A stretch of 64,000 nt of DNA, from the NCBI GenBank assembly GCA_050253075.1, contig JBFWJS010000003.1, positions 85,458 to 149,457 of the forward strand, in the 5' to 3' direction. Origin of the DNA: Deferribacterales bacterium. Its GTDB lineage: Bacteria; Chrysiogenota; Deferribacteres; Deferribacterales; Geovibrionaceae. Both the position numbers and the translations under genes were made by a program. Positions 1 through 64,000 of the stretch are shown in pieces. The notes under the pieces were generated by a model. That model had not been told where the DNA came from. It made no database searches and was given only the letters and a program-made list of their open reading frames with translations. The number at the start of each line of letters is the position of its first letter. Positions within the stretch are counted from its first letter, which is position 1.

Positions 1-2
1 TG

Positions 3-230
3 GTCATTCTGAGCCATCAGGTGAAGAATCTGAAACCTTCAGATACTTCGTTTCACTCAGTATGACAAGAGGGTAGATGTTGGTTCATGTTTCGTAATGG
101 TCTTTTGTCATTGCGAGGCTTGCAGAAGCAATCTTAGCCCTTTCGGTCATTCTGAGCCATCAGGTGAAGAATCTGAAACCCTCAGATACTTCGTTTTACT
201 CAGTATGGCAAGAGGGTTAGTGTTGGTTCT
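3..230. repeat. Tandem REP-like palindromic elements: two ~64-bp copies (3-66, 146-209; period 143 bp) plus a half element at 107-134
   Basis: GTCATTCTGAG...GAAGAATCTGA..TCAGATACTTC...CTCAGTATGAC is self-complementary and recurs at 146 with near identity, including the trailing AAGAGGGT..TGTTGGTTC; GTCATTGCGAGG..GAAGCAATCT at 107-134 is a related variant. Array may extend beyond the window edge. Confidence 0.85.
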
Positions 231-281
231 TTTTGGTAATAGTTTGTATTAAAGAGTAGAAATTATATTATAGTATTTGAT

Positions 282-299
282 ACAGAATAACTATTCTGT
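282..299. promoter_or_regulatory. Palindromic operator ACAGAATA-AC-TATTCTGT (same motif as 858-875)
   Basis: Perfect 8-bp inverted arms; matches the site upstream of the rhodanese gene. Confidence 0.5.
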
Positions 300-307
300 C
301 TAAATAG

Positions 308-338
308 AAAAAGCGGGTGTTTGGGCACCCGCTTTTTT
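308..338. terminator. Intrinsic terminator, bidirectional form, downstream of the rhodanese gene
   Basis: AAAAAGCGGGTG-tttggg-CACCCGCTTTTT stem flanked by A and T tracts. Confidence 0.85.
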
Positions 339-359
339 AAGTTATAGGGAGTATATCTG

Positions 360-833
360 TTAGAACTGCACTTCCTTGAACGTTCCCATTGCGTTTTCGA
401 TCTCGTATCCGGCAGCCATCCATGCTACGATGCCGCCTTCGAGGTTCTGTACATTTTCATATCCGAGCTCTATGAGTCTGTTTGCTACGATAGCACCTCT
501 GGAGTCAGCCTTGCAGAAGACTACGATGTGCTTCTTAGGGTCTTTGACCTTTGCAGGCAGTTTGAACTCTACAACGCCTCTAGGGATGTAAACATACTGA
601 TCTGCATAGATTTTTCCGGCTGCATTTTCTTCAGTGGTACGTACGTCGAGAAGGATGAAATCCTGCTTTCCTTCGATGAGGGCTTTCAGCTCAGCAGGGG
701 TGATCTTGGGTGCTTTTTCTTTCTGTGCTTTCACGAACTTTTTAAAGTTGGCTCCGATGACATCTTCATCTGCTGCGAATGCAGTACATGCAAGTGCGGC
801 AATGAACAGTGCAATAATAAGTTTCTTGAACAT
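360..833 (-). CDS. Exported single-domain rhodanese-like sulfurtransferase
   Basis: Start moved to MFKKLII (GAGGAG RBS); signal peptide ending AFA; LLDVRT, active-site loop FCKADSRG, NLEGGIVAW. Confidence 0.9.
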   Translation of the reverse strand: MFKKLIIALFIAALACTAFAADEDVIGANFKKFVKAQKEKAPKITPAELKALIEGKQDFILLDVRTTEENAAGKIYADQYVYIPRGVVEFKLPAKVKDPKKHIVVFCKADSRGAIVANRLIELGYENVQNLEGGIVAWMAAGYEIENAMGTFKEVQF

Positions 834-857
834 AATAAATCTCCTCGTGTTTATTTT

Positions 858-912
858 ACAGAATGTACGTTCTGTTTTGTTATAGTTTATGGTCAAGTGT
901 TCGTAATGTCAA
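858..912 (-). promoter_or_regulatory. Sigma-70 promoter (TTGACA-17-TAAACT) of the rhodanese gene, with TetR-type operator ACAGAATGTACGTTCTGT at 858-875
   Basis: -35 at 912-907, -10 at 889-884; near-perfect palindrome just downstream of the predicted start site. Confidence 0.65.
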
Positions 913-1069
913 CAAAATCTACAAAAAAGAATTACAATAAAAAGTCTGCTGTAATTAGGATATTTTTCGTGTGAGTGTAAATTAATGTAAATAAGCATAA
1001 AATAATCAGACAAATTTTAGAATATTTATTCTATTGCAATGTTAATAATATTTTGACTATAATCACAGC

Positions 1070-1651
1070 ATGAGTTGTAACACTGACCATAAGGCACAAT
1101 CAAAAGACATCATCGCATGTGAGGCGCTTAAACTTTTCGTGGGTAAGGGGTATCATAATACCAGCATCCCCGACATAGTGCAGGCCGCAGGTCTTAGTAC
1201 CGGTGCCGTATACCATCATTTCGGGAGCAAAGAGCTTCTGGCTAAATATATCCACGAGATAGCATCCGCCAGATTCGCAGAGAAGTTCCGTGCGCTCGTG
1301 TTCACAAAGCCCAGCTTTAAAGAGCAGGTCAGTGCATTCGTGCATATGATGCTGGAGTGGGACGACGAAGACCCTGTACTGGTGAAATACCTTATCACTG
1401 ACCGCCCCGCAGAGGTGCTGAACAGGAAGACCACTGTATGCTCTGAAAACGGAATGACACTCATAGGCGAGATGGTGAATCGAGGCATGATGCGTCAGGA
1501 AGTTACGACCGATAATAATTTCATAGCCATATCCATTATATCCGGTGCCATCATCTACTTCATAAACCTGAAAAAAGACGGTTTCCTCCACGGAGACCTC
1601 GGACGCAGGGCAGACGAACTTGCCGAACATATCATGAAAGCATTGTGCTGA
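1070..1651 (+). CDS. TetR/AcrR family transcriptional regulator
   Basis: N-terminal HTH: ALKLFVGKGYHNTSIPDIVQAAGLSTGAVYHHFGSKE. Confidence 0.93.
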   Translation: MSCNTDHKAQSKDIIACEALKLFVGKGYHNTSIPDIVQAAGLSTGAVYHHFGSKELLAKYIHEIASARFAEKFRALVFTKPSFKEQVSAFVHMMLEWDDEDPVLVKYLITDRPAEVLNRKTTVCSENGMTLIGEMVNRGMMRQEVTTDNNFIAISIISGAIIYFINLKKDGFLHGDLGRRADELAEHIMKALC

Positions 1652-1743
1652 TTGAAATCCTCTCCGTTTCTTATATAATGTCCTTATAAAACTTTGCGAG
1701 AAAACAATGAAACAGACCAAAGATAAATTTCCGTGCGCTCCGC

Positions 1744-3126
1744 ATGACGGAAGATACGCTCACGGATGAACAGCGTGCATATGTGCATGAGCTTGGCGTA
1801 CGGTATGCAGAAAAGACCGCAGGGTCAAAGAAATGGGCAGAGGACAACTATGACCGTTTCTGCGACTGGATAAACTCTCTCAGCTTTAAACTGAGCCTGA
1901 AAGAGATGATATACCCGATAATATCAGACGGGTCGAAGGGGTCGCATTTCAAAGATATCGACGGCAACGACTTCGTGGATATATCAATGGGCTACGGTGC
2001 GGTATTCATGGGACATAACCCAGACTTTCAGCGTGATGCCATATCGGCACAGGTTGAAAAGGGCTATGAACTGGGGCCTCAGCTAAAACTCAGCGCAGAG
2101 GTTGCAGACCTTGTATGTGAGATGACAGGTGTCGAGAGGGTCGCATTCTGCAACTCGGGCACAGAGGCTGTCATGATGGCTCTCCGAATGGCAAGAGCCG
2201 CCACGGGTAAAAACAAGATATTCATATTCCGCAATTCCTTCCACGGCACATTCGACGGTGTGCTCGGGTTTACAAATCAGGACGGCACATTCCCCGTTTC
2301 ACCCGGGACAACAGACGGCACGGTAGCCGACATCGAGCTACTCGACTATGGCACAGACGAAGCCTTTGAACGTATTAAAGAGTGCATAGACGACTGTGCG
2401 GGCGTCCTTGTGGAGCCGGTACAGAGCAGAAAGCCAGACCTGCGCCCGAAGGAGTTTCTGAAGAAACTGCGTGAGCTCACCGAGGCAAATAATACTGCGC
2501 TGATCTTCGACGAGGTTGTGACAGGCTTCAGACTGCACCCGGGCGGGGCACAGCATATTTACGGAATAAAGGCAGACATAGTGACATACGGCAAATCATT
2601 CGGCAACGGTGTGCCCGTGAGTGCCGTTGCTGGTAAAAGGAAGTTTATGGATGTCATCGACGGCGGTGAGTGGCGTTTCGGTGATGCTTCAAAGCCCGAG
2701 ACGGACGTTGTCTTCTGTGCGGGTACATACTTTAAGCATCCCCTGAGTATGGCTGCTGCAAAGGCTGTTCTGACAGAGATAAAGCGGACAGGCTCAAAGC
2801 ATCAGGACACCGCATCGGCACAGACAGAGAAGATGTGCTCTGCGCTGAACGCATGGTTTGACGAAAATAAAGTGCCTGTGAATATTAAATATTTCGGCTC
2901 TATGTTTCGCTTTGAGAGTTTCGGCGATTATGCTCTTCACCTTGAACCTATCGAGATGGAGCTTATGTTTTTTAATATGATGATCCGCAATGTATACACA
3001 TGGGAGAGGCGTATATGCTATCTCTCATCTGCGCACACGGATGCGGATGTTGATGCTATAATTAAAGCAGTTAAAGAGAGCGTTGAAGACCTGCGTAAGG
3101 GCGGCTTCGACTTTTCTGTGAGGTAG
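1744..3126 (+). CDS. PLP-dependent class III aminotransferase (GSA-aminomutase-like, PKS/NRPS AMT-domain type)
   Basis: FCNSGTEAVM, FHG, VLVEPVQS, LIFDEVVTGFR, TYGK (PLP lysine); start uncertain. Confidence 0.85.
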   Translation: MTEDTLTDEQRAYVHELGVRYAEKTAGSKKWAEDNYDRFCDWINSLSFKLSLKEMIYPIISDGSKGSHFKDIDGNDFVDISMGYGAVFMGHNPDFQRDAISAQVEKGYELGPQLKLSAEVADLVCEMTGVERVAFCNSGTEAVMMALRMARAATGKNKIFIFRNSFHGTFDGVLGFTNQDGTFPVSPGTTDGTVADIELLDYGTDEAFERIKECIDDCAGVLVEPVQSRKPDLRPKEFLKKLRELTEANNTALIFDEVVTGFRLHPGGAQHIYGIKADIVTYGKSFGNGVPVSAVAGKRKFMDVIDGGEWRFGDASKPETDVVFCAGTYFKHPLSMAAAKAVLTEIKRTGSKHQDTASAQTEKMCSALNAWFDENKVPVNIKYFGSMFRFESFGDYALHLEPIEMELMFFNMMIRNVYTWERRICYLSSAHTDADVDAIIKAVKESVEDLRKGGFDFSVR

Positions 3127-3128
3127 AA

Positions 3129-4490
3129 ATGCGAGACAAAGTTAAAAACTATCTGAATGCAGAGCACGAACTTAAAGATGTGACGGTGCACGGATGGGTA
3201 CGCAGTAAGCGTGATTCAAAGAATTTTACATTCCTCGAGGTTAATGACGGCTCATGCCTGAGAAACCTGCAGGTGATAGCAGACGAGAGCATCGAGACAT
3301 ATTCGGCGCTCAAACAGATAAATACGGGCGCATCGGTGGAGATACTGGGCGACCTGATAGAATCCCCCGGGCAGGGGCAGAAATGGGAGCTGAAAGCGAA
3401 AGAGGTAAAGATGCTAGGCTATGCAGATCAGGAGACATATCCGCTGCAGAAGAAGCGTCACTCGGACGAATTCCTCCGTCAGATATCACACCTGCGCCCG
3501 AGGACAAATAAATACGGAGCTATATTCCGCATACGCTCCGAGGCATCTTTTGCGGTGCATCAGTTCTTTCGCGAGCGGGGCTTTCACTATGTCCACACGC
3601 CTATCATCACGGGATCAGACTGTGAGGGTGCGGGGCAGATGTTCCGTGTGACTACTATGGATGATACGAAAAAGCCTGCATCAGAGGACTTCTTCGGCAA
3701 GGCGGCGTATCTTACAGTTTCAGGTCAGCTGAATGTGGAGAACTACGCATGTTCCCTCGGCAGCGTATATACTTTCGGGCCGACATTCCGAGCCGAAAAC
3801 AGCAACACGCCGAGGCACGCAGCAGAGTTCTGGATGATAGAGCCTGAGGTTGCATTTGCGGATATTCACGACAATATGACCCTTGCGGAAGAGTTTGTGA
3901 AATATCTCATATGGTTCCTGCTGGAAAACTGTTACGAAGACCTCGAACTCTTCTTTAAATTTGTAGATAAAGAGCTGGAAGCAAAGCTGAAAGACATCCT
4001 CGAGAGCGACTTCGCCCGTGTGGAATACCGTGAGGCGATGAAGATACTTGCCGAATCAGGGGAGAAATTCGAATACCCCATAGGCTTCGGCGAGGATATG
4101 CAGACTGAACACGAGAGATACCTCAGCGAGAAGCACTTCAAGCGTCCGGTATTCGTATATAACTATCCGAAGACCATAAAGCCTTTCTATATGAGGCAGA
4201 ACGACGACGGCGAGACTGTCGCCGCTATGGACCTTCTGGTGCCCCATGTGGGCGAGCTTATCGGCGGCTCACAGCGTGAGGAGAGGCTGGATGTTCTAGA
4301 GAGTGCCATCGAGGGGATGGGGCTGGATAAGGAAGAATACTGGTGGTACACCGAGCTGCGCAAATACGGCTCTGTGCCTCACTCGGGCTTTGGACTAGGA
4401 TTTGAGCGTTTCCTTATGTTTGTCACAGGCGTGAGCAACATAAGGGACGTCATTCCATTCGCCAGAACACCGAAAAACCTTGATTTCTAA
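3129..4490 (+). CDS. asnS: Asparagine--tRNA ligase
   Basis: OB-fold GWVRSKR..NDGS, LTVSGQL, FRAENSNTPRHAAEFWMIEPE, GELIGGSQRE, PHSGFGLGFER. Confidence 0.97.
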   Translation: MRDKVKNYLNAEHELKDVTVHGWVRSKRDSKNFTFLEVNDGSCLRNLQVIADESIETYSALKQINTGASVEILGDLIESPGQGQKWELKAKEVKMLGYADQETYPLQKKRHSDEFLRQISHLRPRTNKYGAIFRIRSEASFAVHQFFRERGFHYVHTPIITGSDCEGAGQMFRVTTMDDTKKPASEDFFGKAAYLTVSGQLNVENYACSLGSVYTFGPTFRAENSNTPRHAAEFWMIEPEVAFADIHDNMTLAEEFVKYLIWFLLENCYEDLELFFKFVDKELEAKLKDILESDFARVEYREAMKILAESGEKFEYPIGFGEDMQTEHERYLSEKHFKRPVFVYNYPKTIKPFYMRQNDDGETVAAMDLLVPHVGELIGGSQREERLDVLESAIEGMGLDKEEYWWYTELRKYGSVPHSGFGLGFERFLMFVTGVSNIRDVIPFARTPKNLDF

Positions 4491-4499
4491 ATAAATTAC

Positions 4500-4527
4500 A
4501 AGCCCTGCTTTTTTGCGGGGCTTTTTT
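4500..4527 (+). terminator. Intrinsic terminator after asnS
   Basis: AAGCCCTGC-tttttt-GCGGGGCTT followed by T run. Confidence 0.8.
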
Positions 4528-4530
4528 ATG

Positions 4531-4576
4531 TTGACTTTATCTTTATATAAAGTATCTTTACATAAAGATACTTTAT
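4531..4576 (+). promoter_or_regulatory. Promoter (TTGACT..TATCTT) overlapped by two PecS/UrtR-type 18-bp palindromes (4538-4555, 4553-4570)
   Basis: TATCTTTA-CA-TAAAGATA lies within a perfect 14-bp-arm inverted repeat (4547-4576); the second site overlaps it by 3 bp. Confidence 0.75.
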
Positions 4577-4588
4577 TGAGGTCAGTTT

Positions 4589-5089
4589 ATGAAAGATCAC
4601 GTAGACATGATAATAGACCAGTGGAACAGCGCAGAGCCGGATGCGGATGTTTCGGCTATGAAGGTTTTCACAAGGATTTTCCGCCTGAACAGGCACATGA
4701 CACAGCCTCTGGCAGCTATATTTAAGAAATACAGCCTTTATGACGGCGAATTTGACCTTTTGGCGACACTGCACAGGAATAATAAGCCCGAGGGGATGAC
4801 GCCTAACGAACTGCGGGGCTCTGTCGTGCTTAGCTCCGGCGCTATGACAAACAGGCTGGACAGCCTCGAGCGGGCGGGGATGATAGCGAGATCGGCGAAC
4901 CCTGCCGACAGGCGCAGTACCTACGTGTCCCTCACTGATAAAGGCGAAAGGACTGTTAAGGAAGCCCTCGGCGGATATCTCGAATACCTCGATGGTCTGC
5001 TTGGCGTTTTAAGCGAGGAAGAGAGGGAAACGGGTGCGGATATCCTGCGGAAGCTGCTGCTTCAGATGGAAGGTGAATGCCATGAATAA
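4589..5089 (+). CDS. MarR family regulator, PecS/UrtR-like
   Basis: DHVDMIIDQW N-terminal helix, EFDLLATLHR, SSGAMTNRLDSLE, DRRS wing. Confidence 0.9.
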   Translation: MKDHVDMIIDQWNSAEPDADVSAMKVFTRIFRLNRHMTQPLAAIFKKYSLYDGEFDLLATLHRNNKPEGMTPNELRGSVVLSSGAMTNRLDSLERAGMIARSANPADRRSTYVSLTDKGERTVKEALGGYLEYLDGLLGVLSEEERETGADILRKLLLQMEGECHE

Positions 5090-5984
5090 GCCTATGCTAA
5101 GAGCACATATCAGCCTTTTACTGTGGGCGTTTATAGTCGGGCTGTCTTTCCCCGTTGTCAGTGCGCTGACCGACGGTCTGCCCCCTGTGTTTCTGACATC
5201 TTTCAGGTTTATCATAGCCATACTTGCCCTCGTGCCTTTCCTGCGGGGCGAGGCTCAGCTTATACCTTCAAAGGGCGGTATGGTTTTATATATCCTTATG
5301 TCGCTATGCCTCGCCGTGTTTTTCAGCGGGATGTTCTGGGCGGCGAATGTTTCTACATCTTTGTCTATGGCGACACTGTACCTCAGCATACCTCTGCTGT
5401 CTTACGCTGTGGGGCGGTCTTTTAATGTAGAGAGGAAAGACCTGAAGATGCTGGCGATACTGCTTTTGGGCGCTGTCGGTGCATTGATGCTGGCATTTGT
5501 GGATGCGGGGCGTGTTCACGGGAATATCAGCTTCGGCATAGGCGAGCTTGTGTTTTTTGTGGGCTGTGTTGCTTCCGCGCTTTATCCCGTATTGACAAAG
5601 TTCGGGCTGAAAAAGGGGCTTTTGTCGCCTTCTTCGGTGGTGCGCACATTCTGGAGCTTATTTCTGGGGAGCATCATCATGGCTGTCATCGGATTTGCCG
5701 TGGAATCTCCTTCGGAGATGCTTAGGATGAATATGTATGATCTTATGCTGGTGATATATCTCGGCATTTTTTCCAGCGGGGTTACATTCTGGCTTCAGCA
5801 GAGTGCGACGTCTGTTCTCACGCCTGCTTCTGTCACGGCGTACAGCTACCTTGTGCCTTTTGTGTCTATGGTTATACTGTTTATAGACGAGCCTTCGCAG
5901 CTTTCTTTTAAGTGGCTGCCTGGGAGCGTGATGGTTGTCGGAGCGATATATATATTGCTGAGATACGACATGAAGGCGAAGTAG
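5082..5984 (+). CDS. DMT/EamA family transporter (PecM-like)
   Basis: About ten hydrophobic helices in two EamA repeats; start MNKPML overlaps the MarR stop. Confidence 0.88.
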   Translation: MNKPMLRAHISLLLWAFIVGLSFPVVSALTDGLPPVFLTSFRFIIAILALVPFLRGEAQLIPSKGGMVLYILMSLCLAVFFSGMFWAANVSTSLSMATLYLSIPLLSYAVGRSFNVERKDLKMLAILLLGAVGALMLAFVDAGRVHGNISFGIGELVFFVGCVASALYPVLTKFGLKKGLLSPSSVVRTFWSLFLGSIIMAVIGFAVESPSEMLRMNMYDLMLVIYLGIFSSGVTFWLQQSATSVLTPASVTAYSYLVPFVSMVILFIDEPSQLSFKWLPGSVMVVGAIYILLRYDMKAK

Positions 5985-6134
5985 CATTTATTATTAATTG
6001 ACTGAACTCTTTAAAACTGATAAATAATTTACCTCTTAACTGTATTCCTGCGATGTCTCTTAAGGCGACCTGCGGGAGCCGTTAAGCTGGGCAGCTTGTT
6101 TGCTTCTTACATGCAGCATCAAGGTACTGACCTT

Positions 6135-6219
6135 GCCCGAATGGCGGAATTGGTAGACGCAAGGGACTTAAAATCCCTCGGAGGATAACTCTGTACCGGT
6201 TCGATCCCGGTTTCGGGCA
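6135..6219 (+). tRNA. tRNA-Leu(TAA)
   Basis: GCCCGAA/TTCGGGC acceptor stem, GGCGGAATTGGTAGACGC D arm, AGGGA-CTTAAAA-TCCCT anticodon arm, long variable arm, GGTTCGATCCC T arm; CCA not encoded. Confidence 0.97.
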
Positions 6220-6247
6220 TATTCAAACAGCTTTGTCTGTTCATATC

Positions 6248-6280
6248 AAAAGGCGATACGCTACCAAGTGTCGCCTTTTT
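6248..6280 (+). terminator. Intrinsic terminator after tRNA-Leu
   Basis: AAAAGGCGATAC-gctaccaa-GTGTCGCCTTTTT. Confidence 0.8.
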
Positions 6281-6286
6281 AATGAA

Positions 6287-6320
6287 ATAATTCAGCCCAT
6301 TTTTCATTCTAAATTAATTT
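6287..6320 (+). repeat. Left direct repeat of islet
   Basis: ATAATTCAGCCCATTTTTCATTCTAAATTAATTT; 31/34 identical to 9860-9893. Confidence 0.85.
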
Positions 6321-6467
6321 TATTACATTTCATTGGACAATAATTTTTTTAATAAAAACATGATCATAATGCTTGGTATCTATGTTCACATTTTATAAAA
6401 ATTTGCACCTAACTAAAATATGGTGTATTTTATTAATGTCGTTATTAAATTGTTACTGAGGTTTTAT

Positions 6468-8585
6468 ATGTCAGATAAAGAAGGTAAAGTTGATTTTTCA
6501 TTTGGCTGGTTAGCGTTGAAGCTCCTTGGCAAGAATCTTTATTCCAATGCGTGGAGTGCTATATCAGAGCTAGTTGCAAACGGATTTGATGCGAGAGCAA
6601 GTGAAATCTATGTTTATATAGATGCTAGTAATAAAGAGAATTCAATTATTGAAATATTAGATAATGGCAATGGCATGGGACTGGATGAAATTAATACATA
6701 CGTAAAAGTTGGCTATAACAAGAGAAAAGATGTTGAAAATGATGATGTGAGAAATTCCTTAATGGGTAGAAAAGGGATTGGTAAACTTGCTGCACTCTAC
6801 CTGTCTGAGAACTATTATTTGTTTACTAAATCAACCACGCAGACAAGTATTTGGGAAATGAAATATAATGAGAATCCAGAGAATGAGGAAGAGAAGCCCT
6901 CTCTTGAAGAAGTAGAGTCTGATATTATCCCGGACTGTAATGTGGTTTGGAAAAACCTTGAGACCGGGACTCTATTGAGAATGTTAAATGTAGATTTGAC
7001 TGGTGTTGGCGCGGCAACTTTTAAATCTCTAGAATATAAGTTGTCAAATCACTTTTCACTTGAAGCAATGGGAGATAAAAAAATATACTTATTCGTGAAG
7101 GATAGTATCAATCAGGTCGTTACAAAAGAAAAGTTCAAGGTTATCGAAAAACATGTCGCTTTTAAGAACTTTGCATACATTAACTATGCTCTTAATAGTA
7201 ACAAGGACGAATCATTAAAAAGTACAATCAAAGCCTTGCCAAAAGGAGTTGTTAAGATTCCTTTTAGCTCTAAAGATGATAAAGGCATATATGAGCATAA
7301 ATGTGAACTGGCGGAGTTTAAAAAACCGAGCAAAGGTAATTTTGGTATTTCAGGTAGCATAAAGCATGTTAATGATGATGGAGAAGTCATTGAGAAAACA
7401 TACGAACTAAGCGGTTGGATTGGTATACATAGTACAATAAACAACAATGCGGCTAAAGACAATGACGACAACTTTAATAAGAACAAGGCATATAATCCGA
7501 ATCAAATACGACTGTATGTCCGAAATAAGCTAGCTATAGAAAATTTTCTAAATATTATACAGAACACTCAAGCTTTTGTTAATTATATCGAAGGTGATAT
7601 ACACTTTGATATTTTAGATGACGATGATTTTCCAGATATTGCGACATCTAATAGACAGGGATTAGATGAAAACGATGAACGAGTTAAATTGTTGATTTCA
7701 CTTGTGGAATCAAATATTCAGGACTTGATTAATAAGAGAAATGAATTAGCTGAGAGAATAAAAGACTTGAAGAAAGCAAGGCAAGATTCTGCTAAAAAGC
7801 AATTTGCAAAAGAGCTTGATAAAGAGCTGGGAGGGTTAGCATCGATTACTAAATCTGAGAAAGCTCAACTTCAACTAGCTGTTGTTAATAAAATAAAAGG
7901 AGATGTTACTCCAAAAGATGAGTATATCATCTTTGTTTCCCATAGTAGTGCTGATTCTATCTTTACGAACTTTATATATGATTTGCTTTTGTCAAAAGGT
8001 GCTGATCCGAGGGAGTTTTTCTATACCTCTGCTAAAGATAGTAATAAAAAATATGAAGATTTAACTCCTTTAGATCAACAGATGAAAGAAAATATTACTA
8101 ACCAAAATGCACTGATTTTCTATTTGCCGAGTATAAACTACATGAGAAGTGAATATTGCATGTTTGAGGGTGGAGCAGGATGGGCAACGAGAGGCGTAGG
8201 GGAGTATTTAATGTTACCTATGAAATATTCTGATTTGCCGAAATTACTAACGAACGGCAAAGGAGAATTTTCACTTATCAAATCTATAGATGAAAAAAAC
8301 AACATCGATCTTGGGCGAGAAGAATATCAATATATTGTTTCAGTGTTAAATAGAATGATTGAACATTTAAATTCTGGGCGAGAGATCAATGATAAAACGC
8401 TTATTCCCAAGTTTCCAGATGCACATATACCGAATAAATTTGAATTAGAGCAGACAGGGAAAGTTGAGCGTGATTTTATGGATACAAGTATTGTAAGTTA
8501 CTGGGATTGCTATGTTACTAGTGAGGTGTCGCAGTACTTAACGAATTATGTTAAAGTATCAGGCAAAACTAAATCTTATACTTAA
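6468..8585 (+). CDS. GHKL/MORC-type ATPase (HATPase_c_3-like) with coiled coil and C-terminal TIR domain
   Basis: Start at MSDKEG (GAGGT RBS); AISELVANGFDA, ILDNGNGM, MGRKGIGKLA GHKL boxes; IFVSHSSAD...SINYMRSEYCMFEGGAGW TIR signature with the catalytic-position Glu. Confidence 0.85.
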   Translation: MSDKEGKVDFSFGWLALKLLGKNLYSNAWSAISELVANGFDARASEIYVYIDASNKENSIIEILDNGNGMGLDEINTYVKVGYNKRKDVENDDVRNSLMGRKGIGKLAALYLSENYYLFTKSTTQTSIWEMKYNENPENEEEKPSLEEVESDIIPDCNVVWKNLETGTLLRMLNVDLTGVGAATFKSLEYKLSNHFSLEAMGDKKIYLFVKDSINQVVTKEKFKVIEKHVAFKNFAYINYALNSNKDESLKSTIKALPKGVVKIPFSSKDDKGIYEHKCELAEFKKPSKGNFGISGSIKHVNDDGEVIEKTYELSGWIGIHSTINNNAAKDNDDNFNKNKAYNPNQIRLYVRNKLAIENFLNIIQNTQAFVNYIEGDIHFDILDDDDFPDIATSNRQGLDENDERVKLLISLVESNIQDLINKRNELAERIKDLKKARQDSAKKQFAKELDKELGGLASITKSEKAQLQLAVVNKIKGDVTPKDEYIIFVSHSSADSIFTNFIYDLLLSKGADPREFFYTSAKDSNKKYEDLTPLDQQMKENITNQNALIFYLPSINYMRSEYCMFEGGAGWATRGVGEYLMLPMKYSDLPKLLTNGKGEFSLIKSIDEKNNIDLGREEYQYIVSVLNRMIEHLNSGREINDKTLIPKFPDAHIPNKFELEQTGKVERDFMDTSIVSYWDCYVTSEVSQYLTNYVKVSGKTKSYT

Positions 8586-9649
8586 GCTGTGCTACTGTTT
8601 AATTCATTAACTAGATGTTTTGAGAGTGCTTCAGCGAATTTACACGGTAAAGCATTACCGACAAGCCTACATGCTCTTTCTAAATATCTAGTTTTAAATG
8701 TGTAGCCAATTGGAAATGTTTGTAAAATAGCGGCTTCTCTTACTGAAATGGTTCTGTCTTCTTCTGGATGTATAAATCTGCCAGTACTCATAGTTGTACA
8801 GCCTGTAGTTATGGTAGGAGAAGGCTTATCCCAATCCATTCTAGCATAAACATTTCCATATCCTTTATTTTTACCTTTATGGCATGGCGGTCTTAGTTCG
8901 TCTGGTATCGAATACCTGTTTGAACCACTTTTAATATACTTAAGTCTTTCCTTATTAATTGGAGCTAGTTCCCTGATGATGCTCCAGTGATTCATATTTT
9001 CTATAGCGTTTTCAGAAACTTGACGAATAGTTAGTGGAGTTGGTATTGTGATATTCTCAAAAGCATCTTTAACAGTTAGCCACTTTAGCTTACCATTTTC
9101 ACCTTTCTCAGCATGTGTAGTTGATGGCATTTCAATCTTCTTAGCTTTACTAGCATACATCACTAAACGATTGCGAGACTGAGGTACACCAAAATCAGCA
9201 ACTTGTAATACTTTATAGCTGGTGTAGTAACCCATTTGGGCGAGTTGGTTTAGAACATCATCAAAAATTTCTTTACCTCTCTTAGCCATGCCAGGAACAT
9301 TTTCCATCATAACTGCTTGAGGTTCTATAATTTTGATTGCTCTTAGAAATTCATAAACAAGTTTATTTCTAGGGTCATCTTTTTTCATTGTTAAAGAGGA
9401 AAATCCTTGGCATGGAGGGCAACCAGTGACAATGTTAATTCCTTTGTTTTTAAGTTGTATGAAATATTCATCTGGTATTTTGGTTATATCTGTAGTGTTA
9501 ACTTTTACTTCTGGATGGTTGTATTTGTATGTTTCTGAGGCGTCAATATCAATCTCAATAGCTTCTATAACGTTTATTCCAGCTTGTTTTAATCCGACAG
9601 TTAAGCCTCCTGCTCCTGCGAAAAGATCTATAGCTCTCAATCTACCCAT
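8582..9649 (-). CDS. DNA (cytosine-5)-methyltransferase
   Basis: Motif I DLFAGAGG, IV GCPPCQGFS, VI ENV, VIII QSRNR, IX RTISVREAAILQTFP, X GNA. Confidence 0.96.
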   Translation of the reverse strand: MGRLRAIDLFAGAGGLTVGLKQAGINVIEAIEIDIDASETYKYNHPEVKVNTTDITKIPDEYFIQLKNKGINIVTGCPPCQGFSSLTMKKDDPRNKLVYEFLRAIKIIEPQAVMMENVPGMAKRGKEIFDDVLNQLAQMGYYTSYKVLQVADFGVPQSRNRLVMYASKAKKIEMPSTTHAEKGENGKLKWLTVKDAFENITIPTPLTIRQVSENAIENMNHWSIIRELAPINKERLKYIKSGSNRYSIPDELRPPCHKGKNKGYGNVYARMDWDKPSPTITTGCTTMSTGRFIHPEEDRTISVREAAILQTFPIGYTFKTRYLERACRLVGNALPCKFAEALSKHLVNELNSSTA

Positions 9650-9859
9650 GTTGCAATCCTATAAATTTACTTGAAACCAAATTTGATAGCTTATACTGTA
9701 TTACTGCGTTTGTAAATATGTGTTCAGGTATCAGTGTATTACAATGATGGTTATCAACATAAGTATCGGCATAAATGTCAAATTTATTAGTTTTTTTTTA
9801 CACATCGTCTACCTCTTCCCAAAAGAGTAGGAATGAGTAAATTTACTCGTCGATTAAAT

Positions 9860-9893
9860 ATAATTCAGACCATTTTTCATTCTAAGTTGATTT
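9860..9893 (+). repeat. Right direct repeat of islet
   Basis: ATAATTCAGACCATTTTTCATTCTAAGTTGATTT. Confidence 0.85.
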
Positions 9894-10046
9894 GTGTCCA
9901 ATTTCGACTAAAACCGCCAAAAAAATAAAGTAACGCATCTTATAATGATGAACATTAAATATGTATTTACTCGTTAGTAAATATTATAATTTCATCTTTA
10001 TGAGGTGTATTTAGGGGGCATTTTAAAGCCTTGCTGGCGGGATTAA

Positions 10047-10071
10047 ATGGGGCGGTGCTTCTCCGCCCCAT
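10047..10071 (-). terminator. Probable terminator hairpin after the small secreted protein gene
   Basis: ATGGGGCGG-tgcttct-CCGCCCCAT; short U tract. Confidence 0.55.
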
Positions 10072-10103
10072 GAGAGTGGTTTAGGTAGGTTCGCTAAGTT
10101 GAA

Positions 10104-10280
10104 TTAGTTGCTTTTAGAAGTTTCTTTTTCCGCAGGTTTTTCAGTTTCTGTAGGTGTCTGAACTGTTGTTTCACCCGCAGGTTTAACTGTTTTGGAAGTG
10201 TCTTTTGCATCGGATGCAAATGCTTGTACAGATGCAAGCATGAACATTGCAACTATAACTGCTGAAATCATTTTTCTCAT
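10104..10280 (-). CDS. Unannotated 58-aa exported low-complexity peptide (not in the ORF track)
   Basis: MRKMISAVIVAMFMLASVQAFA-SDAKDTSKTVKPAGETTVQTPTETEKPAEKETSKSN; AAAGGAG RBS, AFA signal peptidase site, upstream sigma-54 promoter, downstream hairpin. Confidence 0.85.
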   Translation of the reverse strand: MRKMISAVIVAMFMLASVQAFASDAKDTSKTVKPAGETTVQTPTETEKPAEKETSKSN

Positions 10281-10317
10281 AATTCGGTACTCCTTTTAAA
10301 ATTGTTACTGTTCTATA

Positions 10318-10333
10318 TGCATATAGCGTGCCA
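10318..10333 (-). promoter_or_regulatory. Sigma-54 (-24/-12) promoter of the 58-aa peptide gene
   Basis: Minus strand TGGCACGCTATATGCA: GG-N10-GC. Confidence 0.85.
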
Positions 10334-10410
10334 AAAACGGTAAGATTATTTAAACTATTCATAATAAATATGTTTTGCTATTTAAGAGGTCTTGTTGGAA
10401 AGAGCAAGAC

Positions 10411-10484
10411 TGACCGGATTCTCCTACAGGTTTTTTGCCTGTTTATGGTTTATCAGGTATTTGGGGTGTAGGGATTTTCCTACA
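10411..10484. promoter_or_regulatory. Two putative enhancer sites: TGAC-N10-TACA (10411-10428) and TGTA-N10-TACA (10467-10484)
   Basis: Shared core GGATT(C/T)TCCTACA; same geometry as the GlrR/QseF site TGTC-N10-GACA; 80-150 bp upstream of the sigma-54 promoter. Confidence 0.65.
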
Positions 10485-10571
10485 CCTAAACAGTGCTAAG
10501 ATGCTCTGTTTATAAGGGTTTGGACGATATTGCTTATTGTGATTGTGTGAGTGTGATGATAAAATACCGAA

Positions 10572-11990
10572 ATGAAGCTAAAAGGAATCTTCGGCAGACT
10601 TTTTATCAGTAATTTCATCATTCTGGTTTTCCTCTCTATATTCATGACCTACATCTTCACCAAAACTCAGAAACTGAATTCTCTGCTGCATCAGGTAACG
10701 ACGGTGGAGCTGCCATTGATAGAAAAGACAGACAGGCTGTATAACCTTATCTCCGAGATAGGGGAATTTAGAGACAAATACCGCATTTCATACGATTCCG
10801 ACTTTCTCGAACGCTATAAAAAGTATTCGGGCGATGCGTCCATCCTGCTGACAGAGATGTGGATGCTGATATCCGAAAGCGGTAAAGAGGCTGCCTTTGA
10901 CTCGCTGAAACACTCATATTCAGAATTTATGTCCGCAAATACCGCATACCTATGGAATATATCCGAAAATACCTTTCCGCCGTCTGTGGAGGAGCTCACA
11001 TTGGCGGTGTCTGCCCTGCGTGATATAGCCATGCAGCAGCGGAGCGAAAGCCTGCGTGTGTCGGGCGTCCTTTCTGAAGAGGTGAAGGCGGGCGTTTTTA
11101 TATTTGTTCTCACGGGGATAGCGCTGATACTTGCTATAGCCTACTTTAACACGAGAAATATCGTCCTCCCCCTGAGCAATCTGAGCAGGGAGACCCACAG
11201 GGTGACAGAGGGGACATACCCTGAGTCGATAGAGGCAGACGGACCATATGAGGTGAAGAAGCTGGCGGAGGATTTCGGAGTGATGCTAAGCCGTCTGAAA
11301 GAGAATGATGAGCTGAAGGCGGAGTTTATCGGGAATGTGTCCCACGAGCTGCGCACACCGCTTACATCCATAAGGGAAGCGTCGAACATGCTGAAGGAAA
11401 ACTATTTCATGAAAGATAGGGTCAGCTCTGAAAAACTGCTGAACATCATAAGCGGTGAGAGCCAGCGGATGATCAATTCGGTGAATAATATACTTGAAAT
11501 GACCCGTCTGGACATGTCTGAGGTGTCATATCAGTGCGAGAAGGCTGATGTGGGGCGGATGATACGGTCGGTTGTGCTGAAATCCGAGCCGATAGCAGAA
11601 AAGCGTAACATAAAGATAATATCCCATGTGCCTGTTGATAAAGTCTTTGCCGTTGCAGATATTGAGAAGATATCCGTGGTGCTGATAAACCTGCTGGGGA
11701 ATGCTCTGAAGTATTCCTATGAAGGCGGGGAGATAAATATCACCGCAAAGGAAACGGGCAGTCTGCTGAGGGTATGTGTGGAAGATAACGGGGTCGGCAT
11801 ATCCGCCGACGAGCTCTCGATAATATTCGAGAGGTATCGTCAGGGGAGCAATAAGACCTCAGAATATAAAGGCTCCGGTCTGGGGCTGGCGATATGTACA
11901 AAAATACTGGAAAAGCACGGAGGAAAGATATGGGCGGAAAGCTCCGAAGGGAATGGGAGCAGATTCTTTTTTACACTGCAGTCTGTCTGA
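10572..11990 (+). CDS. Membrane HAMP sensor histidine kinase (GlrK/QseE-like)
   Basis: Two TM helices, HAMP, VSHELRTPL, NLLGNALKY, DNGVGI, GSGLGL. Confidence 0.92.
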   Translation: MKLKGIFGRLFISNFIILVFLSIFMTYIFTKTQKLNSLLHQVTTVELPLIEKTDRLYNLISEIGEFRDKYRISYDSDFLERYKKYSGDASILLTEMWMLISESGKEAAFDSLKHSYSEFMSANTAYLWNISENTFPPSVEELTLAVSALRDIAMQQRSESLRVSGVLSEEVKAGVFIFVLTGIALILAIAYFNTRNIVLPLSNLSRETHRVTEGTYPESIEADGPYEVKKLAEDFGVMLSRLKENDELKAEFIGNVSHELRTPLTSIREASNMLKENYFMKDRVSSEKLLNIISGESQRMINSVNNILEMTRLDMSEVSYQCEKADVGRMIRSVVLKSEPIAEKRNIKIISHVPVDKVFAVADIEKISVVLINLLGNALKYSYEGGEINITAKETGSLLRVCVEDNGVGISADELSIIFERYRQGSNKTSEYKGSGLGLAICTKILEKHGGKIWAESSEGNGSRFFFTLQSV

Positions 11991-12547
11991 TCCTGTTTTT
12001 GGGCGGGTGCAGTTTCATCGATACCAGCAACTCCGGCTTTATGAAGCTGTATAGAAGCGGTGAGTATGAAAGGGCGTATGCCGTGATAGAAAGCATGTCC
12101 GAGCAGGAGAGCAGGCGTGTACTCTTCCGCAGGCTATTGCTGACGGCAGACCCTGAAAGCACATATTACAACCCGCAGGAAGCATCGGAAACAGCGGATA
12201 AGATAATAGCCGCCTTCCCCGAAAGCCCCCATGCATCATACGCTCTGGGGATGAAGCGGGTGCTGGATAAGCTGGTGTGTGCGGACAATTTGAACGATAC
12301 CCTCACGGACACGGTGGAGGGCACAGTGAAGCTCCTCGACGACAGGGAAGAGGCTCTGGATGAGATGACCCACTCTATTAATGAGTATGAAGCCATACAC
12401 GAAAAGATAGTCTCTAAAAATTCCGAACTGCGCAACACTGTCAGACATCTAAAGAAAGAGAATGAAGCTCTGACGGAAGAGAATATTCAGCTGAAAAAAC
12501 AGCTCGAAATGATGAAAGAGGTTGATCTGAAAACCGATAGGAAATGA
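11930..12547 (+). CDS. Lipoprotein with C-terminal coiled coil (QseG/YfhG-like position)
   Basis: GGAGG RBS before MGGKL; lipobox LGGC; ends ENIQLKKQLEMMKEVD; lies between kinase and regulator. Confidence 0.7.
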   Translation: MGGKLRREWEQILFYTAVCLILFLGGCSFIDTSNSGFMKLYRSGEYERAYAVIESMSEQESRRVLFRRLLLTADPESTYYNPQEASETADKIIAAFPESPHASYALGMKRVLDKLVCADNLNDTLTDTVEGTVKLLDDREEALDEMTHSINEYEAIHEKIVSKNSELRNTVRHLKKENEALTEENIQLKKQLEMMKEVDLKTDRK

Positions 12548-12550
12548 TGA

Positions 12551-13897
12551 ATGATAAAAGTGCTGATAGTAGACGACGATAACAGCCTGCTGGAGATACT
12601 GCGTATGCGGTTTGAAAGCTGCGGATTTGCTCCGTGTGCCGCAGACAGCTTTGACTCTGCCATGGCTATGATACGTGAAGATATATATGACGCTGCGGTA
12701 TTTGACATGAGGCTGGACGGCAGGACAGGGCTGGAGCTGATGGGCGAGATAAAGAAATACGACAGCGGGCTCCCCGTTATATTCCTTACTGCATACGGCA
12801 CAATAGACAATGCCGTAGAGGCTATGCAGGAGGGGGCTTACAGCTATCTGACAAAGCCGTTTGACTATAAAGAACTGATAGCAAAGGTCGAAGAGGCTGT
12901 ACATGAGAACAGCTTCTCCCGTGAAGTACTGAGGTCTAAACAGACGGAAACAGACTCGCTGATAGCAGGAACTATCATAGGCAAAAGCGGAAAGATACAG
13001 GAGCTGAGGCGCAATGTCACAGCCGCCGCAGGGAGCGATGCGAACGTCTTCATCTTTGGCGAGAGCGGTACAGGGAAGGAACTGGTGGCGAGGATGCTTC
13101 ACGCTCTAAGCACAAGAAGCAAGGAAAACTTTATCGCCGTGAACTCCTCCGCCATACCCGAAACTCTTATGGAGAGCGAACTCTTCGGGCATGAGAAGGG
13201 CGCATTTACAGGTGCAGACAGGAAGAAGCAGGGGCTTTTCGAACAGGCACAGAAGGGGAGCATATTCCTGGACGAGATATCCGAGATGCCCGTCGCCATG
13301 CAGACAAAGCTGCTGCGGGTGCTGGAGAACAGAGAGGTCACTCCGCTGGGCGGAGGAAAGACCATCCCGCTGGATATAAGGTTGATAACAGCGTCGAACA
13401 AAGACCTGATGGAGATGATAGAACAGGGCGATTTCCGCCATGATCTATTCTATAGGATACACGTGATACAGATAGACATCCCCGCACTGAAAGAGCGTAA
13501 GGAAGACCTGACAATGCTATGCGACCATTTCATAAGGAAATATACAGACAGGTATAAGCTGGAGATGAAGAGCATGTCCCGTGATGCTCTGGATAAGATA
13601 ATGGAGTACGACTGGCCTGGGAACGTGCGGGAGCTGGAAAACACGCTGGAGTGTGCCATCGTCCTTAACAAATCCGGACAGATAAGCGCCGACAGCATAA
13701 AGTTTTTCAAAAATACTGACAACCAGATAACGGTATACCGTGAGGCAAAGCTGGAGTTTGAGTTCAAGTTTTTAAAAGAGCTGATGGAGCGCACCAGAGG
13801 AAACATCAGCAAGGCAGCAAGGATGTCGGACATTTACCGCTCTGACCTGTATGAACTGCTGAAAAAGCACGACATCGATCCTAAGGAATACAGGTAA
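12551..13897 (+). CDS. Sigma-54-dependent response regulator (NtrC family, GlrR/QseF-like)
   Basis: REC domain, GESGTGKE, ELFGHEKGAFTGA, FLDEI, WPGNVRELEN, Fis-type HTH. Confidence 0.95.
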   Translation: MIKVLIVDDDNSLLEILRMRFESCGFAPCAADSFDSAMAMIREDIYDAAVFDMRLDGRTGLELMGEIKKYDSGLPVIFLTAYGTIDNAVEAMQEGAYSYLTKPFDYKELIAKVEEAVHENSFSREVLRSKQTETDSLIAGTIIGKSGKIQELRRNVTAAAGSDANVFIFGESGTGKELVARMLHALSTRSKENFIAVNSSAIPETLMESELFGHEKGAFTGADRKKQGLFEQAQKGSIFLDEISEMPVAMQTKLLRVLENREVTPLGGGKTIPLDIRLITASNKDLMEMIEQGDFRHDLFYRIHVIQIDIPALKERKEDLTMLCDHFIRKYTDRYKLEMKSMSRDALDKIMEYDWPGNVRELENTLECAIVLNKSGQISADSIKFFKNTDNQITVYREAKLEFEFKFLKELMERTRGNISKAARMSDIYRSDLYELLKKHDIDPKEYR

Positions 13898-14005
13898 TAT
13901 CCGGCAAGGCCTCATTATATATTGCTAAATATAGAAACAATAAATAATTAACGTGCTGAAATTAAAAAGTGATGCTATACTGACTCCTACATAATAGGTT
14001 TACCA

Positions 14006-15802
14006 GTGAAAAATATACTCAATATTTTAATTTGTTTAATTTTTATTGTTTGCTCACAGGCATATGCCAATGAAAGAAAGGTGAGTTTACAGCTCGTCTG
14101 GCATCATCAGTTTCAGTTTGCCGGTTATTATATGGCACTGGAAAAGGGATACTATCAAGATGCCGGGCTGGATGTAAATATCCTATCCGTGAAGACCGAC
14201 TCGACTCCTATCAACGAGGTCTTAAACGGCAGAGCCGATTTCGGTATCAGCACATCAGGTGTCATACTCGACTATTTTAACGGCAAGCCTCTCGTATCCG
14301 TTGCTGCGATATTTCAGCGCAGCCCACTCGTTTTCGTGACGAAAGAACGCCCCGACATCACATCCATAAGAGACTTCGCAGGGAAGAAGGTTATGCTGCT
14401 GGACGACAGAAGCAGCCTCGAGCTCGTGGCTCTGCTGAGAAAGTATAATCTGGACGACCATATAGAGCGCATCCCTTCATCCTTTGACCCGAACGACCTC
14501 GTAGACGACAAGACAGACGTTTTCAACGGGTATAAGAGCAACGAACCCTATCTGCTGGAGACCGAAGGGGTTTCAAGCAGGGAATTCGACCCGTTCGACT
14601 ACGGTATAAAGTTCTACGGCGATATACTCTTCACCACGGAGCAGTACCTGAAAGAGAACGAAAGTACCGTCGAGGCTTTTAGAAAGGCGAGTCTGAAAGG
14701 GTGGAAATATGCCATGAACCACACCGAAGAGACCATCGACGTCATCAAGAATAAATATAAATCAGACAAGACAAAAGCCCACCTGCGCTACGAGGCGAGC
14801 ATTATACAACAGCTCACACAGCACGATATTGTCCCTTTTGGCTTCCAGAGCAAAGAGAGGTGGGAGCAGATAGCAGCCATTCTGCATGACATCAATGTGG
14901 TGGATGGATACAGAGACCTCGGACATTTTATATATGAGCCGAGCGACAGCATACGCTGGCGGGAGATACGCCCGTTTCTGTTCGTCTTCGCCATTATCGT
15001 CCTTTTGATCATACTGTGGCGTTATCATACTCTGTATAAAGCGAAAAAGACTATTTTAGAAAAAGAGAAGCTCATCCTGCAGCAGTCGAAATATGCGGCA
15101 CTGGGGGAGATGATGGGGGCTATCACACACCAGCTGAAACAGCCTCTCACGGCGACCAGTATGATACTGCAGAACCTTGAGGACTCCGCATATAAAGAAG
15201 AAGACGAGAAGATGATAGAGCAGGGGATCACACTGATAAACCACATGGCACAAACCATCGACGGATTCAGAAGATTCTACCGCACTGACAGAAACTTCGG
15301 CACATTCAGCGTTGCCGAGGCTATCAAAGAGGCGTTTGAGCTCAGCAAAGGATATCTGACGTATAACCATATCCACTCCGAGCTGCTCTGCTCATGCGGA
15401 AAGCGGGATTACCCTTGCGGGCCTGCACAGTGTGAACAGCTCGAAAAGCACTGCTCGGCGACTCTCAGCGGAAATTCGAACGAGCTGAAACAGATAATAC
15501 TGAACCTGATACAAAACTCCCGTGAGGCTCTCATAGAGTCTGACAAGCCTGAAAAGATCATAAGGGTGAATATAAAGACCACGGACGAGCTGATAAAGAT
15601 CATTTTCGAAGACAACGGCCCGGGGATAAGCAAAGATGTCATCGGCAACCTTTTCGATATGGATATCACCTCAAAAGCGGAAGGCACGGGGCTCGGCCTC
15701 TATATGTGCCGCAATATGATAAAAGAGCACTATAAGGGCTTCATAACAGCAGAAAATTATGAAGACGGCGCAAGGTTCATAATAACTCTTCCTATTGATT
15801 AA
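14006..15802 (+). CDS. Sensor histidine kinase with NMT1/THI5-like periplasmic binding domain
   Basis: LQLVWHHQFQFAGYYMALEKGYY, TM, ITHQLKQPL, NLIQNSREA, DNGPGI, GTGLGL; Cys-rich insert before the N box. Confidence 0.88.
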   Translation: MKNILNILICLIFIVCSQAYANERKVSLQLVWHHQFQFAGYYMALEKGYYQDAGLDVNILSVKTDSTPINEVLNGRADFGISTSGVILDYFNGKPLVSVAAIFQRSPLVFVTKERPDITSIRDFAGKKVMLLDDRSSLELVALLRKYNLDDHIERIPSSFDPNDLVDDKTDVFNGYKSNEPYLLETEGVSSREFDPFDYGIKFYGDILFTTEQYLKENESTVEAFRKASLKGWKYAMNHTEETIDVIKNKYKSDKTKAHLRYEASIIQQLTQHDIVPFGFQSKERWEQIAAILHDINVVDGYRDLGHFIYEPSDSIRWREIRPFLFVFAIIVLLIILWRYHTLYKAKKTILEKEKLILQQSKYAALGEMMGAITHQLKQPLTATSMILQNLEDSAYKEEDEKMIEQGITLINHMAQTIDGFRRFYRTDRNFGTFSVAEAIKEAFELSKGYLTYNHIHSELLCSCGKRDYPCGPAQCEQLEKHCSATLSGNSNELKQIILNLIQNSREALIESDKPEKIIRVNIKTTDELIKIIFEDNGPGISKDVIGNLFDMDITSKAEGTGLGLYMCRNMIKEHYKGFITAENYEDGARFIITLPID

Positions 15803-15915
15803 TCTATATTTCTTAATTTCTATGACGATAAAATATATTTGTATATTTATTAAATCTTTTATATAGTTAATACGTTATCTTATTATATATTGATACTGTT
15901 CTGGATGTATTACAT

Positions 15916-17793
15916 ATGAAGTCTAATAGTTCCGACAAGAAAACTTTCAGTATTGCTACTGTCATTATCGCCGTTCTGGTGATATTCTCTATCGTCGGCA
16001 CAGTATCAATCATAGCACTATCAAAGAGATATTCCGAATCTGCCCTTCATTCCCTCGCTGTAGATATCATAAAAAGAACGGTTGCAGACTCTGCAGAGCA
16101 TGTGCGCCTTATGCTGAAGCCTGCCGTATCTGCCGTGAACGGGCTGGAGCCCATCATGCCGGAGAGTGCGTCTATATATGCCGACCCGGAGCTGAACAAA
16201 GAGCTCTCCGACTATATGATAAAGATACTGCAGAACAACCCGGACGTTTACACCCTGTATTATGCAAATGAACAGGGCGAGTTCTTCCTCGTGGGGAAGA
16301 GGCAGAGATTTGAAGATGATAAGAAAGCGTACTATTTTCATAAAAAGATAATGCTGGCGGACGGACAAAGGGTCGTCACTGAGACGTGGTTCGACGATGC
16401 TATGAACGAGCTGGAAACAGTGAAGCTGGCTAATGACAACTATGTACCTCAGTCCAGACCTTGGTATAAAAAAGCCGTGCTCGAGGCGGGGCCTGTCTGG
16501 ACATCTCCTTATATATTTTTCATAACAAAGCTCCCCGGGATAACCTATGCGAAGCCTGTTTATTATAAAGGCGTATTCAGCGGTGTTCTTGCGGCAGATC
16601 TAGAGATAAGTACCATATCTAAGTTCCTGATGAACAGCGTATTTACAAAGAATACATGTATATTTGCCATGGACGGATCGGGCAACATTCTGGCACACTC
16701 GAAAATGTATGAAAAATACGGCGACAAATACGAGCTCAAAGAACACATCCCCACCATCACAGACTTTGGCGATGATGTGATGACAGGTATGAAGAGCATG
16801 TATGACACCATGCATGTGAATGAAGTGAAGAGCCTGCGTGAGGGTAATAAAAGCTATAAGACCATCATCGCACCATACAGTATATACGGGCTGGATGTGA
16901 TACTCGGCATGTATACCCCAGATTTTGACTATCTCTCACCGTTATATCAAAGCTATGAGGCACTTGCCATCGTTGCAGGCATCATACTGGTGCTCACGAT
17001 ATTTATCAGTCTTAATATATCCCGACACCTCGCAAAACCGTTTAAAATGCTCAGCGCCGCAACGGAAAGTGCGAAGGAGCTGCAGTTTGATAAAAGGATA
17101 AATGTAAGGTCAAATTTTAGGGAAGTATCTGTCACACAGGATAATTTTAACCAGATGCTTGAGAGTCTGGCGAATTATCAGGTGGCTAATCAGATGCTCT
17201 CCGAGACACTGCATAACGCCCACATAGACACACTGTACAGGCTGGCGATGGCCGCCGAGCATAAAGACCAATACACATACGACCACCTGAAAAGGGTGAG
17301 CGACATATCCGTGATGCTGGCTGAGATAATGGGGCTGAACAGGCACGATGTGGAGATACTCAGACACGCCAGTGCCATGCACGACGTGGGCAAGCTGGGT
17401 ATACCGGACCATATCCTCCTTAAGCCGGGCAAGCTGACGCCTGAGGAATACGACATTATCAAAACACATTCGGAAATAGGTGCAAAGATACTGGAAAAGC
17501 CAAGCTCGGAAGAGATGGACGCTTCGATGGTGATAGCACTGCACCACCACGAAAAGTGGGACGGCACAGGATATCCGCAGGGGCTTGCGGGTGAGGATAT
17601 ACCTCTATTCGGCAGGATAGTGAGCATCGCGGATGTTATAGATGCGCTCCTCTCACAGCGCCCTTATAAAGAGCCTTTCACATTCGAGGAGACCATAGAG
17701 ATAGTACGTTCCGAGAGGGGCAGGCACTTCGACCCTGACCTAGCCGATGTTATTCTGAATAATCAGGAAGCGCTGAGAAAGATAGTTTCCTAG
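15916..17793 (+). CDS. Cache-sensor HD-GYP cyclic dinucleotide phosphodiesterase
   Basis: Periplasmic RPWY..PVWTSPY Cache motif, HAMP-like region, HDVGK, HHEKWDGTGYP, RPYK. Confidence 0.9.
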   Translation: MKSNSSDKKTFSIATVIIAVLVIFSIVGTVSIIALSKRYSESALHSLAVDIIKRTVADSAEHVRLMLKPAVSAVNGLEPIMPESASIYADPELNKELSDYMIKILQNNPDVYTLYYANEQGEFFLVGKRQRFEDDKKAYYFHKKIMLADGQRVVTETWFDDAMNELETVKLANDNYVPQSRPWYKKAVLEAGPVWTSPYIFFITKLPGITYAKPVYYKGVFSGVLAADLEISTISKFLMNSVFTKNTCIFAMDGSGNILAHSKMYEKYGDKYELKEHIPTITDFGDDVMTGMKSMYDTMHVNEVKSLREGNKSYKTIIAPYSIYGLDVILGMYTPDFDYLSPLYQSYEALAIVAGIILVLTIFISLNISRHLAKPFKMLSAATESAKELQFDKRINVRSNFREVSVTQDNFNQMLESLANYQVANQMLSETLHNAHIDTLYRLAMAAEHKDQYTYDHLKRVSDISVMLAEIMGLNRHDVEILRHASAMHDVGKLGIPDHILLKPGKLTPEEYDIIKTHSEIGAKILEKPSSEEMDASMVIALHHHEKWDGTGYPQGLAGEDIPLFGRIVSIADVIDALLSQRPYKEPFTFEETIEIVRSERGRHFDPDLADVILNNQEALRKIVS

Positions 17794-19151
17794 ATCAGAG
17801 GAAGGGTGACACAGACCCTGAGTCCGCCGTCTTTGCCGTTCTCGGCAGTGATATTCCCTTTATGAGCTTCGATGACAGCCTTTGCAATGGCAAGCCCGAG
17901 ACCTGTTCCGCCGGTCTTTCTGTCTCTGTCGGACTGCACCCTGTAAAAGGCGGTGAATATATTGACAAGGTGCTCTTCGGGAACACCGCATCCGTCGTCG
18001 GTAACTTCTATCATAACTTTTCCGTCGGAGGCTTCTGCCTTCAGCGTGACGACGCTTTCAGCGTATTTTATGGCGTTTCTTATAATGTTTTCCAGTGCGC
18101 TTCTCAGCAGTTCGGGGTTTGCGTATATCATGGCGGAGACCACCTCGTCAGAGCGGAGCTCCTTCCCTGTTTCCGCTGCTTCGAATGAGCAGTCTTTTAT
18201 TATGGATTTCAGAATGTTCAGTATGTCGCCTGAATCACCGTGTATGTTATCGCTGGCTTTTATGCGTGATATCTCTATCAGCTTGCCTATCATTTCGTTC
18301 AGCTTTTCTGATTCGTTCTCTATCCTGTCGAGAGCAGGGTGTATGGATTCGTCGGATTTACCCCTTGCCAGTTCCAGAGACAGCCTCAGCCTTGTTAGCG
18401 GAGAGCGGAGCTCGTGGGAGATGTTTCGGAGCATTGTTTCCTGATTTTCACGGTTCATTTCCAGTTTTTCAGCCATTATGTCGAAGTCTTTCGCCAGTAT
18501 GCCTATCTCGTCCCTTGAGTTTACCTTGTCTGATACCCTGACGGAGAAGTCCCCTTCGGCTATCTGTCTGGATGCCTTGCTCAGTGTCAGGAGCGGTTTT
18601 ACAAGGTATCTGACTATGATAATGCTGGCGACGCTCGCCAGTATAAGTATATGCACCAGTATGTTAACATGGTGCCACATTATAGCGGGGATATACGATG
18701 AAGGCTCTGTACCGTTTGGATAGCTGACCAGAACATAGTCCTCGGTACGCAGCAGGCGGACGATACCGCTGTCTTCGTTCTCAGACATCTTTTTTATAAG
18801 GACCAGCTTCCCGTCGGACATCTCAGCGAGCAGATCATTTATCATCGGAGGATAGCTCTGTCCGTCCACTTCATTGTTGTCTTTGTCAAAGATGTATATA
18901 TCTATGCCCAGCTTTTTCTCTGCCTCGGCGATAAGCTCTCTTATCTGTTCTTTGTCGTTGTCTTTGGCTGCGGTGCGTATGTCCTTATACAGGCTCTTTT
19001 CGATGTCGCGCTTAGCCATTTTATAGAATGTGTCTCTGTTGTCGGGGTTGCCCAGCATAAAGAACACTATAGGGGTAATAGCGAAGAGCATGAGTATGCT
19101 CCACAGTCCTAAAAATATTTTAAAGAAGAGTCCTCTGGGATTTATTTTCAA
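17790..19151 (-). CDS. Sensor histidine kinase, CpxA-like
   Basis: HAMP, ISHELRSPL, ENIIRNAIKY, RDRKTGGTGLGL; TTG start overlaps regulator stop. Confidence 0.92.
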   Translation of the reverse strand: MKINPRGLFFKIFLGLWSILMLFAITPIVFFMLGNPDNRDTFYKMAKRDIEKSLYKDIRTAAKDNDKEQIRELIAEAEKKLGIDIYIFDKDNNEVDGQSYPPMINDLLAEMSDGKLVLIKKMSENEDSGIVRLLRTEDYVLVSYPNGTEPSSYIPAIMWHHVNILVHILILASVASIIIVRYLVKPLLTLSKASRQIAEGDFSVRVSDKVNSRDEIGILAKDFDIMAEKLEMNRENQETMLRNISHELRSPLTRLRLSLELARGKSDESIHPALDRIENESEKLNEMIGKLIEISRIKASDNIHGDSGDILNILKSIIKDCSFEAAETGKELRSDEVVSAMIYANPELLRSALENIIRNAIKYAESVVTLKAEASDGKVMIEVTDDGCGVPEEHLVNIFTAFYRVQSDRDRKTGGTGLGLAIAKAVIEAHKGNITAENGKDGGLRVCVTLPLI

Positions 19152-19840
19152 GAGTCTGTCTCCGTCAGAAGCTGATATCCTGCCCCTCTGATGCTTTTGA
19201 CAACATCCGGGTCGGATGCTTTTTTCCTGATATTGCTGATGTGTACGTCTATGCTGCGGTCGAATGAGGACAGCTCTCTGCCCAGAACTTTCTCGGCTAT
19301 CTCTTCACGTGTGACCACCTGTCCGATGTTTCTGGCGAGGAGTTCCAGTATGTTAAACTCCACAACGGTGAGCCCTAGCGGTTCGCCCTTGTATGAGGCT
19401 GTGAGCCTGCCTGTGTCTAGTACAAAGCTGCCCGTGCGCAATGTTTCGCTCTGTGCGGGTGCGCCCTTCGGAGCGACAGACCTGCGTAGTATCGCCTTTA
19501 TCCTTGCGAGGAGTTCACGAGGGTTATAAGGCTTCGGCAGATAATCGTCTGCCCCCATTTCCAGCCCGAGTATCTTGTCGATGTCGTCCCCTTTGGCTGT
19601 GAGCATGAGTATAGGCGTCGTCTTTTCTTTGCGTATTGCCTTTAAAACGTCGAATCCGCCCATTCCGGGGAGCATGACATCCAGTATGATCAGGTCGAAA
19701 TCCTGAGAAAGGACAGTTTCGGCACCCTCTGCGCCGTTGTGTACGGCTTTTATACCGTAGCCCTCGGTGGCGAGATATTCCGCCAGCAGTTCACAAAGTT
19801 CTATATCGTCGTCGATTACTAATATTTTGCTATTTTCCAT
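19148..19840 (-). CDS. OmpR-family response regulator, CpxR-like
   Basis: ILVIDDD, LDVMLP, GLEMGADDYLPKP, FDRSIDVHISNIRKK, IRGAGY. Confidence 0.93.
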   Translation of the reverse strand: MENSKILVIDDDIELCELLAEYLATEGYGIKAVHNGAEGAETVLSQDFDLIILDVMLPGMGGFDVLKAIRKEKTTPILMLTAKGDDIDKILGLEMGADDYLPKPYNPRELLARIKAILRRSVAPKGAPAQSETLRTGSFVLDTGRLTASYKGEPLGLTVVEFNILELLARNIGQVVTREEIAEKVLGRELSSFDRSIDVHISNIRKKASDPDVVKSIRGAGYQLLTETDS

Positions 19841-19904
19841 ACTGTATAATATATAATATTCGAGATAAATTCCTGTTAATTTCTGAAAAGTTTGAGTTTC
19901 TTTA

Positions 19905-19919
19905 CTTACAAAACTTTAC
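19905..19919 (-). promoter_or_regulatory. CpxR-type box GTAAA-N5-GTAAG
   Basis: Plus strand CTTAC-AAAAC-TTTAC between the divergent regulator and RND operons. Confidence 0.6.
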
Positions 19920-19995
19920 ACTTCTAAGTTATTATTTAACAGTAATTTCATACGAATGATAGTATGTTATTAAAATTAAAATGACGGAGAGAAAT

Positions 19996-21426
19996 ATGGC
20001 TTTGCGCTTTATCAGATATACGGCCTGCGTCTGCCTCATAGCAGTGCTTGCCGGCTGTGCATCTACAGGTAACGAAATCTCCAAAGAAAAACTAAATGAA
20101 AATATGAAAATATCCGACACATTTACCTATTCCGGAGAGGGTGAATACGGCGAGAAGTGGTGGGAGATATTTAATAACTCTGAGCTGAACGGGCTGATGG
20201 AGCAGATGTTTGAAAACAACTATAACATCGCAGGCTCTTACGAAGGGCTGAAAGCCCTGCAGGCGGCTCTGGGTATCAGCCGTGCGGACAGGCTGCCTTC
20301 TGTCGATGCAGGAGCGCAGGCGGGCGAGACATACAGTACGAGCAGCACGGGCGAAAGAAAATGGCGTGAAGGCTATGAGATATCCCTCACTGCTTCATAC
20401 GAGGCGGACATATGGGGGAGGATAAAGGCTGCCACAGAGTCCGACAGGCTGGCGCTTGTGTCGGGCAGATATGATGTGCAGACCCTTTATATGACACTCA
20501 CTGCGGAGCTCGCAGACAGATATTTCCTTTATAAATCTCTCGCATCCGTGCTGAAGATGCAGCGTGAGATGCTGGAACTCAGACAAAAGCAGATTTCATC
20601 GCTGGAGATGATGTATTCATCGGGCATAGGCTCGCTGGATGTTATATATACTTATCAGACAAACATAGCAGACCTCATGGAATCCATGACGGAGACAAGG
20701 CAGTCCATGCGTGACGCAAAGCTCCAGATGGCTCTGCTGATGGGGTATAACGACCCTGCGATGGTTGAGATATCCGATAAATATAACCTAGATATACCTT
20801 TTCTGCCGAAGGTGATACCGTCCGACGTGGCAGAGAAGAGACCGGATATACGCTCGGCATATGCGCTGGTGCTTCAGGCTGACAGAAATGTCGCCGAGGC
20901 AATGGCAAACAGGTATCCGAAGCTCAGCTTTTCCGCATCTGCGGCGTATAACGGCGACGAGCTCTCAAACCTCGTGACACCTGAAAACTTTGTGGCGAAC
21001 CTCATAGCTAACCTCACAATGCCGCTATTTGATGCGGGTAAACTTTCCAATCAGCAAAAACAGCGTGAATTCCTCTATAAACAGGAGATCTATTCATATT
21101 ATCAGACAGTGCTGGAAGCTCTGAACGAGGTGAGCGGATCCCTCGAGGATAATATGCAGAACGAACAGGCACTTCTGCTCAGTCAGCAAAAGGTGAGCAT
21201 AGAAGAGAATAGACTGCAGGTATCAAAGATGAAATACGAAATGGGGATACTCAGCTATTCCGACGTGATAGACGACCAGATAGGTCTGCTGTCTGCATGG
21301 CTCACAGAAGTGAATGCAAGACGCAGCCTCATCAGCTCCCGCATAGAACTGGCTAGAAGCACAGGCGGAAGCTGGACAGACGAAGAGATAGATAACAGAC
21401 TTTCAAGCTCACAGGAGACAAAATAA
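19996..21426 (+). CDS. RND efflux outer-membrane factor lipoprotein (NodT/TolC family)
   Basis: GGAG RBS before MALRF; lipobox LAGC; WWEIFN, SYEADIWG, RPDI, YPKLSFS. Confidence 0.9.
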   Translation: MALRFIRYTACVCLIAVLAGCASTGNEISKEKLNENMKISDTFTYSGEGEYGEKWWEIFNNSELNGLMEQMFENNYNIAGSYEGLKALQAALGISRADRLPSVDAGAQAGETYSTSSTGERKWREGYEISLTASYEADIWGRIKAATESDRLALVSGRYDVQTLYMTLTAELADRYFLYKSLASVLKMQREMLELRQKQISSLEMMYSSGIGSLDVIYTYQTNIADLMESMTETRQSMRDAKLQMALLMGYNDPAMVEISDKYNLDIPFLPKVIPSDVAEKRPDIRSAYALVLQADRNVAEAMANRYPKLSFSASAAYNGDELSNLVTPENFVANLIANLTMPLFDAGKLSNQQKQREFLYKQEIYSYYQTVLEALNEVSGSLEDNMQNEQALLLSQQKVSIEENRLQVSKMKYEMGILSYSDVIDDQIGLLSAWLTEVNARRSLISSRIELARSTGGSWTDEEIDNRLSSSQETK

Positions 21427-22631
21427 TGACGAAGACCATCATTAAAATAACAGTGCCTATCATTGTATTACTCTTATCTTTCGGCTTTTATCAGTGGCAG
21501 ATGAGTAATAAGCCCGAGCCGAAGAAGCGTGATAAGCAGAAAGTGATACCCATTGTGCGTACTTCTCCTGCGGAGCTTGTGGAAGGATACAGATATCAGG
21601 TGAGCGGATTCGGCGTTGTAGAGCCTGCGGGCGAGCTCGCCATTGAGTCTGAGGTGACAGGAAAGGTCATCTGGATGAGTGACAAGATGAAATCAGGCGG
21701 GATGTTCAAAAAGAACGAGTGGATGTACCGCATAGACGATACTGACTATAAAGCTGCCCTCGACTCGGCAGTTTCCGGACTGAGGAGCGCAGAGCTCTCC
21801 CTGAAACAGATAGAGGAAGAGGCGGCCATCTCTATGAAAGAATGGGAGATATGGAACCAGTCAGGCGACACACCGAAAAAGGCAAGCCCTCTGGTAAGCT
21901 ATGAACCTCAGCTCGAAGCCGCCAGAGCCGCTGTGCAGTCTGCGCAGTCTGCCGTGGTGAGTGCACAGTCCGACCTTGCAAAGGTTGTGTATAAAGCTCC
22001 CTTTGACTGCATAGTGACAGAGGAATCCATAGAACACGGAAAGATAATACGCACCGGCGATAACGGCGGTACGATAGTCCGCACGGACAGATACGAAGTA
22101 TATGTGCCGATAGCGGCGAAGGATGCCATAAAGCTGAAATTCTCCGAAGATCAGAAGATGGCTTCCGACGGATATATAGAGCTGGCAGAAGGTAAAAATG
22201 CGTGGAAATGGGTCATATACGCAGAAAGACTGCTCCCTTCCGCCGATGAGGCGACAGGCATGCTGAACGCTGTGCTTGTGGTGCCTGATCCATTTGATAC
22301 GGAAGACGGCTCACGCCCTATGCTCCCCATCGGAGCCAGCATCAGAGGCGTGATAAACAATAAAGATAAGAAAGACATGATACGCATCCCAGACCAGTCA
22401 CTGAGAGAAGGGAACATCGTATGGGTACTGACAAACGAAGACACTGTCGACATGCGCAGAGTAAAGATATCCGAGAGCAGAGGCGACTATGTGTATATAG
22501 AGGAAGGCATATCCGAAGGGGAGAACATCATCGTCTCCGACCTGCAGGGAGCCATCGAAGGGATGACAGTCACAACAGGCGTGAACAAACCGAAAGCTGA
22601 GAAGAAAGGTGAGAATGGGGGTGCACAGTGA
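21426..22631 (+). CDS. RND efflux periplasmic adaptor (MFP)
   Basis: N-terminal TM, SEVTGKV lipoyl half, helical hairpin, KAPFDC. Confidence 0.9.
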   Translation: MTKTIIKITVPIIVLLLSFGFYQWQMSNKPEPKKRDKQKVIPIVRTSPAELVEGYRYQVSGFGVVEPAGELAIESEVTGKVIWMSDKMKSGGMFKKNEWMYRIDDTDYKAALDSAVSGLRSAELSLKQIEEEAAISMKEWEIWNQSGDTPKKASPLVSYEPQLEAARAAVQSAQSAVVSAQSDLAKVVYKAPFDCIVTEESIEHGKIIRTGDNGGTIVRTDRYEVYVPIAAKDAIKLKFSEDQKMASDGYIELAEGKNAWKWVIYAERLLPSADEATGMLNAVLVVPDPFDTEDGSRPMLPIGASIRGVINNKDKKDMIRIPDQSLREGNIVWVLTNEDTVDMRRVKISESRGDYVYIEEGISEGENIIVSDLQGAIEGMTVTTGVNKPKAEKKGENGGAQ

Positions 22632-25600
22632 GTCCAAGAGGACCTATCGCATGGATAACCAATAACCATGTCGCTGCGAACCTTCTCATGTTCTTCCTGC
22701 TGGTGGGAGGCTTCATCACCTTCACCACTATGAAGACAGAAGTGTTCCCCAGCATCGATATGGACGAGGTGTCTATATCCGTGTCATACCCGGGTGCATC
22801 ACCTTCTGAGGTTGTGGAGGGTGTGATACTCGTTGTGGAAGACGCCGTGAGCTCCCTCGAATGGACCGATAAGGTCACATCCGTGGCGAGAGAAGGGAGC
22901 GGGACCGTCACCGTGGAGCTTGTGGAAGGGACAGACCGTCAGCTCGCATATCAGGATATAAAGGCGGAGATAGACAGGATAACCACTTTCCCCGATGAAG
23001 CGGAAGACCCTGTGGTATCGCTTTCCAGCCGTAAGAGATCCGTTGTGGATGTTACGGTGTACGGCGATGTGCCCGAGCTGGAGCTCAGGTATTATGCCGA
23101 CCTTTTCAGGCAGAACCTGCTGAACAATGAGAACATTACGCTGGCAGACTATGCATACACCATAAAAGATAAAGAGATACGCATAAAGATATCTGAGAAC
23201 GATCTCAGAAAATATTCGCTGACCCTTGCGGACGTGGCGAATAAGATAGCAGCCACATCCGTAGACCTCCCTGTCGGTTCGCTGGACAGAGAGCAGGGCG
23301 AGCTCGTACTCAGGATGAAAGATAAAAGATATACAGGACTCGAGTATGCCGACATTCCGATAGTTTCGGGGGCGGATACGGGGACTATTCTCCTCGGCGA
23401 CATAGCCGAGATAAACGAAGGCTTCGAGGATGCAGACATCATCGAAACATTCAACGGAAAGCAGGGTCTTACCATCAGGGTCTACCGTGTGGGTAAGCAG
23501 ACCCCCGACAGCATATCCAAAGCTGTGAAACAGACCATAGAGGACACAGAGCTGACCATTCCGGACAAGGTCAAGATAGCTGTCTGGGACGACGACTCCG
23601 AGCTGCTCCAGAGCAGGCTTGATCTGCTTATGAGAAACGCCGCTCTCGGCCTCGCACTTGTGCTGGTGATACTTGCGGTATTCCTCGAGTTCAAGCTCGC
23701 CATATGGGTGGCTATGGGTATTCCTATATCATTCTTCGGCGCAGTGATGATACTCCCGCATCTGGGGGTTTCTATAAATATGATAAGCTCATTTGCATTC
23801 ATACTCGCACTGGGTATTGTTGTGGATGATGCCATTGTCGTCGGGGAGAACATACATGCCCACCGTATGATGGGTAAATCGAGATATCAGGCTGCCGTGG
23901 ATGGCGTGCACGAGGTTCTCGGTGCCGTTACATTCTCAGTACTGACGACTGTTACTGCTTTCCTGCCGCTTCTATTCATCGAAGGACCTATGAAGCTCCT
24001 TATGACTGTTATCCCTTATGTGGTTATATCTGTTCTGGTGCTTTCACTGCTGGAATCTTTCTTCATCCTGCCTGCTCACCTGAACAGTAAGGACAAGCCG
24101 AAAAAAGAGCGCAGATTTTCCCTCGGCATCAGGCAGAAGATACGTGACGGGCTCGATTTCTTCATAAACGTAATTTACGGCAAGTTTATGATAAAAGTCA
24201 TAAATTACAGATACGTCACCATCGCCGTATTTATCGGTCTGGTTATCATGACATACGGAGAGATCAAGTCGGGCAACATGCGCTTCACCTTCATGCCGAA
24301 GGTGGAAAGGGATGTTATCCGTGTGACCATCAGCATGCCCGAAGGGACTACTATAGAAAAACTGCAGAGAGTCATAAACCATATCAACGAGAGAGCAAAA
24401 GTCACCGACGATATGGTGCGTAAAGAGACGGGCTTTGACAAATCATACATAGACTATGTGATAACAGGTGCCGCCAGCGGATCCAGCGGACGTGTCAGCG
24501 TAGCTCTGCTCCCTTCGGAGGAGCGGGACATCAGCACCACAAAGTTCGAACAGCTCCTCAGGAAGAATGTCGGATACGTGCAGGGTGTCGAGTCAATAAT
24601 ATATACATCCAGCGGTCTCAGGTTCGGAGATAATATTAATGTACGCTATGCTCACTCGGATGAAGAGATACTGACAAAAGTCTCTGACGAGATGAAGGAT
24701 GCTCTCACCGGATACGACGGCGTGACAGATATAGAGGATACTTTCGACAGGGGTAAGAAGGAGATAATCTTCCGTGTGAACGACCTCGGAAAGAAATACG
24801 GACTGACGAACGAAGAGATAGGACGTCAGGTCAGGGCAGCATTCTACGGCGTAGAGGCGCTTAAGTATCAGCGTGGACTGGACGAGGTTACTGTCAGGGT
24901 GGAATATCCTGAAAACGAAAAAACCGGTCTGGAAAACCTGATGCAGATGCATATAAAGACATCCACAGGGATGGAGATACCATTCTATATGGTTGCAGAG
25001 TATGAACGCGGGCAGGGGCTCGCTACCATAAACCGTACAGACCGAAAGCAGGTTGTGAACGTTACGGCTTCCACAGAGGCGAAAGCCAATCCGACAGAGA
25101 TAATGAACAAACTGACGGAAACTCTGCTGCCTGAGCAGATGGCGCTGTATCCGGGGCTTTCATGGAAATTTGAAGGCGAGGAAGAGCGCAGACAGGAATC
25201 GATAGGAGGGATAGTGAAGTTTATCCCCGTGGCTATGCTGGCGATGTATGCGCTGCTTGCCGTACCTTTCCGCAGCTATATTCAGCCTGTTATAGTGCTT
25301 ACTGCCATACCTTTTGGTCTGGCGGGAGCTGTGTGGGGGCATATGCTTATGGGCTTTGATATATCCATGATGAGTATATTCGGCATGGTGGCTGTTGCGG
25401 GGGTTGTCGTGAATGACTCGCTGGTCTTGGTGGACTTTATAAATAAGTTCGTGGATAAAACACATATGAGCACGGCGACCGTCATAGAGGCGGCAAAGCG
25501 AAGGTTCAGGCCTATCCTTATGACGTCGCTTACGACATTCTTCGGTCTCTTTCCTATGATACTGGAGAAGTCCACGCACGCTAAGTTTCTCGTGCCTATG

Positions 25601-25699
25601 GCTGTATCTCTCGCATTCGGAGTGCTCTTTACCACATTCGTGGCGCTCATCCTTGTGCCGTGTATTTATATGGTAATAGAAGACATCAAAAAAATATAA
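22628..25699 (+). CDS. RND efflux permease (AcrB/AcrD/AcrF family)
   Basis: 1023 aa; GIVVDDAIVVGEN, RFRPILMTSLTT. Confidence 0.95.
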   Translation: MSPRGPIAWITNNHVAANLLMFFLLVGGFITFTTMKTEVFPSIDMDEVSISVSYPGASPSEVVEGVILVVEDAVSSLEWTDKVTSVAREGSGTVTVELVEGTDRQLAYQDIKAEIDRITTFPDEAEDPVVSLSSRKRSVVDVTVYGDVPELELRYYADLFRQNLLNNENITLADYAYTIKDKEIRIKISENDLRKYSLTLADVANKIAATSVDLPVGSLDREQGELVLRMKDKRYTGLEYADIPIVSGADTGTILLGDIAEINEGFEDADIIETFNGKQGLTIRVYRVGKQTPDSISKAVKQTIEDTELTIPDKVKIAVWDDDSELLQSRLDLLMRNAALGLALVLVILAVFLEFKLAIWVAMGIPISFFGAVMILPHLGVSINMISSFAFILALGIVVDDAIVVGENIHAHRMMGKSRYQAAVDGVHEVLGAVTFSVLTTVTAFLPLLFIEGPMKLLMTVIPYVVISVLVLSLLESFFILPAHLNSKDKPKKERRFSLGIRQKIRDGLDFFINVIYGKFMIKVINYRYVTIAVFIGLVIMTYGEIKSGNMRFTFMPKVERDVIRVTISMPEGTTIEKLQRVINHINERAKVTDDMVRKETGFDKSYIDYVITGAASGSSGRVSVALLPSEERDISTTKFEQLLRKNVGYVQGVESIIYTSSGLRFGDNINVRYAHSDEEILTKVSDEMKDALTGYDGVTDIEDTFDRGKKEIIFRVNDLGKKYGLTNEEIGRQVRAAFYGVEALKYQRGLDEVTVRVEYPENEKTGLENLMQMHIKTSTGMEIPFYMVAEYERGQGLATINRTDRKQVVNVTASTEAKANPTEIMNKLTETLLPEQMALYPGLSWKFEGEEERRQESIGGIVKFIPVAMLAMYALLAVPFRSYIQPVIVLTAIPFGLAGAVWGHMLMGFDISMMSIFGMVAVAGVVVNDSLVLVDFINKFVDKTHMSTATVIEAAKRRFRPILMTSLTTFFGLFPMILEKSTHAKFLVPMAVSLAFGVLFTTFVALILVPCIYMVIEDIKKI

Positions 25700-25704
25700 A
25701 TAAA

Positions 25705-25736
25705 GCCCCGAAAGTTCATTCTGTTTCTTTCGGGGC
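25705..25736 (+). terminator. Terminator-like hairpin after the RND operon
   Basis: GCCCCGAAAG...CTTTCGGGGC. Confidence 0.65.
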
Positions 25737-26265
25737 AACCTTTTCAAATTATATCTAATTTTAACCTATAATTATGCTGCTTTACTATATTTATTTGATA
25801 GATAAATCTTTGTAAATATATGCCATATAATAACTAAATCTACATTTAACAGGGATATGAATATTTAGATATATTTAAATCTATATGTTTGTTAATATTC
25901 TTATGTTTGGTAAAAACCTATAAAATTAAAGCACATAGGCTCATAAAATGTTAATTTTTATGTGACATGTGTTCAAAACTTGTAAACCTTACAAAAGCAG
26001 TCATTTGGTCTTTATTAGCACTATCTGGGTTTTAGCTGAGAAAAAAACGAAAAAAATTTCATTTTACCAGTTTGGGGATACTGAACTTAAACGAAAAAAT
26101 TATACATATGTTCAAGAATTCGAATTTTTGAATGTATGCCTTTTTTTCCTTTAGTACCCGTGTATTTCAACTGTTATGGACATGTGTTCAATTTAGATAT
26201 ACTAAACTGATTTTGTTTTTATGAGCTCGCAAGACATTTTTTGGCACTACAAAGTTAAGTTTGCT

Positions 26266-26293
26266 TTGACATGTCAGGCGATTTGATTATAAT
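26266..26293 (+). promoter_or_regulatory. Consensus sigma-70 promoter of the decaheme cytochrome gene
   Basis: TTGACA (26266-71)-16-TATAAT (26288-93); palindrome TGACATGTCA overlaps the -35. Confidence 0.75.
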
Positions 26294-26432
26294 TACGTAA
26301 TAGGATTAGAATTAATTATCAGGAGACTAATCCGAAAGTGAGACCTGTTAACTTGCGTTGCTTAGTCTTTAGACAGATTTGTAGAAACAAAGTTCAGGTT
26401 AAACGTAGGAGACATAAATAAAGGAGGAACAT

Positions 26433-28808
26433 ATGTCGAAGCGTGTTTTATTGTTTTTAATGGCTGTGCTTGCCTGCACCGTACTTGTTGCAGGTTGCGG
26501 CGGCGATGATGGCTCTGACGGCACTAGCGTTAGTGTTGATGACGTCATCAACAGCCCAGAATTCCAGGATGCTATCGGTGATAACACTGATGCTCTCTCT
26601 AAAGTAGCTAGCGAGTCTTGTGCAGTTTGTCACAACGACAGCGCTGAATTCAACGGTACATCTCACCAGAATAAGTATGATACAGTTGATACTGATGCTT
26701 ATGCTCTTACAGTAACTAACGTTGCACTTGGAGCAGGTAGTGATGCTGATCACGCAGTTGTTACTGTTGACTTCACATTTACAGACGGCGGTAACCCTGT
26801 AGTGCTTGCAGATCTTCCATCTCTTGCATTTGGTGTTCAGAAATACCCTAACGGTTCTGGCTACGGTATAGCTGCAGCTCAGGATACACTTGTTGATAAC
26901 GGTGACGGTTCATTCACATTTACTTCTACTGACGCAACAGCGATCCCTTCTGCTACAGCTGACTACTTCGTATATGCAAGCGCAACAGCTAACGAAGTTG
27001 TTATGGCAGATCAGCCTGCAGCAGCTCAGTTCCACTTCTACGAGACTATCGTAACAGGTGGTAAAGGTGCAGGTACTCTTGATGTCGGCGTTTACTCTTC
27101 AACAGCTAGCGCAAGCGGTTGTGTAAGATGTCACGGCGATGCAAACGGAAACTATAAGAAACATGGATATATAGAAGCAGCAGCTGTAGATAGCAACGAC
27201 TTCGTACTTTGCTACAAGTGTCACTACCTTCCAACTGCTGGCACAAACGGCGGTCACCAATCATGGCAGCTGCTTGTTGACAATCCTCAGAAATATGCTG
27301 AGTATGCACTCTTAGCTGAAGCAGCAGGTGATGATGTAGAAGATCACATGACAGCTGCTGAGCTTACAAAGTATGCTTACAACAAAACTCTTATGAATGA
27401 TGTTCACATGTCTCACGCTAAAGAATTTGCTTACCCACAGAGTATGGCAAACTGTGCTACATGTCACACAACTCCAGCTCAGCGTACAGCTGTTCTCGAC
27501 ATGGCTAACTTCACATATGCTACATGTATCAGCTGTCACCCGCAAAACGGTGGTACAGATACAGCTAATGCTGACGGCGATTTCGCAGTTGACACAACAG
27601 AGTGGTCTCTTCAGGGACTTGCAGATGCTTCTGCTTACCCACACGGCGACCTTTCAGCAATTGCTAGCTGTGCAGGTCAGTGTCACGGCGCTACAGCACC
27701 TTCATTCTCTACAATCCACAACGGTGGCTTCGATAAAGCTATCTACACATCTGCAGGCGTTAAATACGCTGACGACGTTGTAGTAACAATCGATTCTGCT
27801 TCTGTTGACGGAACAAACCTTACAATCAACTTCAGCGCTGCAAGTACTGTAACAGGTCTTGAGGCTGATATCGTTCCTAGTGTTTATGTAGCTGGTTACG
27901 GTTACGATACAAAAGATTTTATCGTAAGCAACCACACAAGAGATGCTGATAGAAACTACCTCGGCGAATACACATTCGGCGGAACAAGCCCATACTTCTC
28001 TAATGCTACACAAACTGGTGCTACATGGTCTGTTGTTTACGACCTTACAGCACTTGACGGTGACGGATACATTACAGATGGCGTAGTTAGAAACCTTGAA
28101 ATAGCTATCGCTCCTGCTCTTACAGTTGACGGCGTGTCAGTTGGTATGAATGCTCCATCTAAGACATTCAGCCTTACAACAGGTGCATTCGTTGACGACT
28201 ACTATCAGGGTGCAAACGCTATCGTTAGCGAAGCAAACGGCTGTAACACATGTCACGATCAGCTTGCTACAACATTCCACTCTCCTAACAGAGGCGGAAA
28301 CATCGTAGTATGTCGTATGTGTCACGTAGTTGGTAGCGGCGGTTCTCACCTTGAGATGCAGTCTCGTTCTATCGACTCTTATGTACACGCTACACACACA
28401 TTCCAGCCATATGATACTGATGATGTTGACTTCACAGACCCAGTAGAAGCTGTTCGTTACGAGCACCACGTTGAGTCTACATACCCAATGTTCACAACTA
28501 CTAACTGTGAGTCTTGTCACACATCCGGCACATATGCAATGCCTGACGAGTCTAAGTCTCTTCCAGGCAGACTTTCTGCTGCTTACGAAGTAGGCGTTGA
28601 CAGAAGCATCGGTGCAGTTCCTGCTTATGTAACAGGAGCAGTATCTCGCGCTTGTGGTTCTTGTCACAGAGCTGAGATGATCAACGAAGATGAAGCCGGT
28701 GAGCTCTCTGCATTCAATGCACACGCAGCTACATTCGGTTACATGGTTGAAGATGACGGTACAGTACTTGCTGACGTTATCGAAAAGATCATGACAGTCT
28801 ACAAATAA
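26433..28808 (+). CDS. Decaheme c-type cytochrome lipoprotein, OmcA/MtrC-like architecture
   Basis: AAGGAGG RBS; lipobox VAGC-GGDDGSDG; 9 CXXCH + 1 CX3CH; two beta-rich inter-heme domains. Confidence 0.85.
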   Translation: MSKRVLLFLMAVLACTVLVAGCGGDDGSDGTSVSVDDVINSPEFQDAIGDNTDALSKVASESCAVCHNDSAEFNGTSHQNKYDTVDTDAYALTVTNVALGAGSDADHAVVTVDFTFTDGGNPVVLADLPSLAFGVQKYPNGSGYGIAAAQDTLVDNGDGSFTFTSTDATAIPSATADYFVYASATANEVVMADQPAAAQFHFYETIVTGGKGAGTLDVGVYSSTASASGCVRCHGDANGNYKKHGYIEAAAVDSNDFVLCYKCHYLPTAGTNGGHQSWQLLVDNPQKYAEYALLAEAAGDDVEDHMTAAELTKYAYNKTLMNDVHMSHAKEFAYPQSMANCATCHTTPAQRTAVLDMANFTYATCISCHPQNGGTDTANADGDFAVDTTEWSLQGLADASAYPHGDLSAIASCAGQCHGATAPSFSTIHNGGFDKAIYTSAGVKYADDVVVTIDSASVDGTNLTINFSAASTVTGLEADIVPSVYVAGYGYDTKDFIVSNHTRDADRNYLGEYTFGGTSPYFSNATQTGATWSVVYDLTALDGDGYITDGVVRNLEIAIAPALTVDGVSVGMNAPSKTFSLTTGAFVDDYYQGANAIVSEANGCNTCHDQLATTFHSPNRGGNIVVCRMCHVVGSGGSHLEMQSRSIDSYVHATHTFQPYDTDDVDFTDPVEAVRYEHHVESTYPMFTTTNCESCHTSGTYAMPDESKSLPGRLSAAYEVGVDRSIGAVPAYVTGAVSRACGSCHRAEMINEDEAGELSAFNAHAATFGYMVEDDGTVLADVIEKIMTVYK

Positions 28809-28828
28809 CGTTTAGACTTTAAATAGAG

Positions 28829-28858
28829 AAAGGCGTCCTTCGGGACGCCTTTTTTTTT
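28829..28858 (+). terminator. Strong intrinsic terminator
   Basis: AAAGGCGTCC-TTCG-GGACGCCTTT plus long T run. Confidence 0.92.
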
Positions 28859-29056
28859 GTGTACTTGTAAAATAAAAATATGCGATATGTTAGGTATTTA
28901 AATTAATTGATTAATTTATGATAAAAAGACTAATCATATCTGTTGATGAACGTTTGTTTAGTTTGAAGGCAATATGCTCATAATAATCTATGAATATGCG
29001 AATAAATGAATCCTTAAAAAGTAAGATATAATAAGGGTTTCAAAGGTTTTCTTGTG

Positions 29057-29085
29057 TTGACATGGTGTAGAACTTGCTTTAATCT
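29057..29085 (+). promoter_or_regulatory. Probable sigma-70 promoter of the cytochrome operon
   Basis: TTGACA-17-TAATCT. Confidence 0.5.
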
Positions 29086-29144
29086 ATTATAACGAATGAA
29101 CTAAAGCATTTATTGTTAACTTTTTATTTTATTTGGAGCTGATG

Positions 29145-30206
29145 ATGAGAATATTTACTATCACGTTAATCGCGGTCTTCAGCATCTTTTTTAGTTTTGG
29201 TGTGTCAAATGCATCTTCGTCCGGTATCACTACCGATGATGAAAACTGCATGATGTGTCACAAGTATCCGGGCCTCACAAGGGTCAATGATGAAGGATAC
29301 CTCAGACTCTTTTACGTAGACTCTGAGAAGTATGACCACTCTGTACACACAAAGGTCAAATGTTCCGGATGTCATGCCGATATCAAGGAGATCCCTCATA
29401 AAGAGGCTAAAAAAGTTGACTGTACGACTGAGTGCCACATTAAAAATGCCGGATCTGAAAAGCCGTTTTCACACAAGAAAATAGCGTTGGATCTCGAATC
29501 CAGTATCCATAACCCGGAAAACACAAATGTGAGAGCAAAGATCGAAGAAGATTTTCCTACCTGTACCGATTGCCACAATAACCCTACCTACAGATTTATC
29601 GATAATGACGTAGAAGATATCTATGGCGGCAGACACAAGGAGAGAGTTCTTCAGAAATGCGCAGTCTGCCACGACAACGCAACTGATTATGCCTATTTCT
29701 TCAACCACGTTACACACAGAATAAAGGACCTCGCACCGTCTGAAGACGTTGTTAAGACCTGCAGCAAGTGTCATGCGAAAGAAGAGATGGCTCAGAAGCA
29801 TAAGCTGAAAAATGCCGCTGCTACATACCTTGACACTTTCCACGGAAAGGCTGTCGAGTTCGGATTTGAAAATGCTCCGACATGTATCAGCTGTCACGTT
29901 AAGACAGGCGAATCAGCGCATAAGATCATGAGTTATAAAAACCCTCAAAGTGCCACTTTCGAAGCGAACAGGTATCTGGCCTGCAAAGATGCAGACTGCC
30001 ACGCAAACCCTGGGCAGGAGTTTGGTATGATAAGGATGCACACTGTTATCGACAGCAGCCTCTATCCGATAGAGTTCTATGTCGCTCTCGGTTTCACCAT
30101 CCTTACCATCGGAGCTTTCTACCCGCTTCTGATACTGATGATTCTCGAGCTTATCAGAGAGCTCTTCCCGAACGTCAGCTTCAGAAGAAAAAAGAGAAAG
30201 GATTAA
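29145..30206 (+). CDS. Membrane-anchored multiheme cytochrome c (CbcA-like / CbcL c-domain-like)
   Basis: Signal peptide; 6 CXXCH + CX3CH + CX4CH; C-terminal TM helix followed by basic tail. Confidence 0.85.
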   Translation: MRIFTITLIAVFSIFFSFGVSNASSSGITTDDENCMMCHKYPGLTRVNDEGYLRLFYVDSEKYDHSVHTKVKCSGCHADIKEIPHKEAKKVDCTTECHIKNAGSEKPFSHKKIALDLESSIHNPENTNVRAKIEEDFPTCTDCHNNPTYRFIDNDVEDIYGGRHKERVLQKCAVCHDNATDYAYFFNHVTHRIKDLAPSEDVVKTCSKCHAKEEMAQKHKLKNAAATYLDTFHGKAVEFGFENAPTCISCHVKTGESAHKIMSYKNPQSATFEANRYLACKDADCHANPGQEFGMIRMHTVIDSSLYPIEFYVALGFTILTIGAFYPLLILMILELIRELFPNVSFRRKKRKD

Positions 30207-30218
30207 GAGGGTACTGAC

Positions 30219-31115
30219 ATGATGAGACGATTACCGCTGATCAAAATAAAGAACGGCGAAAGACATTATCTTAAACTGACTCCAAACCAGAAACGTCAGC
30301 ACTTTCTGCTTATGACGACATTCACGCTTCTGGTTTTGACAGGCTTCCCTCTTAAGTTTCATTACTACGACTGGGCAGCCCCTATAATAAACTTCTTTGG
30401 CGGTCTCACCGTTACAAGGATAATACACAGAATTTCAGGCGTACTGATGGTATGGCTGTTCTTCTATCACTGGTGGTACATATTTAAGAACGTATTCAAT
30501 TATTATGTAATACCTGCGAGAAGGACTAATACTTTCTCTTGGAAAGAGCTGATACTGTTCATGTACTATTCTCCTATGTGTCCACGTAAAAAAGACGGTA
30601 AGGACATAGTCGATTTCGTGAAGTTCGCTCTGTTCATCAGCGATGAAAGACCGAAACACGAAAGATTCCACTGGAGAGAGAAGTTTGACTATTGGGCGGT
30701 TTTCTGGGGTATTCCGGTTCTCGGCCTTACAGGTCTTTTCCTCTGGTTCCCCGTGTGGGCGACATCCTTCATGCCCGGATGGGCTGTAAACATCAGCTAC
30801 ATCGCACACTCGGACGAGGCTATGCTTGCTGTCAGTGTTATCTTTATCTGGCACATGTATAACGCTCACGTTAACTATGACAAATTCCCTGCGTCTCCGC
30901 TCTTCATCACAGGCTACCTGCCTGAAGACCTGATGAAGCATGAGTACTATGTGGAGTGGGCCCGTCTCAATCACATCTGTGAGAAAGACCCGACTCTCAT
31001 AGAGGACGTGGATGCTCAGAGAGCAGCACTGTCCATGACAGACGCTGAGAAGCTGGAAGTTGTCAGAGGACAGATCAAGTTCCTGCAGAATGAAGAAAGA
31101 GGAGAAGATCAATGA
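30219..31115 (+). CDS. Integral membrane di-heme cytochrome b (FdnI/CbcB-like quinol oxidoreductase subunit)
   Basis: QH..LVLTGFPLKF, IHRISG, EKFDYWAVFWG, HSDEA..WHMYN heme-ligand His pattern. Confidence 0.88.
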   Translation: MMRRLPLIKIKNGERHYLKLTPNQKRQHFLLMTTFTLLVLTGFPLKFHYYDWAAPIINFFGGLTVTRIIHRISGVLMVWLFFYHWWYIFKNVFNYYVIPARRTNTFSWKELILFMYYSPMCPRKKDGKDIVDFVKFALFISDERPKHERFHWREKFDYWAVFWGIPVLGLTGLFLWFPVWATSFMPGWAVNISYIAHSDEAMLAVSVIFIWHMYNAHVNYDKFPASPLFITGYLPEDLMKHEYYVEWARLNHICEKDPTLIEDVDAQRAALSMTDAEKLEVVRGQIKFLQNEERGEDQ

Positions 31116-31969
31116 GCGGAAGATCATCAGGCATAAGAAAAAAGATTTACTGCATCATCGGTATCGCTATCCTCTTATACTGCGGATACATAGTAGAAAT
31201 ACTCGTGATGCACATCTGGCATAAAGCTCCGCACGCCGAGCACACAGACGCTAACATGTCTGCCGACGATAAGCTCTTTCAGGAGATGCTTTCCGGTGCT
31301 GAAGAGGGCGGTCACGGTGTAGCCAGAAAAGATATAAACGAGATCCACAGGCTGTATGAATTTCATAAAAGCGAGCGCAATGCTGTCCTCGATACACAGA
31401 ACCTCTGTGTTTCATGCCACGGCGACGTGCCTCACGATAAAAAGAAAGAAATTCGTGCCTTCCTTAACATGCACACATTCTTTATGGCTTGTGAAACATG
31501 CCACATAGACAACGGTGATGTTGTGGATACTAAGTACGTCTGGTACAACAAAACAACAGGCGTGAAAAGGGATACATTAGAGCTGGATACATATCTCGCC
31601 GACACACAGTATAAGCTGATCCCTCAGAACCGTACAGGTGAAGAGAAAGAGGTCTACGCTACTGAAAAAATGCAGAAATACGTTGCTCAGTTTAAAGACA
31701 GCGTAGGCGGCATGCTGCCATCTGCAAAGAGCGCCGCTCTTAAAGTTATCCACAGACCTATGTCGGAAGTGAAAGATACGGTACACTGCGAAAACTGTCA
31801 CACAGCGGACAGAAGCAAGGCTTACCTGCCATTCGCAGAGATCGGTTATCCCGAAAGACGTACCGATCAGCTTGTCGGCAACGAGGTAGTAGGTATGATA
31901 GAAAAGTATAAGCAGTTCTATCTGCCTGATTTCTTAGCTCCTAAAGAGGAAGACGAGAGTGAAAAGTAA
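31112..31969 (+). CDS. Membrane-anchored triheme cytochrome c
   Basis: N-terminal TM; CVSCH, CETCH, CENCH. Confidence 0.85.
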   Translation: MSGRSSGIRKKIYCIIGIAILLYCGYIVEILVMHIWHKAPHAEHTDANMSADDKLFQEMLSGAEEGGHGVARKDINEIHRLYEFHKSERNAVLDTQNLCVSCHGDVPHDKKKEIRAFLNMHTFFMACETCHIDNGDVVDTKYVWYNKTTGVKRDTLELDTYLADTQYKLIPQNRTGEEKEVYATEKMQKYVAQFKDSVGGMLPSAKSAALKVIHRPMSEVKDTVHCENCHTADRSKAYLPFAEIGYPERRTDQLVGNEVVGMIEKYKQFYLPDFLAPKEEDESEK

Positions 31970-32846
31970 AATACTGATTGCTGTTCTTATCCTGTGCACT
32001 GCCGCTATGGCCGGTGCACAGGATCTTAGAGCATCGCTTTTATACAAAATAAAGCTCGGCGAACATGCCGCTCCGGCGGATGTTGTCCTTTATGACGACG
32101 GAAGGACGGGCATCTATGATGCATACTCCGGCCGATATACCGTTTATAAAGGGGATGTAAGTGAAGGCGGATTTCAGAGTGAAATGCTGAAGGGCGGAAA
32201 CTGCTTTGTCGCAAACGGAAACTATTTCCTTTACTGCGACAGCGTGAACAGCTCTGTAGACATGATCTCTGCTTCCGGTGAGCTTTATAAATCGTTTAGT
32301 ATTCCGTCAGATATAAAAGGCAAGTACGACCCTACTGATGCCCTTGTGTCTGACGGTTTTCTTTTTACAGCCGACAACGACAACCACAGGGTTGTAAAGG
32401 CTGACCTTGCCACGGGCGAAGTCGCAATGGTACAGGGCGGATACGGCGACAGCAAACTTAAGTTCTGGTATCCGTATGCTCTGTCTATGGACTCTAAGGG
32501 AGTTCTCTATGTGTCTGAGGTGCTCAACACCAGAGTGCAGAAGATCACAAAAGAGCTTAAATTCTATGAATTCTACGGAAGCTGGGGTATCAAACCCGGC
32601 GAATTTTTCAGACCGACAGGTGTGGCCGTCTATAAAGGGGATAATGTCCTTGTAGGCGACGGATACACAGGCGTCATTCAGTATCTCGACAACGAGGGCA
32701 GGTTTACCGGTCTTTTAAAAGACAAGAGCGGAAACAGGCTCAGCCTCGGTTCTGTCACTCATATCAGAGTAAACGGAGACAGGCTCGGCGTCGTGGATGC
32801 GTTTGGCAAAACGGTCTATATATTTGAACTGGAGGAGCTGAAGTGA
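31959..32846 (+). CDS. Exported NHL-repeat beta-propeller protein
   Basis: Signal peptide; ADNDNHRV, FWYPYALSMDSKGVLYVSEVLNTRVQ, PGEFFRPTGVAV repeats. Confidence 0.85.
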   Translation: MKSKILIAVLILCTAAMAGAQDLRASLLYKIKLGEHAAPADVVLYDDGRTGIYDAYSGRYTVYKGDVSEGGFQSEMLKGGNCFVANGNYFLYCDSVNSSVDMISASGELYKSFSIPSDIKGKYDPTDALVSDGFLFTADNDNHRVVKADLATGEVAMVQGGYGDSKLKFWYPYALSMDSKGVLYVSEVLNTRVQKITKELKFYEFYGSWGIKPGEFFRPTGVAVYKGDNVLVGDGYTGVIQYLDNEGRFTGLLKDKSGNRLSLGSVTHIRVNGDRLGVVDAFGKTVYIFELEELK

Positions 32847-35800
32847 AAAAACTGCTAATACTGCTGCCGATGCTCCTTGCCGCTTTTGCGGCTTATTCAG
32901 CTGATGTCACAAAGCTGAATCCCGATTCTTCGAAACAGTGTGCGGTCTGCCACTATGAGTGGATGCCTGAGTTCCTCTTTGACCTGAAAGGTACAGAGCT
33001 TGTGGACTATCAGAGCGAAAAGACCGTCGCTACTGAAAAGATGTGCTTCAGCTGTCACAACGGAACCGTAGGCGACAGCCGTATCAGGATATGGTCCGGA
33101 GATATGCATAAGCTCTCCGACAAGATCCCTGAGCACATGAACATCCCTAAAGAACTTCCTCTCAACGGCAACTCTATCGGATGCCGAACATGTCACTCTG
33201 CCCACTCCACAGGAAACCCTGAGAAAGAGGGCGTTGAAAAAAGCGTGTTCCTCCGCATGGAAAACGAAGACTCTCAGCTCTGTCAGGCATGCCACACAGA
33301 CATGTCAAAGGATAAGGTGCACAGCCATCCTCTGAAAGAGATGAAGAAAGCCGGCGAGATAGAACCTAAACTGAAAAAGATGTTCGGTAAGCTGGGAAGC
33401 AAAGATCAGGTAGTCTGCGAAAGCTGCCATACGCCTCACTCACCGAAAGAAAATAAACTTCTCATAAGCGAGCTGACAGACTCGAAGCTCTGCTCTGTAT
33501 GCCACGAAGATAAGGTAAACCCCGATAACCTCACATATGTTAAAGGCGTGCTGAACCACCCTATCAATGTGATACAGGAAAAACCTGTGGCAGATATTGA
33601 GAAACACGGCGGTAAATACGGCAAAGGGGGCGAAGTTATCTGCCTCACATGCCATGCTCCGCACAACGGTAAAAACAAAGGTCTGCTCATTGAAAACAAT
33701 CAGGACAGCAAGCTCTGCCTGACATGCCATAATGAAAAAAAATCTGTCGTCTCCACAAAGCACGACATGAAGACCGTAAAAGGATACAGAACAAAAGACG
33801 GAAGAACAGCACAGGAAACAGGCACATGCGAAAGCTGCCACGCCCCACACGGATGGGCAGTGAAGCTGCCTAAAGGCGAGGGCGACCTCATCTCTAAAAG
33901 CTGTCTTTCATGTCACGACGACGGCGGTGTGGCTGAGAAGAAGGTTATTTCTTCGAAACTCTTTAACCACCCTGTCGGCAAGTCTATCAAAGACGGTGTC
34001 AAAGCGCCGGAGAACCTTCCGCTTTACGGACGCCTGCTGAACTTCCTTACAGAGTTCAGAACAGACGGTGAAGTGAAGAAGACAGTAACATGCGCAACAT
34101 GCCACGATGTCCACTCCAAAGGACAGAACTTCCTCCGTGCCGAAGCGGAAACAGGCGCACTCTGCATCTCATGTCATAATGAAAAAGAGATGATACAGAA
34201 GACGCTTCACGGCGGACAGAAGCTTGAAAAGAACTGTCTCTCATGCCACAAAGTGCACAACAGCGACAACGAGCGTCTCCTCACTAAGGGCGAGAACGAC
34301 GGATGTCTCACTTGTCACAAAGAGGGCGAGATAGGACAGAAAATGCTCACAGGCGAGCACTCCCACCCGGTTAATATGGCAGTAGACCGTAAGCTGGACG
34401 AGCACTTCAAACTGAGCAAAGATAATAAGATGACATGCGTAAGCTGTCACGACCCTCACTCGAGCACAAAGACTGCCAAGCTGGACAGAGACTTTATCAG
34501 AGGCGGATTCGCAGATAAAGATCAGTTCTGTACTGCATGTCACGAAGGTCAGAAAGAGATCATCGGAAGCGACCACGACGTACGAAAGAAAGACAGCGAA
34601 GAGGTTTGCTCTCAGTGTCACGCCGTGCATAAGGCCAAAACCGATAAGAATATAATGGCTCTGGAATACGCCTACAGCACCGAAGATGACAGCTGTAAGG
34701 TCTGCCACTCTGAAAAGGGTTCCGCAGATAAAAAGATAGTCATGGACGGACACAAACTCGGCAAGACAGAGATGCATGAGAAATACGGCAAGTTCCTCAC
34801 TGAAAAGGACGGGGACTACTATATCTATTGTTCAAGCTGTCACACCGTGCACAACAACGGACCGAAAAAGGGCGAGGAAGGAACCATCCGGAACAGCTTC
34901 CTGAATAAGAAACTGTCCGAAAACGGCAGCTTCTGTGCAGGATGCCACGAAGATAAGAAAAGTTTTGCGGCTTCAAAGCACAACGTAAACAGCTTTGAAA
35001 ACCACTCAGATAAAACAGCGAAAGCTAAAGCCGAAGGGGACACATGCGGATCCTGCCACATTGTCCACAACAGCGGCGAATATCTCTTTGCTAAAGAGTA
35101 CGGCGGTAATTTCGAAAAGATGTGCGAGAGCTGTCACGCCAAGGGCGAAGCAGCATCCAAAACAGCTATCGAAACAAGCCATAAGATGAACATGAAGCCT
35201 GAGAAGGTTGACGGACTCTTCCTGCAGGGGGGCAATGTTGTATGTGCCACATGTCACGAGCCTCATGCCGAAAACAAAGGCATGCTACGTGATCTGGGCG
35301 ATAAAAACATATGCGCCACATGTCACAAAGACAAAGATATGGTAGAGCTCTCCGAGCACAACATTGCGAAACTTGACTACATCGAAGGTGAAATAAAAGC
35401 CACAGCAGGCGTGAATCCATGCTATACATGTCATAAGCCTCACAACTTCCACAAAGGAAACAAATACATGTGGGCGTTTGAGATGAAAGATAAGCGCGGA
35501 TTCGCATACGACGTATGCTCTTCTTGCCATGCCGATAAAGGTATAGGGTATAAGAAGGTGCCTGATGCTCAGGTTCATGCCCGTATATTTAAGATTTTCC
35601 CTTACAAAGAGCGCTTTAAAGAGTATCTCTTTGACGAAAAGGGCGAAGTATCCACAGACGGAGCTATCACATGCCAGACATGTCATGATCCGCACGTGTG
35701 GGTGAAAGGCATGACAAAGCCTGAGATAAATGTCGAAGGCGATACTAAGAACAGCTTCCTGAAACTCTCCGTAAAAGACGACTTCTGTAAAGTCTGTCAC

Positions 35801-35950
35801 GGCGAGAAACAGTCCGAAGACCTGTTTAATAAGTATCACGATCAGAAATTCCGCGACGAACTCAATAAAAAGGACAACGAAGCGGAAGTTATGAAAAACA
35901 TACTTATGATCCAGATGAATCTTGAAAAGTATAAGGAGGAGAAAAAGTGA
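32843..35950 (+). CDS. Giant periplasmic multiheme cytochrome c, 28 CXXCH
   Basis: Signal peptide; 28 CXXCH counted, in paired CXXCHxxH...(L)CXXCH modules. Confidence 0.93.
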   Translation: MKKLLILLPMLLAAFAAYSADVTKLNPDSSKQCAVCHYEWMPEFLFDLKGTELVDYQSEKTVATEKMCFSCHNGTVGDSRIRIWSGDMHKLSDKIPEHMNIPKELPLNGNSIGCRTCHSAHSTGNPEKEGVEKSVFLRMENEDSQLCQACHTDMSKDKVHSHPLKEMKKAGEIEPKLKKMFGKLGSKDQVVCESCHTPHSPKENKLLISELTDSKLCSVCHEDKVNPDNLTYVKGVLNHPINVIQEKPVADIEKHGGKYGKGGEVICLTCHAPHNGKNKGLLIENNQDSKLCLTCHNEKKSVVSTKHDMKTVKGYRTKDGRTAQETGTCESCHAPHGWAVKLPKGEGDLISKSCLSCHDDGGVAEKKVISSKLFNHPVGKSIKDGVKAPENLPLYGRLLNFLTEFRTDGEVKKTVTCATCHDVHSKGQNFLRAEAETGALCISCHNEKEMIQKTLHGGQKLEKNCLSCHKVHNSDNERLLTKGENDGCLTCHKEGEIGQKMLTGEHSHPVNMAVDRKLDEHFKLSKDNKMTCVSCHDPHSSTKTAKLDRDFIRGGFADKDQFCTACHEGQKEIIGSDHDVRKKDSEEVCSQCHAVHKAKTDKNIMALEYAYSTEDDSCKVCHSEKGSADKKIVMDGHKLGKTEMHEKYGKFLTEKDGDYYIYCSSCHTVHNNGPKKGEEGTIRNSFLNKKLSENGSFCAGCHEDKKSFAASKHNVNSFENHSDKTAKAKAEGDTCGSCHIVHNSGEYLFAKEYGGNFEKMCESCHAKGEAASKTAIETSHKMNMKPEKVDGLFLQGGNVVCATCHEPHAENKGMLRDLGDKNICATCHKDKDMVELSEHNIAKLDYIEGEIKATAGVNPCYTCHKPHNFHKGNKYMWAFEMKDKRGFAYDVCSSCHADKGIGYKKVPDAQVHARIFKIFPYKERFKEYLFDEKGEVSTDGAITCQTCHDPHVWVKGMTKPEINVEGDTKNSFLKLSVKDDFCKVCHGEKQSEDLFNKYHDQKFRDELNKKDNEAEVMKNILMIQMNLEKYKEEKK

Positions 35951-36810
35951 GAAAGCTCCTTATAACATGCTTTGCGGCAATGCTTTTCGCTCCGCAGGTA
36001 CAGGCAGAGATGAAGCCTGTATTCGGCAGCGGGCTGAAGATGGACAAGGACTATGGCGTGCTTTATTTCAACAGTGAAAAGAGGCGTGATGTCAGCATAA
36101 TGTCGTCATTCATCAGTGACTGCACAGACCTGAAAGTTGCGTGTATATGCGCAGATGTCTCAGGCAGAAGCACAGACCAGCTGAAAGAAGCATTTCATAA
36201 TGCAGAAGGCAACGACTGCCTTTACAGTACAGATAAATCCGATGAATCGCCCCGTGCAGAGTTTTTTGCAGGCGGCGAATCGGTCGGTAACATAAACGAA
36301 CACGAGAACTTTACTCTGCTGCTCCCCGCATACCTCAAATATGTGGCGAAAGAGATAGATGATAAAGGTCTCGAAGAACAGCTCAAAGCTGCCGCAGGCG
36401 CCGAGGCTTATAAGAAGATCGTCCCCAGGATGAACTTCGTGCTGATGCTTGCGAAAAAGGGTGAGCGTGATGCCGCCCTGCACGAGCTGGACGGTATAGA
36501 TACCGCTATGTTGGATGATAAGGGTATGCTCCTTCTGGGGCAGACGTATCTTCGTCTGAAAGCACCGGAAAAAGCCCACGATATCCTGAAAGACTGCAAT
36601 GATAATGAATGCCGCTTTTATTCTGCTGTTGCACTTCACCTTTCAGGGAGAAACGAAGAGGCTGTTAACGCTTTCATATCTTTGAAAAAAGTATATAATG
36701 ACGACGATAAGATCAATTTTTATTTAAAAGCTGCCTATAAAGCTTTAGGGGACGATGTTGATGCGGATAAGATTAAACTGCCTGACAACTATAATATTAA
36801 TTCTGATTAG
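35947..36810 (+). CDS. Exported protein with C-terminal TPR-like repeats
   Basis: Signal peptide ending VQA; LLGQTYLRL..A, FYSAVALH..G..EEA, FYLKAAYKALG. Confidence 0.65.
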   Translation: MRKLLITCFAAMLFAPQVQAEMKPVFGSGLKMDKDYGVLYFNSEKRRDVSIMSSFISDCTDLKVACICADVSGRSTDQLKEAFHNAEGNDCLYSTDKSDESPRAEFFAGGESVGNINEHENFTLLLPAYLKYVAKEIDDKGLEEQLKAAAGAEAYKKIVPRMNFVLMLAKKGERDAALHELDGIDTAMLDDKGMLLLGQTYLRLKAPEKAHDILKDCNDNECRFYSAVALHLSGRNEEAVNAFISLKKVYNDDDKINFYLKAAYKALGDDVDADKIKLPDNYNINSD

Positions 36811-37741
36811 CTTTTTTGCCGCAGGAACGGCGACAGCTAAGATGAATATACTTTTTCCTATATCGAATGACGTTAAAGCTGTCAGCAATATTCATATAGT
36901 GGGGATGACAGATACTGATGTCCCCGTGACAGTCACTATAAACGGTGTGAAGACTGAGAAGAAACTTATCTGCGACGGTACCACTGACGCCGGTAAGAAT
37001 ATCTATATGCTGATGACAATACTCAAGCTCGAAGCCGGTGAGAACAAGATACTCATCACACAGGGCGATCAGAGCGAAAGCTATACTATCACAAAGGTGG
37101 ATTCACCTGTCTCTATCACCGACTGGACAAAGAACCTCAGCGGGTTTCATGCCAGCGGTAAAAAAGAGATATGCATGAACTGCCACAAATTCCAAAACCT
37201 CAGTGACTGTGTAAACTGTCATAAGGATAAATTCATCGGTAAGTGGGTTCATAAACCAGTGAAAGAAGCAAGGTGCTTTGAGTGTCATGAAAAAGAGCGC
37301 AACTTCATCCCTGCGGAGCCTTTTGCCGAAACATGCCTTAAATGCCATGAAAAAATGAACAACTCCATAGCGGAAGCTCCATATACACACGGACCTGTTG
37401 CTGCGGGGTTCTGCACCATATGCCACTCTCCCCATAAGTCCACTGATAAGACACATCTGCGTAAATCGGCAAACAGCCTTTGTGCGGACTGTCACGTTGC
37501 GGACGATCAGGGATTCAGCTATCACTCACAGAGCTATATAAAATTCCACCCCGTGGATAAGGTTTTTGTGAAAAAGCTGGATAAGGAACTGGAGTGCAGC
37601 GACTGTCATAATCCTCACTACAGCAACAGCCCCATGATGCTGGCGGCGGAGGATGAGAGTGCTCTTTGTGTCAAATGCCACGACGCATCAGACACCGAAG
37701 CACTGCTTAAGAAGCTGGCAGACGAATATAACAAGGAATGA
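36761..37741 (+). CDS. Octaheme cytochrome c with N-terminal Ig-like domain
   Basis: Signal peptide; beta-rich N-terminus (LEAGENKILI); 8 CXXCH; alternative start 36755. Confidence 0.85.
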   Translation: MRIRLNCLTTIILILISFFAAGTATAKMNILFPISNDVKAVSNIHIVGMTDTDVPVTVTINGVKTEKKLICDGTTDAGKNIYMLMTILKLEAGENKILITQGDQSESYTITKVDSPVSITDWTKNLSGFHASGKKEICMNCHKFQNLSDCVNCHKDKFIGKWVHKPVKEARCFECHEKERNFIPAEPFAETCLKCHEKMNNSIAEAPYTHGPVAAGFCTICHSPHKSTDKTHLRKSANSLCADCHVADDQGFSYHSQSYIKFHPVDKVFVKKLDKELECSDCHNPHYSNSPMMLAAEDESALCVKCHDASDTEALLKKLADEYNKE

Positions 37742-37758
37742 GACCAGAGGTTTATTAT

Positions 37759-39936
37759 ATGAAGTTTATAAGATTTCTGCTTTTGGCAGCATTTGTTCTG
37801 TCACTTACAGCTTGTGTCGGTGGCGGTTCTAAGAAAAGCTCCGTTAATGACGACACACGAGTCCTTTCCACTGTGAAAGTCGATGATGAAGGCAAGCTCA
37901 GCTATGTCGGCAGCGGAGACTTAGAAGGATTTGAGCTAAACATAGATGACCCTGCCCTTGCGGGGAGAACAATATATATAGAAAAAAGTGCAGCCGCCTA
38001 TGTAACAGGCGGTTATGTTGCGGTTTCAGATAAATATTCTGTACGCCTTACAGATGCTGAAACATCTGTGGATACATATTACGAAGGCGGAGTGACTGTT
38101 CCTTACAGCGCATCAATGCTGGCTGCCGAGGGCGGTACGGCTGCTGATGTGTCTGTCTGCTCGATGATCAATGGTGTTGTGGTAGCATCTGCCACTACAG
38201 CGGGCTCGGGAGCATATGTGACATCAGGGATAGACTTCCCTGTGAGCTTCTTCGCAGGATACAGAAAGGTCGTAGAGTTCAACACCTCGGGTGTTATACA
38301 GTCCAAAGGTCTAAGCTATGCATCTGCCGATGCTGCGGGTGACTATCTCCAGGACCCTGCGGGGACACTTCATCCTGATGTTTTAAGAGGTCTCTTCCAC
38401 ATTCAGCCGGGTGAGAAAATTCTCCTCGGTATAAACGAAGCAGCCTACGGCGACACTGTTGCGGATGTTCAGTGGAGCATAACATCAAAGCCGGCCGGTT
38501 CTACAGCTGCACTGACTGCTGACGGCGACGACACAATGCTGATACCTGATGTGGTCGGAACATACATCGTACAGGCAGAGATACTCGGCGGAAACGGACA
38601 GACAACGGAAGAATCAGCAAACATAGAGGCGCAGGCATACTCCTATAATGCGGCATTAGGTGACGCATACTGCTATTTTCAGTGCCATACGGGTACTTTC
38701 AGCCCTTCTACAAAAGATCAATACGGCAGAACACTCTTCAGAGATATAGTTTCAATGTGGCAGGGCACAGCCCACTCCACAACATTTAACAGAGTCTCAG
38801 GCTCTGTTGATTCCGCATGCTTTAAATGCCACACCACAGGCTTCCTCTATGCCGACAGAGACAACAACGGCACGGATGAATACAGTATAGCAGACGGCTA
38901 CGACGATACTATCGGAGCGGCAAACTGGGCAACACCCGCTGTGGGCGATGCACATCTCAGAAACGTAACATGCGAAGCATGCCACGGCCCCACCTCTACA
39001 GGTGCTGATATGATAGCGAAACACTACAGCAACACATCGCTCTCCTCCGACACATGCCTTGCGTGTCATGATCACGGCAATATAGGTGGCGGACACTTCT
39101 TCGAATATTCCGATGCCCATGATAAAGCATTCACACTTGCCGACGGCACTGTCGCATCAACTTCAGCGTGTGCAAAATGCCACACGGGCGAAGGTATGAT
39201 GGGACGCATCTTCGGCGTGAACATAAATACTGCAAACAGAACAGACGTAACAGGCGTTACATGTAATGTATGCCACGACCCGCACGGTGAAGGGGGCAAT
39301 AATGCTCAGCTTCGTCTCAGCGGAACATACGAGATAGACCTCGCAGGCGGAACACTCACTGCTAATGCAGGAGATGCTCTCATCTGTTATAACTGCCACA
39401 ATGCCGATATGCAGCTCCCTGCTGTGGGCGTTATGCCTCACAACTCTCAGGCAGAGATGTTTCAGGGTGTGGGCGGATACGACTATGGCGAAGATCTGAA
39501 CCGTTATCTCACAGGCCACTCTATCACAGGAGTTACATGCAACGACTGCCATATGAACAGAAACGAAGGCGTTACACACCAGATGCTGATGACAGAAAAT
39601 ACTGCGGACAGACTTATTTTCTGCAGTACACCTGGCTGCCATGTCAGCGGTTTACCTGAATTTACCGACGGTCACTTTGACAGAGGCGGTAAGCTCGCAG
39701 GTATAAGAGTAAAGATAGACCAGCTCGCAGATACTATAAACAGCAAAGCAGGCTTTGCCGCGGGTACAGCAATATCTGCATCATACGCCGCTGCCGACAG
39801 CGATCTTAAGACCGCTTTGGACAGAGCCGCTTATAACTATAATTTTATTAAGAACGACAGAAGCTTCGGTTTTCATAATCCGAGTTATGCAGAGAAACTT
39901 ATTGACCTTTCTCTTGCTGATCTGGCTAACTACTAA
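37759..39936 (+). CDS. Large multiheme cytochrome c lipoprotein (OmcB/c552-like C-terminus)
   Basis: GAGGT RBS before MKFIRF; lipobox LTAC; PKD/Ig-like QWSITSKPAGS; 7 CXXCH + CX3CH + CX4CH; AAYNY..DRSFGFHNPSY. Confidence 0.85.
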   Translation: MKFIRFLLLAAFVLSLTACVGGGSKKSSVNDDTRVLSTVKVDDEGKLSYVGSGDLEGFELNIDDPALAGRTIYIEKSAAAYVTGGYVAVSDKYSVRLTDAETSVDTYYEGGVTVPYSASMLAAEGGTAADVSVCSMINGVVVASATTAGSGAYVTSGIDFPVSFFAGYRKVVEFNTSGVIQSKGLSYASADAAGDYLQDPAGTLHPDVLRGLFHIQPGEKILLGINEAAYGDTVADVQWSITSKPAGSTAALTADGDDTMLIPDVVGTYIVQAEILGGNGQTTEESANIEAQAYSYNAALGDAYCYFQCHTGTFSPSTKDQYGRTLFRDIVSMWQGTAHSTTFNRVSGSVDSACFKCHTTGFLYADRDNNGTDEYSIADGYDDTIGAANWATPAVGDAHLRNVTCEACHGPTSTGADMIAKHYSNTSLSSDTCLACHDHGNIGGGHFFEYSDAHDKAFTLADGTVASTSACAKCHTGEGMMGRIFGVNINTANRTDVTGVTCNVCHDPHGEGGNNAQLRLSGTYEIDLAGGTLTANAGDALICYNCHNADMQLPAVGVMPHNSQAEMFQGVGGYDYGEDLNRYLTGHSITGVTCNDCHMNRNEGVTHQMLMTENTADRLIFCSTPGCHVSGLPEFTDGHFDRGGKLAGIRVKIDQLADTINSKAGFAAGTAISASYAAADSDLKTALDRAAYNYNFIKNDRSFGFHNPSYAEKLIDLSLADLANY

Positions 39937-39941
39937 GGGAG

Positions 39942-41192
39942 ATGCTGCCTGTGAAAACACTCAGACTGACACTAACAATTATTATCCTATACATGGCGTG
40001 TGCGACAGCCTATGCATTTAATGTGGACGGCATGTTCAGCACGGCATACGAGGTATACAAAGACGAGGGGGAGGACTCCGAAAGCCTTTGGGAAAACTAT
40101 CTCAGTATAGACAACATGAAGCTTATCGACCCTTATGTAGGCTTTAACTTTTACGGAAGATACGCAACAGACACTGAAACAAATGAAAATCATTCAGACA
40201 TCTATACAGCGTATCTGGACTACAGCAGCTTTCAGGACAAAGTTCAGGTGAAGTTAGGACGTTTCAGCTATGTCGGAAACAGGTTCCTCACTCTGGACGG
40301 TGCTGAAGCGACACTGCGCACAGAGAAATATGTCGGTGCAACTGTATTCGCAGGTAAGCCTGCATACTTTGACGCAGACGGCAAACACATAAACGAATCA
40401 TACCGCCATACGGGAGACAGGCTTTACGGAGCAAAGCTCTTCCTTAACGGTGTTGCAGATACTACAGGTTTTATATCTTTCTCCAGAGAGACAGACGACG
40501 GCGATACTCTTCAGGAGATGCTCGGACTAGGTCTAGGACGCAAGTTCATCGTCGGTAAGGCGAAGCTCGGCGTAGACGGCAAGCTCGAGTATGATACTGA
40601 GGAATCAGCGATATACAAAAGCATGATCAGAGGATTCATGAGCTATGAAAAGCTCCTCCTCAGCGCAGATGTGACCAGCTACGACGTTAAAGACGGTTCC
40701 TCATATGAGAACGAACTGGTCATCAGCAACTTCTCCACAGGTAAGGAAGACAGATATGCTTTTAACATTCAGTACGCTGTCACAGAGCATATCAAACCAT
40801 ACCAGAGCACAGTTTTCTCCCGAATCGAGCTCCCCAGCGGAGAGGTTGAAACAGGTGAGATGTATAAGCTCGGCGTTGATTTCGACTGGTTTAAGTCTAT
40901 GGGGCTTTCATCAAACATCGAGGGATACTACTACAACAGTGAGATATCCAACGCAAAGGGCGGAAGCGTTGCACTGGACTGGAACGCTACAAAGACTCTT
41001 AAGCTGAGCTTCGAAGGCGAGGCTCTCAGGCTGGAGAACACCTCTGTTGAAAAAGATGTCTATTCGCTTTATTTCGAAGCTGCATACGATGTCTTAAAAG
41101 ACCTGACCGTCAGCGCATATGCTGAGAACAACAAGGAGACTAGATATCTCCCTGAAAACAGATACGGCATCAAAGCTGCCTACAGCTTTTAG
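39942..41192 (+). CDS. Outer-membrane beta-barrel porin of a porin-cytochrome complex
   Basis: Signal peptide (AYA), alternating amphipathic beta strands rich in Y/G/F, C-terminal YGIKAAYSF; flanked by cytochromes; GTG at 39951 is a possible start. Confidence 0.8.
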   Translation: MLPVKTLRLTLTIIILYMACATAYAFNVDGMFSTAYEVYKDEGEDSESLWENYLSIDNMKLIDPYVGFNFYGRYATDTETNENHSDIYTAYLDYSSFQDKVQVKLGRFSYVGNRFLTLDGAEATLRTEKYVGATVFAGKPAYFDADGKHINESYRHTGDRLYGAKLFLNGVADTTGFISFSRETDDGDTLQEMLGLGLGRKFIVGKAKLGVDGKLEYDTEESAIYKSMIRGFMSYEKLLLSADVTSYDVKDGSSYENELVISNFSTGKEDRYAFNIQYAVTEHIKPYQSTVFSRIELPSGEVETGEMYKLGVDFDWFKSMGLSSNIEGYYYNSEISNAKGGSVALDWNATKTLKLSFEGEALRLENTSVEKDVYSLYFEAAYDVLKDLTVSAYAENNKETRYLPENRYGIKAAYSF

Positions 41193-41214
41193 ATAATATT
41201 ATTAAGAGGATATA

Positions 41215-41787
41215 ATGAAAAGGTTTTCATGGTTTTTATTGATAATAATAACTGTTGCGGCGGCAGCCGGATGTGCACAGTTTTACTACCAGTCACCACT
41301 GGCAAAGTTTAATCACGAAAAGCACGTAGACATCCTTTTTCAGCAGAAAAAAGACTGTTTCTACTGCCATCAGCTCCCTGATATCAAGACATTTGTCGAG
41401 CAGGGGGGCGAGCTGAAGATCACCAGCGAGCTGAAAATAGACGGCAAGTGCCACACATGCCACAAAGATCAGGAGACAAAGATAGCGTCTGCTCCGCAGA
41501 ACTGCAGCTCCTGCCACGAAAATATGAAAGTAATGAAGCCTGAAGACCATGTGAACAACTGGACAAACATGCACGCCGTACCGGCTACGCTTGATAAAGC
41601 CAGCTGTAACAGCTGTCATCAGGACTGGTTCTGTGAGAGCTGCCACAGCAAGCAGAACTCAATGGAAAATTTAAGACACTCAAGATCGTTCAAGCTGAAG
41701 CACTCGCTTGAGGCCATGGTTGACCCGGGCTCCTGTGACTCGTGCCACAGGGTGGACTTCTGTATCTCATGTCATAGAAAGGATTAA
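41215..41787 (+). CDS. Small heptaheme cytochrome c lipoprotein (likely porin-inserted subunit)
   Basis: Lipobox AAGC; 7 CXXCH in 190 aa. Confidence 0.88.
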   Translation: MKRFSWFLLIIITVAAAAGCAQFYYQSPLAKFNHEKHVDILFQQKKDCFYCHQLPDIKTFVEQGGELKITSELKIDGKCHTCHKDQETKIASAPQNCSSCHENMKVMKPEDHVNNWTNMHAVPATLDKASCNSCHQDWFCESCHSKQNSMENLRHSRSFKLKHSLEAMVDPGSCDSCHRVDFCISCHRKD

Positions 41788-41790
41788 ACA

Positions 41791-42828
41791 ATGAAGATAA
41801 AGGTTTTACTATTTCTAACACTTATAATTGTTTCATCAATACTCGTCGCTTGCGGCGGAGCTAACGTAGGGGACGGCAGTTCACCCACCAGAGTGACAAA
41901 GTCCACCGCACCGCAGCTTCTCGAGCCTGATGACCATGCAGGCGGTTACGGATGGGAGAATGACAAATGCTTCCTGTGTCACCCTGTGGTACAGCTTCAG
42001 GACATTCACTCATTCAGCGAGCCCCTCGGCGACAGCTTTGCAAAAGTAGGTGACGACGACATCGGTGCATGCCTCTATTGCCACGGCTCAAACGGGCTGT
42101 CAGGCATCACTGCGGATACATACCAGTGTGTCACATGCCACCAGAACAGCAGCATAGTATCAAAAGCGGGTATGTTCAGCGGACACAACATGCACGACCT
42201 CGACCACGACGGACAGATATCAAACTCTGACTGTGTGATCTGTCACTCTTTCTCCGATATGAACGGCGTCATGGATCTTTCCATAGACCTCACCGCAGGC
42301 GGTACTGCATATAATGATACTAATGACTTCTGCCTCGCATGCCACGACGGAAACGGCGCTTTCGGCGTCACTCCTCCTGCGCTTTCTGTTGAGACAGAGG
42401 TGAACAATATATACGCTACATACATGGGAGTAGGCGACACTGCAGCCGCTCAGAAGCTCACTGCGGACATCCACGGTATAAAGGATGGCAACGGACAGAG
42501 CTTTGCGGATTTCCGCGGACTGTACGCTGCGAATACGACTGTGTCATGCCTTAGCTGTCATCAGGTACACTCATCTGACAACGAGTACCTCATCACCGAA
42601 AGCGGTGAGAGTGCCGACCTTGCAGATGAAGCAGCTCTGAACGCACACGTAAGCGTAATAGACAGTGATTTCTCTGAGCTTTGTGCTCTCTGTCATGCTA
42701 CGGCAGGCGGCGGTGATACCGCTAACGGTCTGACCGAAGTGGTGCACACCAGCACATACTCAAGCAACTGTATCTCATGTCACTATCACGGTGCAGGCTA
42801 CGGAGCTTCCACCGCAGACCTTTTCTAA
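41791..42828 (+). CDS. Octaheme cytochrome c lipoprotein
   Basis: Lipobox LVAC; 8 CXXCH; acidic; EF-hand-like loop DLDHDGQISNSD. Confidence 0.88.
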   Translation: MKIKVLLFLTLIIVSSILVACGGANVGDGSSPTRVTKSTAPQLLEPDDHAGGYGWENDKCFLCHPVVQLQDIHSFSEPLGDSFAKVGDDDIGACLYCHGSNGLSGITADTYQCVTCHQNSSIVSKAGMFSGHNMHDLDHDGQISNSDCVICHSFSDMNGVMDLSIDLTAGGTAYNDTNDFCLACHDGNGAFGVTPPALSVETEVNNIYATYMGVGDTAAAQKLTADIHGIKDGNGQSFADFRGLYAANTTVSCLSCHQVHSSDNEYLITESGESADLADEAALNAHVSVIDSDFSELCALCHATAGGGDTANGLTEVVHTSTYSSNCISCHYHGAGYGASTADLF

Positions 42829-42834
42829 GACCAT

Positions 42835-42866
42835 AAAAAAAGGGGAATCCGAAAAGATTCCCCTTT
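42835..42866. terminator. Bidirectional terminator between convergent cytochrome operons
   Basis: AAAGGGGAATC-cgaaaa-GATTCCCCTTT with upstream A run. Confidence 0.85.
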
Positions 42867-42888
42867 ATTGTTTCAAAACATATTCAGC

Positions 42889-43356
42889 TTAAAACGATTG
42901 AACGCCTGAAGTGATCTCTTTGATGAGTTCCTGCATCTTCGGCACATAGTGTCCTTCATAGCCTATTGCGTGGATGATGTTGTTATCCTTATCCAGCACG
43001 ATAGTAGTGGGAAGAGCTATTATGTGGAGCTCTTTCAGATAAGCATGGGGATCGGTCACCGTTACGATGCGTCCTTCGGCTTTCTCTGCTGCCTTTTTAT
43101 CAAGAGCAAGGCACGGAGTCTCTATGCCGGCGCACAGCTCCTGAAAAGCCGTGTACTGCTTCTTACTGAGTCTTTTTTCACTGTCGTATACAAAGAGCAG
43201 CCTGCATGCAGATTTGTCTTTCTGCGGAGCATATCCCTTGTCGTAAGTGAACTTGCCCATATCGAGCTTTGAGCCCTTTTCCGCTCCGCGAAGAGGGAAA
43301 GCGTGCAGTGTCACCACCAGCACGCATATTGATAAAAGTACGGATGTAAACTTCAT
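42889..43356 (-). CDS. Exported thioredoxin-fold (redoxin/TlpA-like) protein lacking CXXC
   Basis: Signal peptide; ALPTTIVLDKDNNI cis-Pro motif; no CXXC after the LLFVY strand. Confidence 0.6.
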   Translation of the reverse strand: MKFTSVLLSICVLVVTLHAFPLRGAEKGSKLDMGKFTYDKGYAPQKDKSACRLLFVYDSEKRLSKKQYTAFQELCAGIETPCLALDKKAAEKAEGRIVTVTDPHAYLKELHIIALPTTIVLDKDNNIIHAIGYEGHYVPKMQELIKEITSGVQSF

Positions 43357-43364
43357 AATTTTAC

Positions 43365-44498
43365 CTATTTGTTATCGACGGGTGCTTCCCTGTCATAGGC
43401 TTTCGGCTTATGGCATCCCACCACACATGAACCGCCGTTCTCTGTCTGTGTGTATTTGATAGGGAGCATCCATCCGCCAGCACCGAAAGGTACTTCGGCT
43501 CTGATATGTAGAGGCTGTGAAGATGCGTGCACTTCATGACAAGACTTACAGCTTCTGCCTTTTTTATCCATAGTTACGTGTCTGTTATGAAGGTTCATGT
43601 CTCCGTTGCGGAAGTTTGTCTCGTCTTTGGATGTCAGCTTCGCTTCGTCGTGACACTCAAAACAGAGAGCATAGAGACCTTCCTGATAGTCGTTATAAAA
43701 GTTTTCTGGGAAATAGTCATAGAGTATCTTCGGATTCGCAGAACCGTGTACGCTGTGACAAGCGGAACATCCGTCCATAGCAACAGGAGCGTGGACGTAT
43801 TCCATATTTTTAACTCTTTCGCCGATGGTGTCATGACACTCATAGCATGTTTCGGATATTTCGTTACCGAGGAACATCTCATAGTCTGAACCGTGCGGGT
43901 TGTGACAGTTGATACAGCTGTCCTGCACAGGTGCGTGCTGATGTTCTGAGTTCACTATTTCCTGAATATCGACGTGACAGCTGAGGCAGAGGTTGTTCAC
44001 CTCGTCCCTGAGTTGATACTGATTGTCTGATGAGTGTGGGCTGTGGCAGTATGCGCACTGTCCCGCAGCAACAGGTCCGTGAACGTATTTTACTTCGGTC
44101 TTGTTTTCGTGGCACATATAGCATGTTTCAGATTCTGTCGCTGTTGCGAGCATGAATTTGTTTTCGCTTCCGTGCGGGTTGTGACAGTCAGTACAGCTGT
44201 CGTCTGCTACAGGCTGGTGCACATTTGACTTATCTTTGAAAGTCTCGTGGCACATATAGCAGAGATTCTCGCCTTCTGATACGGGCGATTCGAAGTTTTT
44301 GTTGTTATCCGGGTCTTCCTGATGATTAACGATGAGGTTATCATCAGCAATATGACAGTCAAGGCAGGAACCTTCTCCCACAGGCGAGTGCATCACAGGC
44401 TGTTCGGATATGTCGGAGTGACAGTCTGAGTAGTTGCATGTGGCAGCAGCGGCTGATAATGATGTCATAAGGATGACAAGAATAAATAAATATCGCAT
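43365..44498 (-). CDS. Periplasmic multiheme cytochrome c (11 CXXCH + CX4CH + CX3CH)
   Basis: GGAG RBS before MRYLFIL; signal peptide; repeated HxPV...CXXCHxPHGS...CXXCH units. Confidence 0.9.
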   Translation of the reverse strand: MRYLFILVILMTSLSAAAATCNYSDCHSDISEQPVMHSPVGEGSCLDCHIADDNLIVNHQEDPDNNKNFESPVSEGENLCYMCHETFKDKSNVHQPVADDSCTDCHNPHGSENKFMLATATESETCYMCHENKTEVKYVHGPVAAGQCAYCHSPHSSDNQYQLRDEVNNLCLSCHVDIQEIVNSEHQHAPVQDSCINCHNPHGSDYEMFLGNEISETCYECHDTIGERVKNMEYVHAPVAMDGCSACHSVHGSANPKILYDYFPENFYNDYQEGLYALCFECHDEAKLTSKDETNFRNGDMNLHNRHVTMDKKGRSCKSCHEVHASSQPLHIRAEVPFGAGGWMLPIKYTQTENGGSCVVGCHKPKAYDREAPVDNK

Positions 44499-44589
44499 AT
44501 TTTTCTCCAATAAAATGAATGATGGGCATGATAGCATTAAAAAGTGTCGCAAGCAAGGACTGTAAGCTGTTTGAAGGTTTTTTAGGTAT

Positions 44590-44617
44590 AAAAAAAGGCG
44601 GGCTTTTACACCCGCCT
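44590..44617 (-). terminator. Intrinsic terminator after lysA
   Basis: Minus strand AGGCGGG-tgtaaaag-CCCGCCT plus T run. Confidence 0.85.
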
Positions 44618-44624
44618 GTTATAT

Positions 44625-45863
44625 TTAGAACTTGAGAGTTGCGAAAAGGTCGTCGTATGTTTCCGCTCTTCTTATCATCACAGCCGTTTTATCAGCTTTG
44701 AGAAGGAGTTCTGCGGAGCGGAGCTTTCCGTTGTAGTTGAAGCCCATAGCATGACCGTGTGCGCCTGTGTCGTGGATAATGACGATATCGCCGCGCTCTA
44801 TGGCAGGGAGCTTTCTGTCCACTGCGAATTTGTCACAGTTTTCACACAGAGATCCGACCACGTCGTATGTACATGAAGCAGGAGCTGTCTCCTTGCCCAT
44901 TACGGATACGTGGTGGTATGCGCCGTACATGCCCGGTCTCATAAGGTTAGCCATACATGCGTCTACTGCGATGTATTCTTTATAGATGCTCTTGGAGTGG
45001 ATAGCACGTGTCACAAGGTATCCGTAAGGGCCTGTGACCATACGTCCGCACTCAAAGTATATCTGCGGGCTGAGACCTTTTGCACCGAGTATCTCTTCGT
45101 ATTTGGCTTTAATCTTTATGCCGAGCTCTTCGAGGTTTACTTCGTTCTGCTCAGGTTTGTAAGGTATGCCTATACCGCCGCCGAGGTTGATGAAGTCGAA
45201 AGTGATGCCGACCTCCTCAGCGATCTCTGCTGCCATCTCAAAGAGGATGACTGCTGTCTCAACGAAGTAGTCGAGGTTAAGTTCGTTTGATGCCACCATT
45301 GTGTGCATACCGAATTTCTTAACGCCTTTATCCTTCATTATCTTATATGCTTCGAGCATCTGCTCTTTTGTCAGGCCGTATTTAGCGTCCTCAGGCTTTC
45401 CGATGATCTCGTTTCCGCCTTTGAGAGGGCCGGGGTTGTATCTGAAACATATAGTCTCAGGCAGTCCTGCGCATTTCTCGAGGAAGTCTATGTGTGTGAT
45501 ATCGTCGAGGTTGATGATAGCTTTCTGCTCCATAGCCTTCTGGTATTCGACCTCGGGTGTTTCGTTAGAGGTGAACATGATATCGTCCCCCTTCACGCCG
45601 ACCATGTCGCATATGTAAAGCTCAGCCATGGAGCTGCAGTCTGCGCCGAATCCTTCGGCAGCGAGCAGCTTAAGTATCGCAGGGTTAGGGAGAGCCTTCA
45701 CTGCGAAATAGTTTTTGAAATTAGGAGCCCACTCGAATGCTTTTTTGAATCTTTTAGCATTTGCTATGATAGCCTCTTCATCATAAATGTGAAAAGGAGT
45801 GGGGCATTTTTCTATAATCTTTTCAATTTGTTCTTTACTGAACGGAACTTTCTTTTCTGACAT
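44625..45863 (-). CDS. lysA: Diaminopimelate decarboxylase
   Basis: TPFHIYDE, FAVKALPN (PLP Lys), INLGGGIG, ECGR, VVGSLCENCD, GAHGHAMGFNYN; alternative start 45869. Confidence 0.93.
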   Translation of the reverse strand: MSEKKVPFSKEQIEKIIEKCPTPFHIYDEEAIIANAKRFKKAFEWAPNFKNYFAVKALPNPAILKLLAAEGFGADCSSMAELYICDMVGVKGDDIMFTSNETPEVEYQKAMEQKAIINLDDITHIDFLEKCAGLPETICFRYNPGPLKGGNEIIGKPEDAKYGLTKEQMLEAYKIMKDKGVKKFGMHTMVASNELNLDYFVETAVILFEMAAEIAEEVGITFDFINLGGGIGIPYKPEQNEVNLEELGIKIKAKYEEILGAKGLSPQIYFECGRMVTGPYGYLVTRAIHSKSIYKEYIAVDACMANLMRPGMYGAYHHVSVMGKETAPASCTYDVVGSLCENCDKFAVDRKLPAIERGDIVIIHDTGAHGHAMGFNYNGKLRSAELLLKADKTAVMIRRAETYDDLFATLKF

Positions 45864-46033
45864 AACCATTACCTGTATTAATTAATATAAAGTTGATATA
45901 ACTAACATATATACAAAAGACTTTCAATAGTTGAAATTGAGTGTTATGGTTATTAACAATTATTCGCATATTCATTATTTACCGTTTGTTTATTTAGTAT
46001 GATTTTTTTTACATATTCTCTGAGGGAAATTAA

Positions 46034-47905
46034 ATGGATGCCTTGTATGTAAATATAATGTGGGTGTTGTTATGCAGCTTTCTGGTGGCTATCATGCAGG
46101 CCGGATTCGCCTGTCTGGAGACCGGATTCGTACGCTCTAAAAACAACGTAAACGTAGCAGTTAAAAATCTCATGGATTTCTGCCTCAGCAGTATCCTTTT
46201 TACCATAATCGGCTTCGGACTCATGTTCGGAGAATCCAAAATCGGCATGATCGGCGAATTTTCTTACATAAAAATATCAGGCATGACCATAGATCAGGTC
46301 ACATTCTATATATTCCAGCTTATGTTTGCGGGCACGGCGGCCACTATCATATCAGGTGCAGTGGCGGAGCGGATGAAGTTCTCAGGATATATCCTCGTAA
46401 CGTGTATAATGGCCGTAGCCATTTATCCCGTGTGCGGTCACTGGATATGGAATTCCACGGGCTGGCTTAACAGATTCGGCTTTATAGATTTCGCAGGCTC
46501 GACAGTGGTGCACAGTGTCGCTGGCTGGTGTTCGCTGGCTGCCGTCATAATCATCGGGCCCAGGCTCGGACGATTCGGCAGGGGCGGGAAGCCCATAGAC
46601 GGACAGAACCTGCCTATCGCAGTGCTCGGTGTATTTCTCTTATGGTTCGGCTTTTTCGGATTCAACGGAGGCAGTACGCTGGAGCTTAACGATCAGGTTC
46701 CGATGATAATAGCAAATACAACACTCGCAGGTGCCGCAGGCGGTGTCTCTGCGATGATATACAGCTGGTATAAGTATCACATGCCGAAGGTGGAGCACAT
46801 CATAAACGGCGTTGTAGCAGGGCTCGTGGCTATATGTGCGGGGTGCCACCTCTTCAATGAGATGGGCGGTTTCCTCACTGGCTTCGGAGCCGGTCTCCTC
46901 TGCGTTTGGTCTATGCTTTTCCTTGAAAAGAGAGAGATAGACGATGTTATCGGTGCAGTACCTGCACACCTTGTTGCGGGCATGTGGGGTACACTTGCCG
47001 TGGCTCTTTTTGCACCGGTCGAGTCTTTCCCCGTTGCGACCAGCAGGTTCGAGCAGTTCGGCATACAGTTTGTCGGTGTTGCTGCTGCGGGTCTTTTCTC
47101 TTTTAATGTGCTTTACTTCGCAATGCGCATCCTTGAGCGCTGGGTTACATTCCGTGTGACACAGGACGACGAGCGCATCGGTCTGAACATCTCCGAGCAC
47201 GGCTCAACCACCAGCCTTTTAGACCTCATCAGCCAGATGGATCTTCAGGCGAAGAGCGGAGATTTCTCCAGCTATGTGGACATAGAGCCCGAAACAGAGG
47301 CAGGGCACATCGCAACATTTTATAACTCTGTACTTGAGAAATTCCATATAGAAGCAGCCCGCAGGCAGAACGCAATGGACGAACTGTATAAACTGGCTAA
47401 CTACGACTCGCTGACCAACCTCGTAAACCGCAGATATTTCTATGATATCACGTCCAAAGCTATCAGCAGGACAAAGCGAAGCGGTAAAAAGGTGGGGCTG
47501 CTCTTCCTCGACCTTGACGGATTCAAAAAAGTGAACGACACACTCGGGCATGAAGCAGGGGATGAACTGCTCATTCAGGTGGCGGAGAGAGGGCTCGGCA
47601 TCATACGTGAGTCGGACGTTTTCGGCAGAATAGGCGGGGACGAATTCTGCATTGTTGTGGAGAACTTCGAGTCTGAAAAAGACCTTTCCCAGCTGGCTAA
47701 AAAGATAATAAAATCACTCTCTGCTACATACACCCTGAGACCTGCAAAGGCAAACATCGGCGTATCAATAGGCATATCGGTATACGACGGTGCATCAGGG
47801 GAAACTATGACCGCAGACGACCTTGTCAAAATGGCGGACAAAGCCATGTATAAGATCAAAACCGGTACCAAAGGCAATTTCAGCTTTTATACACCCGAAG
47901 ATTAA
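46034..47905 (+). CDS. Ammonium transporter (Amt) fused to a GGDEF diguanylate cyclase
   Basis: MQAGFACLETG, FQLMFA, DFAGSTVVH, WFGFFGFNGGS, DDVIGAVPAH; C-terminal DSLT, RESD I-site, GGDEF. Confidence 0.93.
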   Translation: MDALYVNIMWVLLCSFLVAIMQAGFACLETGFVRSKNNVNVAVKNLMDFCLSSILFTIIGFGLMFGESKIGMIGEFSYIKISGMTIDQVTFYIFQLMFAGTAATIISGAVAERMKFSGYILVTCIMAVAIYPVCGHWIWNSTGWLNRFGFIDFAGSTVVHSVAGWCSLAAVIIIGPRLGRFGRGGKPIDGQNLPIAVLGVFLLWFGFFGFNGGSTLELNDQVPMIIANTTLAGAAGGVSAMIYSWYKYHMPKVEHIINGVVAGLVAICAGCHLFNEMGGFLTGFGAGLLCVWSMLFLEKREIDDVIGAVPAHLVAGMWGTLAVALFAPVESFPVATSRFEQFGIQFVGVAAAGLFSFNVLYFAMRILERWVTFRVTQDDERIGLNISEHGSTTSLLDLISQMDLQAKSGDFSSYVDIEPETEAGHIATFYNSVLEKFHIEAARRQNAMDELYKLANYDSLTNLVNRRYFYDITSKAISRTKRSGKKVGLLFLDLDGFKKVNDTLGHEAGDELLIQVAERGLGIIRESDVFGRIGGDEFCIVVENFESEKDLSQLAKKIIKSLSATYTLRPAKANIGVSIGISVYDGASGETMTADDLVKMADKAMYKIKTGTKGNFSFYTPED

Positions 47906-49014
47906 TCCAGACTCTTTCTAAACATCATAGATGCCGCAGTTATGAAGAACAGGGCATGAATCGTCTGCCATAAAAGCTGAGTGCTTATCTCTGCTGCTCC
48001 TGCACCCTTCAGCACCACGCCTATGATAGCCTCAAACCCCCACCGCATAGGGTCCAGATATGTAAGGTACTGGATGAAAACAGGCATATTATCAATGGGG
48101 AACATGAACCCGCTGAGTAGAGAACAAGGCATCAGTATGAAAAACGATGTCAGAAGTGCCTGCTGTTGCGTGTACGCAGTGGTGCTAATCAACAGGGCTA
48201 GTCCTAAATATGAAAGTATGTTCAGCCCTACAACTAGTCCCAGAAGCCATATACTGCCGACGATAACAACATCGAAAACCATAAAAGCTATGACAAACAT
48301 CATCGTCGTAGTGATATACCCGGTGATGAAGAACGGGAGTGTCTTCCCTAGGATAAACTCGAATCTGCCGATGGGTGTCACCATCACCTGTTCTATCGTG
48401 CCGATCTCTTTCTCACGGACGATGGCGATGCTGGTCAGCAGGATACTCGTTACCATTATCATCATGGTAATCAGTCCGGGGACATAGTATTTACTGCTGT
48501 CGAGGTTCTGGTTATACAGGTTGCGGTTTTCCACGGACAGCTTCCTGCCGTCTGAGCCTGTCAGTGTGAATATATGCTCTGAGTTGAACTCATTCAGTAT
48601 GGTCGAAAAGTAACTTATGATGATGCCTGCGTCGTTGCTCATTGTGCCGTCGGCAATTATCTGCACATCGACATTCTCATGACGCAGGAGGTCGCTTTCG
48701 GTATTCGGTGCAAAGATAACTGCGCCCCGCACCTCGTCCTTGCCTATCATCTCTTTTATCTCGGTCAGGCTGTTTGAATATTTCTCTATGATGAAATAGC
48801 CTGATGACTGCATCCTGTGGATAATCTCGTTTGTGGTGTCGCTTTTATCCATATCCAGTACGGCGATGTCGATATTCTTAACGTCCAGCGTGAGCGCAAA
48901 AGACATGACGAGCATCTGCACCATAGGTATGCCGAGCACCACCATGCGCATCTTCGGGTCACGGAGCATCTGTTTCAGTTCTTTTATCAGCATAGCTTTC
49001 AGTTTTAACAGCAT
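47902..49014 (-). CDS. ABC-2 type permease (YbhR-like)
   Basis: KELKQMLRD, REKEIGTIEQVMVTP, LLSGFMFPIDNMP. Confidence 0.9.
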   Translation of the reverse strand: MLLKLKAMLIKELKQMLRDPKMRMVVLGIPMVQMLVMSFALTLDVKNIDIAVLDMDKSDTTNEIIHRMQSSGYFIIEKYSNSLTEIKEMIGKDEVRGAVIFAPNTESDLLRHENVDVQIIADGTMSNDAGIIISYFSTILNEFNSEHIFTLTGSDGRKLSVENRNLYNQNLDSSKYYVPGLITMMIMVTSILLTSIAIVREKEIGTIEQVMVTPIGRFEFILGKTLPFFITGYITTTMMFVIAFMVFDVVIVGSIWLLGLVVGLNILSYLGLALLISTTAYTQQQALLTSFFILMPCSLLSGFMFPIDNMPVFIQYLTYLDPMRWGFEAIIGVVLKGAGAAEISTQLLWQTIHALFFITAASMMFRKSLD

Positions 49015-49015
49015 A

Positions 49016-50140
49016 TCAGTCCAGCCTCAGTTTCAGTTTGCGCACGGAGAGGAGGATCATCAGCGCAGCATAAATGGATAAAAATGCAAAGTTTGCCAGC
49101 ATCATCTCAAGCCCGACACCTTTCAGGTATATGCTTTTCAGCATGGATATAAAGTATCTGGCAGGGAATACGTGAGTAAGCACCTGTATAGGCTTCGGCA
49201 TGTTCGCAATAGTGAAGATGAACCCGCTGAGCACAAGTGTCGGCAGGAAGCCCGATATAAGGGCTATCTGGTTCGCTATCACCTGATTCTTTAATGTGAT
49301 GCTGAGGAGCAGGCCGAAAAACAGCACGCCCGTCAGGAAGACAGACGCCACCAGTATGACCAGTGCGGGGAGCCCCCTCAGAGGTACTTCGAATATTATT
49401 ATACCGAGCACGGTGGAGATTATAACATCCGCCAGCCCTACGATGTACAGCGGGATAGCTTTTCCCAGTGCCAGCTCGAACCTTGTCACGGGTGTGCTTA
49501 TGAGCTGTTCCATCGTGCCCATCTCCCATTCCTTTGCTACTGTCACGCTCGCCAGCATGGATGCGATAACTACCATAACGATGGCTGTGATACCGGGTAC
49601 GAGGTTGTATGTGCTGGTCATCCCCTGGTTATACCATGATCTGCTGACAGGGTTCAGCATGCCGATGCTCTTTGAGTTTGCAGACAGTTTTTGGTTGTAT
49701 ATAGCGCCCAGAGCGTTCACATAGTTCAGTATTATTCGCCCTGTATTAGCGTCACTGCCGTCTATGTAAAGCTGTATCTGAACATCTGTTCCATTATTAA
49801 TGTGTTTGCCGAAGTCTCTGTCTATGACTATCGCAGCCTTTATCTCTCTGCGTTTTATAGCTTCTTCGATATCTTTATCCCTTTGGTAATAGCTGACTAT
49901 GCGGAAATACGGCGACCCGTCCAGAAGAGATGCGAAGTCCTTACTCTCTTTGCTCATTGACTGGTCATACATGCCTATGGACACATTTTTAAGATCCATA
50001 TTCAGAGCATATCCGAAGAGGATAAGCAGCATCACGGGGATAGCAATGGCAAGGAAGAGACTGCGCCAGTCACGGATGATGTGCGTGAATTCTTTCATTA
50101 TGATAGCTGTAAGTCTTCTGAAGCTGAAAACGCTACTCAT
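49016..50140 (-). CDS. ABC-2 type permease (YbhS-like)
   Basis: KEFTHIIRD, KEWEMGTMEQLISTP, LSGFIFTIANMP. Confidence 0.9.
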   Translation of the reverse strand: MSSVFSFRRLTAIIMKEFTHIIRDWRSLFLAIAIPVMLLILFGYALNMDLKNVSIGMYDQSMSKESKDFASLLDGSPYFRIVSYYQRDKDIEEAIKRREIKAAIVIDRDFGKHINNGTDVQIQLYIDGSDANTGRIILNYVNALGAIYNQKLSANSKSIGMLNPVSRSWYNQGMTSTYNLVPGITAIVMVVIASMLASVTVAKEWEMGTMEQLISTPVTRFELALGKAIPLYIVGLADVIISTVLGIIIFEVPLRGLPALVILVASVFLTGVLFFGLLLSITLKNQVIANQIALISGFLPTLVLSGFIFTIANMPKPIQVLTHVFPARYFISMLKSIYLKGVGLEMMLANFAFLSIYAALMILLSVRKLKLRLD

Positions 50141-52025
50141 CTTTGCCGTCCGCACTGTCTATGAGAGATACGAAGACATCTTCCATGGATGGGAGTATCT
50201 CGCTTATGGTGTAATTATCTTTTCCGCTCATATATTCTTTTATCTTGTTTCTGACTTTCTCCGGCTCTGCCGTGCGGACGTGTATGCCCGCTCCGAAGAG
50301 TGCGGCGTTGTTTACACCGTCCAGCTCGGATATACCGCCGAGGAGCGTCTGAGGTTTTGGTGTTTTCAGCTCTATTATACTCCCTGACATGGAGTTCTTC
50401 TTCAGCTCCGAAGGTGTCCCTTCGGCTATCATATTCCCTCTGAATATCATAGAAAGCCTGTCGCAGTACTCGGCTTCCTCCATATAGTGCGTACTGACGA
50501 AAACTGTCACGCCGTTAGAGGCAAGGCCGGATATAATATCCCAGAAAAGCCTTCTGCTGGCTGGGTCTGCACCGCTGGTGGGTTCGTCGAGGAATACTAC
50601 GGGCGGACTGTGCAGTATGGCACACGCTAGTGCCAGTCTCTGTCTCCATCCTCCGGTCAGGTTCGATGTCATAGCGTTCTTTCTGTCTGTCAGGTCGGAG
50701 AGCTCCAGTGCCCAGTCACGTCTGTCTTTCAGCTTTTTACCGCTGAGACCGTATATGCGCCCGTAGAACTCTATATTTTCATAGACCTTCAGGTCTTCAT
50801 AAAGAGAGAACTTCTGGCTCATATATCCGATATTCTGCTTTATCATCTCGGGCTGTTTTACGATGTCGAATCCTGCGACTGTCCCGCCGCCTCCGCTGGG
50901 GCTGAGCAGACCGCAGAGCATGCGTATTGTCGTACTCTTACCTGCGCCGTTCGGACCGAGGAATCCGTATATCTCGCCGTATTTTACATTCAGGTTTATA
51001 GCATTTACGGCTGTGAAAGAGCCGAACTGCTTTGTAAGGTTTTCTATGGTGACAGAGCTGCCCGAGTGCTTTTCTATCCCTTCGCTGACGAGGCTTAGCA
51101 GGTCTTCGTCCTTTTTATCCGCCTCCAGAGACATGAAGACATCCTCAAGGTTAGGCATGTCAGAGTCTGTCTGCACCTTAGGAAATTTGTCTTTCAGCTT
51201 TGGTATTATGCCGTCTTCGCTCATGGATGCTATGCGTATCTGCTCGCCGAAGAGGTGCACTTTATGCTCGGGGAACATCGTCTTTATGGGAGCTATCAGT
51301 GATTTATTATCTTGTGACTTTACTGTTGTGATGTATATCCCGCTGTTTTTCAGTATGTTTGCGGGGGTGCCGTTTGCGGCAACTTTGCCTTTGTTCATAA
51401 GTGCAGCGTGGGAGCATCTCTCCGCCTCGTCCAGATATGCGGTGGATACCAGTATGGTAACGCCGTCTGATGCGAGGTCGTAAAGTATACGCCAGAAATC
51501 ACGCCTGCTGACAGGGTCTACACCGTTGGTCGGCTCGTCCAGAAGGAGTACTTTTGGTTTATGAATGAGCGCACATACGAGCTGTAGTTTCTGCTTCATC
51601 CCTCCTGAGAGGTTGCCCGCACGTCTGTCTTTGAAAGGTCGCATATAGCTGAAATCGAGGAGTTCGTCTATGTGGGCTTCCAGTCCGCTTGTTTCTACGC
51701 CGTAAAGCTCTGCATACAGCTTAACGTTTTCATAAACGGTGAGGTCCTGATACAGCCCGAACTTCTGGCTCATATATGCGATGTCGTTCTTGACCGTGTC
51801 CGGTGCTGTTATGCAGCTGTTGCCGTGAATGAAGGCTTCACCGCTGTCTGGGTAAAGCAGACCGGCAAGTATCCTCATGAGAGTGGTCTTGCCTGCTCCG
51901 TCCGGTCCTATCAGTCCGTAGATGTCGCCTTTCTCCACGCTGATATTTACGTCTATCAGTGCTTTCTGACCGCTGAACTCTTTATTTATGTCGATTGCCG
52001 AAATGGCGAATCTGTCGCTTTTCAT
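50133..52025 (-). CDS. ABC ATP-binding protein with two ATPase domains (YbhF-like)
   Basis: GPDGAGKT/LSGGMKQK/LLDEP and GPNGAGKS/LTGGWRQR/FLDEP. Confidence 0.93.
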   Translation of the reverse strand: MKSDRFAISAIDINKEFSGQKALIDVNISVEKGDIYGLIGPDGAGKTTLMRILAGLLYPDSGEAFIHGNSCITAPDTVKNDIAYMSQKFGLYQDLTVYENVKLYAELYGVETSGLEAHIDELLDFSYMRPFKDRRAGNLSGGMKQKLQLVCALIHKPKVLLLDEPTNGVDPVSRRDFWRILYDLASDGVTILVSTAYLDEAERCSHAALMNKGKVAANGTPANILKNSGIYITTVKSQDNKSLIAPIKTMFPEHKVHLFGEQIRIASMSEDGIIPKLKDKFPKVQTDSDMPNLEDVFMSLEADKKDEDLLSLVSEGIEKHSGSSVTIENLTKQFGSFTAVNAINLNVKYGEIYGFLGPNGAGKSTTIRMLCGLLSPSGGGGTVAGFDIVKQPEMIKQNIGYMSQKFSLYEDLKVYENIEFYGRIYGLSGKKLKDRRDWALELSDLTDRKNAMTSNLTGGWRQRLALACAILHSPPVVFLDEPTSGADPASRRLFWDIISGLASNGVTVFVSTHYMEEAEYCDRLSMIFRGNMIAEGTPSELKKNSMSGSIIELKTPKPQTLLGGISELDGVNNAALFGAGIHVRTAEPEKVRNKIKEYMSGKDNYTISEILPSMEDVFVSLIDSADGKDE

Positions 52026-53053
52026 CAGTTTTCCAGTACTATCCTGCCTTCCACCGGCATGCCGTATTTCAGCTCTTTGGATGTGTTGTCCACTGTTACT
52101 TTTATCATATACATGAAGTTTATGCGCTCGTCGTATGTCTGCACCGTCTTCGGTGTGAACTCCGCCTCAGATGATATGTATGATACTTTGCCTATATATT
52201 CCTTATCAGGGTATGAGTCGGATTTTATGATAACCTTCTGCCCCAGCTTAACCTTGCCGAGGTAGTCTTCGCTTACATATCCTCTGATCCACATATCTGT
52301 CAGGTCAGCAACGGTTAGCACTGTATTTCCCGTCTGGATGAATTCGCCGTTTTCGGCTGAACGGGTTAGTACCACGCCGTTTATAGGGGAATGCAGCTTT
52401 GTATAAACCAGCTTTTGCTTTGCTTGTTCTAATGTCTGTTCATATATTGATACGTTGGCTTTCGCTTTTTCTATCTCTTCACTGCGTGCGCCTTCCACAG
52501 CCAGAGAAAGTGTTTCTGCGGCCTTAGCTTTCGCCGCTGTTGCTTCCTTGTATGCCTGCTGGGCTGTCTCGTATGCTGTTTCGTAGAGCTCATATGTGCG
52601 CTTGCTGACGCCGTTTGATTCGTAGAGTGCTTTGAAGCGTTCGTTATCAGATTTCGCCTGTGAAAGGGACGCCTCAGCCTTTTTTACACCTGCATCTGCC
52701 ATGTCGAGGGCTGCTTTGGCATTTCGTATCTCCTGCTTTCTGCTCCCTGCGAGCACTTCGGAAAGTGTCGCCTGAGCATAGCTGAGTCCTGCCTCTGCTG
52801 CGGACACGCCGAGCTTTTCATCTGCATCGTCCAGTGTCGCCACAAGGGCATCTTTCATAATTTCATCGCCTTCGTCGTATATTATGCCGTTTATCCTGCC
52901 TGATGTTTTGAAAGAGAGTCTGATGCTGGTGGTTTCTGCCGTACCGGTGAAGAGGTATGCTCCATCAGGGTGTGTGGTCTGTGTTCTTGTTGTTTTGATA
53001 AATACTGCCGCTATTATCAGTATCGGAATCAGTATAAGTGGTATCTTTTTCAT
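52025..53053 (-). CDS. HlyD-family membrane fusion protein (YbhG-like)
   Basis: N-terminal TM, long helical hairpin, SPINGVV, AEFTPKTVQT, LKYGMP. Confidence 0.92.
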   Translation of the reverse strand: MKKIPLILIPILIIAAVFIKTTRTQTTHPDGAYLFTGTAETTSIRLSFKTSGRINGIIYDEGDEIMKDALVATLDDADEKLGVSAAEAGLSYAQATLSEVLAGSRKQEIRNAKAALDMADAGVKKAEASLSQAKSDNERFKALYESNGVSKRTYELYETAYETAQQAYKEATAAKAKAAETLSLAVEGARSEEIEKAKANVSIYEQTLEQAKQKLVYTKLHSPINGVVLTRSAENGEFIQTGNTVLTVADLTDMWIRGYVSEDYLGKVKLGQKVIIKSDSYPDKEYIGKVSYISSEAEFTPKTVQTYDERINFMYMIKVTVDNTSKELKYGMPVEGRIVLEN

Positions 53054-53055
53054 CG

Positions 53056-53688
53056 TTATCCCTTTTTATATCCTTTGAGGCCGTTGATGCTGAATTTGTA
53101 TATGTGCATTGCGTGTTTCTCTATGTCTTCCGTATTATCTTTGATAACAAAGCCTGCTCTGGCGAGAACTTCCCTTGCCAGTACAGGGTGCAGGCACTGC
53201 CCTGCTATGCTGGATATGAAGCGCATGAGCTGTTCGTGACCGATCTCTTCACCAATGACCTCTTTTATCGCCGAACCCATAATTTCCATCATTCTGCTGA
53301 TGTATCTTTCATAAAGGCTGTCCATAAGTTCGGACGAGTTTGTCATCTCTTTGGCTATGAGCTTTATTGCGTGTGGATTCTTCCCCACGCCGTCCTTGCC
53401 TAAAAGCCTGTACAGGAAGAGTCTTATGGTGTTTCTGAGCTTTTCTTCGGGCTCCATGCCGGGTGATACAAATTTCTCCGGTGGGTTTGCTATGAAGGCA
53501 TTATCCATTATTTCAATGGCTATTTCTGTATATAGATTCTGTTTGTTCTTGAAATGATAGTTAACAAGGGCTAAACTTACATTAGCTTTCTTGCATATAT
53601 CTCTGATGGTTGTCGATTTATACCCTTTGTCTCCAAAGAGAATGAGTGCGGCTGTCTTTATCCGCTCTCTAGGTTCTGATGTTTTCAC
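53056..53688 (-). CDS. TetR family regulator (YbiH/CecR-like)
   Basis: FGDKGYKSTTIRDICKKANVSLALVNYHFKNK; heads the efflux operon; GTG start with GAGGTG RBS. Confidence 0.9.
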   Translation of the reverse strand: MKTSEPRERIKTAALILFGDKGYKSTTIRDICKKANVSLALVNYHFKNKQNLYTEIAIEIMDNAFIANPPEKFVSPGMEPEEKLRNTIRLFLYRLLGKDGVGKNPHAIKLIAKEMTNSSELMDSLYERYISRMMEIMGSAIKEVIGEEIGHEQLMRFISSIAGQCLHPVLAREVLARAGFVIKDNTEDIEKHAMHIYKFSINGLKGYKKG

Positions 53689-53698
53689 CTGACACCTC

Positions 53699-53725
53699 TA
53701 AACAATTGTTTAAAACAAATGTATA
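53699..53725. promoter_or_regulatory. TetR operator TAAACAATTGTTTA plus adjacent degenerate copy
   Basis: Perfect 14-bp palindrome directly upstream of the RBS. Confidence 0.65.
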
Positions 53726-53769
53726 GTTATCTGATTAAAATAACAACCTTTATTTTGAGTATAGGTCAA

Positions 53770-54681
53770 CTATAGCTTTGTGACTCTGTTTTTACCGTCC
53801 AGCTTTGATCGGTACATGGCGGTGTCTGCTCTTTTTATCACCGAGCCTTCGGTATCGTTTTCTGTCACTACGGTGCATCCTACAGAGATGGTTACATACA
53901 GGTCTTCGCCTTCGTCGGTTTTTATCCAGCTCTTTTCGACGAATTGCCTGATGCGCTCGCCCACCTGTTCGGTGGTTTTACCCGTGAGGTTAGGGGAGAT
54001 GACGATGAATTCCTCTCCGCCCCATCTGCACGCCACATCCATTGCTCTCAGTGTGCCTGTGATGCTTTTGGCTACCATCTTAAGCACCTTGTCTCCCGTG
54101 TCGTGTCCGTAGGTGTCGTTTATCCTTTTAAAGTCGTCGATGTCTATGAAAAATATAGAGAAAGGTATACCGACCTCAGTCCATTCGCTGAGGCGTCTTT
54201 CCATTGATATGCTTGCGTATTTACGGTTTCCGATATTAGTCAGAGAGTCAGTGTAGACCTCTTCTTTCAGCTTTTCCAGCTCGCAGATGAGCTCTCCGTG
54301 TGTGTTGGTGGATAGATCGTGGAACATCTCGACAGCACCGACTATCCTTCCGTCGTCGCCTGTGATGGGGGCTACACGGGTGAATACGTGCAGTCTGTGT
54401 CCGTCCTTATGGTGCAGATAGATTGACTTTTCCTTTGTGTCGCCGTTTTTTACGGCGTCGTTAAGAGGGCAGGAGGTTATGCAGAGCTCATTGCCTTCTT
54501 CGTCTATGTGTCTCAGCAGGTTATCCGCACAGCTCTTTCCCATTACCTCTTCTTTTGTATAGCCGGTAATGTTCTCTGCTGCTTTGTTCCAGTATGTTAT
54601 ACTGCGGTCTTTATCGACATAGTATATCCCTTCTGACAGATTCTCTAAAATGCTCTGATAAAGCTTTTCTGACACAATCAT
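53770..54681 (-). CDS. PAS-GGDEF diguanylate cyclase
   Basis: WNKAAENITGY PAS; DSLT, RAMD, RWGGEEF. Confidence 0.92.
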   Translation of the reverse strand: MIVSEKLYQSILENLSEGIYYVDKDRSITYWNKAAENITGYTKEEVMGKSCADNLLRHIDEEGNELCITSCPLNDAVKNGDTKEKSIYLHHKDGHRLHVFTRVAPITGDDGRIVGAVEMFHDLSTNTHGELICELEKLKEEVYTDSLTNIGNRKYASISMERRLSEWTEVGIPFSIFFIDIDDFKRINDTYGHDTGDKVLKMVAKSITGTLRAMDVACRWGGEEFIVISPNLTGKTTEQVGERIRQFVEKSWIKTDEGEDLYVTISVGCTVVTENDTEGSVIKRADTAMYRSKLDGKNRVTKL

Positions 54682-54911
54682 ATTCCTACACCTTGTTTTT
54701 ATATAATAAATATATCATAAAGTTTTTAAATTTAAAGTGTATTAATTTGGTCTTATTACCAGATAAATTTTATTTCTATTCTAAATATATGATAATAATA
54801 AATTAAATATTTCAAAATTGTTGTTGTGTAAACTTTCGCTATGGGCAGTTTCGGAATGTATATTTATTGCTACCCTCAGACATCTGTACTATAATTAGCG
54901 AATAAACACTT

Positions 54912-56771
54912 ATGGAAATTATTATGCTGCAAAAGCTTAGAGCTTCGACCTGTTACTTTTTGCTTATAACGGTTTTCTTCCTGTCTTTGACATTCGGCGC
55001 TTTTGCTTATCCCGTAAAGGTGAGCAACAACAAGGTCAGCTTTAATCTGGGCACCTCTGTCGAGTATTACGAGGACACATCATCCACGCTTACCCTCAAG
55101 GACATCATAGACCTTGATAACGATAATAAATTCAGCACAACAACAAAGCTCCCTTTGAACTTCGGCTATTCTTCCAGCACATACTGGCTTTCATTCTCCG
55201 TGCTTGGTGATACTGATTCTGAGTCGGGCTGGGTGCTGGATGTGCCTTATGCACCGCTGGACTATGTGAAGCTCTATGTGCCGAATGTAAACGGCGAATA
55301 CACAGAGCTGGTCAGCGGGGATAAGATACCTTTCTCAAAGCGTCAGATAGAGTATCGCAACGCTGTATTCATTCTGGGCGATACGCTTCTGCCGTATCAG
55401 CAGTATTACATCAAAGTATCATCCGACGGTGCGATAAACCTGCCGCTGTTCCTCTGGACGGGTGCAGGCTTCACAGAGCATGTTAATGTAGTGCAGACAG
55501 GCCTGGGCATTTATCTGGGCATTATGTTTGCGCTCTTTTTATATAATATATTTCTCTATTTCTATGTTAAGGATAAGGATTTCCTACTTTGCGCTTTTAT
55601 AACCCTCAGCTACTCGCTGGTGCATGCCGCTTATAACGGGATGGCGTCGCAGTTCCTCTGGCCGGATCTCATCTGGTGGGCGAATAACTGCCTCGTTTTC
55701 TTTGCTATATTCATTTTCCTTTCCATTGCAGTGTTTACAAACTCATTCCTCAACCTGAAAGAGACATTCCCTACGGGGAATAAGATAATGAATGGCTTCA
55801 CATTGTATTACTGCCTGCTTTACGTGCTTTATGCCGTGATAGGCTACAGATACGCAAGTGTTGCAACGGCGGTGCCTAGTATCATAATGCTGTTCATTGT
55901 CTTTATGACTGTTCTGATAGTCTACAGCAGGGGATATAAGGCGGCACGCTTCCTTATGCTTGCTTGGTTTTTCTTTATCTTCGGCATGGTTCTCCTTCTG
56001 CTGAAACTGCTAGGTTTCCTTCCGCCGGTATTCATTACGGAGTACTCTGTGCAGATAGGCTTTATACTGAATGCTATGCTCCTTTCATTCGCACTTACAG
56101 ACAGGGTGAACCTGCTGCGTAAAGAGAAAGAGGCGGCACAGCACGAGGCCATGAACCACCTGAAAGCGTCCGAACAGGCGAAGACTAGATTTATCGAGGA
56201 TACCGAAAAGCTGGTCGAAGAGCGTACGAAAGAGCTTGAGCTTGCTAATACGCGTCTTGTGGAGCTGGCATCCGTGGATGTCCTCACGGGGATATTCAAC
56301 AGGCGTGTTTTCAATGAAACACTTGAGAGGGAATTCAGCCGTGCGAAAAGGCAGGGGCAGGAGCTCTCGATAATATTAATAGATATTGATTATTTTAAAA
56401 ATTATAATGACTATTACGGGCATATAGACGGTGATTCGTGTTTGGCAGAGCTTGCGGATATTTTCAAAAAGACCATAAACAGAGCCACAGACACGGTAGC
56501 CAGATACGGCGGTGAGGAATTCGCCGTGATACTCTGCGATACAAAGCTCGACGGTGCGGTCAAGATCGCCGAAGATATAAGGGAAGCAGTGGTCTCCGCA
56601 TGTATACCTCATAAGATGTCGCCTCTGGGGCATCTGACCATCAGCTGCGGCGTTGCGAGCACTATCCCTGCTATGAACGACAAGCTCGAAGACTTTATAT
56701 CAAAAGCAGACAGAGCCCTCTATCGCTCTAAGAAAGAGGGACGTAATATGGTCTCCGTCAGCAGTTTTTAG
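54912..56771 (+). CDS. 7TM-DISM receptor diguanylate cyclase
   Basis: LNFGYSSSTYW extracellular domain, 7 TM helices, DVLTG, RATD, RYGGEEF. Confidence 0.9.
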   Translation: MEIIMLQKLRASTCYFLLITVFFLSLTFGAFAYPVKVSNNKVSFNLGTSVEYYEDTSSTLTLKDIIDLDNDNKFSTTTKLPLNFGYSSSTYWLSFSVLGDTDSESGWVLDVPYAPLDYVKLYVPNVNGEYTELVSGDKIPFSKRQIEYRNAVFILGDTLLPYQQYYIKVSSDGAINLPLFLWTGAGFTEHVNVVQTGLGIYLGIMFALFLYNIFLYFYVKDKDFLLCAFITLSYSLVHAAYNGMASQFLWPDLIWWANNCLVFFAIFIFLSIAVFTNSFLNLKETFPTGNKIMNGFTLYYCLLYVLYAVIGYRYASVATAVPSIIMLFIVFMTVLIVYSRGYKAARFLMLAWFFFIFGMVLLLLKLLGFLPPVFITEYSVQIGFILNAMLLSFALTDRVNLLRKEKEAAQHEAMNHLKASEQAKTRFIEDTEKLVEERTKELELANTRLVELASVDVLTGIFNRRVFNETLEREFSRAKRQGQELSIILIDIDYFKNYNDYYGHIDGDSCLAELADIFKKTINRATDTVARYGGEEFAVILCDTKLDGAVKIAEDIREAVVSACIPHKMSPLGHLTISCGVASTIPAMNDKLEDFISKADRALYRSKKEGRNMVSVSSF

Positions 56772-57532
56772 TGTAGAAACATCTCGTAAAGAGTAAGGAA
56801 TATCTCCACCACGATCAGTATCACAATGTACCATTCCACACGCAGAGAGTGAGACTTGTTTATCAGCTCGAGCTGTGTTTCTGCTGTGAGCGATATCAGC
56901 TCCAGCTTTTTCTGCAGGGCGGAGTTACGCTCGGCTATCTCAAATTCATCTTCCAGTTTCAGATAGAATTTCTCAAGCTCGGGGTGCTCCCAGAGTGTTT
57001 CAGGCTTTTCATTCACCTCGACCCTTCCCACCAGCATCTGCTGTATGAGCAGTGTCGCACCTATCCTGTGTATGAGCTCTTTAGAGCGTATCTTCTGTTT
57101 ATATCCCTTCATCAGCCTGCGGGCGAGTGGCTCTATCTCTGTGAAGACAGCCGCCATAGCAGCCTCGTATCTCTCGAGCATAACGCTCTTGGCCAGTATG
57201 TCCGCCATGACGAGTACATTGTCCTTTGTCAGCTCCTGCAGCATGATCTTTTCGCCGTCTATGGCATCTTCGTGATGCCCAAGTTTTATCTGTATGCTCT
57301 CTGCCATGTGCTGTATAGGAGTTTCCAGGTGTGGTTCTATCTCTTTCAGAATGTCCTGAAACTCTTTTTCATTGAGCCCTATGGTGACGATAACTCCGAA
57401 TCGGAAAGTGACTATCCACTGGTTTTCCCCCAGTTGAAAGCTGGACGGCAGATATGACATCCTCTGGCCTAGCTCGAGCTTTTTGGTAAGGATCTTTTCG
57501 CTGATACAAGTTGCTGTCATTGACAGATACAT
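56768..57532 (-). CDS. RMD1/DUF155 family protein
   Basis: FRFGVIVTIG, LAKSVMLERYE, PETLWEHPELE, EFEIAER, VEWYIVILIVVEI; ATG after GAGGTG RBS. Confidence 0.85.
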   Translation of the reverse strand: MYLSMTATCISEKILTKKLELGQRMSYLPSSFQLGENQWIVTFRFGVIVTIGLNEKEFQDILKEIEPHLETPIQHMAESIQIKLGHHEDAIDGEKIMLQELTKDNVLVMADILAKSVMLERYEAAMAAVFTEIEPLARRLMKGYKQKIRSKELIHRIGATLLIQQMLVGRVEVNEKPETLWEHPELEKFYLKLEDEFEIAERNSALQKKLELISLTAETQLELINKSHSLRVEWYIVILIVVEIFLTLYEMFLH

Positions 57533-57597
57533 ATGACTCACCTCAGTGTAGGACAGCTTAATGATAATACTTTTATTATAGAATACAATGGGATTTA

Positions 57598-57894
57598 TTA
57601 GGCAAGAATATCTATATTGTCACCAATGGAGCTTAAAAGGGATTTGTCTTTGTTTTCGGACTCATTTTCTGATTCTGTTTTTATGCCTTTTTTTTCGGCT
57701 TTATATTCATCTTCTTCTTTTTTGCTTATCCTGCCGTCGCCATCCTGATCATATTTGTCATATTCGCTCTTACTCACTCTATTATAGGCGATACTGTATG
57801 TGGTTGCGGTTTTTTCGCCGGATTCGTTTTTTTCATTTCCTCCCGCATGGGGGAAACCGGAATAGGACGACGGGGTAACATCTGATATATTCAT
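57598..57894 (-). CDS. Small hydrophilic protein with an EF-hand loop
   Basis: GAGGT RBS; DQDGDGRISKKE loop; C-terminal GDNIDILA. Confidence 0.7.
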   Translation of the reverse strand: MNISDVTPSSYSGFPHAGGNEKNESGEKTATTYSIAYNRVSKSEYDKYDQDGDGRISKKEEDEYKAEKKGIKTESENESENKDKSLLSSIGDNIDILA

Positions 57895-57924
57895 GCAATA
57901 CCTCTTAGATGTCGGATATAGTAA

Positions 57925-57951
57925 ATATCGTATAAAACCGCTATTTCTTTA
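57925..57951 (-). promoter_or_regulatory. Putative sigma-28 (FliA) promoter
   Basis: Minus strand TAAA-N15-TACGATAT versus consensus TAAA-N15-GCCGATAA. Confidence 0.5.
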
Positions 57952-58007
57952 AATAATATTGAGGCTGATGTGTTCGTTAGGTTTTTTATTAAAAAGGATA
58001 ATTGAGC

Positions 58008-59858
58008 TTATTTAATATTTGAATCTTCGATGGAGTATCTTTGAAAATACGGCAGTGTGATCTGTATGACGGCTCCGTCCAGCTCGTTGTATGCGGATAT
58101 TTTTCCGTCCATCTGCTCTTCTATCAGCACTCTGGCTATGTGCAGTCCGAGCCCTGTTCCTTTCCCTTCATCCTTTGTGCTGAAGTATGGGTTGAAAACC
58201 TTATCCATCAGCTCGACGGGGAATCCGCCGCCGTTGTCGGATATTTTCAAAATGATTTCGTTCACGGTTTTTGTCATGACAAGGCTGATAACACCTTTGT
58301 CGGTCTCGCCCTTTGTTATCCTCTCGTTGATGGCATAGACAGAGTTCTGCAGCAGGCTGAGTATCACCTGTTTGAACTCCTTTCGGTATCCGTACAGGAG
58401 CGTCTGGTCATATTCGCAGTCGGGGAGAGCTATCACGTCGGACGATGTATGGGAGCCCTTTGAGCAGTCGCACATAAAAGTGAAGACTATGCCTCTTGCC
58501 TTCCAGTAGGAAGACATAATGTGCGATATCTCCGCCAGCTCTGTAAGCACCACGAAATACTGCTTGCTCTCGTCGGGTCTCATGGAGCTCTGGAAGTCGT
58601 CTATGATCTTAGACATGTGCATTATCATCTTCATAGAATCATCTGTAAATATGTTTATGTATTCATCTGTAAGCTCACCCTTTTGATAGGCGTCCTGTAC
58701 ATCCTGCACATACAGGCCTATGGCATTAAGAGGCTGACGCCAGTGGTGTGCTATGGCGCATAACATCTCGCCCATGTCGGCGAGCCTCTTCTGATGTGCT
58801 ATGTGAGCCTGCTGTTCGCTGTTTTTCTGAACCTCTTCCTCAACCTTCGCCTGAAGCAGCATGTTGTGCCCGTTTAGCGAGTCGTAGAGCAGCTTATGAT
58901 CTATCTCCAGCTCTTTGATGGATTTCATAAAGCCGAGCCTTGTGACCAGCATTATCATCACCACGAGGAAACCTCCGAGCATCAGAGTTTTCAGAAACTG
59001 TTTTTCCAGCAGTGAGTGTATCTTTGTATTATCAAAGAGGAAAACGAAGTGTCCGACCTCTTTGCCGTCCAGTCCGAAGATGGGGTACTGATCTCTGAAA
59101 TCGTAATATTTGTCTTCGAATTCAAAGTAGCCGTCATTGGCATTGCCGTAAAAAGACTTGTAGAATTCTTTGAATATTTCGCTGTTGTTATTAACCTCTA
59201 CGTATCTGTCTTTGATGATGGGGTGCTCCTCTATCAGCTCTTTCGGCATATGGTCTTTGTCTATCAGAACACTGCTCAGGACTCCCTGCATTCGGTAGAC
59301 TATATTCATGAAGAAGTTTGCGGATACGCCTATTTCAAAGGTTCCGAGGAACTTTCCGTGGTTGTAAAGCGGTGTCATCAGGCGATAGAAAAGCCCGTAT
59401 TTTCCCATTTCGAAAAAGAACATCTGATTATTCTCTTTCTCTTCCATGTTCATGGATTCTCTGTATTCTGCGAGGTTGTCGCCGAAATGATCAGGCTTAT
59501 GCAGACGCAGGAAAGACGTATTATCAGGCAGATGAAACTGCATGATAGTCTGTCCGTAGAAATGGTTTGATATGGATGTATAGTATTTCTGAGAGTGGTA
59601 AAAGGTCTTTTCACGCTCTCTCTTTTCAAAGCTCTCGAGTATCTCTCTGTCTTTGGCTATGTTTGCGGCGTAGGACTTAAGGCTGAAGGTGACGGTCTGC
59701 ATGAACTGGTTGTAATAGTTGTCGAGCACCTGCGTATTCTGCTCTTCGAAAACGGTGTGAACCTGACGGTTCTGATCATTTTCCATCAAAGCATATACCA
59801 AGAGGGTCGTCAGGGCTATCGACAGGATTATCAGAAAGGTCTTACTGTAAATAGACAT
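58008..59858 (-). CDS. Cache-domain sensor histidine kinase
   Basis: QFHLPDNTSFLRLHKP..GDNL Cache motif, IAHHWRQPL, DNGGG, PYFSTK..GTGLGL; CDC insert before the N box. Confidence 0.9.
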   Translation of the reverse strand: MSIYSKTFLIILSIALTTLLVYALMENDQNRQVHTVFEEQNTQVLDNYYNQFMQTVTFSLKSYAANIAKDREILESFEKREREKTFYHSQKYYTSISNHFYGQTIMQFHLPDNTSFLRLHKPDHFGDNLAEYRESMNMEEKENNQMFFFEMGKYGLFYRLMTPLYNHGKFLGTFEIGVSANFFMNIVYRMQGVLSSVLIDKDHMPKELIEEHPIIKDRYVEVNNNSEIFKEFYKSFYGNANDGYFEFEDKYYDFRDQYPIFGLDGKEVGHFVFLFDNTKIHSLLEKQFLKTLMLGGFLVVMIMLVTRLGFMKSIKELEIDHKLLYDSLNGHNMLLQAKVEEEVQKNSEQQAHIAHQKRLADMGEMLCAIAHHWRQPLNAIGLYVQDVQDAYQKGELTDEYINIFTDDSMKMIMHMSKIIDDFQSSMRPDESKQYFVVLTELAEISHIMSSYWKARGIVFTFMCDCSKGSHTSSDVIALPDCEYDQTLLYGYRKEFKQVILSLLQNSVYAINERITKGETDKGVISLVMTKTVNEIILKISDNGGGFPVELMDKVFNPYFSTKDEGKGTGLGLHIARVLIEEQMDGKISAYNELDGAVIQITLPYFQRYSIEDSNIK

Positions 59859-60105
59859 AATGTCCTTCGTGTATGCGCATATACATAATGTTTATCACCG
59901 CTTAAATATAGAATGATATATATAGCATTACAACAGGAAAATAAGCCCTAATGACTCCGCTGGTTTAAGGGATAAAGTAATGAAAGGTTAAATAGTAGAT
60001 ACTGATTAGTAGTTTAGGAAGAGAAGTGCCGATATCCGGTTTTAAAGTGTTTTATGTATGGTTAAAATATTTAAGTAATAAAACAGTGGAAAATGAGTAA
60101 TGAAA

Positions 60106-60179
60106 CGCCCCCGGCATGACTCGAACATGCGGCCTCTGGATTAGGAATCCATCGCTCTATCCTCCTGAGCTACGGGGGC
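60106..60179 (-). tRNA. tRNA-Arg(CCT)
   Basis: GCCCCCG/CGGGGGC acceptor, GCTC-AGGAGGATA-GAGC D arm, TGGA-TTCCTAA-TCCA anticodon arm, GCATG-TTCGAGT-CATGC T arm; CCA not encoded. Confidence 0.96.
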
Positions 60180-60188
60180 GGCAAGGAA

Positions 60189-60217
60189 AAACTACTTACT
60201 TGTTCGGTTTTTGTCAA
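60189..60217 (-). promoter_or_regulatory. Sigma-70 promoter of tRNA-Arg
   Basis: TTGACA-17-TAGTTT, 10 bp upstream of the tRNA. Confidence 0.65.
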
Positions 60218-60363
60218 GATTATTCTTAAATTAGAATGTTTATCGTTACTTTGCTTGTAATAAATTTAAATTAGGAGTAAAAATATATTATATCAATTAT
60301 ACGCATTTATTTATTTTGTATTACACGAAGGCTTAACAATTATTGAGGGATTGATTTTCAGCT

Positions 60364-61488
60364 ATGAGTGATTTTAAATTTTATTCTCTGAATCTTGAAA
60401 AGTTCGGAGAAGACAATGACGTCCACAGACGGGTGTACATTATCCATTTCACCATGTCTCTCGGGATAATATTCCTTTTGTTTCTCGGCTCTGTAGCCCT
60501 TTATGAAAAGAATATACCGCTTGCTGTCACAGATTATCTGATAGCTCTTATGGTTATATTAAATCTGGTATATCTGCATAATACCAAGCGGATAGAGGTC
60601 TCTATACTGCTGGGTATAACTATGACCGCATGCTTCTTCTTCTGGCTTTTGATATACGGCGGGGTGGGGCGCACGGCATTTGTATGGTATTACACATTTC
60701 CTTTATATTCCGTATTTGTACTGGGGCCGAAGAGGGGGACTATAATGGCGGTGCTGCTGATAACGGCGGCTGTGATATTCTTTGCCGTTGATAAGCACTT
60801 TCCGACACTTGCCCAATATCCTATGGATTTTAAGATAAGGTTCGTTCCTTCATACCTCATCGTTGCGCTCTTTTCATATCTTTTGGAAAACTTCAGGGAC
60901 AGAACCCAGATAAAGCTCAAAACAGCATATGACACCATGGAGCTGAAAGTGCAGGAACGTACGGCAGAGCTTCAGGAAAAGAATGAACAGCTCCAGATAG
61001 TGTCTCAGACGGATGCCCTGACAGGGCTGAAAAACAGAATGAAGCTGGACGAGATGCTTCAGTATGAGATAGCCATGGCAGAAAGATACCCTGAGAGAAA
61101 GTTCTGCATTATACTGATGGATCTTGACCATTTCAAAAATGTAAACGATACGTACGGCCACATAGCGGGTGATCAGGTTCTGGTTAGGTTCGCCGCTGTA
61201 CTTAAAAAGAATACACGTTCCACAGACACGCTCGGCAGATGGGGCGGGGAAGAATTCCTTATGATATGCCCTTCTATGGATATAGATAATATCTATATGC
61301 TTGCCGAAAAGCTGCGTCGTGCCATCAGTGAAGAGGTCTTCCCTATCGTAGAGAGGCTCACTACCAGCGTCGGCGTAACTTGTTATAAAAAAGGCGATAA
61401 TATAAATTCTATTGTAAAACGTGCGGATAAGGCACTATATAAAGCTAAGGAAGAACGAAACATATGCTGTGTATGCAGCGAAGATTAA
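60364..61488 (+). CDS. Membrane-bound diguanylate cyclase
   Basis: Multiple N-terminal TM helices; DALTG, RSTD, RWGGEEF. Confidence 0.92.
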   Translation: MSDFKFYSLNLEKFGEDNDVHRRVYIIHFTMSLGIIFLLFLGSVALYEKNIPLAVTDYLIALMVILNLVYLHNTKRIEVSILLGITMTACFFFWLLIYGGVGRTAFVWYYTFPLYSVFVLGPKRGTIMAVLLITAAVIFFAVDKHFPTLAQYPMDFKIRFVPSYLIVALFSYLLENFRDRTQIKLKTAYDTMELKVQERTAELQEKNEQLQIVSQTDALTGLKNRMKLDEMLQYEIAMAERYPERKFCIILMDLDHFKNVNDTYGHIAGDQVLVRFAAVLKKNTRSTDTLGRWGGEEFLMICPSMDIDNIYMLAEKLRRAISEEVFPIVERLTTSVGVTCYKKGDNINSIVKRADKALYKAKEERNICCVCSED

Positions 61489-61499
61489 AAAGGTAAAAG

Positions 61500-62177
61500 A
61501 TGACATATCCATACATTCTGCTTTCTCAGGACGTGAGGGTAGAGCCTGTGGTCAGACTCAAAGGCAAACCCCTACTTTTCAGCATCAATGCTCCTTTTGC
61601 TAAAAAAGCGATGGAGCTTCAGGGCGATTCTAAAGCTATAAACGACTGGTTCGACGGTATGATCAGCTCAGGCGGAGCCGAATGGGCTCTCGGGCCGTAT
61701 CTGGAAGACAGAGAGAGCATACTGTCAGTATATCCGCAGATGCGTGGCGAGGCGAGATACTTCCATCTGGGTATAGACATATGCGCTCCCGCAGGCATGC
61801 CTGTCTATACACCTCTGGACGGAGTGGTAGAGGAATCGGGCTATGAAGAGGGCGAGGGGAACTATGGCGGATATGCCGTGGTCAGATATGATCTGGCCGA
61901 TTGTGAACCTTTTTATATGATGTATGGACACATGAACAGGTCTTCACTTCCTTCTGCCGGCGAGGCTTTGAAGGCAGGCGAGCAGGTCGCTCTGATAGGT
62001 GATCTGCATGAGAACGGCGGATGGAACCATCACACCCACATACAGATAATCACAGAAAAGGGTAAGTCTGAGGGCTATTTCTTCAAAGGATACTGCAGTG
62101 CGGAAAAGCTGAAAGAGGTCGAGCTTCTCTGCCCGAACCCTATGCCTATCATCACGGCAGGTTTTCAGAATTTATAA
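61500..62177 (+). CDS. M23-family metallopeptidase-like protein without signal peptide
   Basis: HLGID (HxxxD), GNYGG, MYGHM, ENGGWNHHTHIQ (HxH). Confidence 0.82.
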   Translation: MTYPYILLSQDVRVEPVVRLKGKPLLFSINAPFAKKAMELQGDSKAINDWFDGMISSGGAEWALGPYLEDRESILSVYPQMRGEARYFHLGIDICAPAGMPVYTPLDGVVEESGYEEGEGNYGGYAVVRYDLADCEPFYMMYGHMNRSSLPSAGEALKAGEQVALIGDLHENGGWNHHTHIQIITEKGKSEGYFFKGYCSAEKLKEVELLCPNPMPIITAGFQNL

Positions 62178-63083
62178 AACAGCCTGATTTGCGGCAGTTC
62201 TGTTACGTCCGCTCGATTTAGCTTTATAGAGTGCTTCGTCTGCGTCTTTTAACAGTTCTTCTGCAGTGTCAAAGAATTTCGAATCTGAAACGCCGAGGCT
62301 CACCGTTACCCGCAGGCTTATAGAGCCGTCTTCTATTACGGCTTCTTCTATCGCTTTACGCAGCCTCTCGGCCACCAGTTCGGCCTGATCCACGCTCTGG
62401 TTTATCAGCAGACACACGAATTCTTCACCGCCGTATCTGGCGAGGAAGTCCTCCGTGCGCAGTTTCTCCTTACACAGCTTTGCCACACGCTGAAGCACAA
62501 CGTCGCCCATCTGGTGTCCGTGTTCGTCATTTACCTTTTTGAAATGGTCTATGTCGAACATTATCACACCGAGTGACACGTCATCTCTTTTATGTCTCTG
62601 GAATTCTTCCTGCAGTCTGTGTTCGAATGTCCTGCGGTTATAAACGCCTGTAAGCCCGTCCACATAGCTCAGCTCTCTGAGGTGCTTTTCGAGTACGGCA
62701 TTTTCTGTCACGTCGTGGATGTTTATCATTATCCCTTCCACTTTCCCCGATTCGTTCTTTATGGGGATGAGGTAACAGCTCTGCTGCATATGCTCAAATA
62801 GTGTGGAGTACGAGCCCGCAAGCTGAAAAGGGAATAGGTATTTATGCAGTTTAGACGATAGGAATACGAGATTTCCAAAGGATAATACGCTCTTACACCC
62901 TCGTACAAAGCAGTTCCTGTTTAGCTCTGGGTATACGTCATAGATGTTTTTACCCATCACTTCTTCTGCGGATTTATCGCTGTAGATGTACATCCAGTTG
63001 TTCCAGTCGGTGATGTTCAGGTCGGTGTCGAGCATCACAATACCGATGTTTATGGAGTCGAGTACCTGTGCATAGCTGCTCAT
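62172..63083 (-). CDS. PAS-GGDEF diguanylate cyclase
   Basis: Start MSSYAQ overlaps upstream stop (ATGA); WNNWM PAS; DGLTG, RTED, RYGGEEF. Confidence 0.92.
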   Translation of the reverse strand: MSSYAQVLDSINIGIVMLDTDLNITDWNNWMYIYSDKSAEEVMGKNIYDVYPELNRNCFVRGCKSVLSFGNLVFLSSKLHKYLFPFQLAGSYSTLFEHMQQSCYLIPIKNESGKVEGIMINIHDVTENAVLEKHLRELSYVDGLTGVYNRRTFEHRLQEEFQRHKRDDVSLGVIMFDIDHFKKVNDEHGHQMGDVVLQRVAKLCKEKLRTEDFLARYGGEEFVCLLINQSVDQAELVAERLRKAIEEAVIEDGSISLRVTVSLGVSDSKFFDTAEELLKDADEALYKAKSSGRNRTAANQAVL

Positions 63084-63712
63084 TGGTAGCTCTCCATGAA
63101 TTCGGCGAGTGCCTTTTTCAGAGGAGCCACGGACTCTTCGCAGTTTACAAGGAAGAGGTAGCCCTGCACACATTTTTCGCTGAGGCAGAAGCTGGTTTCA
63201 AGCATGATTGCGAAATCTTCGCTTTTGAATCTGCCCTTGAACACGCTCTCCTCAAACTTCAGCCCGATGGATGTGTGTGGCGGTGTGTATACCACGGGTG
63301 TTTTCAGCAGGTCGAATATCTTGCTGACGCAGGCGCCTATGAGGATGTTTCCCACCTCGGAGAGAACCTCCCTCTGGATGTCGATGAACATGCCGTCGGT
63401 CTCTGACTCGTCCATGTGAAAGAGCGAGATGAACTCTCTCTCTGTACCGTATGGAAAGATGAGATAGGCGACGCCGTTGCTCGCACCCTTATATGCCTGT
63501 TCTATGATGTTGAATTTTAGTAGTTTATTAGTGTTTTCAGATATAGCAGAGGGGAGCTTCTGTACGCTGACAGTCTCCAGCTTTGGGAAGCTGAGCATGA
63601 CAGATACGTCGATGACCTCCGCAAGTTCTGCGGCAGCCTGTCCAAAGGCTATGTTCATAAGTTCCTGAAGAACATCAGTCTCTTCTGCAGAGAAAAATGC
63701 CTTATCGCTCAT
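63080..63712 (-). CDS. CheC-like aspartyl-phosphate phosphatase
   Basis: Two E-x2-N motifs: QELMNIAFGQAA and SEVGNILIGAC. Confidence 0.85.
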   Translation of the reverse strand: MSDKAFFSAEETDVLQELMNIAFGQAAAELAEVIDVSVMLSFPKLETVSVQKLPSAISENTNKLLKFNIIEQAYKGASNGVAYLIFPYGTEREFISLFHMDESETDGMFIDIQREVLSEVGNILIGACVSKIFDLLKTPVVYTPPHTSIGLKFEESVFKGRFKSEDFAIMLETSFCLSEKCVQGYLFLVNCEESVAPLKKALAEFMESYQ

Positions 63713-63715
63713 CTC

Positions 63716-64000
63716 CTACCCCTTTTTCGATTTGATAAAATCAGCTAATTCATAAACCGCATTGGTTATTGTTTCTTTCGTAGGCGGTTTCTTAAGAAAT
63801 TTATACGCACCGAGGGACATTACAGTTTCGTGTGTTTTTTTCTGTATGTCGGCAGTCAGCACATAGACTATGGCTTTGTTGTCTATCTGTTTCAGCTTTT
63901 CCAGTGCTTCCACACCGTCCATGACAGGCATGGTAAGGTCGAGAAAGACAAGGTCGGGCTGGTATTCGGGATATGTCTCTACACATTCTAGCCCGTTCAC
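63716..64000 (-). CDS. Single-domain CheY-like response regulator (5' end outside the window)
   Basis: FLDLTMPVMDG, LTAD, FLKKP. Confidence 0.88.
   Translation of the reverse strand: MNGLECVETYPEYQPDLVFLDLTMPVMDGVEALEKLKQIDNKAIVYVLTADIQKKTHETVMSLGAYKFLKKPPTKETITNAVYELADFIKSKKG

Follow-up and report, generated by a model that had tools for sequence, protein, structure and literature searches.

The question raised by this locus is whether a gene for a GHKL ATPase fused to a TIR domain, together with the C5 cytosine DNA methyltransferase gene beside it, may form a defence system in which cell suicide takes the place of cutting. In the window (the whole 64,000-nucleotide stretch of DNA that was analysed), the cassette consists of two convergent ORFs that overlap by 4 nt (Table 1), with a GC content of 31–37% over positions 6001–10000 versus 45–53% for 500-nt bins spanning positions 1001–6000. 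An in-frame ATG further upstream, at 6420, would give a protein of 721 aa, but the homologues and the database call favour the start adopted here. The cassette lies just downstream of a tRNA-Leu gene and is swappable at this site, where the cargo varies between relatives: other genes follow the same tRNA in three of them (G023, G024 and G025), and a near-identical strain has other content in place of the cassette. The 34-nt direct repeats that bound it occur in 7 copies in the genome, whereas a control with the pattern reversed gave 0, and their core, an imperfect inverted repeat of 10-7-10, makes them a possible recombination site. No excised-circle joint was seen in the contigs examined, and a promoter and terminator scan of the locus gave a signal at chance level.

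Table 1. Features of the cassette and its surroundings (positions in the window)
Feature	Position	Strand	Remarks
tRNA-Leu(TAA)	6134..6220	+	ARAGORN
Left 34-nt direct repeat	6287..6320	+	91% identical to right copy
Gene for GHKL+S5, coiled coil and TIR protein, 705 aa	6468..8585	+	paraMORC4 architecture
GHKL ATPase + S5 module (aa 11–432)	6498..7763	+	Fold comparison and motifs
Long helix/coiled coil (helices aa 404–455 and 462–474)	7677..7889	+	AlphaFold2 model secondary structure
SpbK-type TIR domain (aa 483–684)	7914..8519	+	HSSAD motif; Glu567 at 8166–8168
C5 cytosine DNA methyltransferase gene, 355 aa	8582..9649	-	PPCQ (Cys80) and ENV motifs intact
Right 34-nt direct repeat	9860..9893	+	Pairs with left copy

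Regarding the ATPase, the Pfam profile search places HATPase_c_3 at aa 28–144 (E 8e-20), and the motifs are intact (E34/N38, D65-G67-G69, G100-G103-G105-K106, G167-T168 and R396), E34 and N38 being kept in 211 of the 214 homologues of a redundant set, with gaps in the remainder. The VIA comparison of the model over aa 11–432 gives Z scores of 16.8 for MORC3 (300 aligned, rmsd 4.2), 16.8 for SMCHD1, 16.7 for MORC2 and 16.4 for MutL, and this part of the model is a GHKL+S5 module of the MORC/MutL fold, whose most variable portion is a stretch in the S5 region at about aa 240–310. Over aa 1–435, the module is 46% identical to one histidine-kinase-type sister (40–46% across that sister clade), and in the AlphaFold2 model the coiled coil joins it to the TIR domain. 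Neither a modified-base reader domain nor a 5mC-reading pocket was recognised in the model.

The C-terminal domain is certainly a TIR, as judged from fold and profile searches, even though the Pfam TIR_2 match alone is weak (E 0.006, below the cut-off). In the profile search, SpbK matches with E 1.1e-22 and the next hit with 0.064; SpbK likewise ranks first in Foldseek and in VIA (Z 12.9, rmsd 3.0, 154 aligned; next 10.9), and the C-terminus clusters apart from the 70 nuclease-type ends. The FVSHSSAD stretch begins at nt 7932 and SEYCMFEGG at nt 8148; the Hx[ST]xD motif reads H492-S-S-A-D496 here, and across the family the strict form is found in 90/214 and HxxxD in 169/214. Of the nine SpbK residues modelled as NAD+ contacts in PMC12847820, five are identical (S493, S494, T520, Y563 and E567), two are conservative (L535 and M539) and two are lost. 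In the same 214 homologues, E567 is kept in 213, G569 in all 214 and W572 in 213, and in the alignment with SpbK the filament residues G194 and W197 are kept and N191 is changed. The TIR is thus closest to SpbK among solved relatives, and NADase function is predicted for it. An output other than bulk NAD+ cleavage, either a nuclease or ligand-binding site or the Thoeris-like production of a signal that a separate receptor picks up, is highly improbable: nuclease or allosteric roles were put forward in PMC2292703, SpbK also makes N1-cADPR (PMC12847820), and a ThsA_Macro gene comes directly after at one (L003) of 20 loci scanned, but the NADase residues are kept, no ThsA effector or receptor gene lies within the cassette, the receptor-like neighbour is confined to that single locus, and SIR2_2 matches just one frame of the genome, 1038 aa long and far from the cassette.

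The methylase gene carries a DNA_methylase match over aa 5–346 (E 3e-64, Pfam), and no other C5 methylase was matched anywhere in the genome. Among solved structures DNMT1 comes nearest, although at low identity. Since its motifs are intact, the enzyme would place 5-methylcytosine on the host genome. A search for its target sequence by palindrome avoidance across the genome indicated many sites, none of them assignable. A complex prediction of module aa 1–480 with the methylase scored 0.00, which speaks neither way.

These results bear out most of what the preliminary description had read from the DNA, namely an AT-rich two-gene cassette, an intact GHKL ATPase, a coiled coil, a Glu at the catalytic position of the TIR and a complete m5C methyltransferase. 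The TIR that it located at about nt 7920–8200 is present but extends further, to about aa 684 (nt 8519); the S5 domain had been overlooked. A nuclease hidden at aa ~230–480 or the C-terminus was rejected because GHKL+S5, helices and TIR together take up the model, and the 50 structure matches listed include no nuclease fold, although such an absence falls short of proof. The genome (99.9% complete) gave no Vsr match in a search whose control matched in 3/14, and no recurrent nuclease family appeared among the 63 of 93 neighbour ORFs scanned at 20 loci, in agreement with the earlier statement that a nuclease gene is absent. Vsr and AIPR are present in one neighbourhood (L096).

Linkage to methylases, which that description also expected of homologues, is nearly universal: of the 31 other TIR-type loci, 29 have a C5 methylase no more than 500 nt away, and both loci lacking one are cut at a contig end. 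In 22 of these 29, the methylase is within about 50 nt, abutting or overlapping the ATPase-TIR gene, which rules out a chance defence-island neighbour. C5 methylases all use the same catalytic fold and pass through a covalent intermediate, and PARIS and PrrC already exemplify a guard strategy. The obligatory pairing could accordingly reflect an ATPase-TIR that monitors the methylase and fires when it is disturbed (inhibition by phage anti-restriction proteins, loss, or trapping on modified phage cytosines); this is nevertheless very unlikely, as partner methylases only 16–35% identical between clades leave little on which a conserved protein contact could rest.

The partners are indeed exchanged. 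At 40–50% module identity, the methylases are less than 35% identical in 48 of 53 TIR-type pairs, but in 0/56 kinase-type and 0/146 nuclease-type pairs, although these pair counts are not independent and the nuclease type was drawn from viral contigs, the other groups from metagenomes. Modules track their methylases with rho 0.76 in the nuclease type and 0.68 in the kinase type, and with 0.26 in the TIR type. Strong branches force at least five label changes, and a single clade is rejected (p-AU 1.4e-5, for a clade picked once a quick methylase tree was already to hand). Unlike in the sister types, the partners of TIR-type members come from five or more methylase clades unrelated to one another. 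One of these is M.HhaI-like: a homologue 40% identical over the whole protein (L041) abuts an enzyme of this kind (E 1e-108). This argues against the reading of one single sequence and hints, from sequence comparisons, that the ATPase-TIR reads DNA methylation in general. Strict restriction-modification logic, in which the clamp recognises one unmethylated site and the S5 insert (about aa 240–310) is re-tuned for each methylase, is quite unlikely: no part of the module varies more than the insert, the sister types track their methylases, and the methylases of TIR-type loci fall within the kinase-type clade in four cases and in or beside the nuclease-type clade in six, but every partner swap, of which there were five or more, would call for a matched change of specificity, and the low rho of the TIR type does not suggest such tracking. 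Two points count against a purely generic reader: the kinase-type sisters stay with a single methylase family although they have the same module, and most of the partner methylases could protect overlapping sites. Elsewhere, the same ATPase module ends in a PD-(D/E)xK-type domain or is joined to a kinase with a response regulator, so the C-terminus is a swappable output, and the use of one sensor with a nuclease, a kinase or a TIR as its output is a tidy case of effector exchange.

ATP-driven clamping on DNA is known from the MutL/MORC family. The favoured reading, held tentatively at slightly under an even chance, is methylation-gated abortive infection by NAD+ depletion, in which the two genes would form an anti-phage or anti-plasmid cassette with restriction-modification logic and suicide instead of cutting. 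The methylase would mark the host genome with 5-methylcytosine; the GHKL+S5 module, by analogy and from the model a dimeric DNA clamp, would load or pile up on unmarked DNA and bring the TIRs into the head-to-tail assembly needed by SpbK-type TIRs, which would then cleave NAD+ and stop the infected cell. Because partners are swapped, the protecting mark would be generic 5mC or a short core rather than one long recognition site, and the gene could pair with almost any C5 methylase. The 'modification + abortive infection' idea of the preliminary description therefore stands as the best reading, through the methylase link and the SpbK-like TIR, whereas its detection of single unmodified sites is weakened by the unrelated methylase partners.

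The polarity could also be the opposite, with phage breakdown of the host genome freeing 5mC nucleotides or methylated fragments that switch on the ATPase-TIR, again depleting NAD+. This would account directly for a methylase that is always present but may be any methylase, and the Metis preprint (10.1101/2025.11.05.686725) shows the same logic for m6dAMP with an NAD+-depleting effector, with methylcytosine-reading or own-methylase versions anticipated. It appears unlikely, since the restriction enzymes that are ancestors or sisters of the module have a protecting methylase, the model offers no recognisable modified-base reader, and an intact effector beside a broken methylase should then be tolerated, which was seen in 0/6 damaged loci, a weak point. 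In those six, the effector alone is broken in four, both genes in two and the methylase alone in none, the direction expected if the methylase protects, though weakly given the small count (about p 0.2 by gene length, an estimate) and possible assembly errors. For the wider claim that a MORC-like clamp reads cytosine methylation independently of sequence and gates a TIR NADase, killing either on unmethylated DNA or on released 5mC, the chance is put somewhat below even.

A search of the genome contigs with a single protein gave one broken copy; among genomes around G068, 2/401 matched at 1e-25, G068 itself included; viral contigs yielded one TIR-type locus by TIR profile, plasmid and phage records gave mostly ATPase-only matches, and the ESM Atlas returned generic cluster names only. 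NCBIfam (June 2026) has no model over cut-off for the cassette proteins, and PADLOC 2023 gives just partial REase_II and spbK matches, so that PADLOC could wrongly report the two genes as RM type II.

The architecture itself has been in print since 2008 as paraMORC4 (Iyer, Abhiman and Aravind, PMC2292703), so the preliminary description's 'undescribed' does not hold. That work, computational only, describes a GHKL+S5+TIR fusion in restriction-modification operons, and in the portions available guesses that the TIR is a nuclease or has a ligand-binding or allosteric role; no experimental test was found in the literature searched, and a 2026 preprint still terms prokaryotic MORC/paraMORC defence 'proposed'. 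Set against that description, the cassette is paraMORC4 by architecture: GHKL ATP-binding motifs, S5 after GHKL, a C-terminal TIR with Hx[ST]xD, restriction-modification-type neighbourhoods with cytosine methylases and a patchy distribution are common to both. The MORC-specific GhXhhpXXRhl motif, which paraMORC4 lacks, is likewise absent here by eye, the matching S5 strand being QIRLYVRNKLA without the G and R. In contrast to the earlier guess, the TIR is placed here with the NADase SpbK, and the portions of PMC2292703 compared mention neither a minimal form of only two genes nor the swapping of methylases. New here are the SpbK-type TIR placement, the methylase linkage count, partner swapping, the module shared with other outputs and the repeat-bounded site. 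With paraMORC4 a prediction since 2008, the cassette offers an uncluttered example in which both genes are intact, the catalytic residues are clear and the read-out, NAD+, is simple; if the favoured reading is true, it would join methylation-based self/non-self marking to abortive infection without a nuclease. If the wider claim of a sequence-independent clamp is true, it would plug into any C5 methylase and serve as a bacterial model, with only two genes, for the response of MORC-type ATPases to methylated DNA.

Among known systems, the BbrUII/HgiDII type II restriction enzymes (NF050001; paraMORC3-like) share the N-terminal module at aa 16–450 (E 2e-52) and a layout with a C5 methylase, often convergent, but the match stops at aa 450 and scores 178.6 against a cut-off of 550 bits, a TIR replaces their C-terminal nuclease-type domain, and the partner methylases here are not confined to one family; no usable BbrUII target site was found in PMC5829577. 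Modules of a GHKL-histidine kinase and response regulator beside C5 methylases (10.1101/2020.08.26.268516; R.EcoUTORF4938P type, PMC2441816) have the layout of the sister clade, which shares one methylase family with four TIR-type loci but has a phosphorelay output rather than a TIR, with only weak Response_reg matches seen. Metis shares methylation-dependent defence ending in NAD+ depletion, and a type III with its own methylase is predicted, but it reads m6dAMP and uses an NAD+ diphosphatase, and no homologous parts were seen, every domain here having another assignment. Thoeris differs in its linked ThsA. SpbK of ICEBs1 (Bacillus subtilis), a proven NADase acting in abortive infection by NAD+ loss, has in common with the cassette the TIR sequence and fold, the catalytic Glu and most filament residues; it is, however, a single gene that senses the phage portal through a 94-aa four-helix bundle, where the present system has a 430-aa GHKL+S5 part and a methylase.

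The two-gene cassette of the preliminary description, an ATPase-TIR gene and a C5 methyltransferase gene, was recovered in full, the two being convergent with a 4-nt overlap, and its AT-richness was borne out by 31-37% GC around it vs 45-53% across the preceding 5 kb. HATPase_c_3 (aa 28-144) and DNA_methylase gave strong Pfam scores; the TIR_2 match of the ATPase-TIR protein was weak and the only one in the host genome, which contains one C5 methylase match in total. In the full-length AlphaFold2 model (40-sequence alignment, pLDDT 79.9), aa 11-432 align with the ATPase+S5 modules of MORC3, SMCHD1, MORC2 and MutL (Z 16.4-16.8), aa 483-684 align with SpbK, the NADase TIR protein of ICEBs1 from Bacillus subtilis, and long helices occupy the gap. 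Every modelled domain is assigned and no place is left for a hidden nuclease, in agreement with the nuclease-free reading proposed, and the host genome search gave no match to Vsr.

Coordinates of the cassette and of the repeats and sites at related islands (window unless a genome is named; G000, host; G023, G030 and G031, further genomes)
Feature	Position	Strand	Remark
ATPase-TIR gene	6468-8585	+	705 aa
C5 methyltransferase gene	9649-8582	-	355 aa
tRNA-Leu	6134-6220		cassette directly after it
34-nt direct repeat	6287-6320 and 9860-9893		91%; either side of cassette
27-nt sites / site-bounded blocks	6287-6320, 9860-9893; G000:C4:146000-160512; G030:C1:2279803; G031:C2:196697		
27-nt sites / site-bounded blocks, G023	C1:286005-289011 and 771099-777944		

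The cassette is a real, intact and well-conserved member of a predicted family and not, as suggested, an undescribed one, GHKL+S5 proteins with a C-terminal TIR (Hx[ST]xD) in R-M operons having been defined as paraMORC4 in the accessible text of PMC2292703. There, the TIR was suggested as a nuclease or ligand site; a nuclease or signal output is very unlikely. The available part of PMC2441816 describes GHKL-bearing putative REases with unassigned ends, including R.LweSORF291P, which possibly belongs to this family. Defence by paraMORC is still "proposed", with TIR unmentioned, in the accessible portion of 10.64898/2026.09.30.754977. A GHKL-Shedu nuclease has been demonstrated to defend and requires its ATPase (PMC12137116, in part). 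The accessible text of 10.1101/2025.09.30.679545 and PMC5829577 held nothing bearing on the pair, and the literature search, outside which lay subscription papers and preprint supplements that may list one, returned no experimental study of a GHKL-TIR + methylase pair.

The ATPase-TIR family is large but patchy; of 1768 matches, the best 120 are 45-53% identical, not counting the query itself, and all 120 possess the TIR end, with named sources including Deferribacteres, Sulfurospirillum, Sulfuricurvum, Campylobacter, Companilactobacillus and Listeria, the full-length gene occurs in just 1/68 genomes of the host phylum, and around genome G068 2/401 genomes match at 1e-25. Linkage to the methylase held: a C5 methylase lies within 500 nt in 29 of the 31 other loci that combine ATPase and TIR (a count containing several near-duplicates), 22 within about 50 nt, three head-to-head, two broken and two with Vsr in between, and a contig end truncates each of the two exceptions. 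Anatomy, conservation and this linkage are established. In Listeria, the locus is a clean insert of just the two genes. The window's methylase finds its best homologous match (56%) in a named Deferribacteres genome, which also yields a 50% homologue of the ATPase-TIR protein. Among 63/93 neighbour ORFs from 20 loci, nuclease-type matches (GIY-YIG, MutH-like, HaeIII, BpuJI, Vsr, PIN) occurred near six, no family being seen twice, and three of the six have their own separate methylase. At locus L003 (4271-5083), a gene for ThsA_Macro, the Thoeris type II effector, directly follows the pair; the contig ends 300 nt beyond, so that ThsB could be cut off.

Homologous N-terminal modules are joined to other outputs: one relative, 46% identical over 435 aa, ends in a histidine kinase, with a response-regulator-like gene next to it downstream, a more distant one has a nuclease-type end (BbrUII/HgiDII family), and a P2-like coliphage carries a nuclease-type pair annotated ParaMORC3 + Dcm. 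The 98 new full-length representatives (50% clustering) comprise 69 TIR, 27 kinase, one nuclease and one other, proportions biased by the search query, and in a quick tree the kinase clade is nested within the core TIR clade or lies next to it. Kinase-type relatives are treated in 10.1101/2020.08.26.268516 (accessible part); the kinase-type loci collected here (L006-L062; e.g., L007:6001-9122) represent a sister system with a C5 methylase, the GHKL+S5-histidine kinase and, after these, a 270-340-aa response-regulator-like gene, most without a nuclease.

The ATPase-TIR swaps methylase partners. Across 73 dereplicated gene pairs from 125 (19 TIR, 20 kinase, 34 nuclease; non-independent pairs, groups drawn from different collections), module and methylase identity correlate with rho 0.76 in the nuclease, 0.68 in the kinase and 0.26 in the TIR type; methylases <35% identical were found in 48/53 TIR, 0/56 kinase and 0/146 nuclease pairs at 40-50% module identity, and in 6/13 TIR vs 0/113 kinase and 0/31 nuclease pairs at 50-62%. 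TIR-type partners form seven clusters at 40% identity. An IQ-TREE phylogeny of 38/73 methylases, containing long branches, needs six label changes, five forced by strong branches. It rejects (p-AU 1.4e-5) that the methylases partnering the core TIR + kinase group, which was chosen after the first tree had been viewed, form a single clade. At locus L041, a protein 40% identical to the ATPase-TIR throughout adjoins an M.HhaI-like enzyme, alike even in the recognition region and of a different family from the window's methylase. Highly diverged, divergently transcribed C5 methylases are paired with ATPase-TIR genes at L040:646-1878, L050:1244-2434 and L054:4689-5825, the first two with an FPCT motif.

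A methylase is constantly present beside the ATPase-TIR, yet the partners are of many kinds; strict reading of one site is hard to reconcile with this and unlikely. The best explanation, held tentatively, is that methylation is a generic protective mark. The opposite polarity, methylation as alarm, derived from the accessible text of 10.1101/2025.11.05.686725, is rather doubtful; the six damaged loci, with only the effector broken in four (L001, L045, L063, L126), both genes in two (L053, L067) and the methylase alone in none, lean weakly towards a protective methylase. A guard role appears quite improbable. The cassette would act in defence, triggered by a DNA clamp and operating by NAD+ depletion; these roles, like the polarity of the methylation signal, are inferred. 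The host genome strongly avoids CGCG (0.16), CCWGG (0.25), AAGCTT (0.25) and GGCC (0.35), despite its single present C5 methylase.

The cassette site carries variable cargo: in a contig of run X4 both flanks match with few differences and 1269 other letters replace 6281-10036, run X3 contains the greater part of the cassette, differing from it at scattered positions, and leaves the outer flanks uncovered, and in three same-genus genomes other genes follow tRNA-Leu. No other TIR-type locus was found to carry the 34-nt repeat, which is therefore a feature of the host's island rather than of the system. In 4/16 genomes of the bacterial family (reversed control: 0), cargo blocks at islands of tRNA-Leu and tRNA-Phe are marked by a 27-nt site whose imperfect inverted arms enclose a 7-nt spacer; the C4 island of G000 has five copies in the same orientation and two tyrosine-recombinase-like ORFs, and one and the same block of three genes (TauE, HTH-PBP, GAPDH) is enclosed by two sites in G000 and again in G023. 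The arrangement looks like a site-bounded cassette array, and the small recombinase does not follow the sites from genome to genome. In G031, an AT-rich 563-aa ORF (L193:6955-8646) adjoins a site, its start resembling, by eye, a retron-type reverse transcriptase; in G000, a 1038-aa open frame with a SIR2_2 domain (C3:326267-326662) may be a further defence gene that depletes NAD. Immediately to the right of the cassette, a short unannotated ORF-like stretch (about 10075-10281, minus strand) has a signal-peptide-like start and Pro/Thr/Glu-rich repeats.

The TIR of the cassette is SpbK-type. SpbK is the best structural match of a second model, restricted to the C-terminal 227 aa (pLDDT 89.1; Foldseek E 8e-6; VIA Z 12.9, rmsd 3.0, 154 aligned), followed by other TIRs, and a PDB search with a profile of 24 TIR-type ends gave SpbK at E 1.1e-22 and the next match at 0.064. 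Of 214 full-length TIR-type proteins, a redundant set from homologue searches and collected loci, 213 carry E567, and the ATPase motifs hardly vary across the set; therefore, both enzymes are under selection. SpbK is a demonstrated, filament-forming NADase in the accessible text of PMC12847820, and the cassette TIR would probably share this NADase activity: in pairwise alignment, of the nine NAD+-contact residues that the same source derives from modelling, five are identical, among them the catalytic Glu (SpbK E192, E567 here), two conservative and two lost; at the SpbK filament interface G194 and W197 are retained and N191 is not.

What the first reader, a model, noticed from the sequence alone, without database searches (positions are those of the whole stretch)
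26433..44498. Complete quinol-to-surface extracellular electron transfer locus with about 94 heme-binding motifs
Seen: nine multiheme c cytochromes (10, 8, 3, 28, 8, 9, 7, 8 and 13 motifs; 87 CXXCH + 7 CX3-4CH by hand count), a cytochrome b, a beta-barrel, and NHL, TPR and redoxin accessories. Ten genes (29145-42828) are tightly packed as one apparent operon whose order roughly follows the path inner membrane -> periplasm -> outer membrane. Established: Geobacter uses Cbc quinol oxidases and porin-cytochrome conduits; Shewanella uses MtrCAB/OmcA. Inference: this is a self-contained hybrid conduit with Geobacter-style parts plus an OmcA/MtrC-style terminal protein, in a lineage (probably Deferribacterota) whose metal or electrode respiration machinery is little characterised.
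Basis: partly seen in the sequence, partly recalled or inferred. Interest (0 to 1): 0.85.

Follow-up and report, generated by a model that had tools for sequence, protein, structure and literature searches.

The report
Quinol-to-surface heme wire operon
This gene cluster encodes nine cytochromes with 94 heme-binding motifs, a membrane cytochrome b and an outer-membrane barrel that together likely carry respiratory electrons out of the cell to minerals such as iron oxide; its core parts belong to the known Geobacter-type porin-cytochrome kind.

Summary
In detail: 87 CXXCH + 7 CX3-4CH in nine cytochromes; the operon has 11 genes, not ten. The genome is in the genus of Denitrovibrio acetiphilus. 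The 11-gene order is intact in 9 of 11 family genomes examined and under purifying selection. The barrel models as a ~22-strand outer-membrane barrel. Its orthologue Dacet_0793 and the next cytochrome Dacet_0794 were already listed as a porin-cytochrome (Pcc) pair in 2014. The inner half is orthologous to the published Deferribacter 19-gene cluster. It is CbcL-like in three pieces, not CbcBA. Desulfurivibrio alkaliphilus carries homologues of nine of the 11 genes in one reshuffled operon; its six 5' genes (homologues of I, J, K, B and C+D, plus one extra cytochrome) are induced on ferrihydrite in published RNA-seq. I found no description of one thing: a five-gene cassette (8-heme, cytochrome b, 3-heme, NHL, 18-28-heme) spread over several phyla and joined to different outer-membrane exits. 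Acceptor and direction in this lineage are untested. New variant of a known kind; interest 0.5.

The parts
26266..26293 (+). Perfect sigma-70 consensus (TTGACA-16-TATAAT) upstream of gene A
   Evidence: Best of 28 promoter-like sites, 12/12 match; the number of sites overall is at chance level
26433..28808 (+). A: OmcA/MtrC-like lipoprotein, 10 motifs in a 1+5+4 layout, likely surface-exposed; separate, exchangeable unit
   Evidence: TIGR03507 110 bits, cut-off 209; motif positions and no spare cysteines for a CX8C; neighbours in relatives 22-54% identical
28829..28852 (.). GC hairpin followed by a T run between A and the operon (terminator-like)
28988..29085 (+). Conserved upstream region of the operon: TATGAATATnCGnAT-type site, then TTGACA-17-TAATCT
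   Evidence: Seen by eye in an alignment of 10 upstream regions: site in 8 of 10, TTGACA box in 7 of 10
29145..30206 (+). B: 8-motif (6+2) periplasmic cytochrome c with a C-terminal membrane helix that has no histidine
30219..31115 (+). C: di-heme cytochrome b of FdnI type; His28, 70, 197 and 212 align with FdnI histidines, His84 and His217 are also near-invariant
   Evidence: PF01292 above cut-off; weak alignment to 1KQF_C, E 0.026; conservation
31112..31969 (+). D: 3-motif cytochrome c with an N-terminal membrane helix; fused to C in other phyla
31959..32846 (+). E: exported NHL-repeat beta-propeller
   Evidence: PF01436 above cut-off
32843..35950 (+). F: 28-motif periplasmic cytochrome c, about 37 residues per heme, no lipobox
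   Evidence: lipobox-like motif in 0 of 21 family members
35947..36810 (+). G: TPR-containing exported protein, distant paralogue of the two-domain protein of which M is the first half
36755..37741 (+). H: 8-motif periplasmic cytochrome c, no lipobox
37738..39936 (+). I: 9-motif lipoprotein related to the surface reductase OcwA
   Evidence: PDB 6I5B, E 6e-7 (6I5B is OcwA); lipobox in 12 of 12
39942..41192 (+). J: Pcc-family outer-membrane beta-barrel, about 22 strands, no plug domain, C-terminal Phe
   Evidence: Model pLDDT 87; listed fold matches are outer-membrane barrels; 65% identical to Dacet_0793, listed as a Pcc porin
41215..41787 (+). K: 7-motif small lipoprotein cytochrome of OmaB/ExtC type, probable barrel partner
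   Evidence: Its orthologue follows Dacet_0793 and Dacet_0794 is listed as the Pcc cytochrome; a K-like gene follows the barrel in 20 of 20 distant stretches
41791..42828 (+). L: 8-motif acidic lipoprotein cytochrome, probably outer-surface
42839..42866 (.). Terminator-like hairpin found on both strands between L and M
42889..43356 (-). M: exported protein without CxxC, N-terminal half of a 306-315-residue TPR protein of relatives; 'redoxin fold' is a guess from motifs I recall
43365..44498 (-). N: 13-motif (11+2) periplasmic cytochrome c; lies inside the cluster right after F in Deferribacter-type loci

Best explanation
The 11-gene operon encodes a cytochrome b, seven multiheme c cytochromes and an outer-membrane barrel that likely form one wire carrying electrons from membrane quinol to insoluble acceptors outside the cell, most likely Fe(III) oxides. 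Shown: the genes, motifs, membrane anchors, lipoboxes, barrel model, co-conservation and homology. Inferred steps: (1) C, with membrane helices from B and D, oxidises menaquinol as a three-piece CbcL-like complex. (2) B and D pass electrons to the 28-heme F, which bridges the periplasm, with H and N as further carriers. (3) K sits in barrel J and carries electrons across the outer membrane. (4) Lipoproteins L and I, plus the separately transcribed A, are the surface contacts and the parts that vary or are swapped. (5) E, G and M help assembly.
For: J orthologue Dacet_0793 and Dacet_0794 are catalogued Pcc components. The J profile reaches Geobacter clusters of OmbB-OmaB-OmcB and ExtABCD layout. 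Homologues of I, J, K, B, C+D, E, F and L (29-45% identical) share one operon in Desulfurivibrio alkaliphilus (G322); G368 and G120 show the same order as far as the fetched stretch reaches. In published RNA-seq DA_2136-2141 of that operon rise on ferrihydrite: log2FC 2.4-3.9 against nitrate and 1.4-2.0 against sulfur disproportionation (PMC12545173 Table S3). C-D fusions occur in five loci. dN/dS is 0.01-0.12 for all 11 genes in four family pairs, and I and L are among the fastest-changing genes. Heme-attachment genes are present.
Against: No expression or phenotype data exist for this genome. The F and L homologues are not among the consistently induced genes in Table S3, where an OmcS-like protein is far more strongly induced; one search lists no six-motif protein in this genome. 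Three type strains that carry the operon (G. thiophilus, S. woodruffii, L. acetivorans) have ratios in the range PMC13186404 gives for non-Fe(III)-reducers (I could not see the colour code, and the same paper's text lists L. acetivorans as a reducer). D. desulfuricans keeps the inner cluster and is reported not to reduce iron. K has a lipobox, so the side of the membrane it faces is not known.
Confidence: 0.68

Rival explanations
1. Same wire, but its main acceptor is not a metal oxide: it feeds elemental sulfur, selenium oxyanions, humics or surface lipoprotein reductases.
For: J/K-like genes sit beside a lipoprotein flavo-reductase in G002 and a K-like gene beside a lipoprotein DMSO-reductase-family enzyme in G000. 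Shi 2014 proposed S0 or Se roles for some Pcc carriers. In D. alkaliphilus the operon is 2-5 times higher under S0 disproportionation than under nitrate.
Against: This operon has no catalytic reductase gene, and the homologue is highest on ferrihydrite with all three donors tested.
Confidence: 0.14
2. The wire runs inward: electrons from Fe(II) minerals, steel, cathodes or partner cells reduce menaquinone, which then drives nitrate reduction.
For: C has the FdnI histidine layout; FdnI reduces quinone with periplasmic electrons (established knowledge). PMC10553843 proposes a reversed CbcBA in syntrophic partners. Cassette homologues occur in Desulfobacterales and Nitrospirota genomes.
Against: The homologous operon is lowest under nitrate and highest with ferrihydrite as acceptor. 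Geobacter CbcL serves outward transfer.
Confidence: 0.12
3. The cluster is a remnant of lost metal respiration, as proposed for Deferribacter desulfuricans.
For: The proposal is in print for the orthologous cluster. Three of 15 family genomes lack both C and a true J orthologue, and G015 has lost B-E and part of F.
Against: All 11 frames are open here; dN/dS is 0.01-0.12 in the family and 0.03-0.24 for the inner genes in two Deferribacter pairs.
Confidence: 0.04
4. The cytochromes are a periplasmic electron store and the barrel is an unrelated solute porin.
For: J's fold matches are generic porins and ushers with TM about 0.5 and no close match. Lipoproteins can face the periplasm.
Against: The J family is followed by a K-like cytochrome and a second multiheme gene in 20 of 20 distant stretches, including OmcB-type clusters.
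Confidence: 0.02

Closest known systems
Pcc porin-cytochrome conduits (OmbB-OmaB-OmcB, ExtABCD; Group III Dacet_0793/0794 of Shi et al. 2014, PMC4245776)
   Same: J and K are orthologues of the listed Group III pair; barrel, small cytochrome, larger lipoprotein cytochrome in the same order; the J profile reaches Geobacter porins.
   Different: Embedded in an 11-gene operon with its own quinol-linked module and a 28-heme cytochrome; three candidate surface cytochromes (I, L, A); K has 7 motifs and a lipobox. The text I read of Shi 2014 does not describe the rest of the Dacet cluster; its Figure 1 I could not see.
Desulfurivibrio alkaliphilus DA_2136-2141 operon (Chen et al. 2025, PMC12545173)
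   Same: Homologues of I, J, K, B, C+D, E, F and L in one operon; the authors label C+D 'CbcL-like' and K 'OmaC-like'; induced on ferrihydrite.
   Different: Other gene order (I-J-K-x-B-CD-E-F-L), C and D fused, F has 20 motifs, no G, H or A in that stretch; 29-45% identity.
Deferribacter 19-gene multiheme cluster (DEFDS_0741-60; PMC6896113, PMC13186404)
   Same: B, C, D, E, F (28 motifs), N, the M/G-type protein and H are orthologous, with B-F in the same order.
   Different: No I, J, K or L; instead three small 4-5-motif cytochromes, a ~793-residue probable barrel, a PPIase, an NHL protein and an 11-motif cytochrome, with a two-component system between the halves.
Geobacter CbcL (GSU0274) and CbcBA (GSU0593-94)
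   Same: FdnI-related cytochrome b joined to periplasmic multiheme c domains; B and C match the two halves of fused CbcL-like proteins (24% and 35%).
   Different: Split into three genes; B's helix lacks the histidine present in the fused forms and required in CbcA; an extra triheme arm (D). Not compared with the G. sulfurreducens sequences themselves.
Shewanella OmcA/MtrC and Thermincola OcwA
   Same: A matches the OmcA/MtrC profile over most of its length; I has nine motifs and matches OcwA.
   Different: A has a 1+5+4 layout, no CX8C and scores below cut-off; no MtrB was found in the genome. I adds about 300 N-terminal residues and has His-Asn where the aligned OcwA stretch has His-His.

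Membership tests
Pcc porin-cytochrome conduit | Outer-membrane beta-barrel homologous to Pcc porins | tested here: met
   Barrel model and fold search; 65% to Dacet_0793, listed in the Pcc tables; profile hits beside a protein named OmcB
Pcc porin-cytochrome conduit | Adjacent small multiheme cytochrome of OmaB/ExtC type | tested here: met
   K follows J; Dacet_0794 listed; K profile hits 8-motif and 5-motif Geobacter partners
Pcc porin-cytochrome conduit | Lipoprotein multiheme cytochrome as outer partner | tested here: met
   Lipobox-like motif in L 13 of 13 and I 12 of 12
Pcc porin-cytochrome conduit | Cytochrome inserts in the barrel and passes electrons across the membrane | not testable with these tools
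CbcBA | Cytochrome b with three heme histidines and the fourth in the c-cytochrome's C-terminal helix (bioRxiv 10.1101/2021.04.15.440034) | tested here: not met
   C has four FdnI-aligned histidines itself; no histidine in B's helix in the 21 Deferribacterales rows (one duplicated) or 64 of 64 close distant homologues
CbcBA | Seven-heme CbcA; operon with a sigma-54 regulator | tested here: not met
   B has 8 motifs; a sigma-54-like match in 1 of 10 upstream regions and a conserved TTGACA box instead
CbcL | FdnI-like cytochrome b with a paired-histidine helix, homologous to CbcL-type proteins | tested here: met
   His197/His212 pair; 31-35% to fused CbcL-like proteins of G020, G028, G048; the homologue is labelled CbcL-like in PMC12545173
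CbcL | Single polypeptide with nine c hemes, six membrane helices and a histidine in helix 1 | tested here: not met
   Three genes; no histidine in B's helix
CbcL | D's helix is homologous to CbcL helix 6 | tested here: inconclusive
   Same position in C-D fusions, but no significant profile match
MtrCAB / OmcA | MtrB barrel and MtrA partner | tested here: not met
   PF11854 not found in G000, 99.9% complete
MtrCAB / OmcA | Decaheme 5+5 layout above the TIGR03507 cut-off | tested here: not met
   1+5+4 layout, 110 of 209 bits
MtrCAB / OmcA | Staggered-cross fold | not tested
   The structure job for A did not finish
OcwA-type nonaheme reductase | Nine hemes with His-His pockets over two open hemes | tested here: inconclusive
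   Nine motifs and E 6e-7; only residues 409-448 and 460-680 align, and one His-His is His-Asn
Deferribacter 19-gene cluster | B-C-D-E-F core with 28-heme cytochrome | tested here: met
   39-68% identity for B, C, D, F and 30-38% for E, same order
Deferribacter 19-gene cluster | Distal module with small cytochromes, ~793-residue protein, PPIase and two-component system | tested here: not met
   Replaced by I-J-K-L

The most novel reading that the evidence does not exclude
B-C-D-E-F is an unrecognised, widespread standard module: a three-piece, two-armed CbcL-like quinol oxidoreductase coupled to a fixed 18-28-heme periplasmic wire that replaces small shuttle cytochromes. It plugs into interchangeable outer-membrane exits (a Pcc barrel in the Denitrovibrio family and Desulfurivibrio, a larger barrel module in Deferribacter and many Desulfobulbales) and marks extracellular electron transfer in many uncultured Desulfobacterota, Nitrospirota and Verrucomicrobiota.
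Probability: 0.4. Interest if true: 0.72.

Novelty: new variant of a known kind. Interest (0 to 1): 0.5.

Why it matters
Iron reduction in Deferribacterota is described as mechanistically unresolved (PMC6896113). This locus gives a single-operon candidate path from quinol to cell surface in cultured type strains. It ties three separately published observations (the 2014 Pcc pair, the Deferribacter cluster, the ferrihydrite-induced Desulfurivibrio genes) to one system. The well-conserved cytochrome b and its cassette could be a better genomic marker for extracellular electron transfer than variable surface cytochromes. If the wire also runs inward, it bears on corrosion by nitrate reducers in oil-field settings.

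Tried and rejected
No RNA holder was listed for window 36000-43000. The complex prediction of J with K was not available. The deep profile search of protein representatives never ran. The wide structural search never ran. The model of A did not finish. Sequence searches of solved structures: nothing for A, one irrelevant hit at E 0.53 for the J profile, only short heme-motif hits for F. A word-based profile search for J found only Deferribacterales-level relatives; distant ones came from whole-genome searches. My recollection of a 'Cbc7' complex in sulfate reducers could not be checked: the paper was not held and the word did not occur in the 15 papers listed. I dropped the CbcBA label (histidine test) and an ExtI label for the J paralogues (no Ext model hit the barrels). 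The profile test of D's helix against CbcL-like helix 6 was not significant. F has no internal repeat at E 1e-5. Recent foreign acquisition is not indicated: locus GC 46.8% against genome 46.6%.


Full report
OBSERVATION. Six-frame translation gives nine multiheme ORFs with exactly the counts reported: A 26433 (9+1), B 29145 (6+2), D 31112 (3), F 32843 (28), H 36755 (8), I 37738 (7+2), K 41215 (7), L 41791 (8) and N on the minus strand (11+2). The sum is 87 CXXCH + 7 CX3-4CH. Shuffled proteins give a mean of 0.56 motifs. The locus holds 87 of 165 CXXCH motifs in the genome's 26 multi-motif ORFs. The packed run 29145-42828 has 11 genes (B C D E F G H I J K L), bounded by hairpins at 28829-28852 and 42839-42866. 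A has its own consensus promoter; M and N face the other way.

LINEAGE AND CONSERVATION. The barrel J has orthologues in 12 of 15 same-family genomes and is 65% identical to a protein named Dacet_0793 of Denitrovibrio acetiphilus, with named relatives in Seleniivibrio, Geovibrio and Limisalsivibrio. Of 11 family genomes whose locus I fetched, 9 have B-L complete in the same order (E is short in G001), G014 is cut by a contig end inside B, and G015 has lost B-E and part of F. Three family genomes lack both C and a true J orthologue; G009 is fragmented and was not mapped. dN/dS is 0.01-0.12 for all 11 genes in four family pairs, so this is not a decaying remnant. A lies beside the operon in 4 of the 9 complete loci at 22-54% identity. 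G001 has a 5-motif gene in that slot and G004 a 16-motif lipoprotein after L. OmcA-family genes occur in 8 of 15 family genomes, some in several copies or elsewhere on the chromosome.

OUTER HALF. The model of J (36-sequence alignment) has pLDDT 87, about 22 strands and no plug. The Foldseek matches listed are outer-membrane barrels, none close (TM about 0.5). A J profile hits 41 of 351 genomes sampled from the phylum of G063. In all 20 stretches I mapped, the barrel is followed by a K-like cytochrome of 5-11 motifs and then another multiheme gene. These include Geobacter clusters with 403-404-residue porin, 8-motif partner and a 12-motif protein named OmcB, and one with the ExtABCD layout whose 5-motif gene clusters with a G. 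sulfurreducens lipoprotein cytochrome. The supplementary tables of Shi et al. 2014 (PMC4245776; I read passages, sections 6 and 7 and table rows, not the figures) list Dacet_0793 as a Pcc porin and Dacet_0794 as its cytochrome. So J-K is a member of a known family. I, K and L carry lipoboxes throughout their families; F and H do not. I matches OcwA (6I5B, E 6e-7, passages of PMC6703420). A matches the OmcA/MtrC profile below cut-off, has a 1+5+4 layout, and no MtrB was found in the genome.

INNER HALF. C has four histidines that align with those of FdnI plus two more near-invariant ones. B's C-terminal helix has no histidine, unlike three fused CbcL-like proteins found in the same order. This fails the CbcBA definition in bioRxiv 10.1101/2021.04.15.440034 (passages). 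B and C match the two halves of fused CbcL-like proteins, and C is fused to D in five loci. I infer a three-piece CbcL-like complex with two cytochrome arms; the homology of D's helix to helix 6 is positional only. C orthologues (51-79%) occur in 24 of 62 other genomes of the order. In Deferribacter-type loci the order is [10-11-motif]-B-C-D-E-F-N-M'-H (6 of 7 mapped; one contig ends after F), followed in 5 by a different outer module with a ~793-residue probable barrel. This is the published 19-gene cluster: G025 carries a protein named from D. autotrophicus and has the neighbouring hydrogenase the paper describes (passages of PMC6896113; sections 18-19 and supplement rows of PMC13186404). 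J was not found in those four families (0 of 17 genomes).

WIDER CASSETTE. A genome scan with a C alignment found 181 relatives and kept 80. I set aside the 11 close Deferribacterales loci. In the other 69 (titles mostly Desulfobacterales, Desulfobulbales, Nitrospirota, some Verrucomicrobiota), B-C-D are adjacent in 66, B-C-D-E in 48 and B-C-D-E-F in 44, with flanks limited to 10 kb and many short contigs. F-like proteins mostly have 18, 20 or 24 motifs. No J or K hit lay in those flanks. My searches turned up no paper describing this five-gene cassette as a unit, and passages of a CbcL survey (PMC6295460) name no Deferribacterota. Subscription papers, including the 2010 D. desulfuricans genome paper and the 2022 Limisalsivibrio paper, were not seen and may describe it.

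FUNCTIONAL LINK. Three genomes with the best distant J hits carry I-J-K-x-B-(C+D)-E-F; in G322, named Desulfurivibrio alkaliphilus by exact look-up, L follows and identities to the window are 29-45%. Chen et al. 2025 (PMC12545173; passages and Table S3) report DA_2136-2141 induced in all three ferrihydrite conditions: RPKM 294-517 against 22-57 on nitrate and 90-146 on sulfur. Three of the six I matched by accession, three by order and heme count. Against: the F and L homologues are not in that table, and an OmcS-like protein is the most induced one. Shi 2014 cites this species as unable to reduce Fe(III) oxide, which the 2025 work overturned, so older negative tests in the Denitrovibrio family carry limited weight. 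They are still unfavourable: three carriers fall in the non-reducer range of PMC13186404.

MECHANISM. Most likely: menaquinol to C (b hemes), to B and D, to F (with H and N), to K in barrel J, to L, I and A, to Fe(III) oxide or a similar solid. Every electron-transfer step and the surface location of the lipoproteins are inferred. Rivals are sulfur, selenium or surface-enzyme acceptors (0.14), inward flow (0.12), remnant (0.04) and periplasm-only (0.02). Geobacter work shows that surface lipoproteins of such conduits are often replaced while inner parts are kept (passages of PMC6148476), which fits the pattern here. Other papers consulted in passages only: PMC12133095, PMC10553843, PMC5877670, PMC13591261.

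VERDICT. Real and impressive in size, but built from kinds already known, with orthologues of both halves in print. What is new is the joined view: one operon from quinol to surface, a three-piece CbcL-like core with a very long periplasmic cytochrome, and exchangeable exits. New variant of a known kind; interest 0.5; novel case probability 0.4.

Noticed in passing
G000:C2:652197-655558 (L138:12198-15559, minus strand): A K-like 5+1-motif cytochrome sits directly upstream of a lipoprotein DMSO-reductase-family molybdoenzyme at the contig end; possibly a second conduit feeding a surface reductase, with its barrel beyond the break.
   Followed up: partly
L135:5609-10658 (G002): A fumarate-reductase-like flavoprotein with export and lipoprotein signals and an FeS subunit are followed by a J-like barrel, a 5-motif K-like gene and a 6-motif lipoprotein: a possible outer-surface flavo-reductase on its own conduit.
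   Followed up: partly
L136:7557-12221 (G003): The same-genus genome lacking this operon has another triad: J-like barrel, 10-motif K-like gene and 13-motif lipoprotein.
   Followed up: partly
window 28988-29005 and about 45960-45975; also G000 C1:335459, C2:448037, C7:79930: A TATGAATAT(T/G)CGAATA-type site conserved upstream of the operon recurs at several places in the genome (11 matches to a loose pattern, no chance control); regulator unknown.
   Followed up: partly
L049:6667-8757 (G028) and L050 (G048): Fused CbcL-like proteins in family f7; the G028 protein has an N-terminal rhodanese-like domain and the G048 protein a similar N-terminus.
   Followed up: no
L068, L070, L071, L079, L085 and others: Many Desulfobacterales and Nitrospirota loci carry two or three paralogous B-C-D triads in tandem; in one paralogue class B's helix region does contain a histidine.
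   Followed up: partly
L023 (G015): The operon is cut: B-E and the first 17 motifs of F are missing from the stretch and replaced by unrelated genes, while G-L remain intact.
   Followed up: no
window 46034-47905: Ammonium transporter fused to a GGDEF domain.
   Followed up: no
window 6420-9649: A 721-residue ORF and a convergent probable DNA cytosine methylase (by its N-terminal motif, recalled), absent from the matching place in G002; possibly a restriction-modification insertion.
   Followed up: no
window 19981-25699: RND efflux operon upstream of the locus, also adjacent in G002.
   Followed up: no
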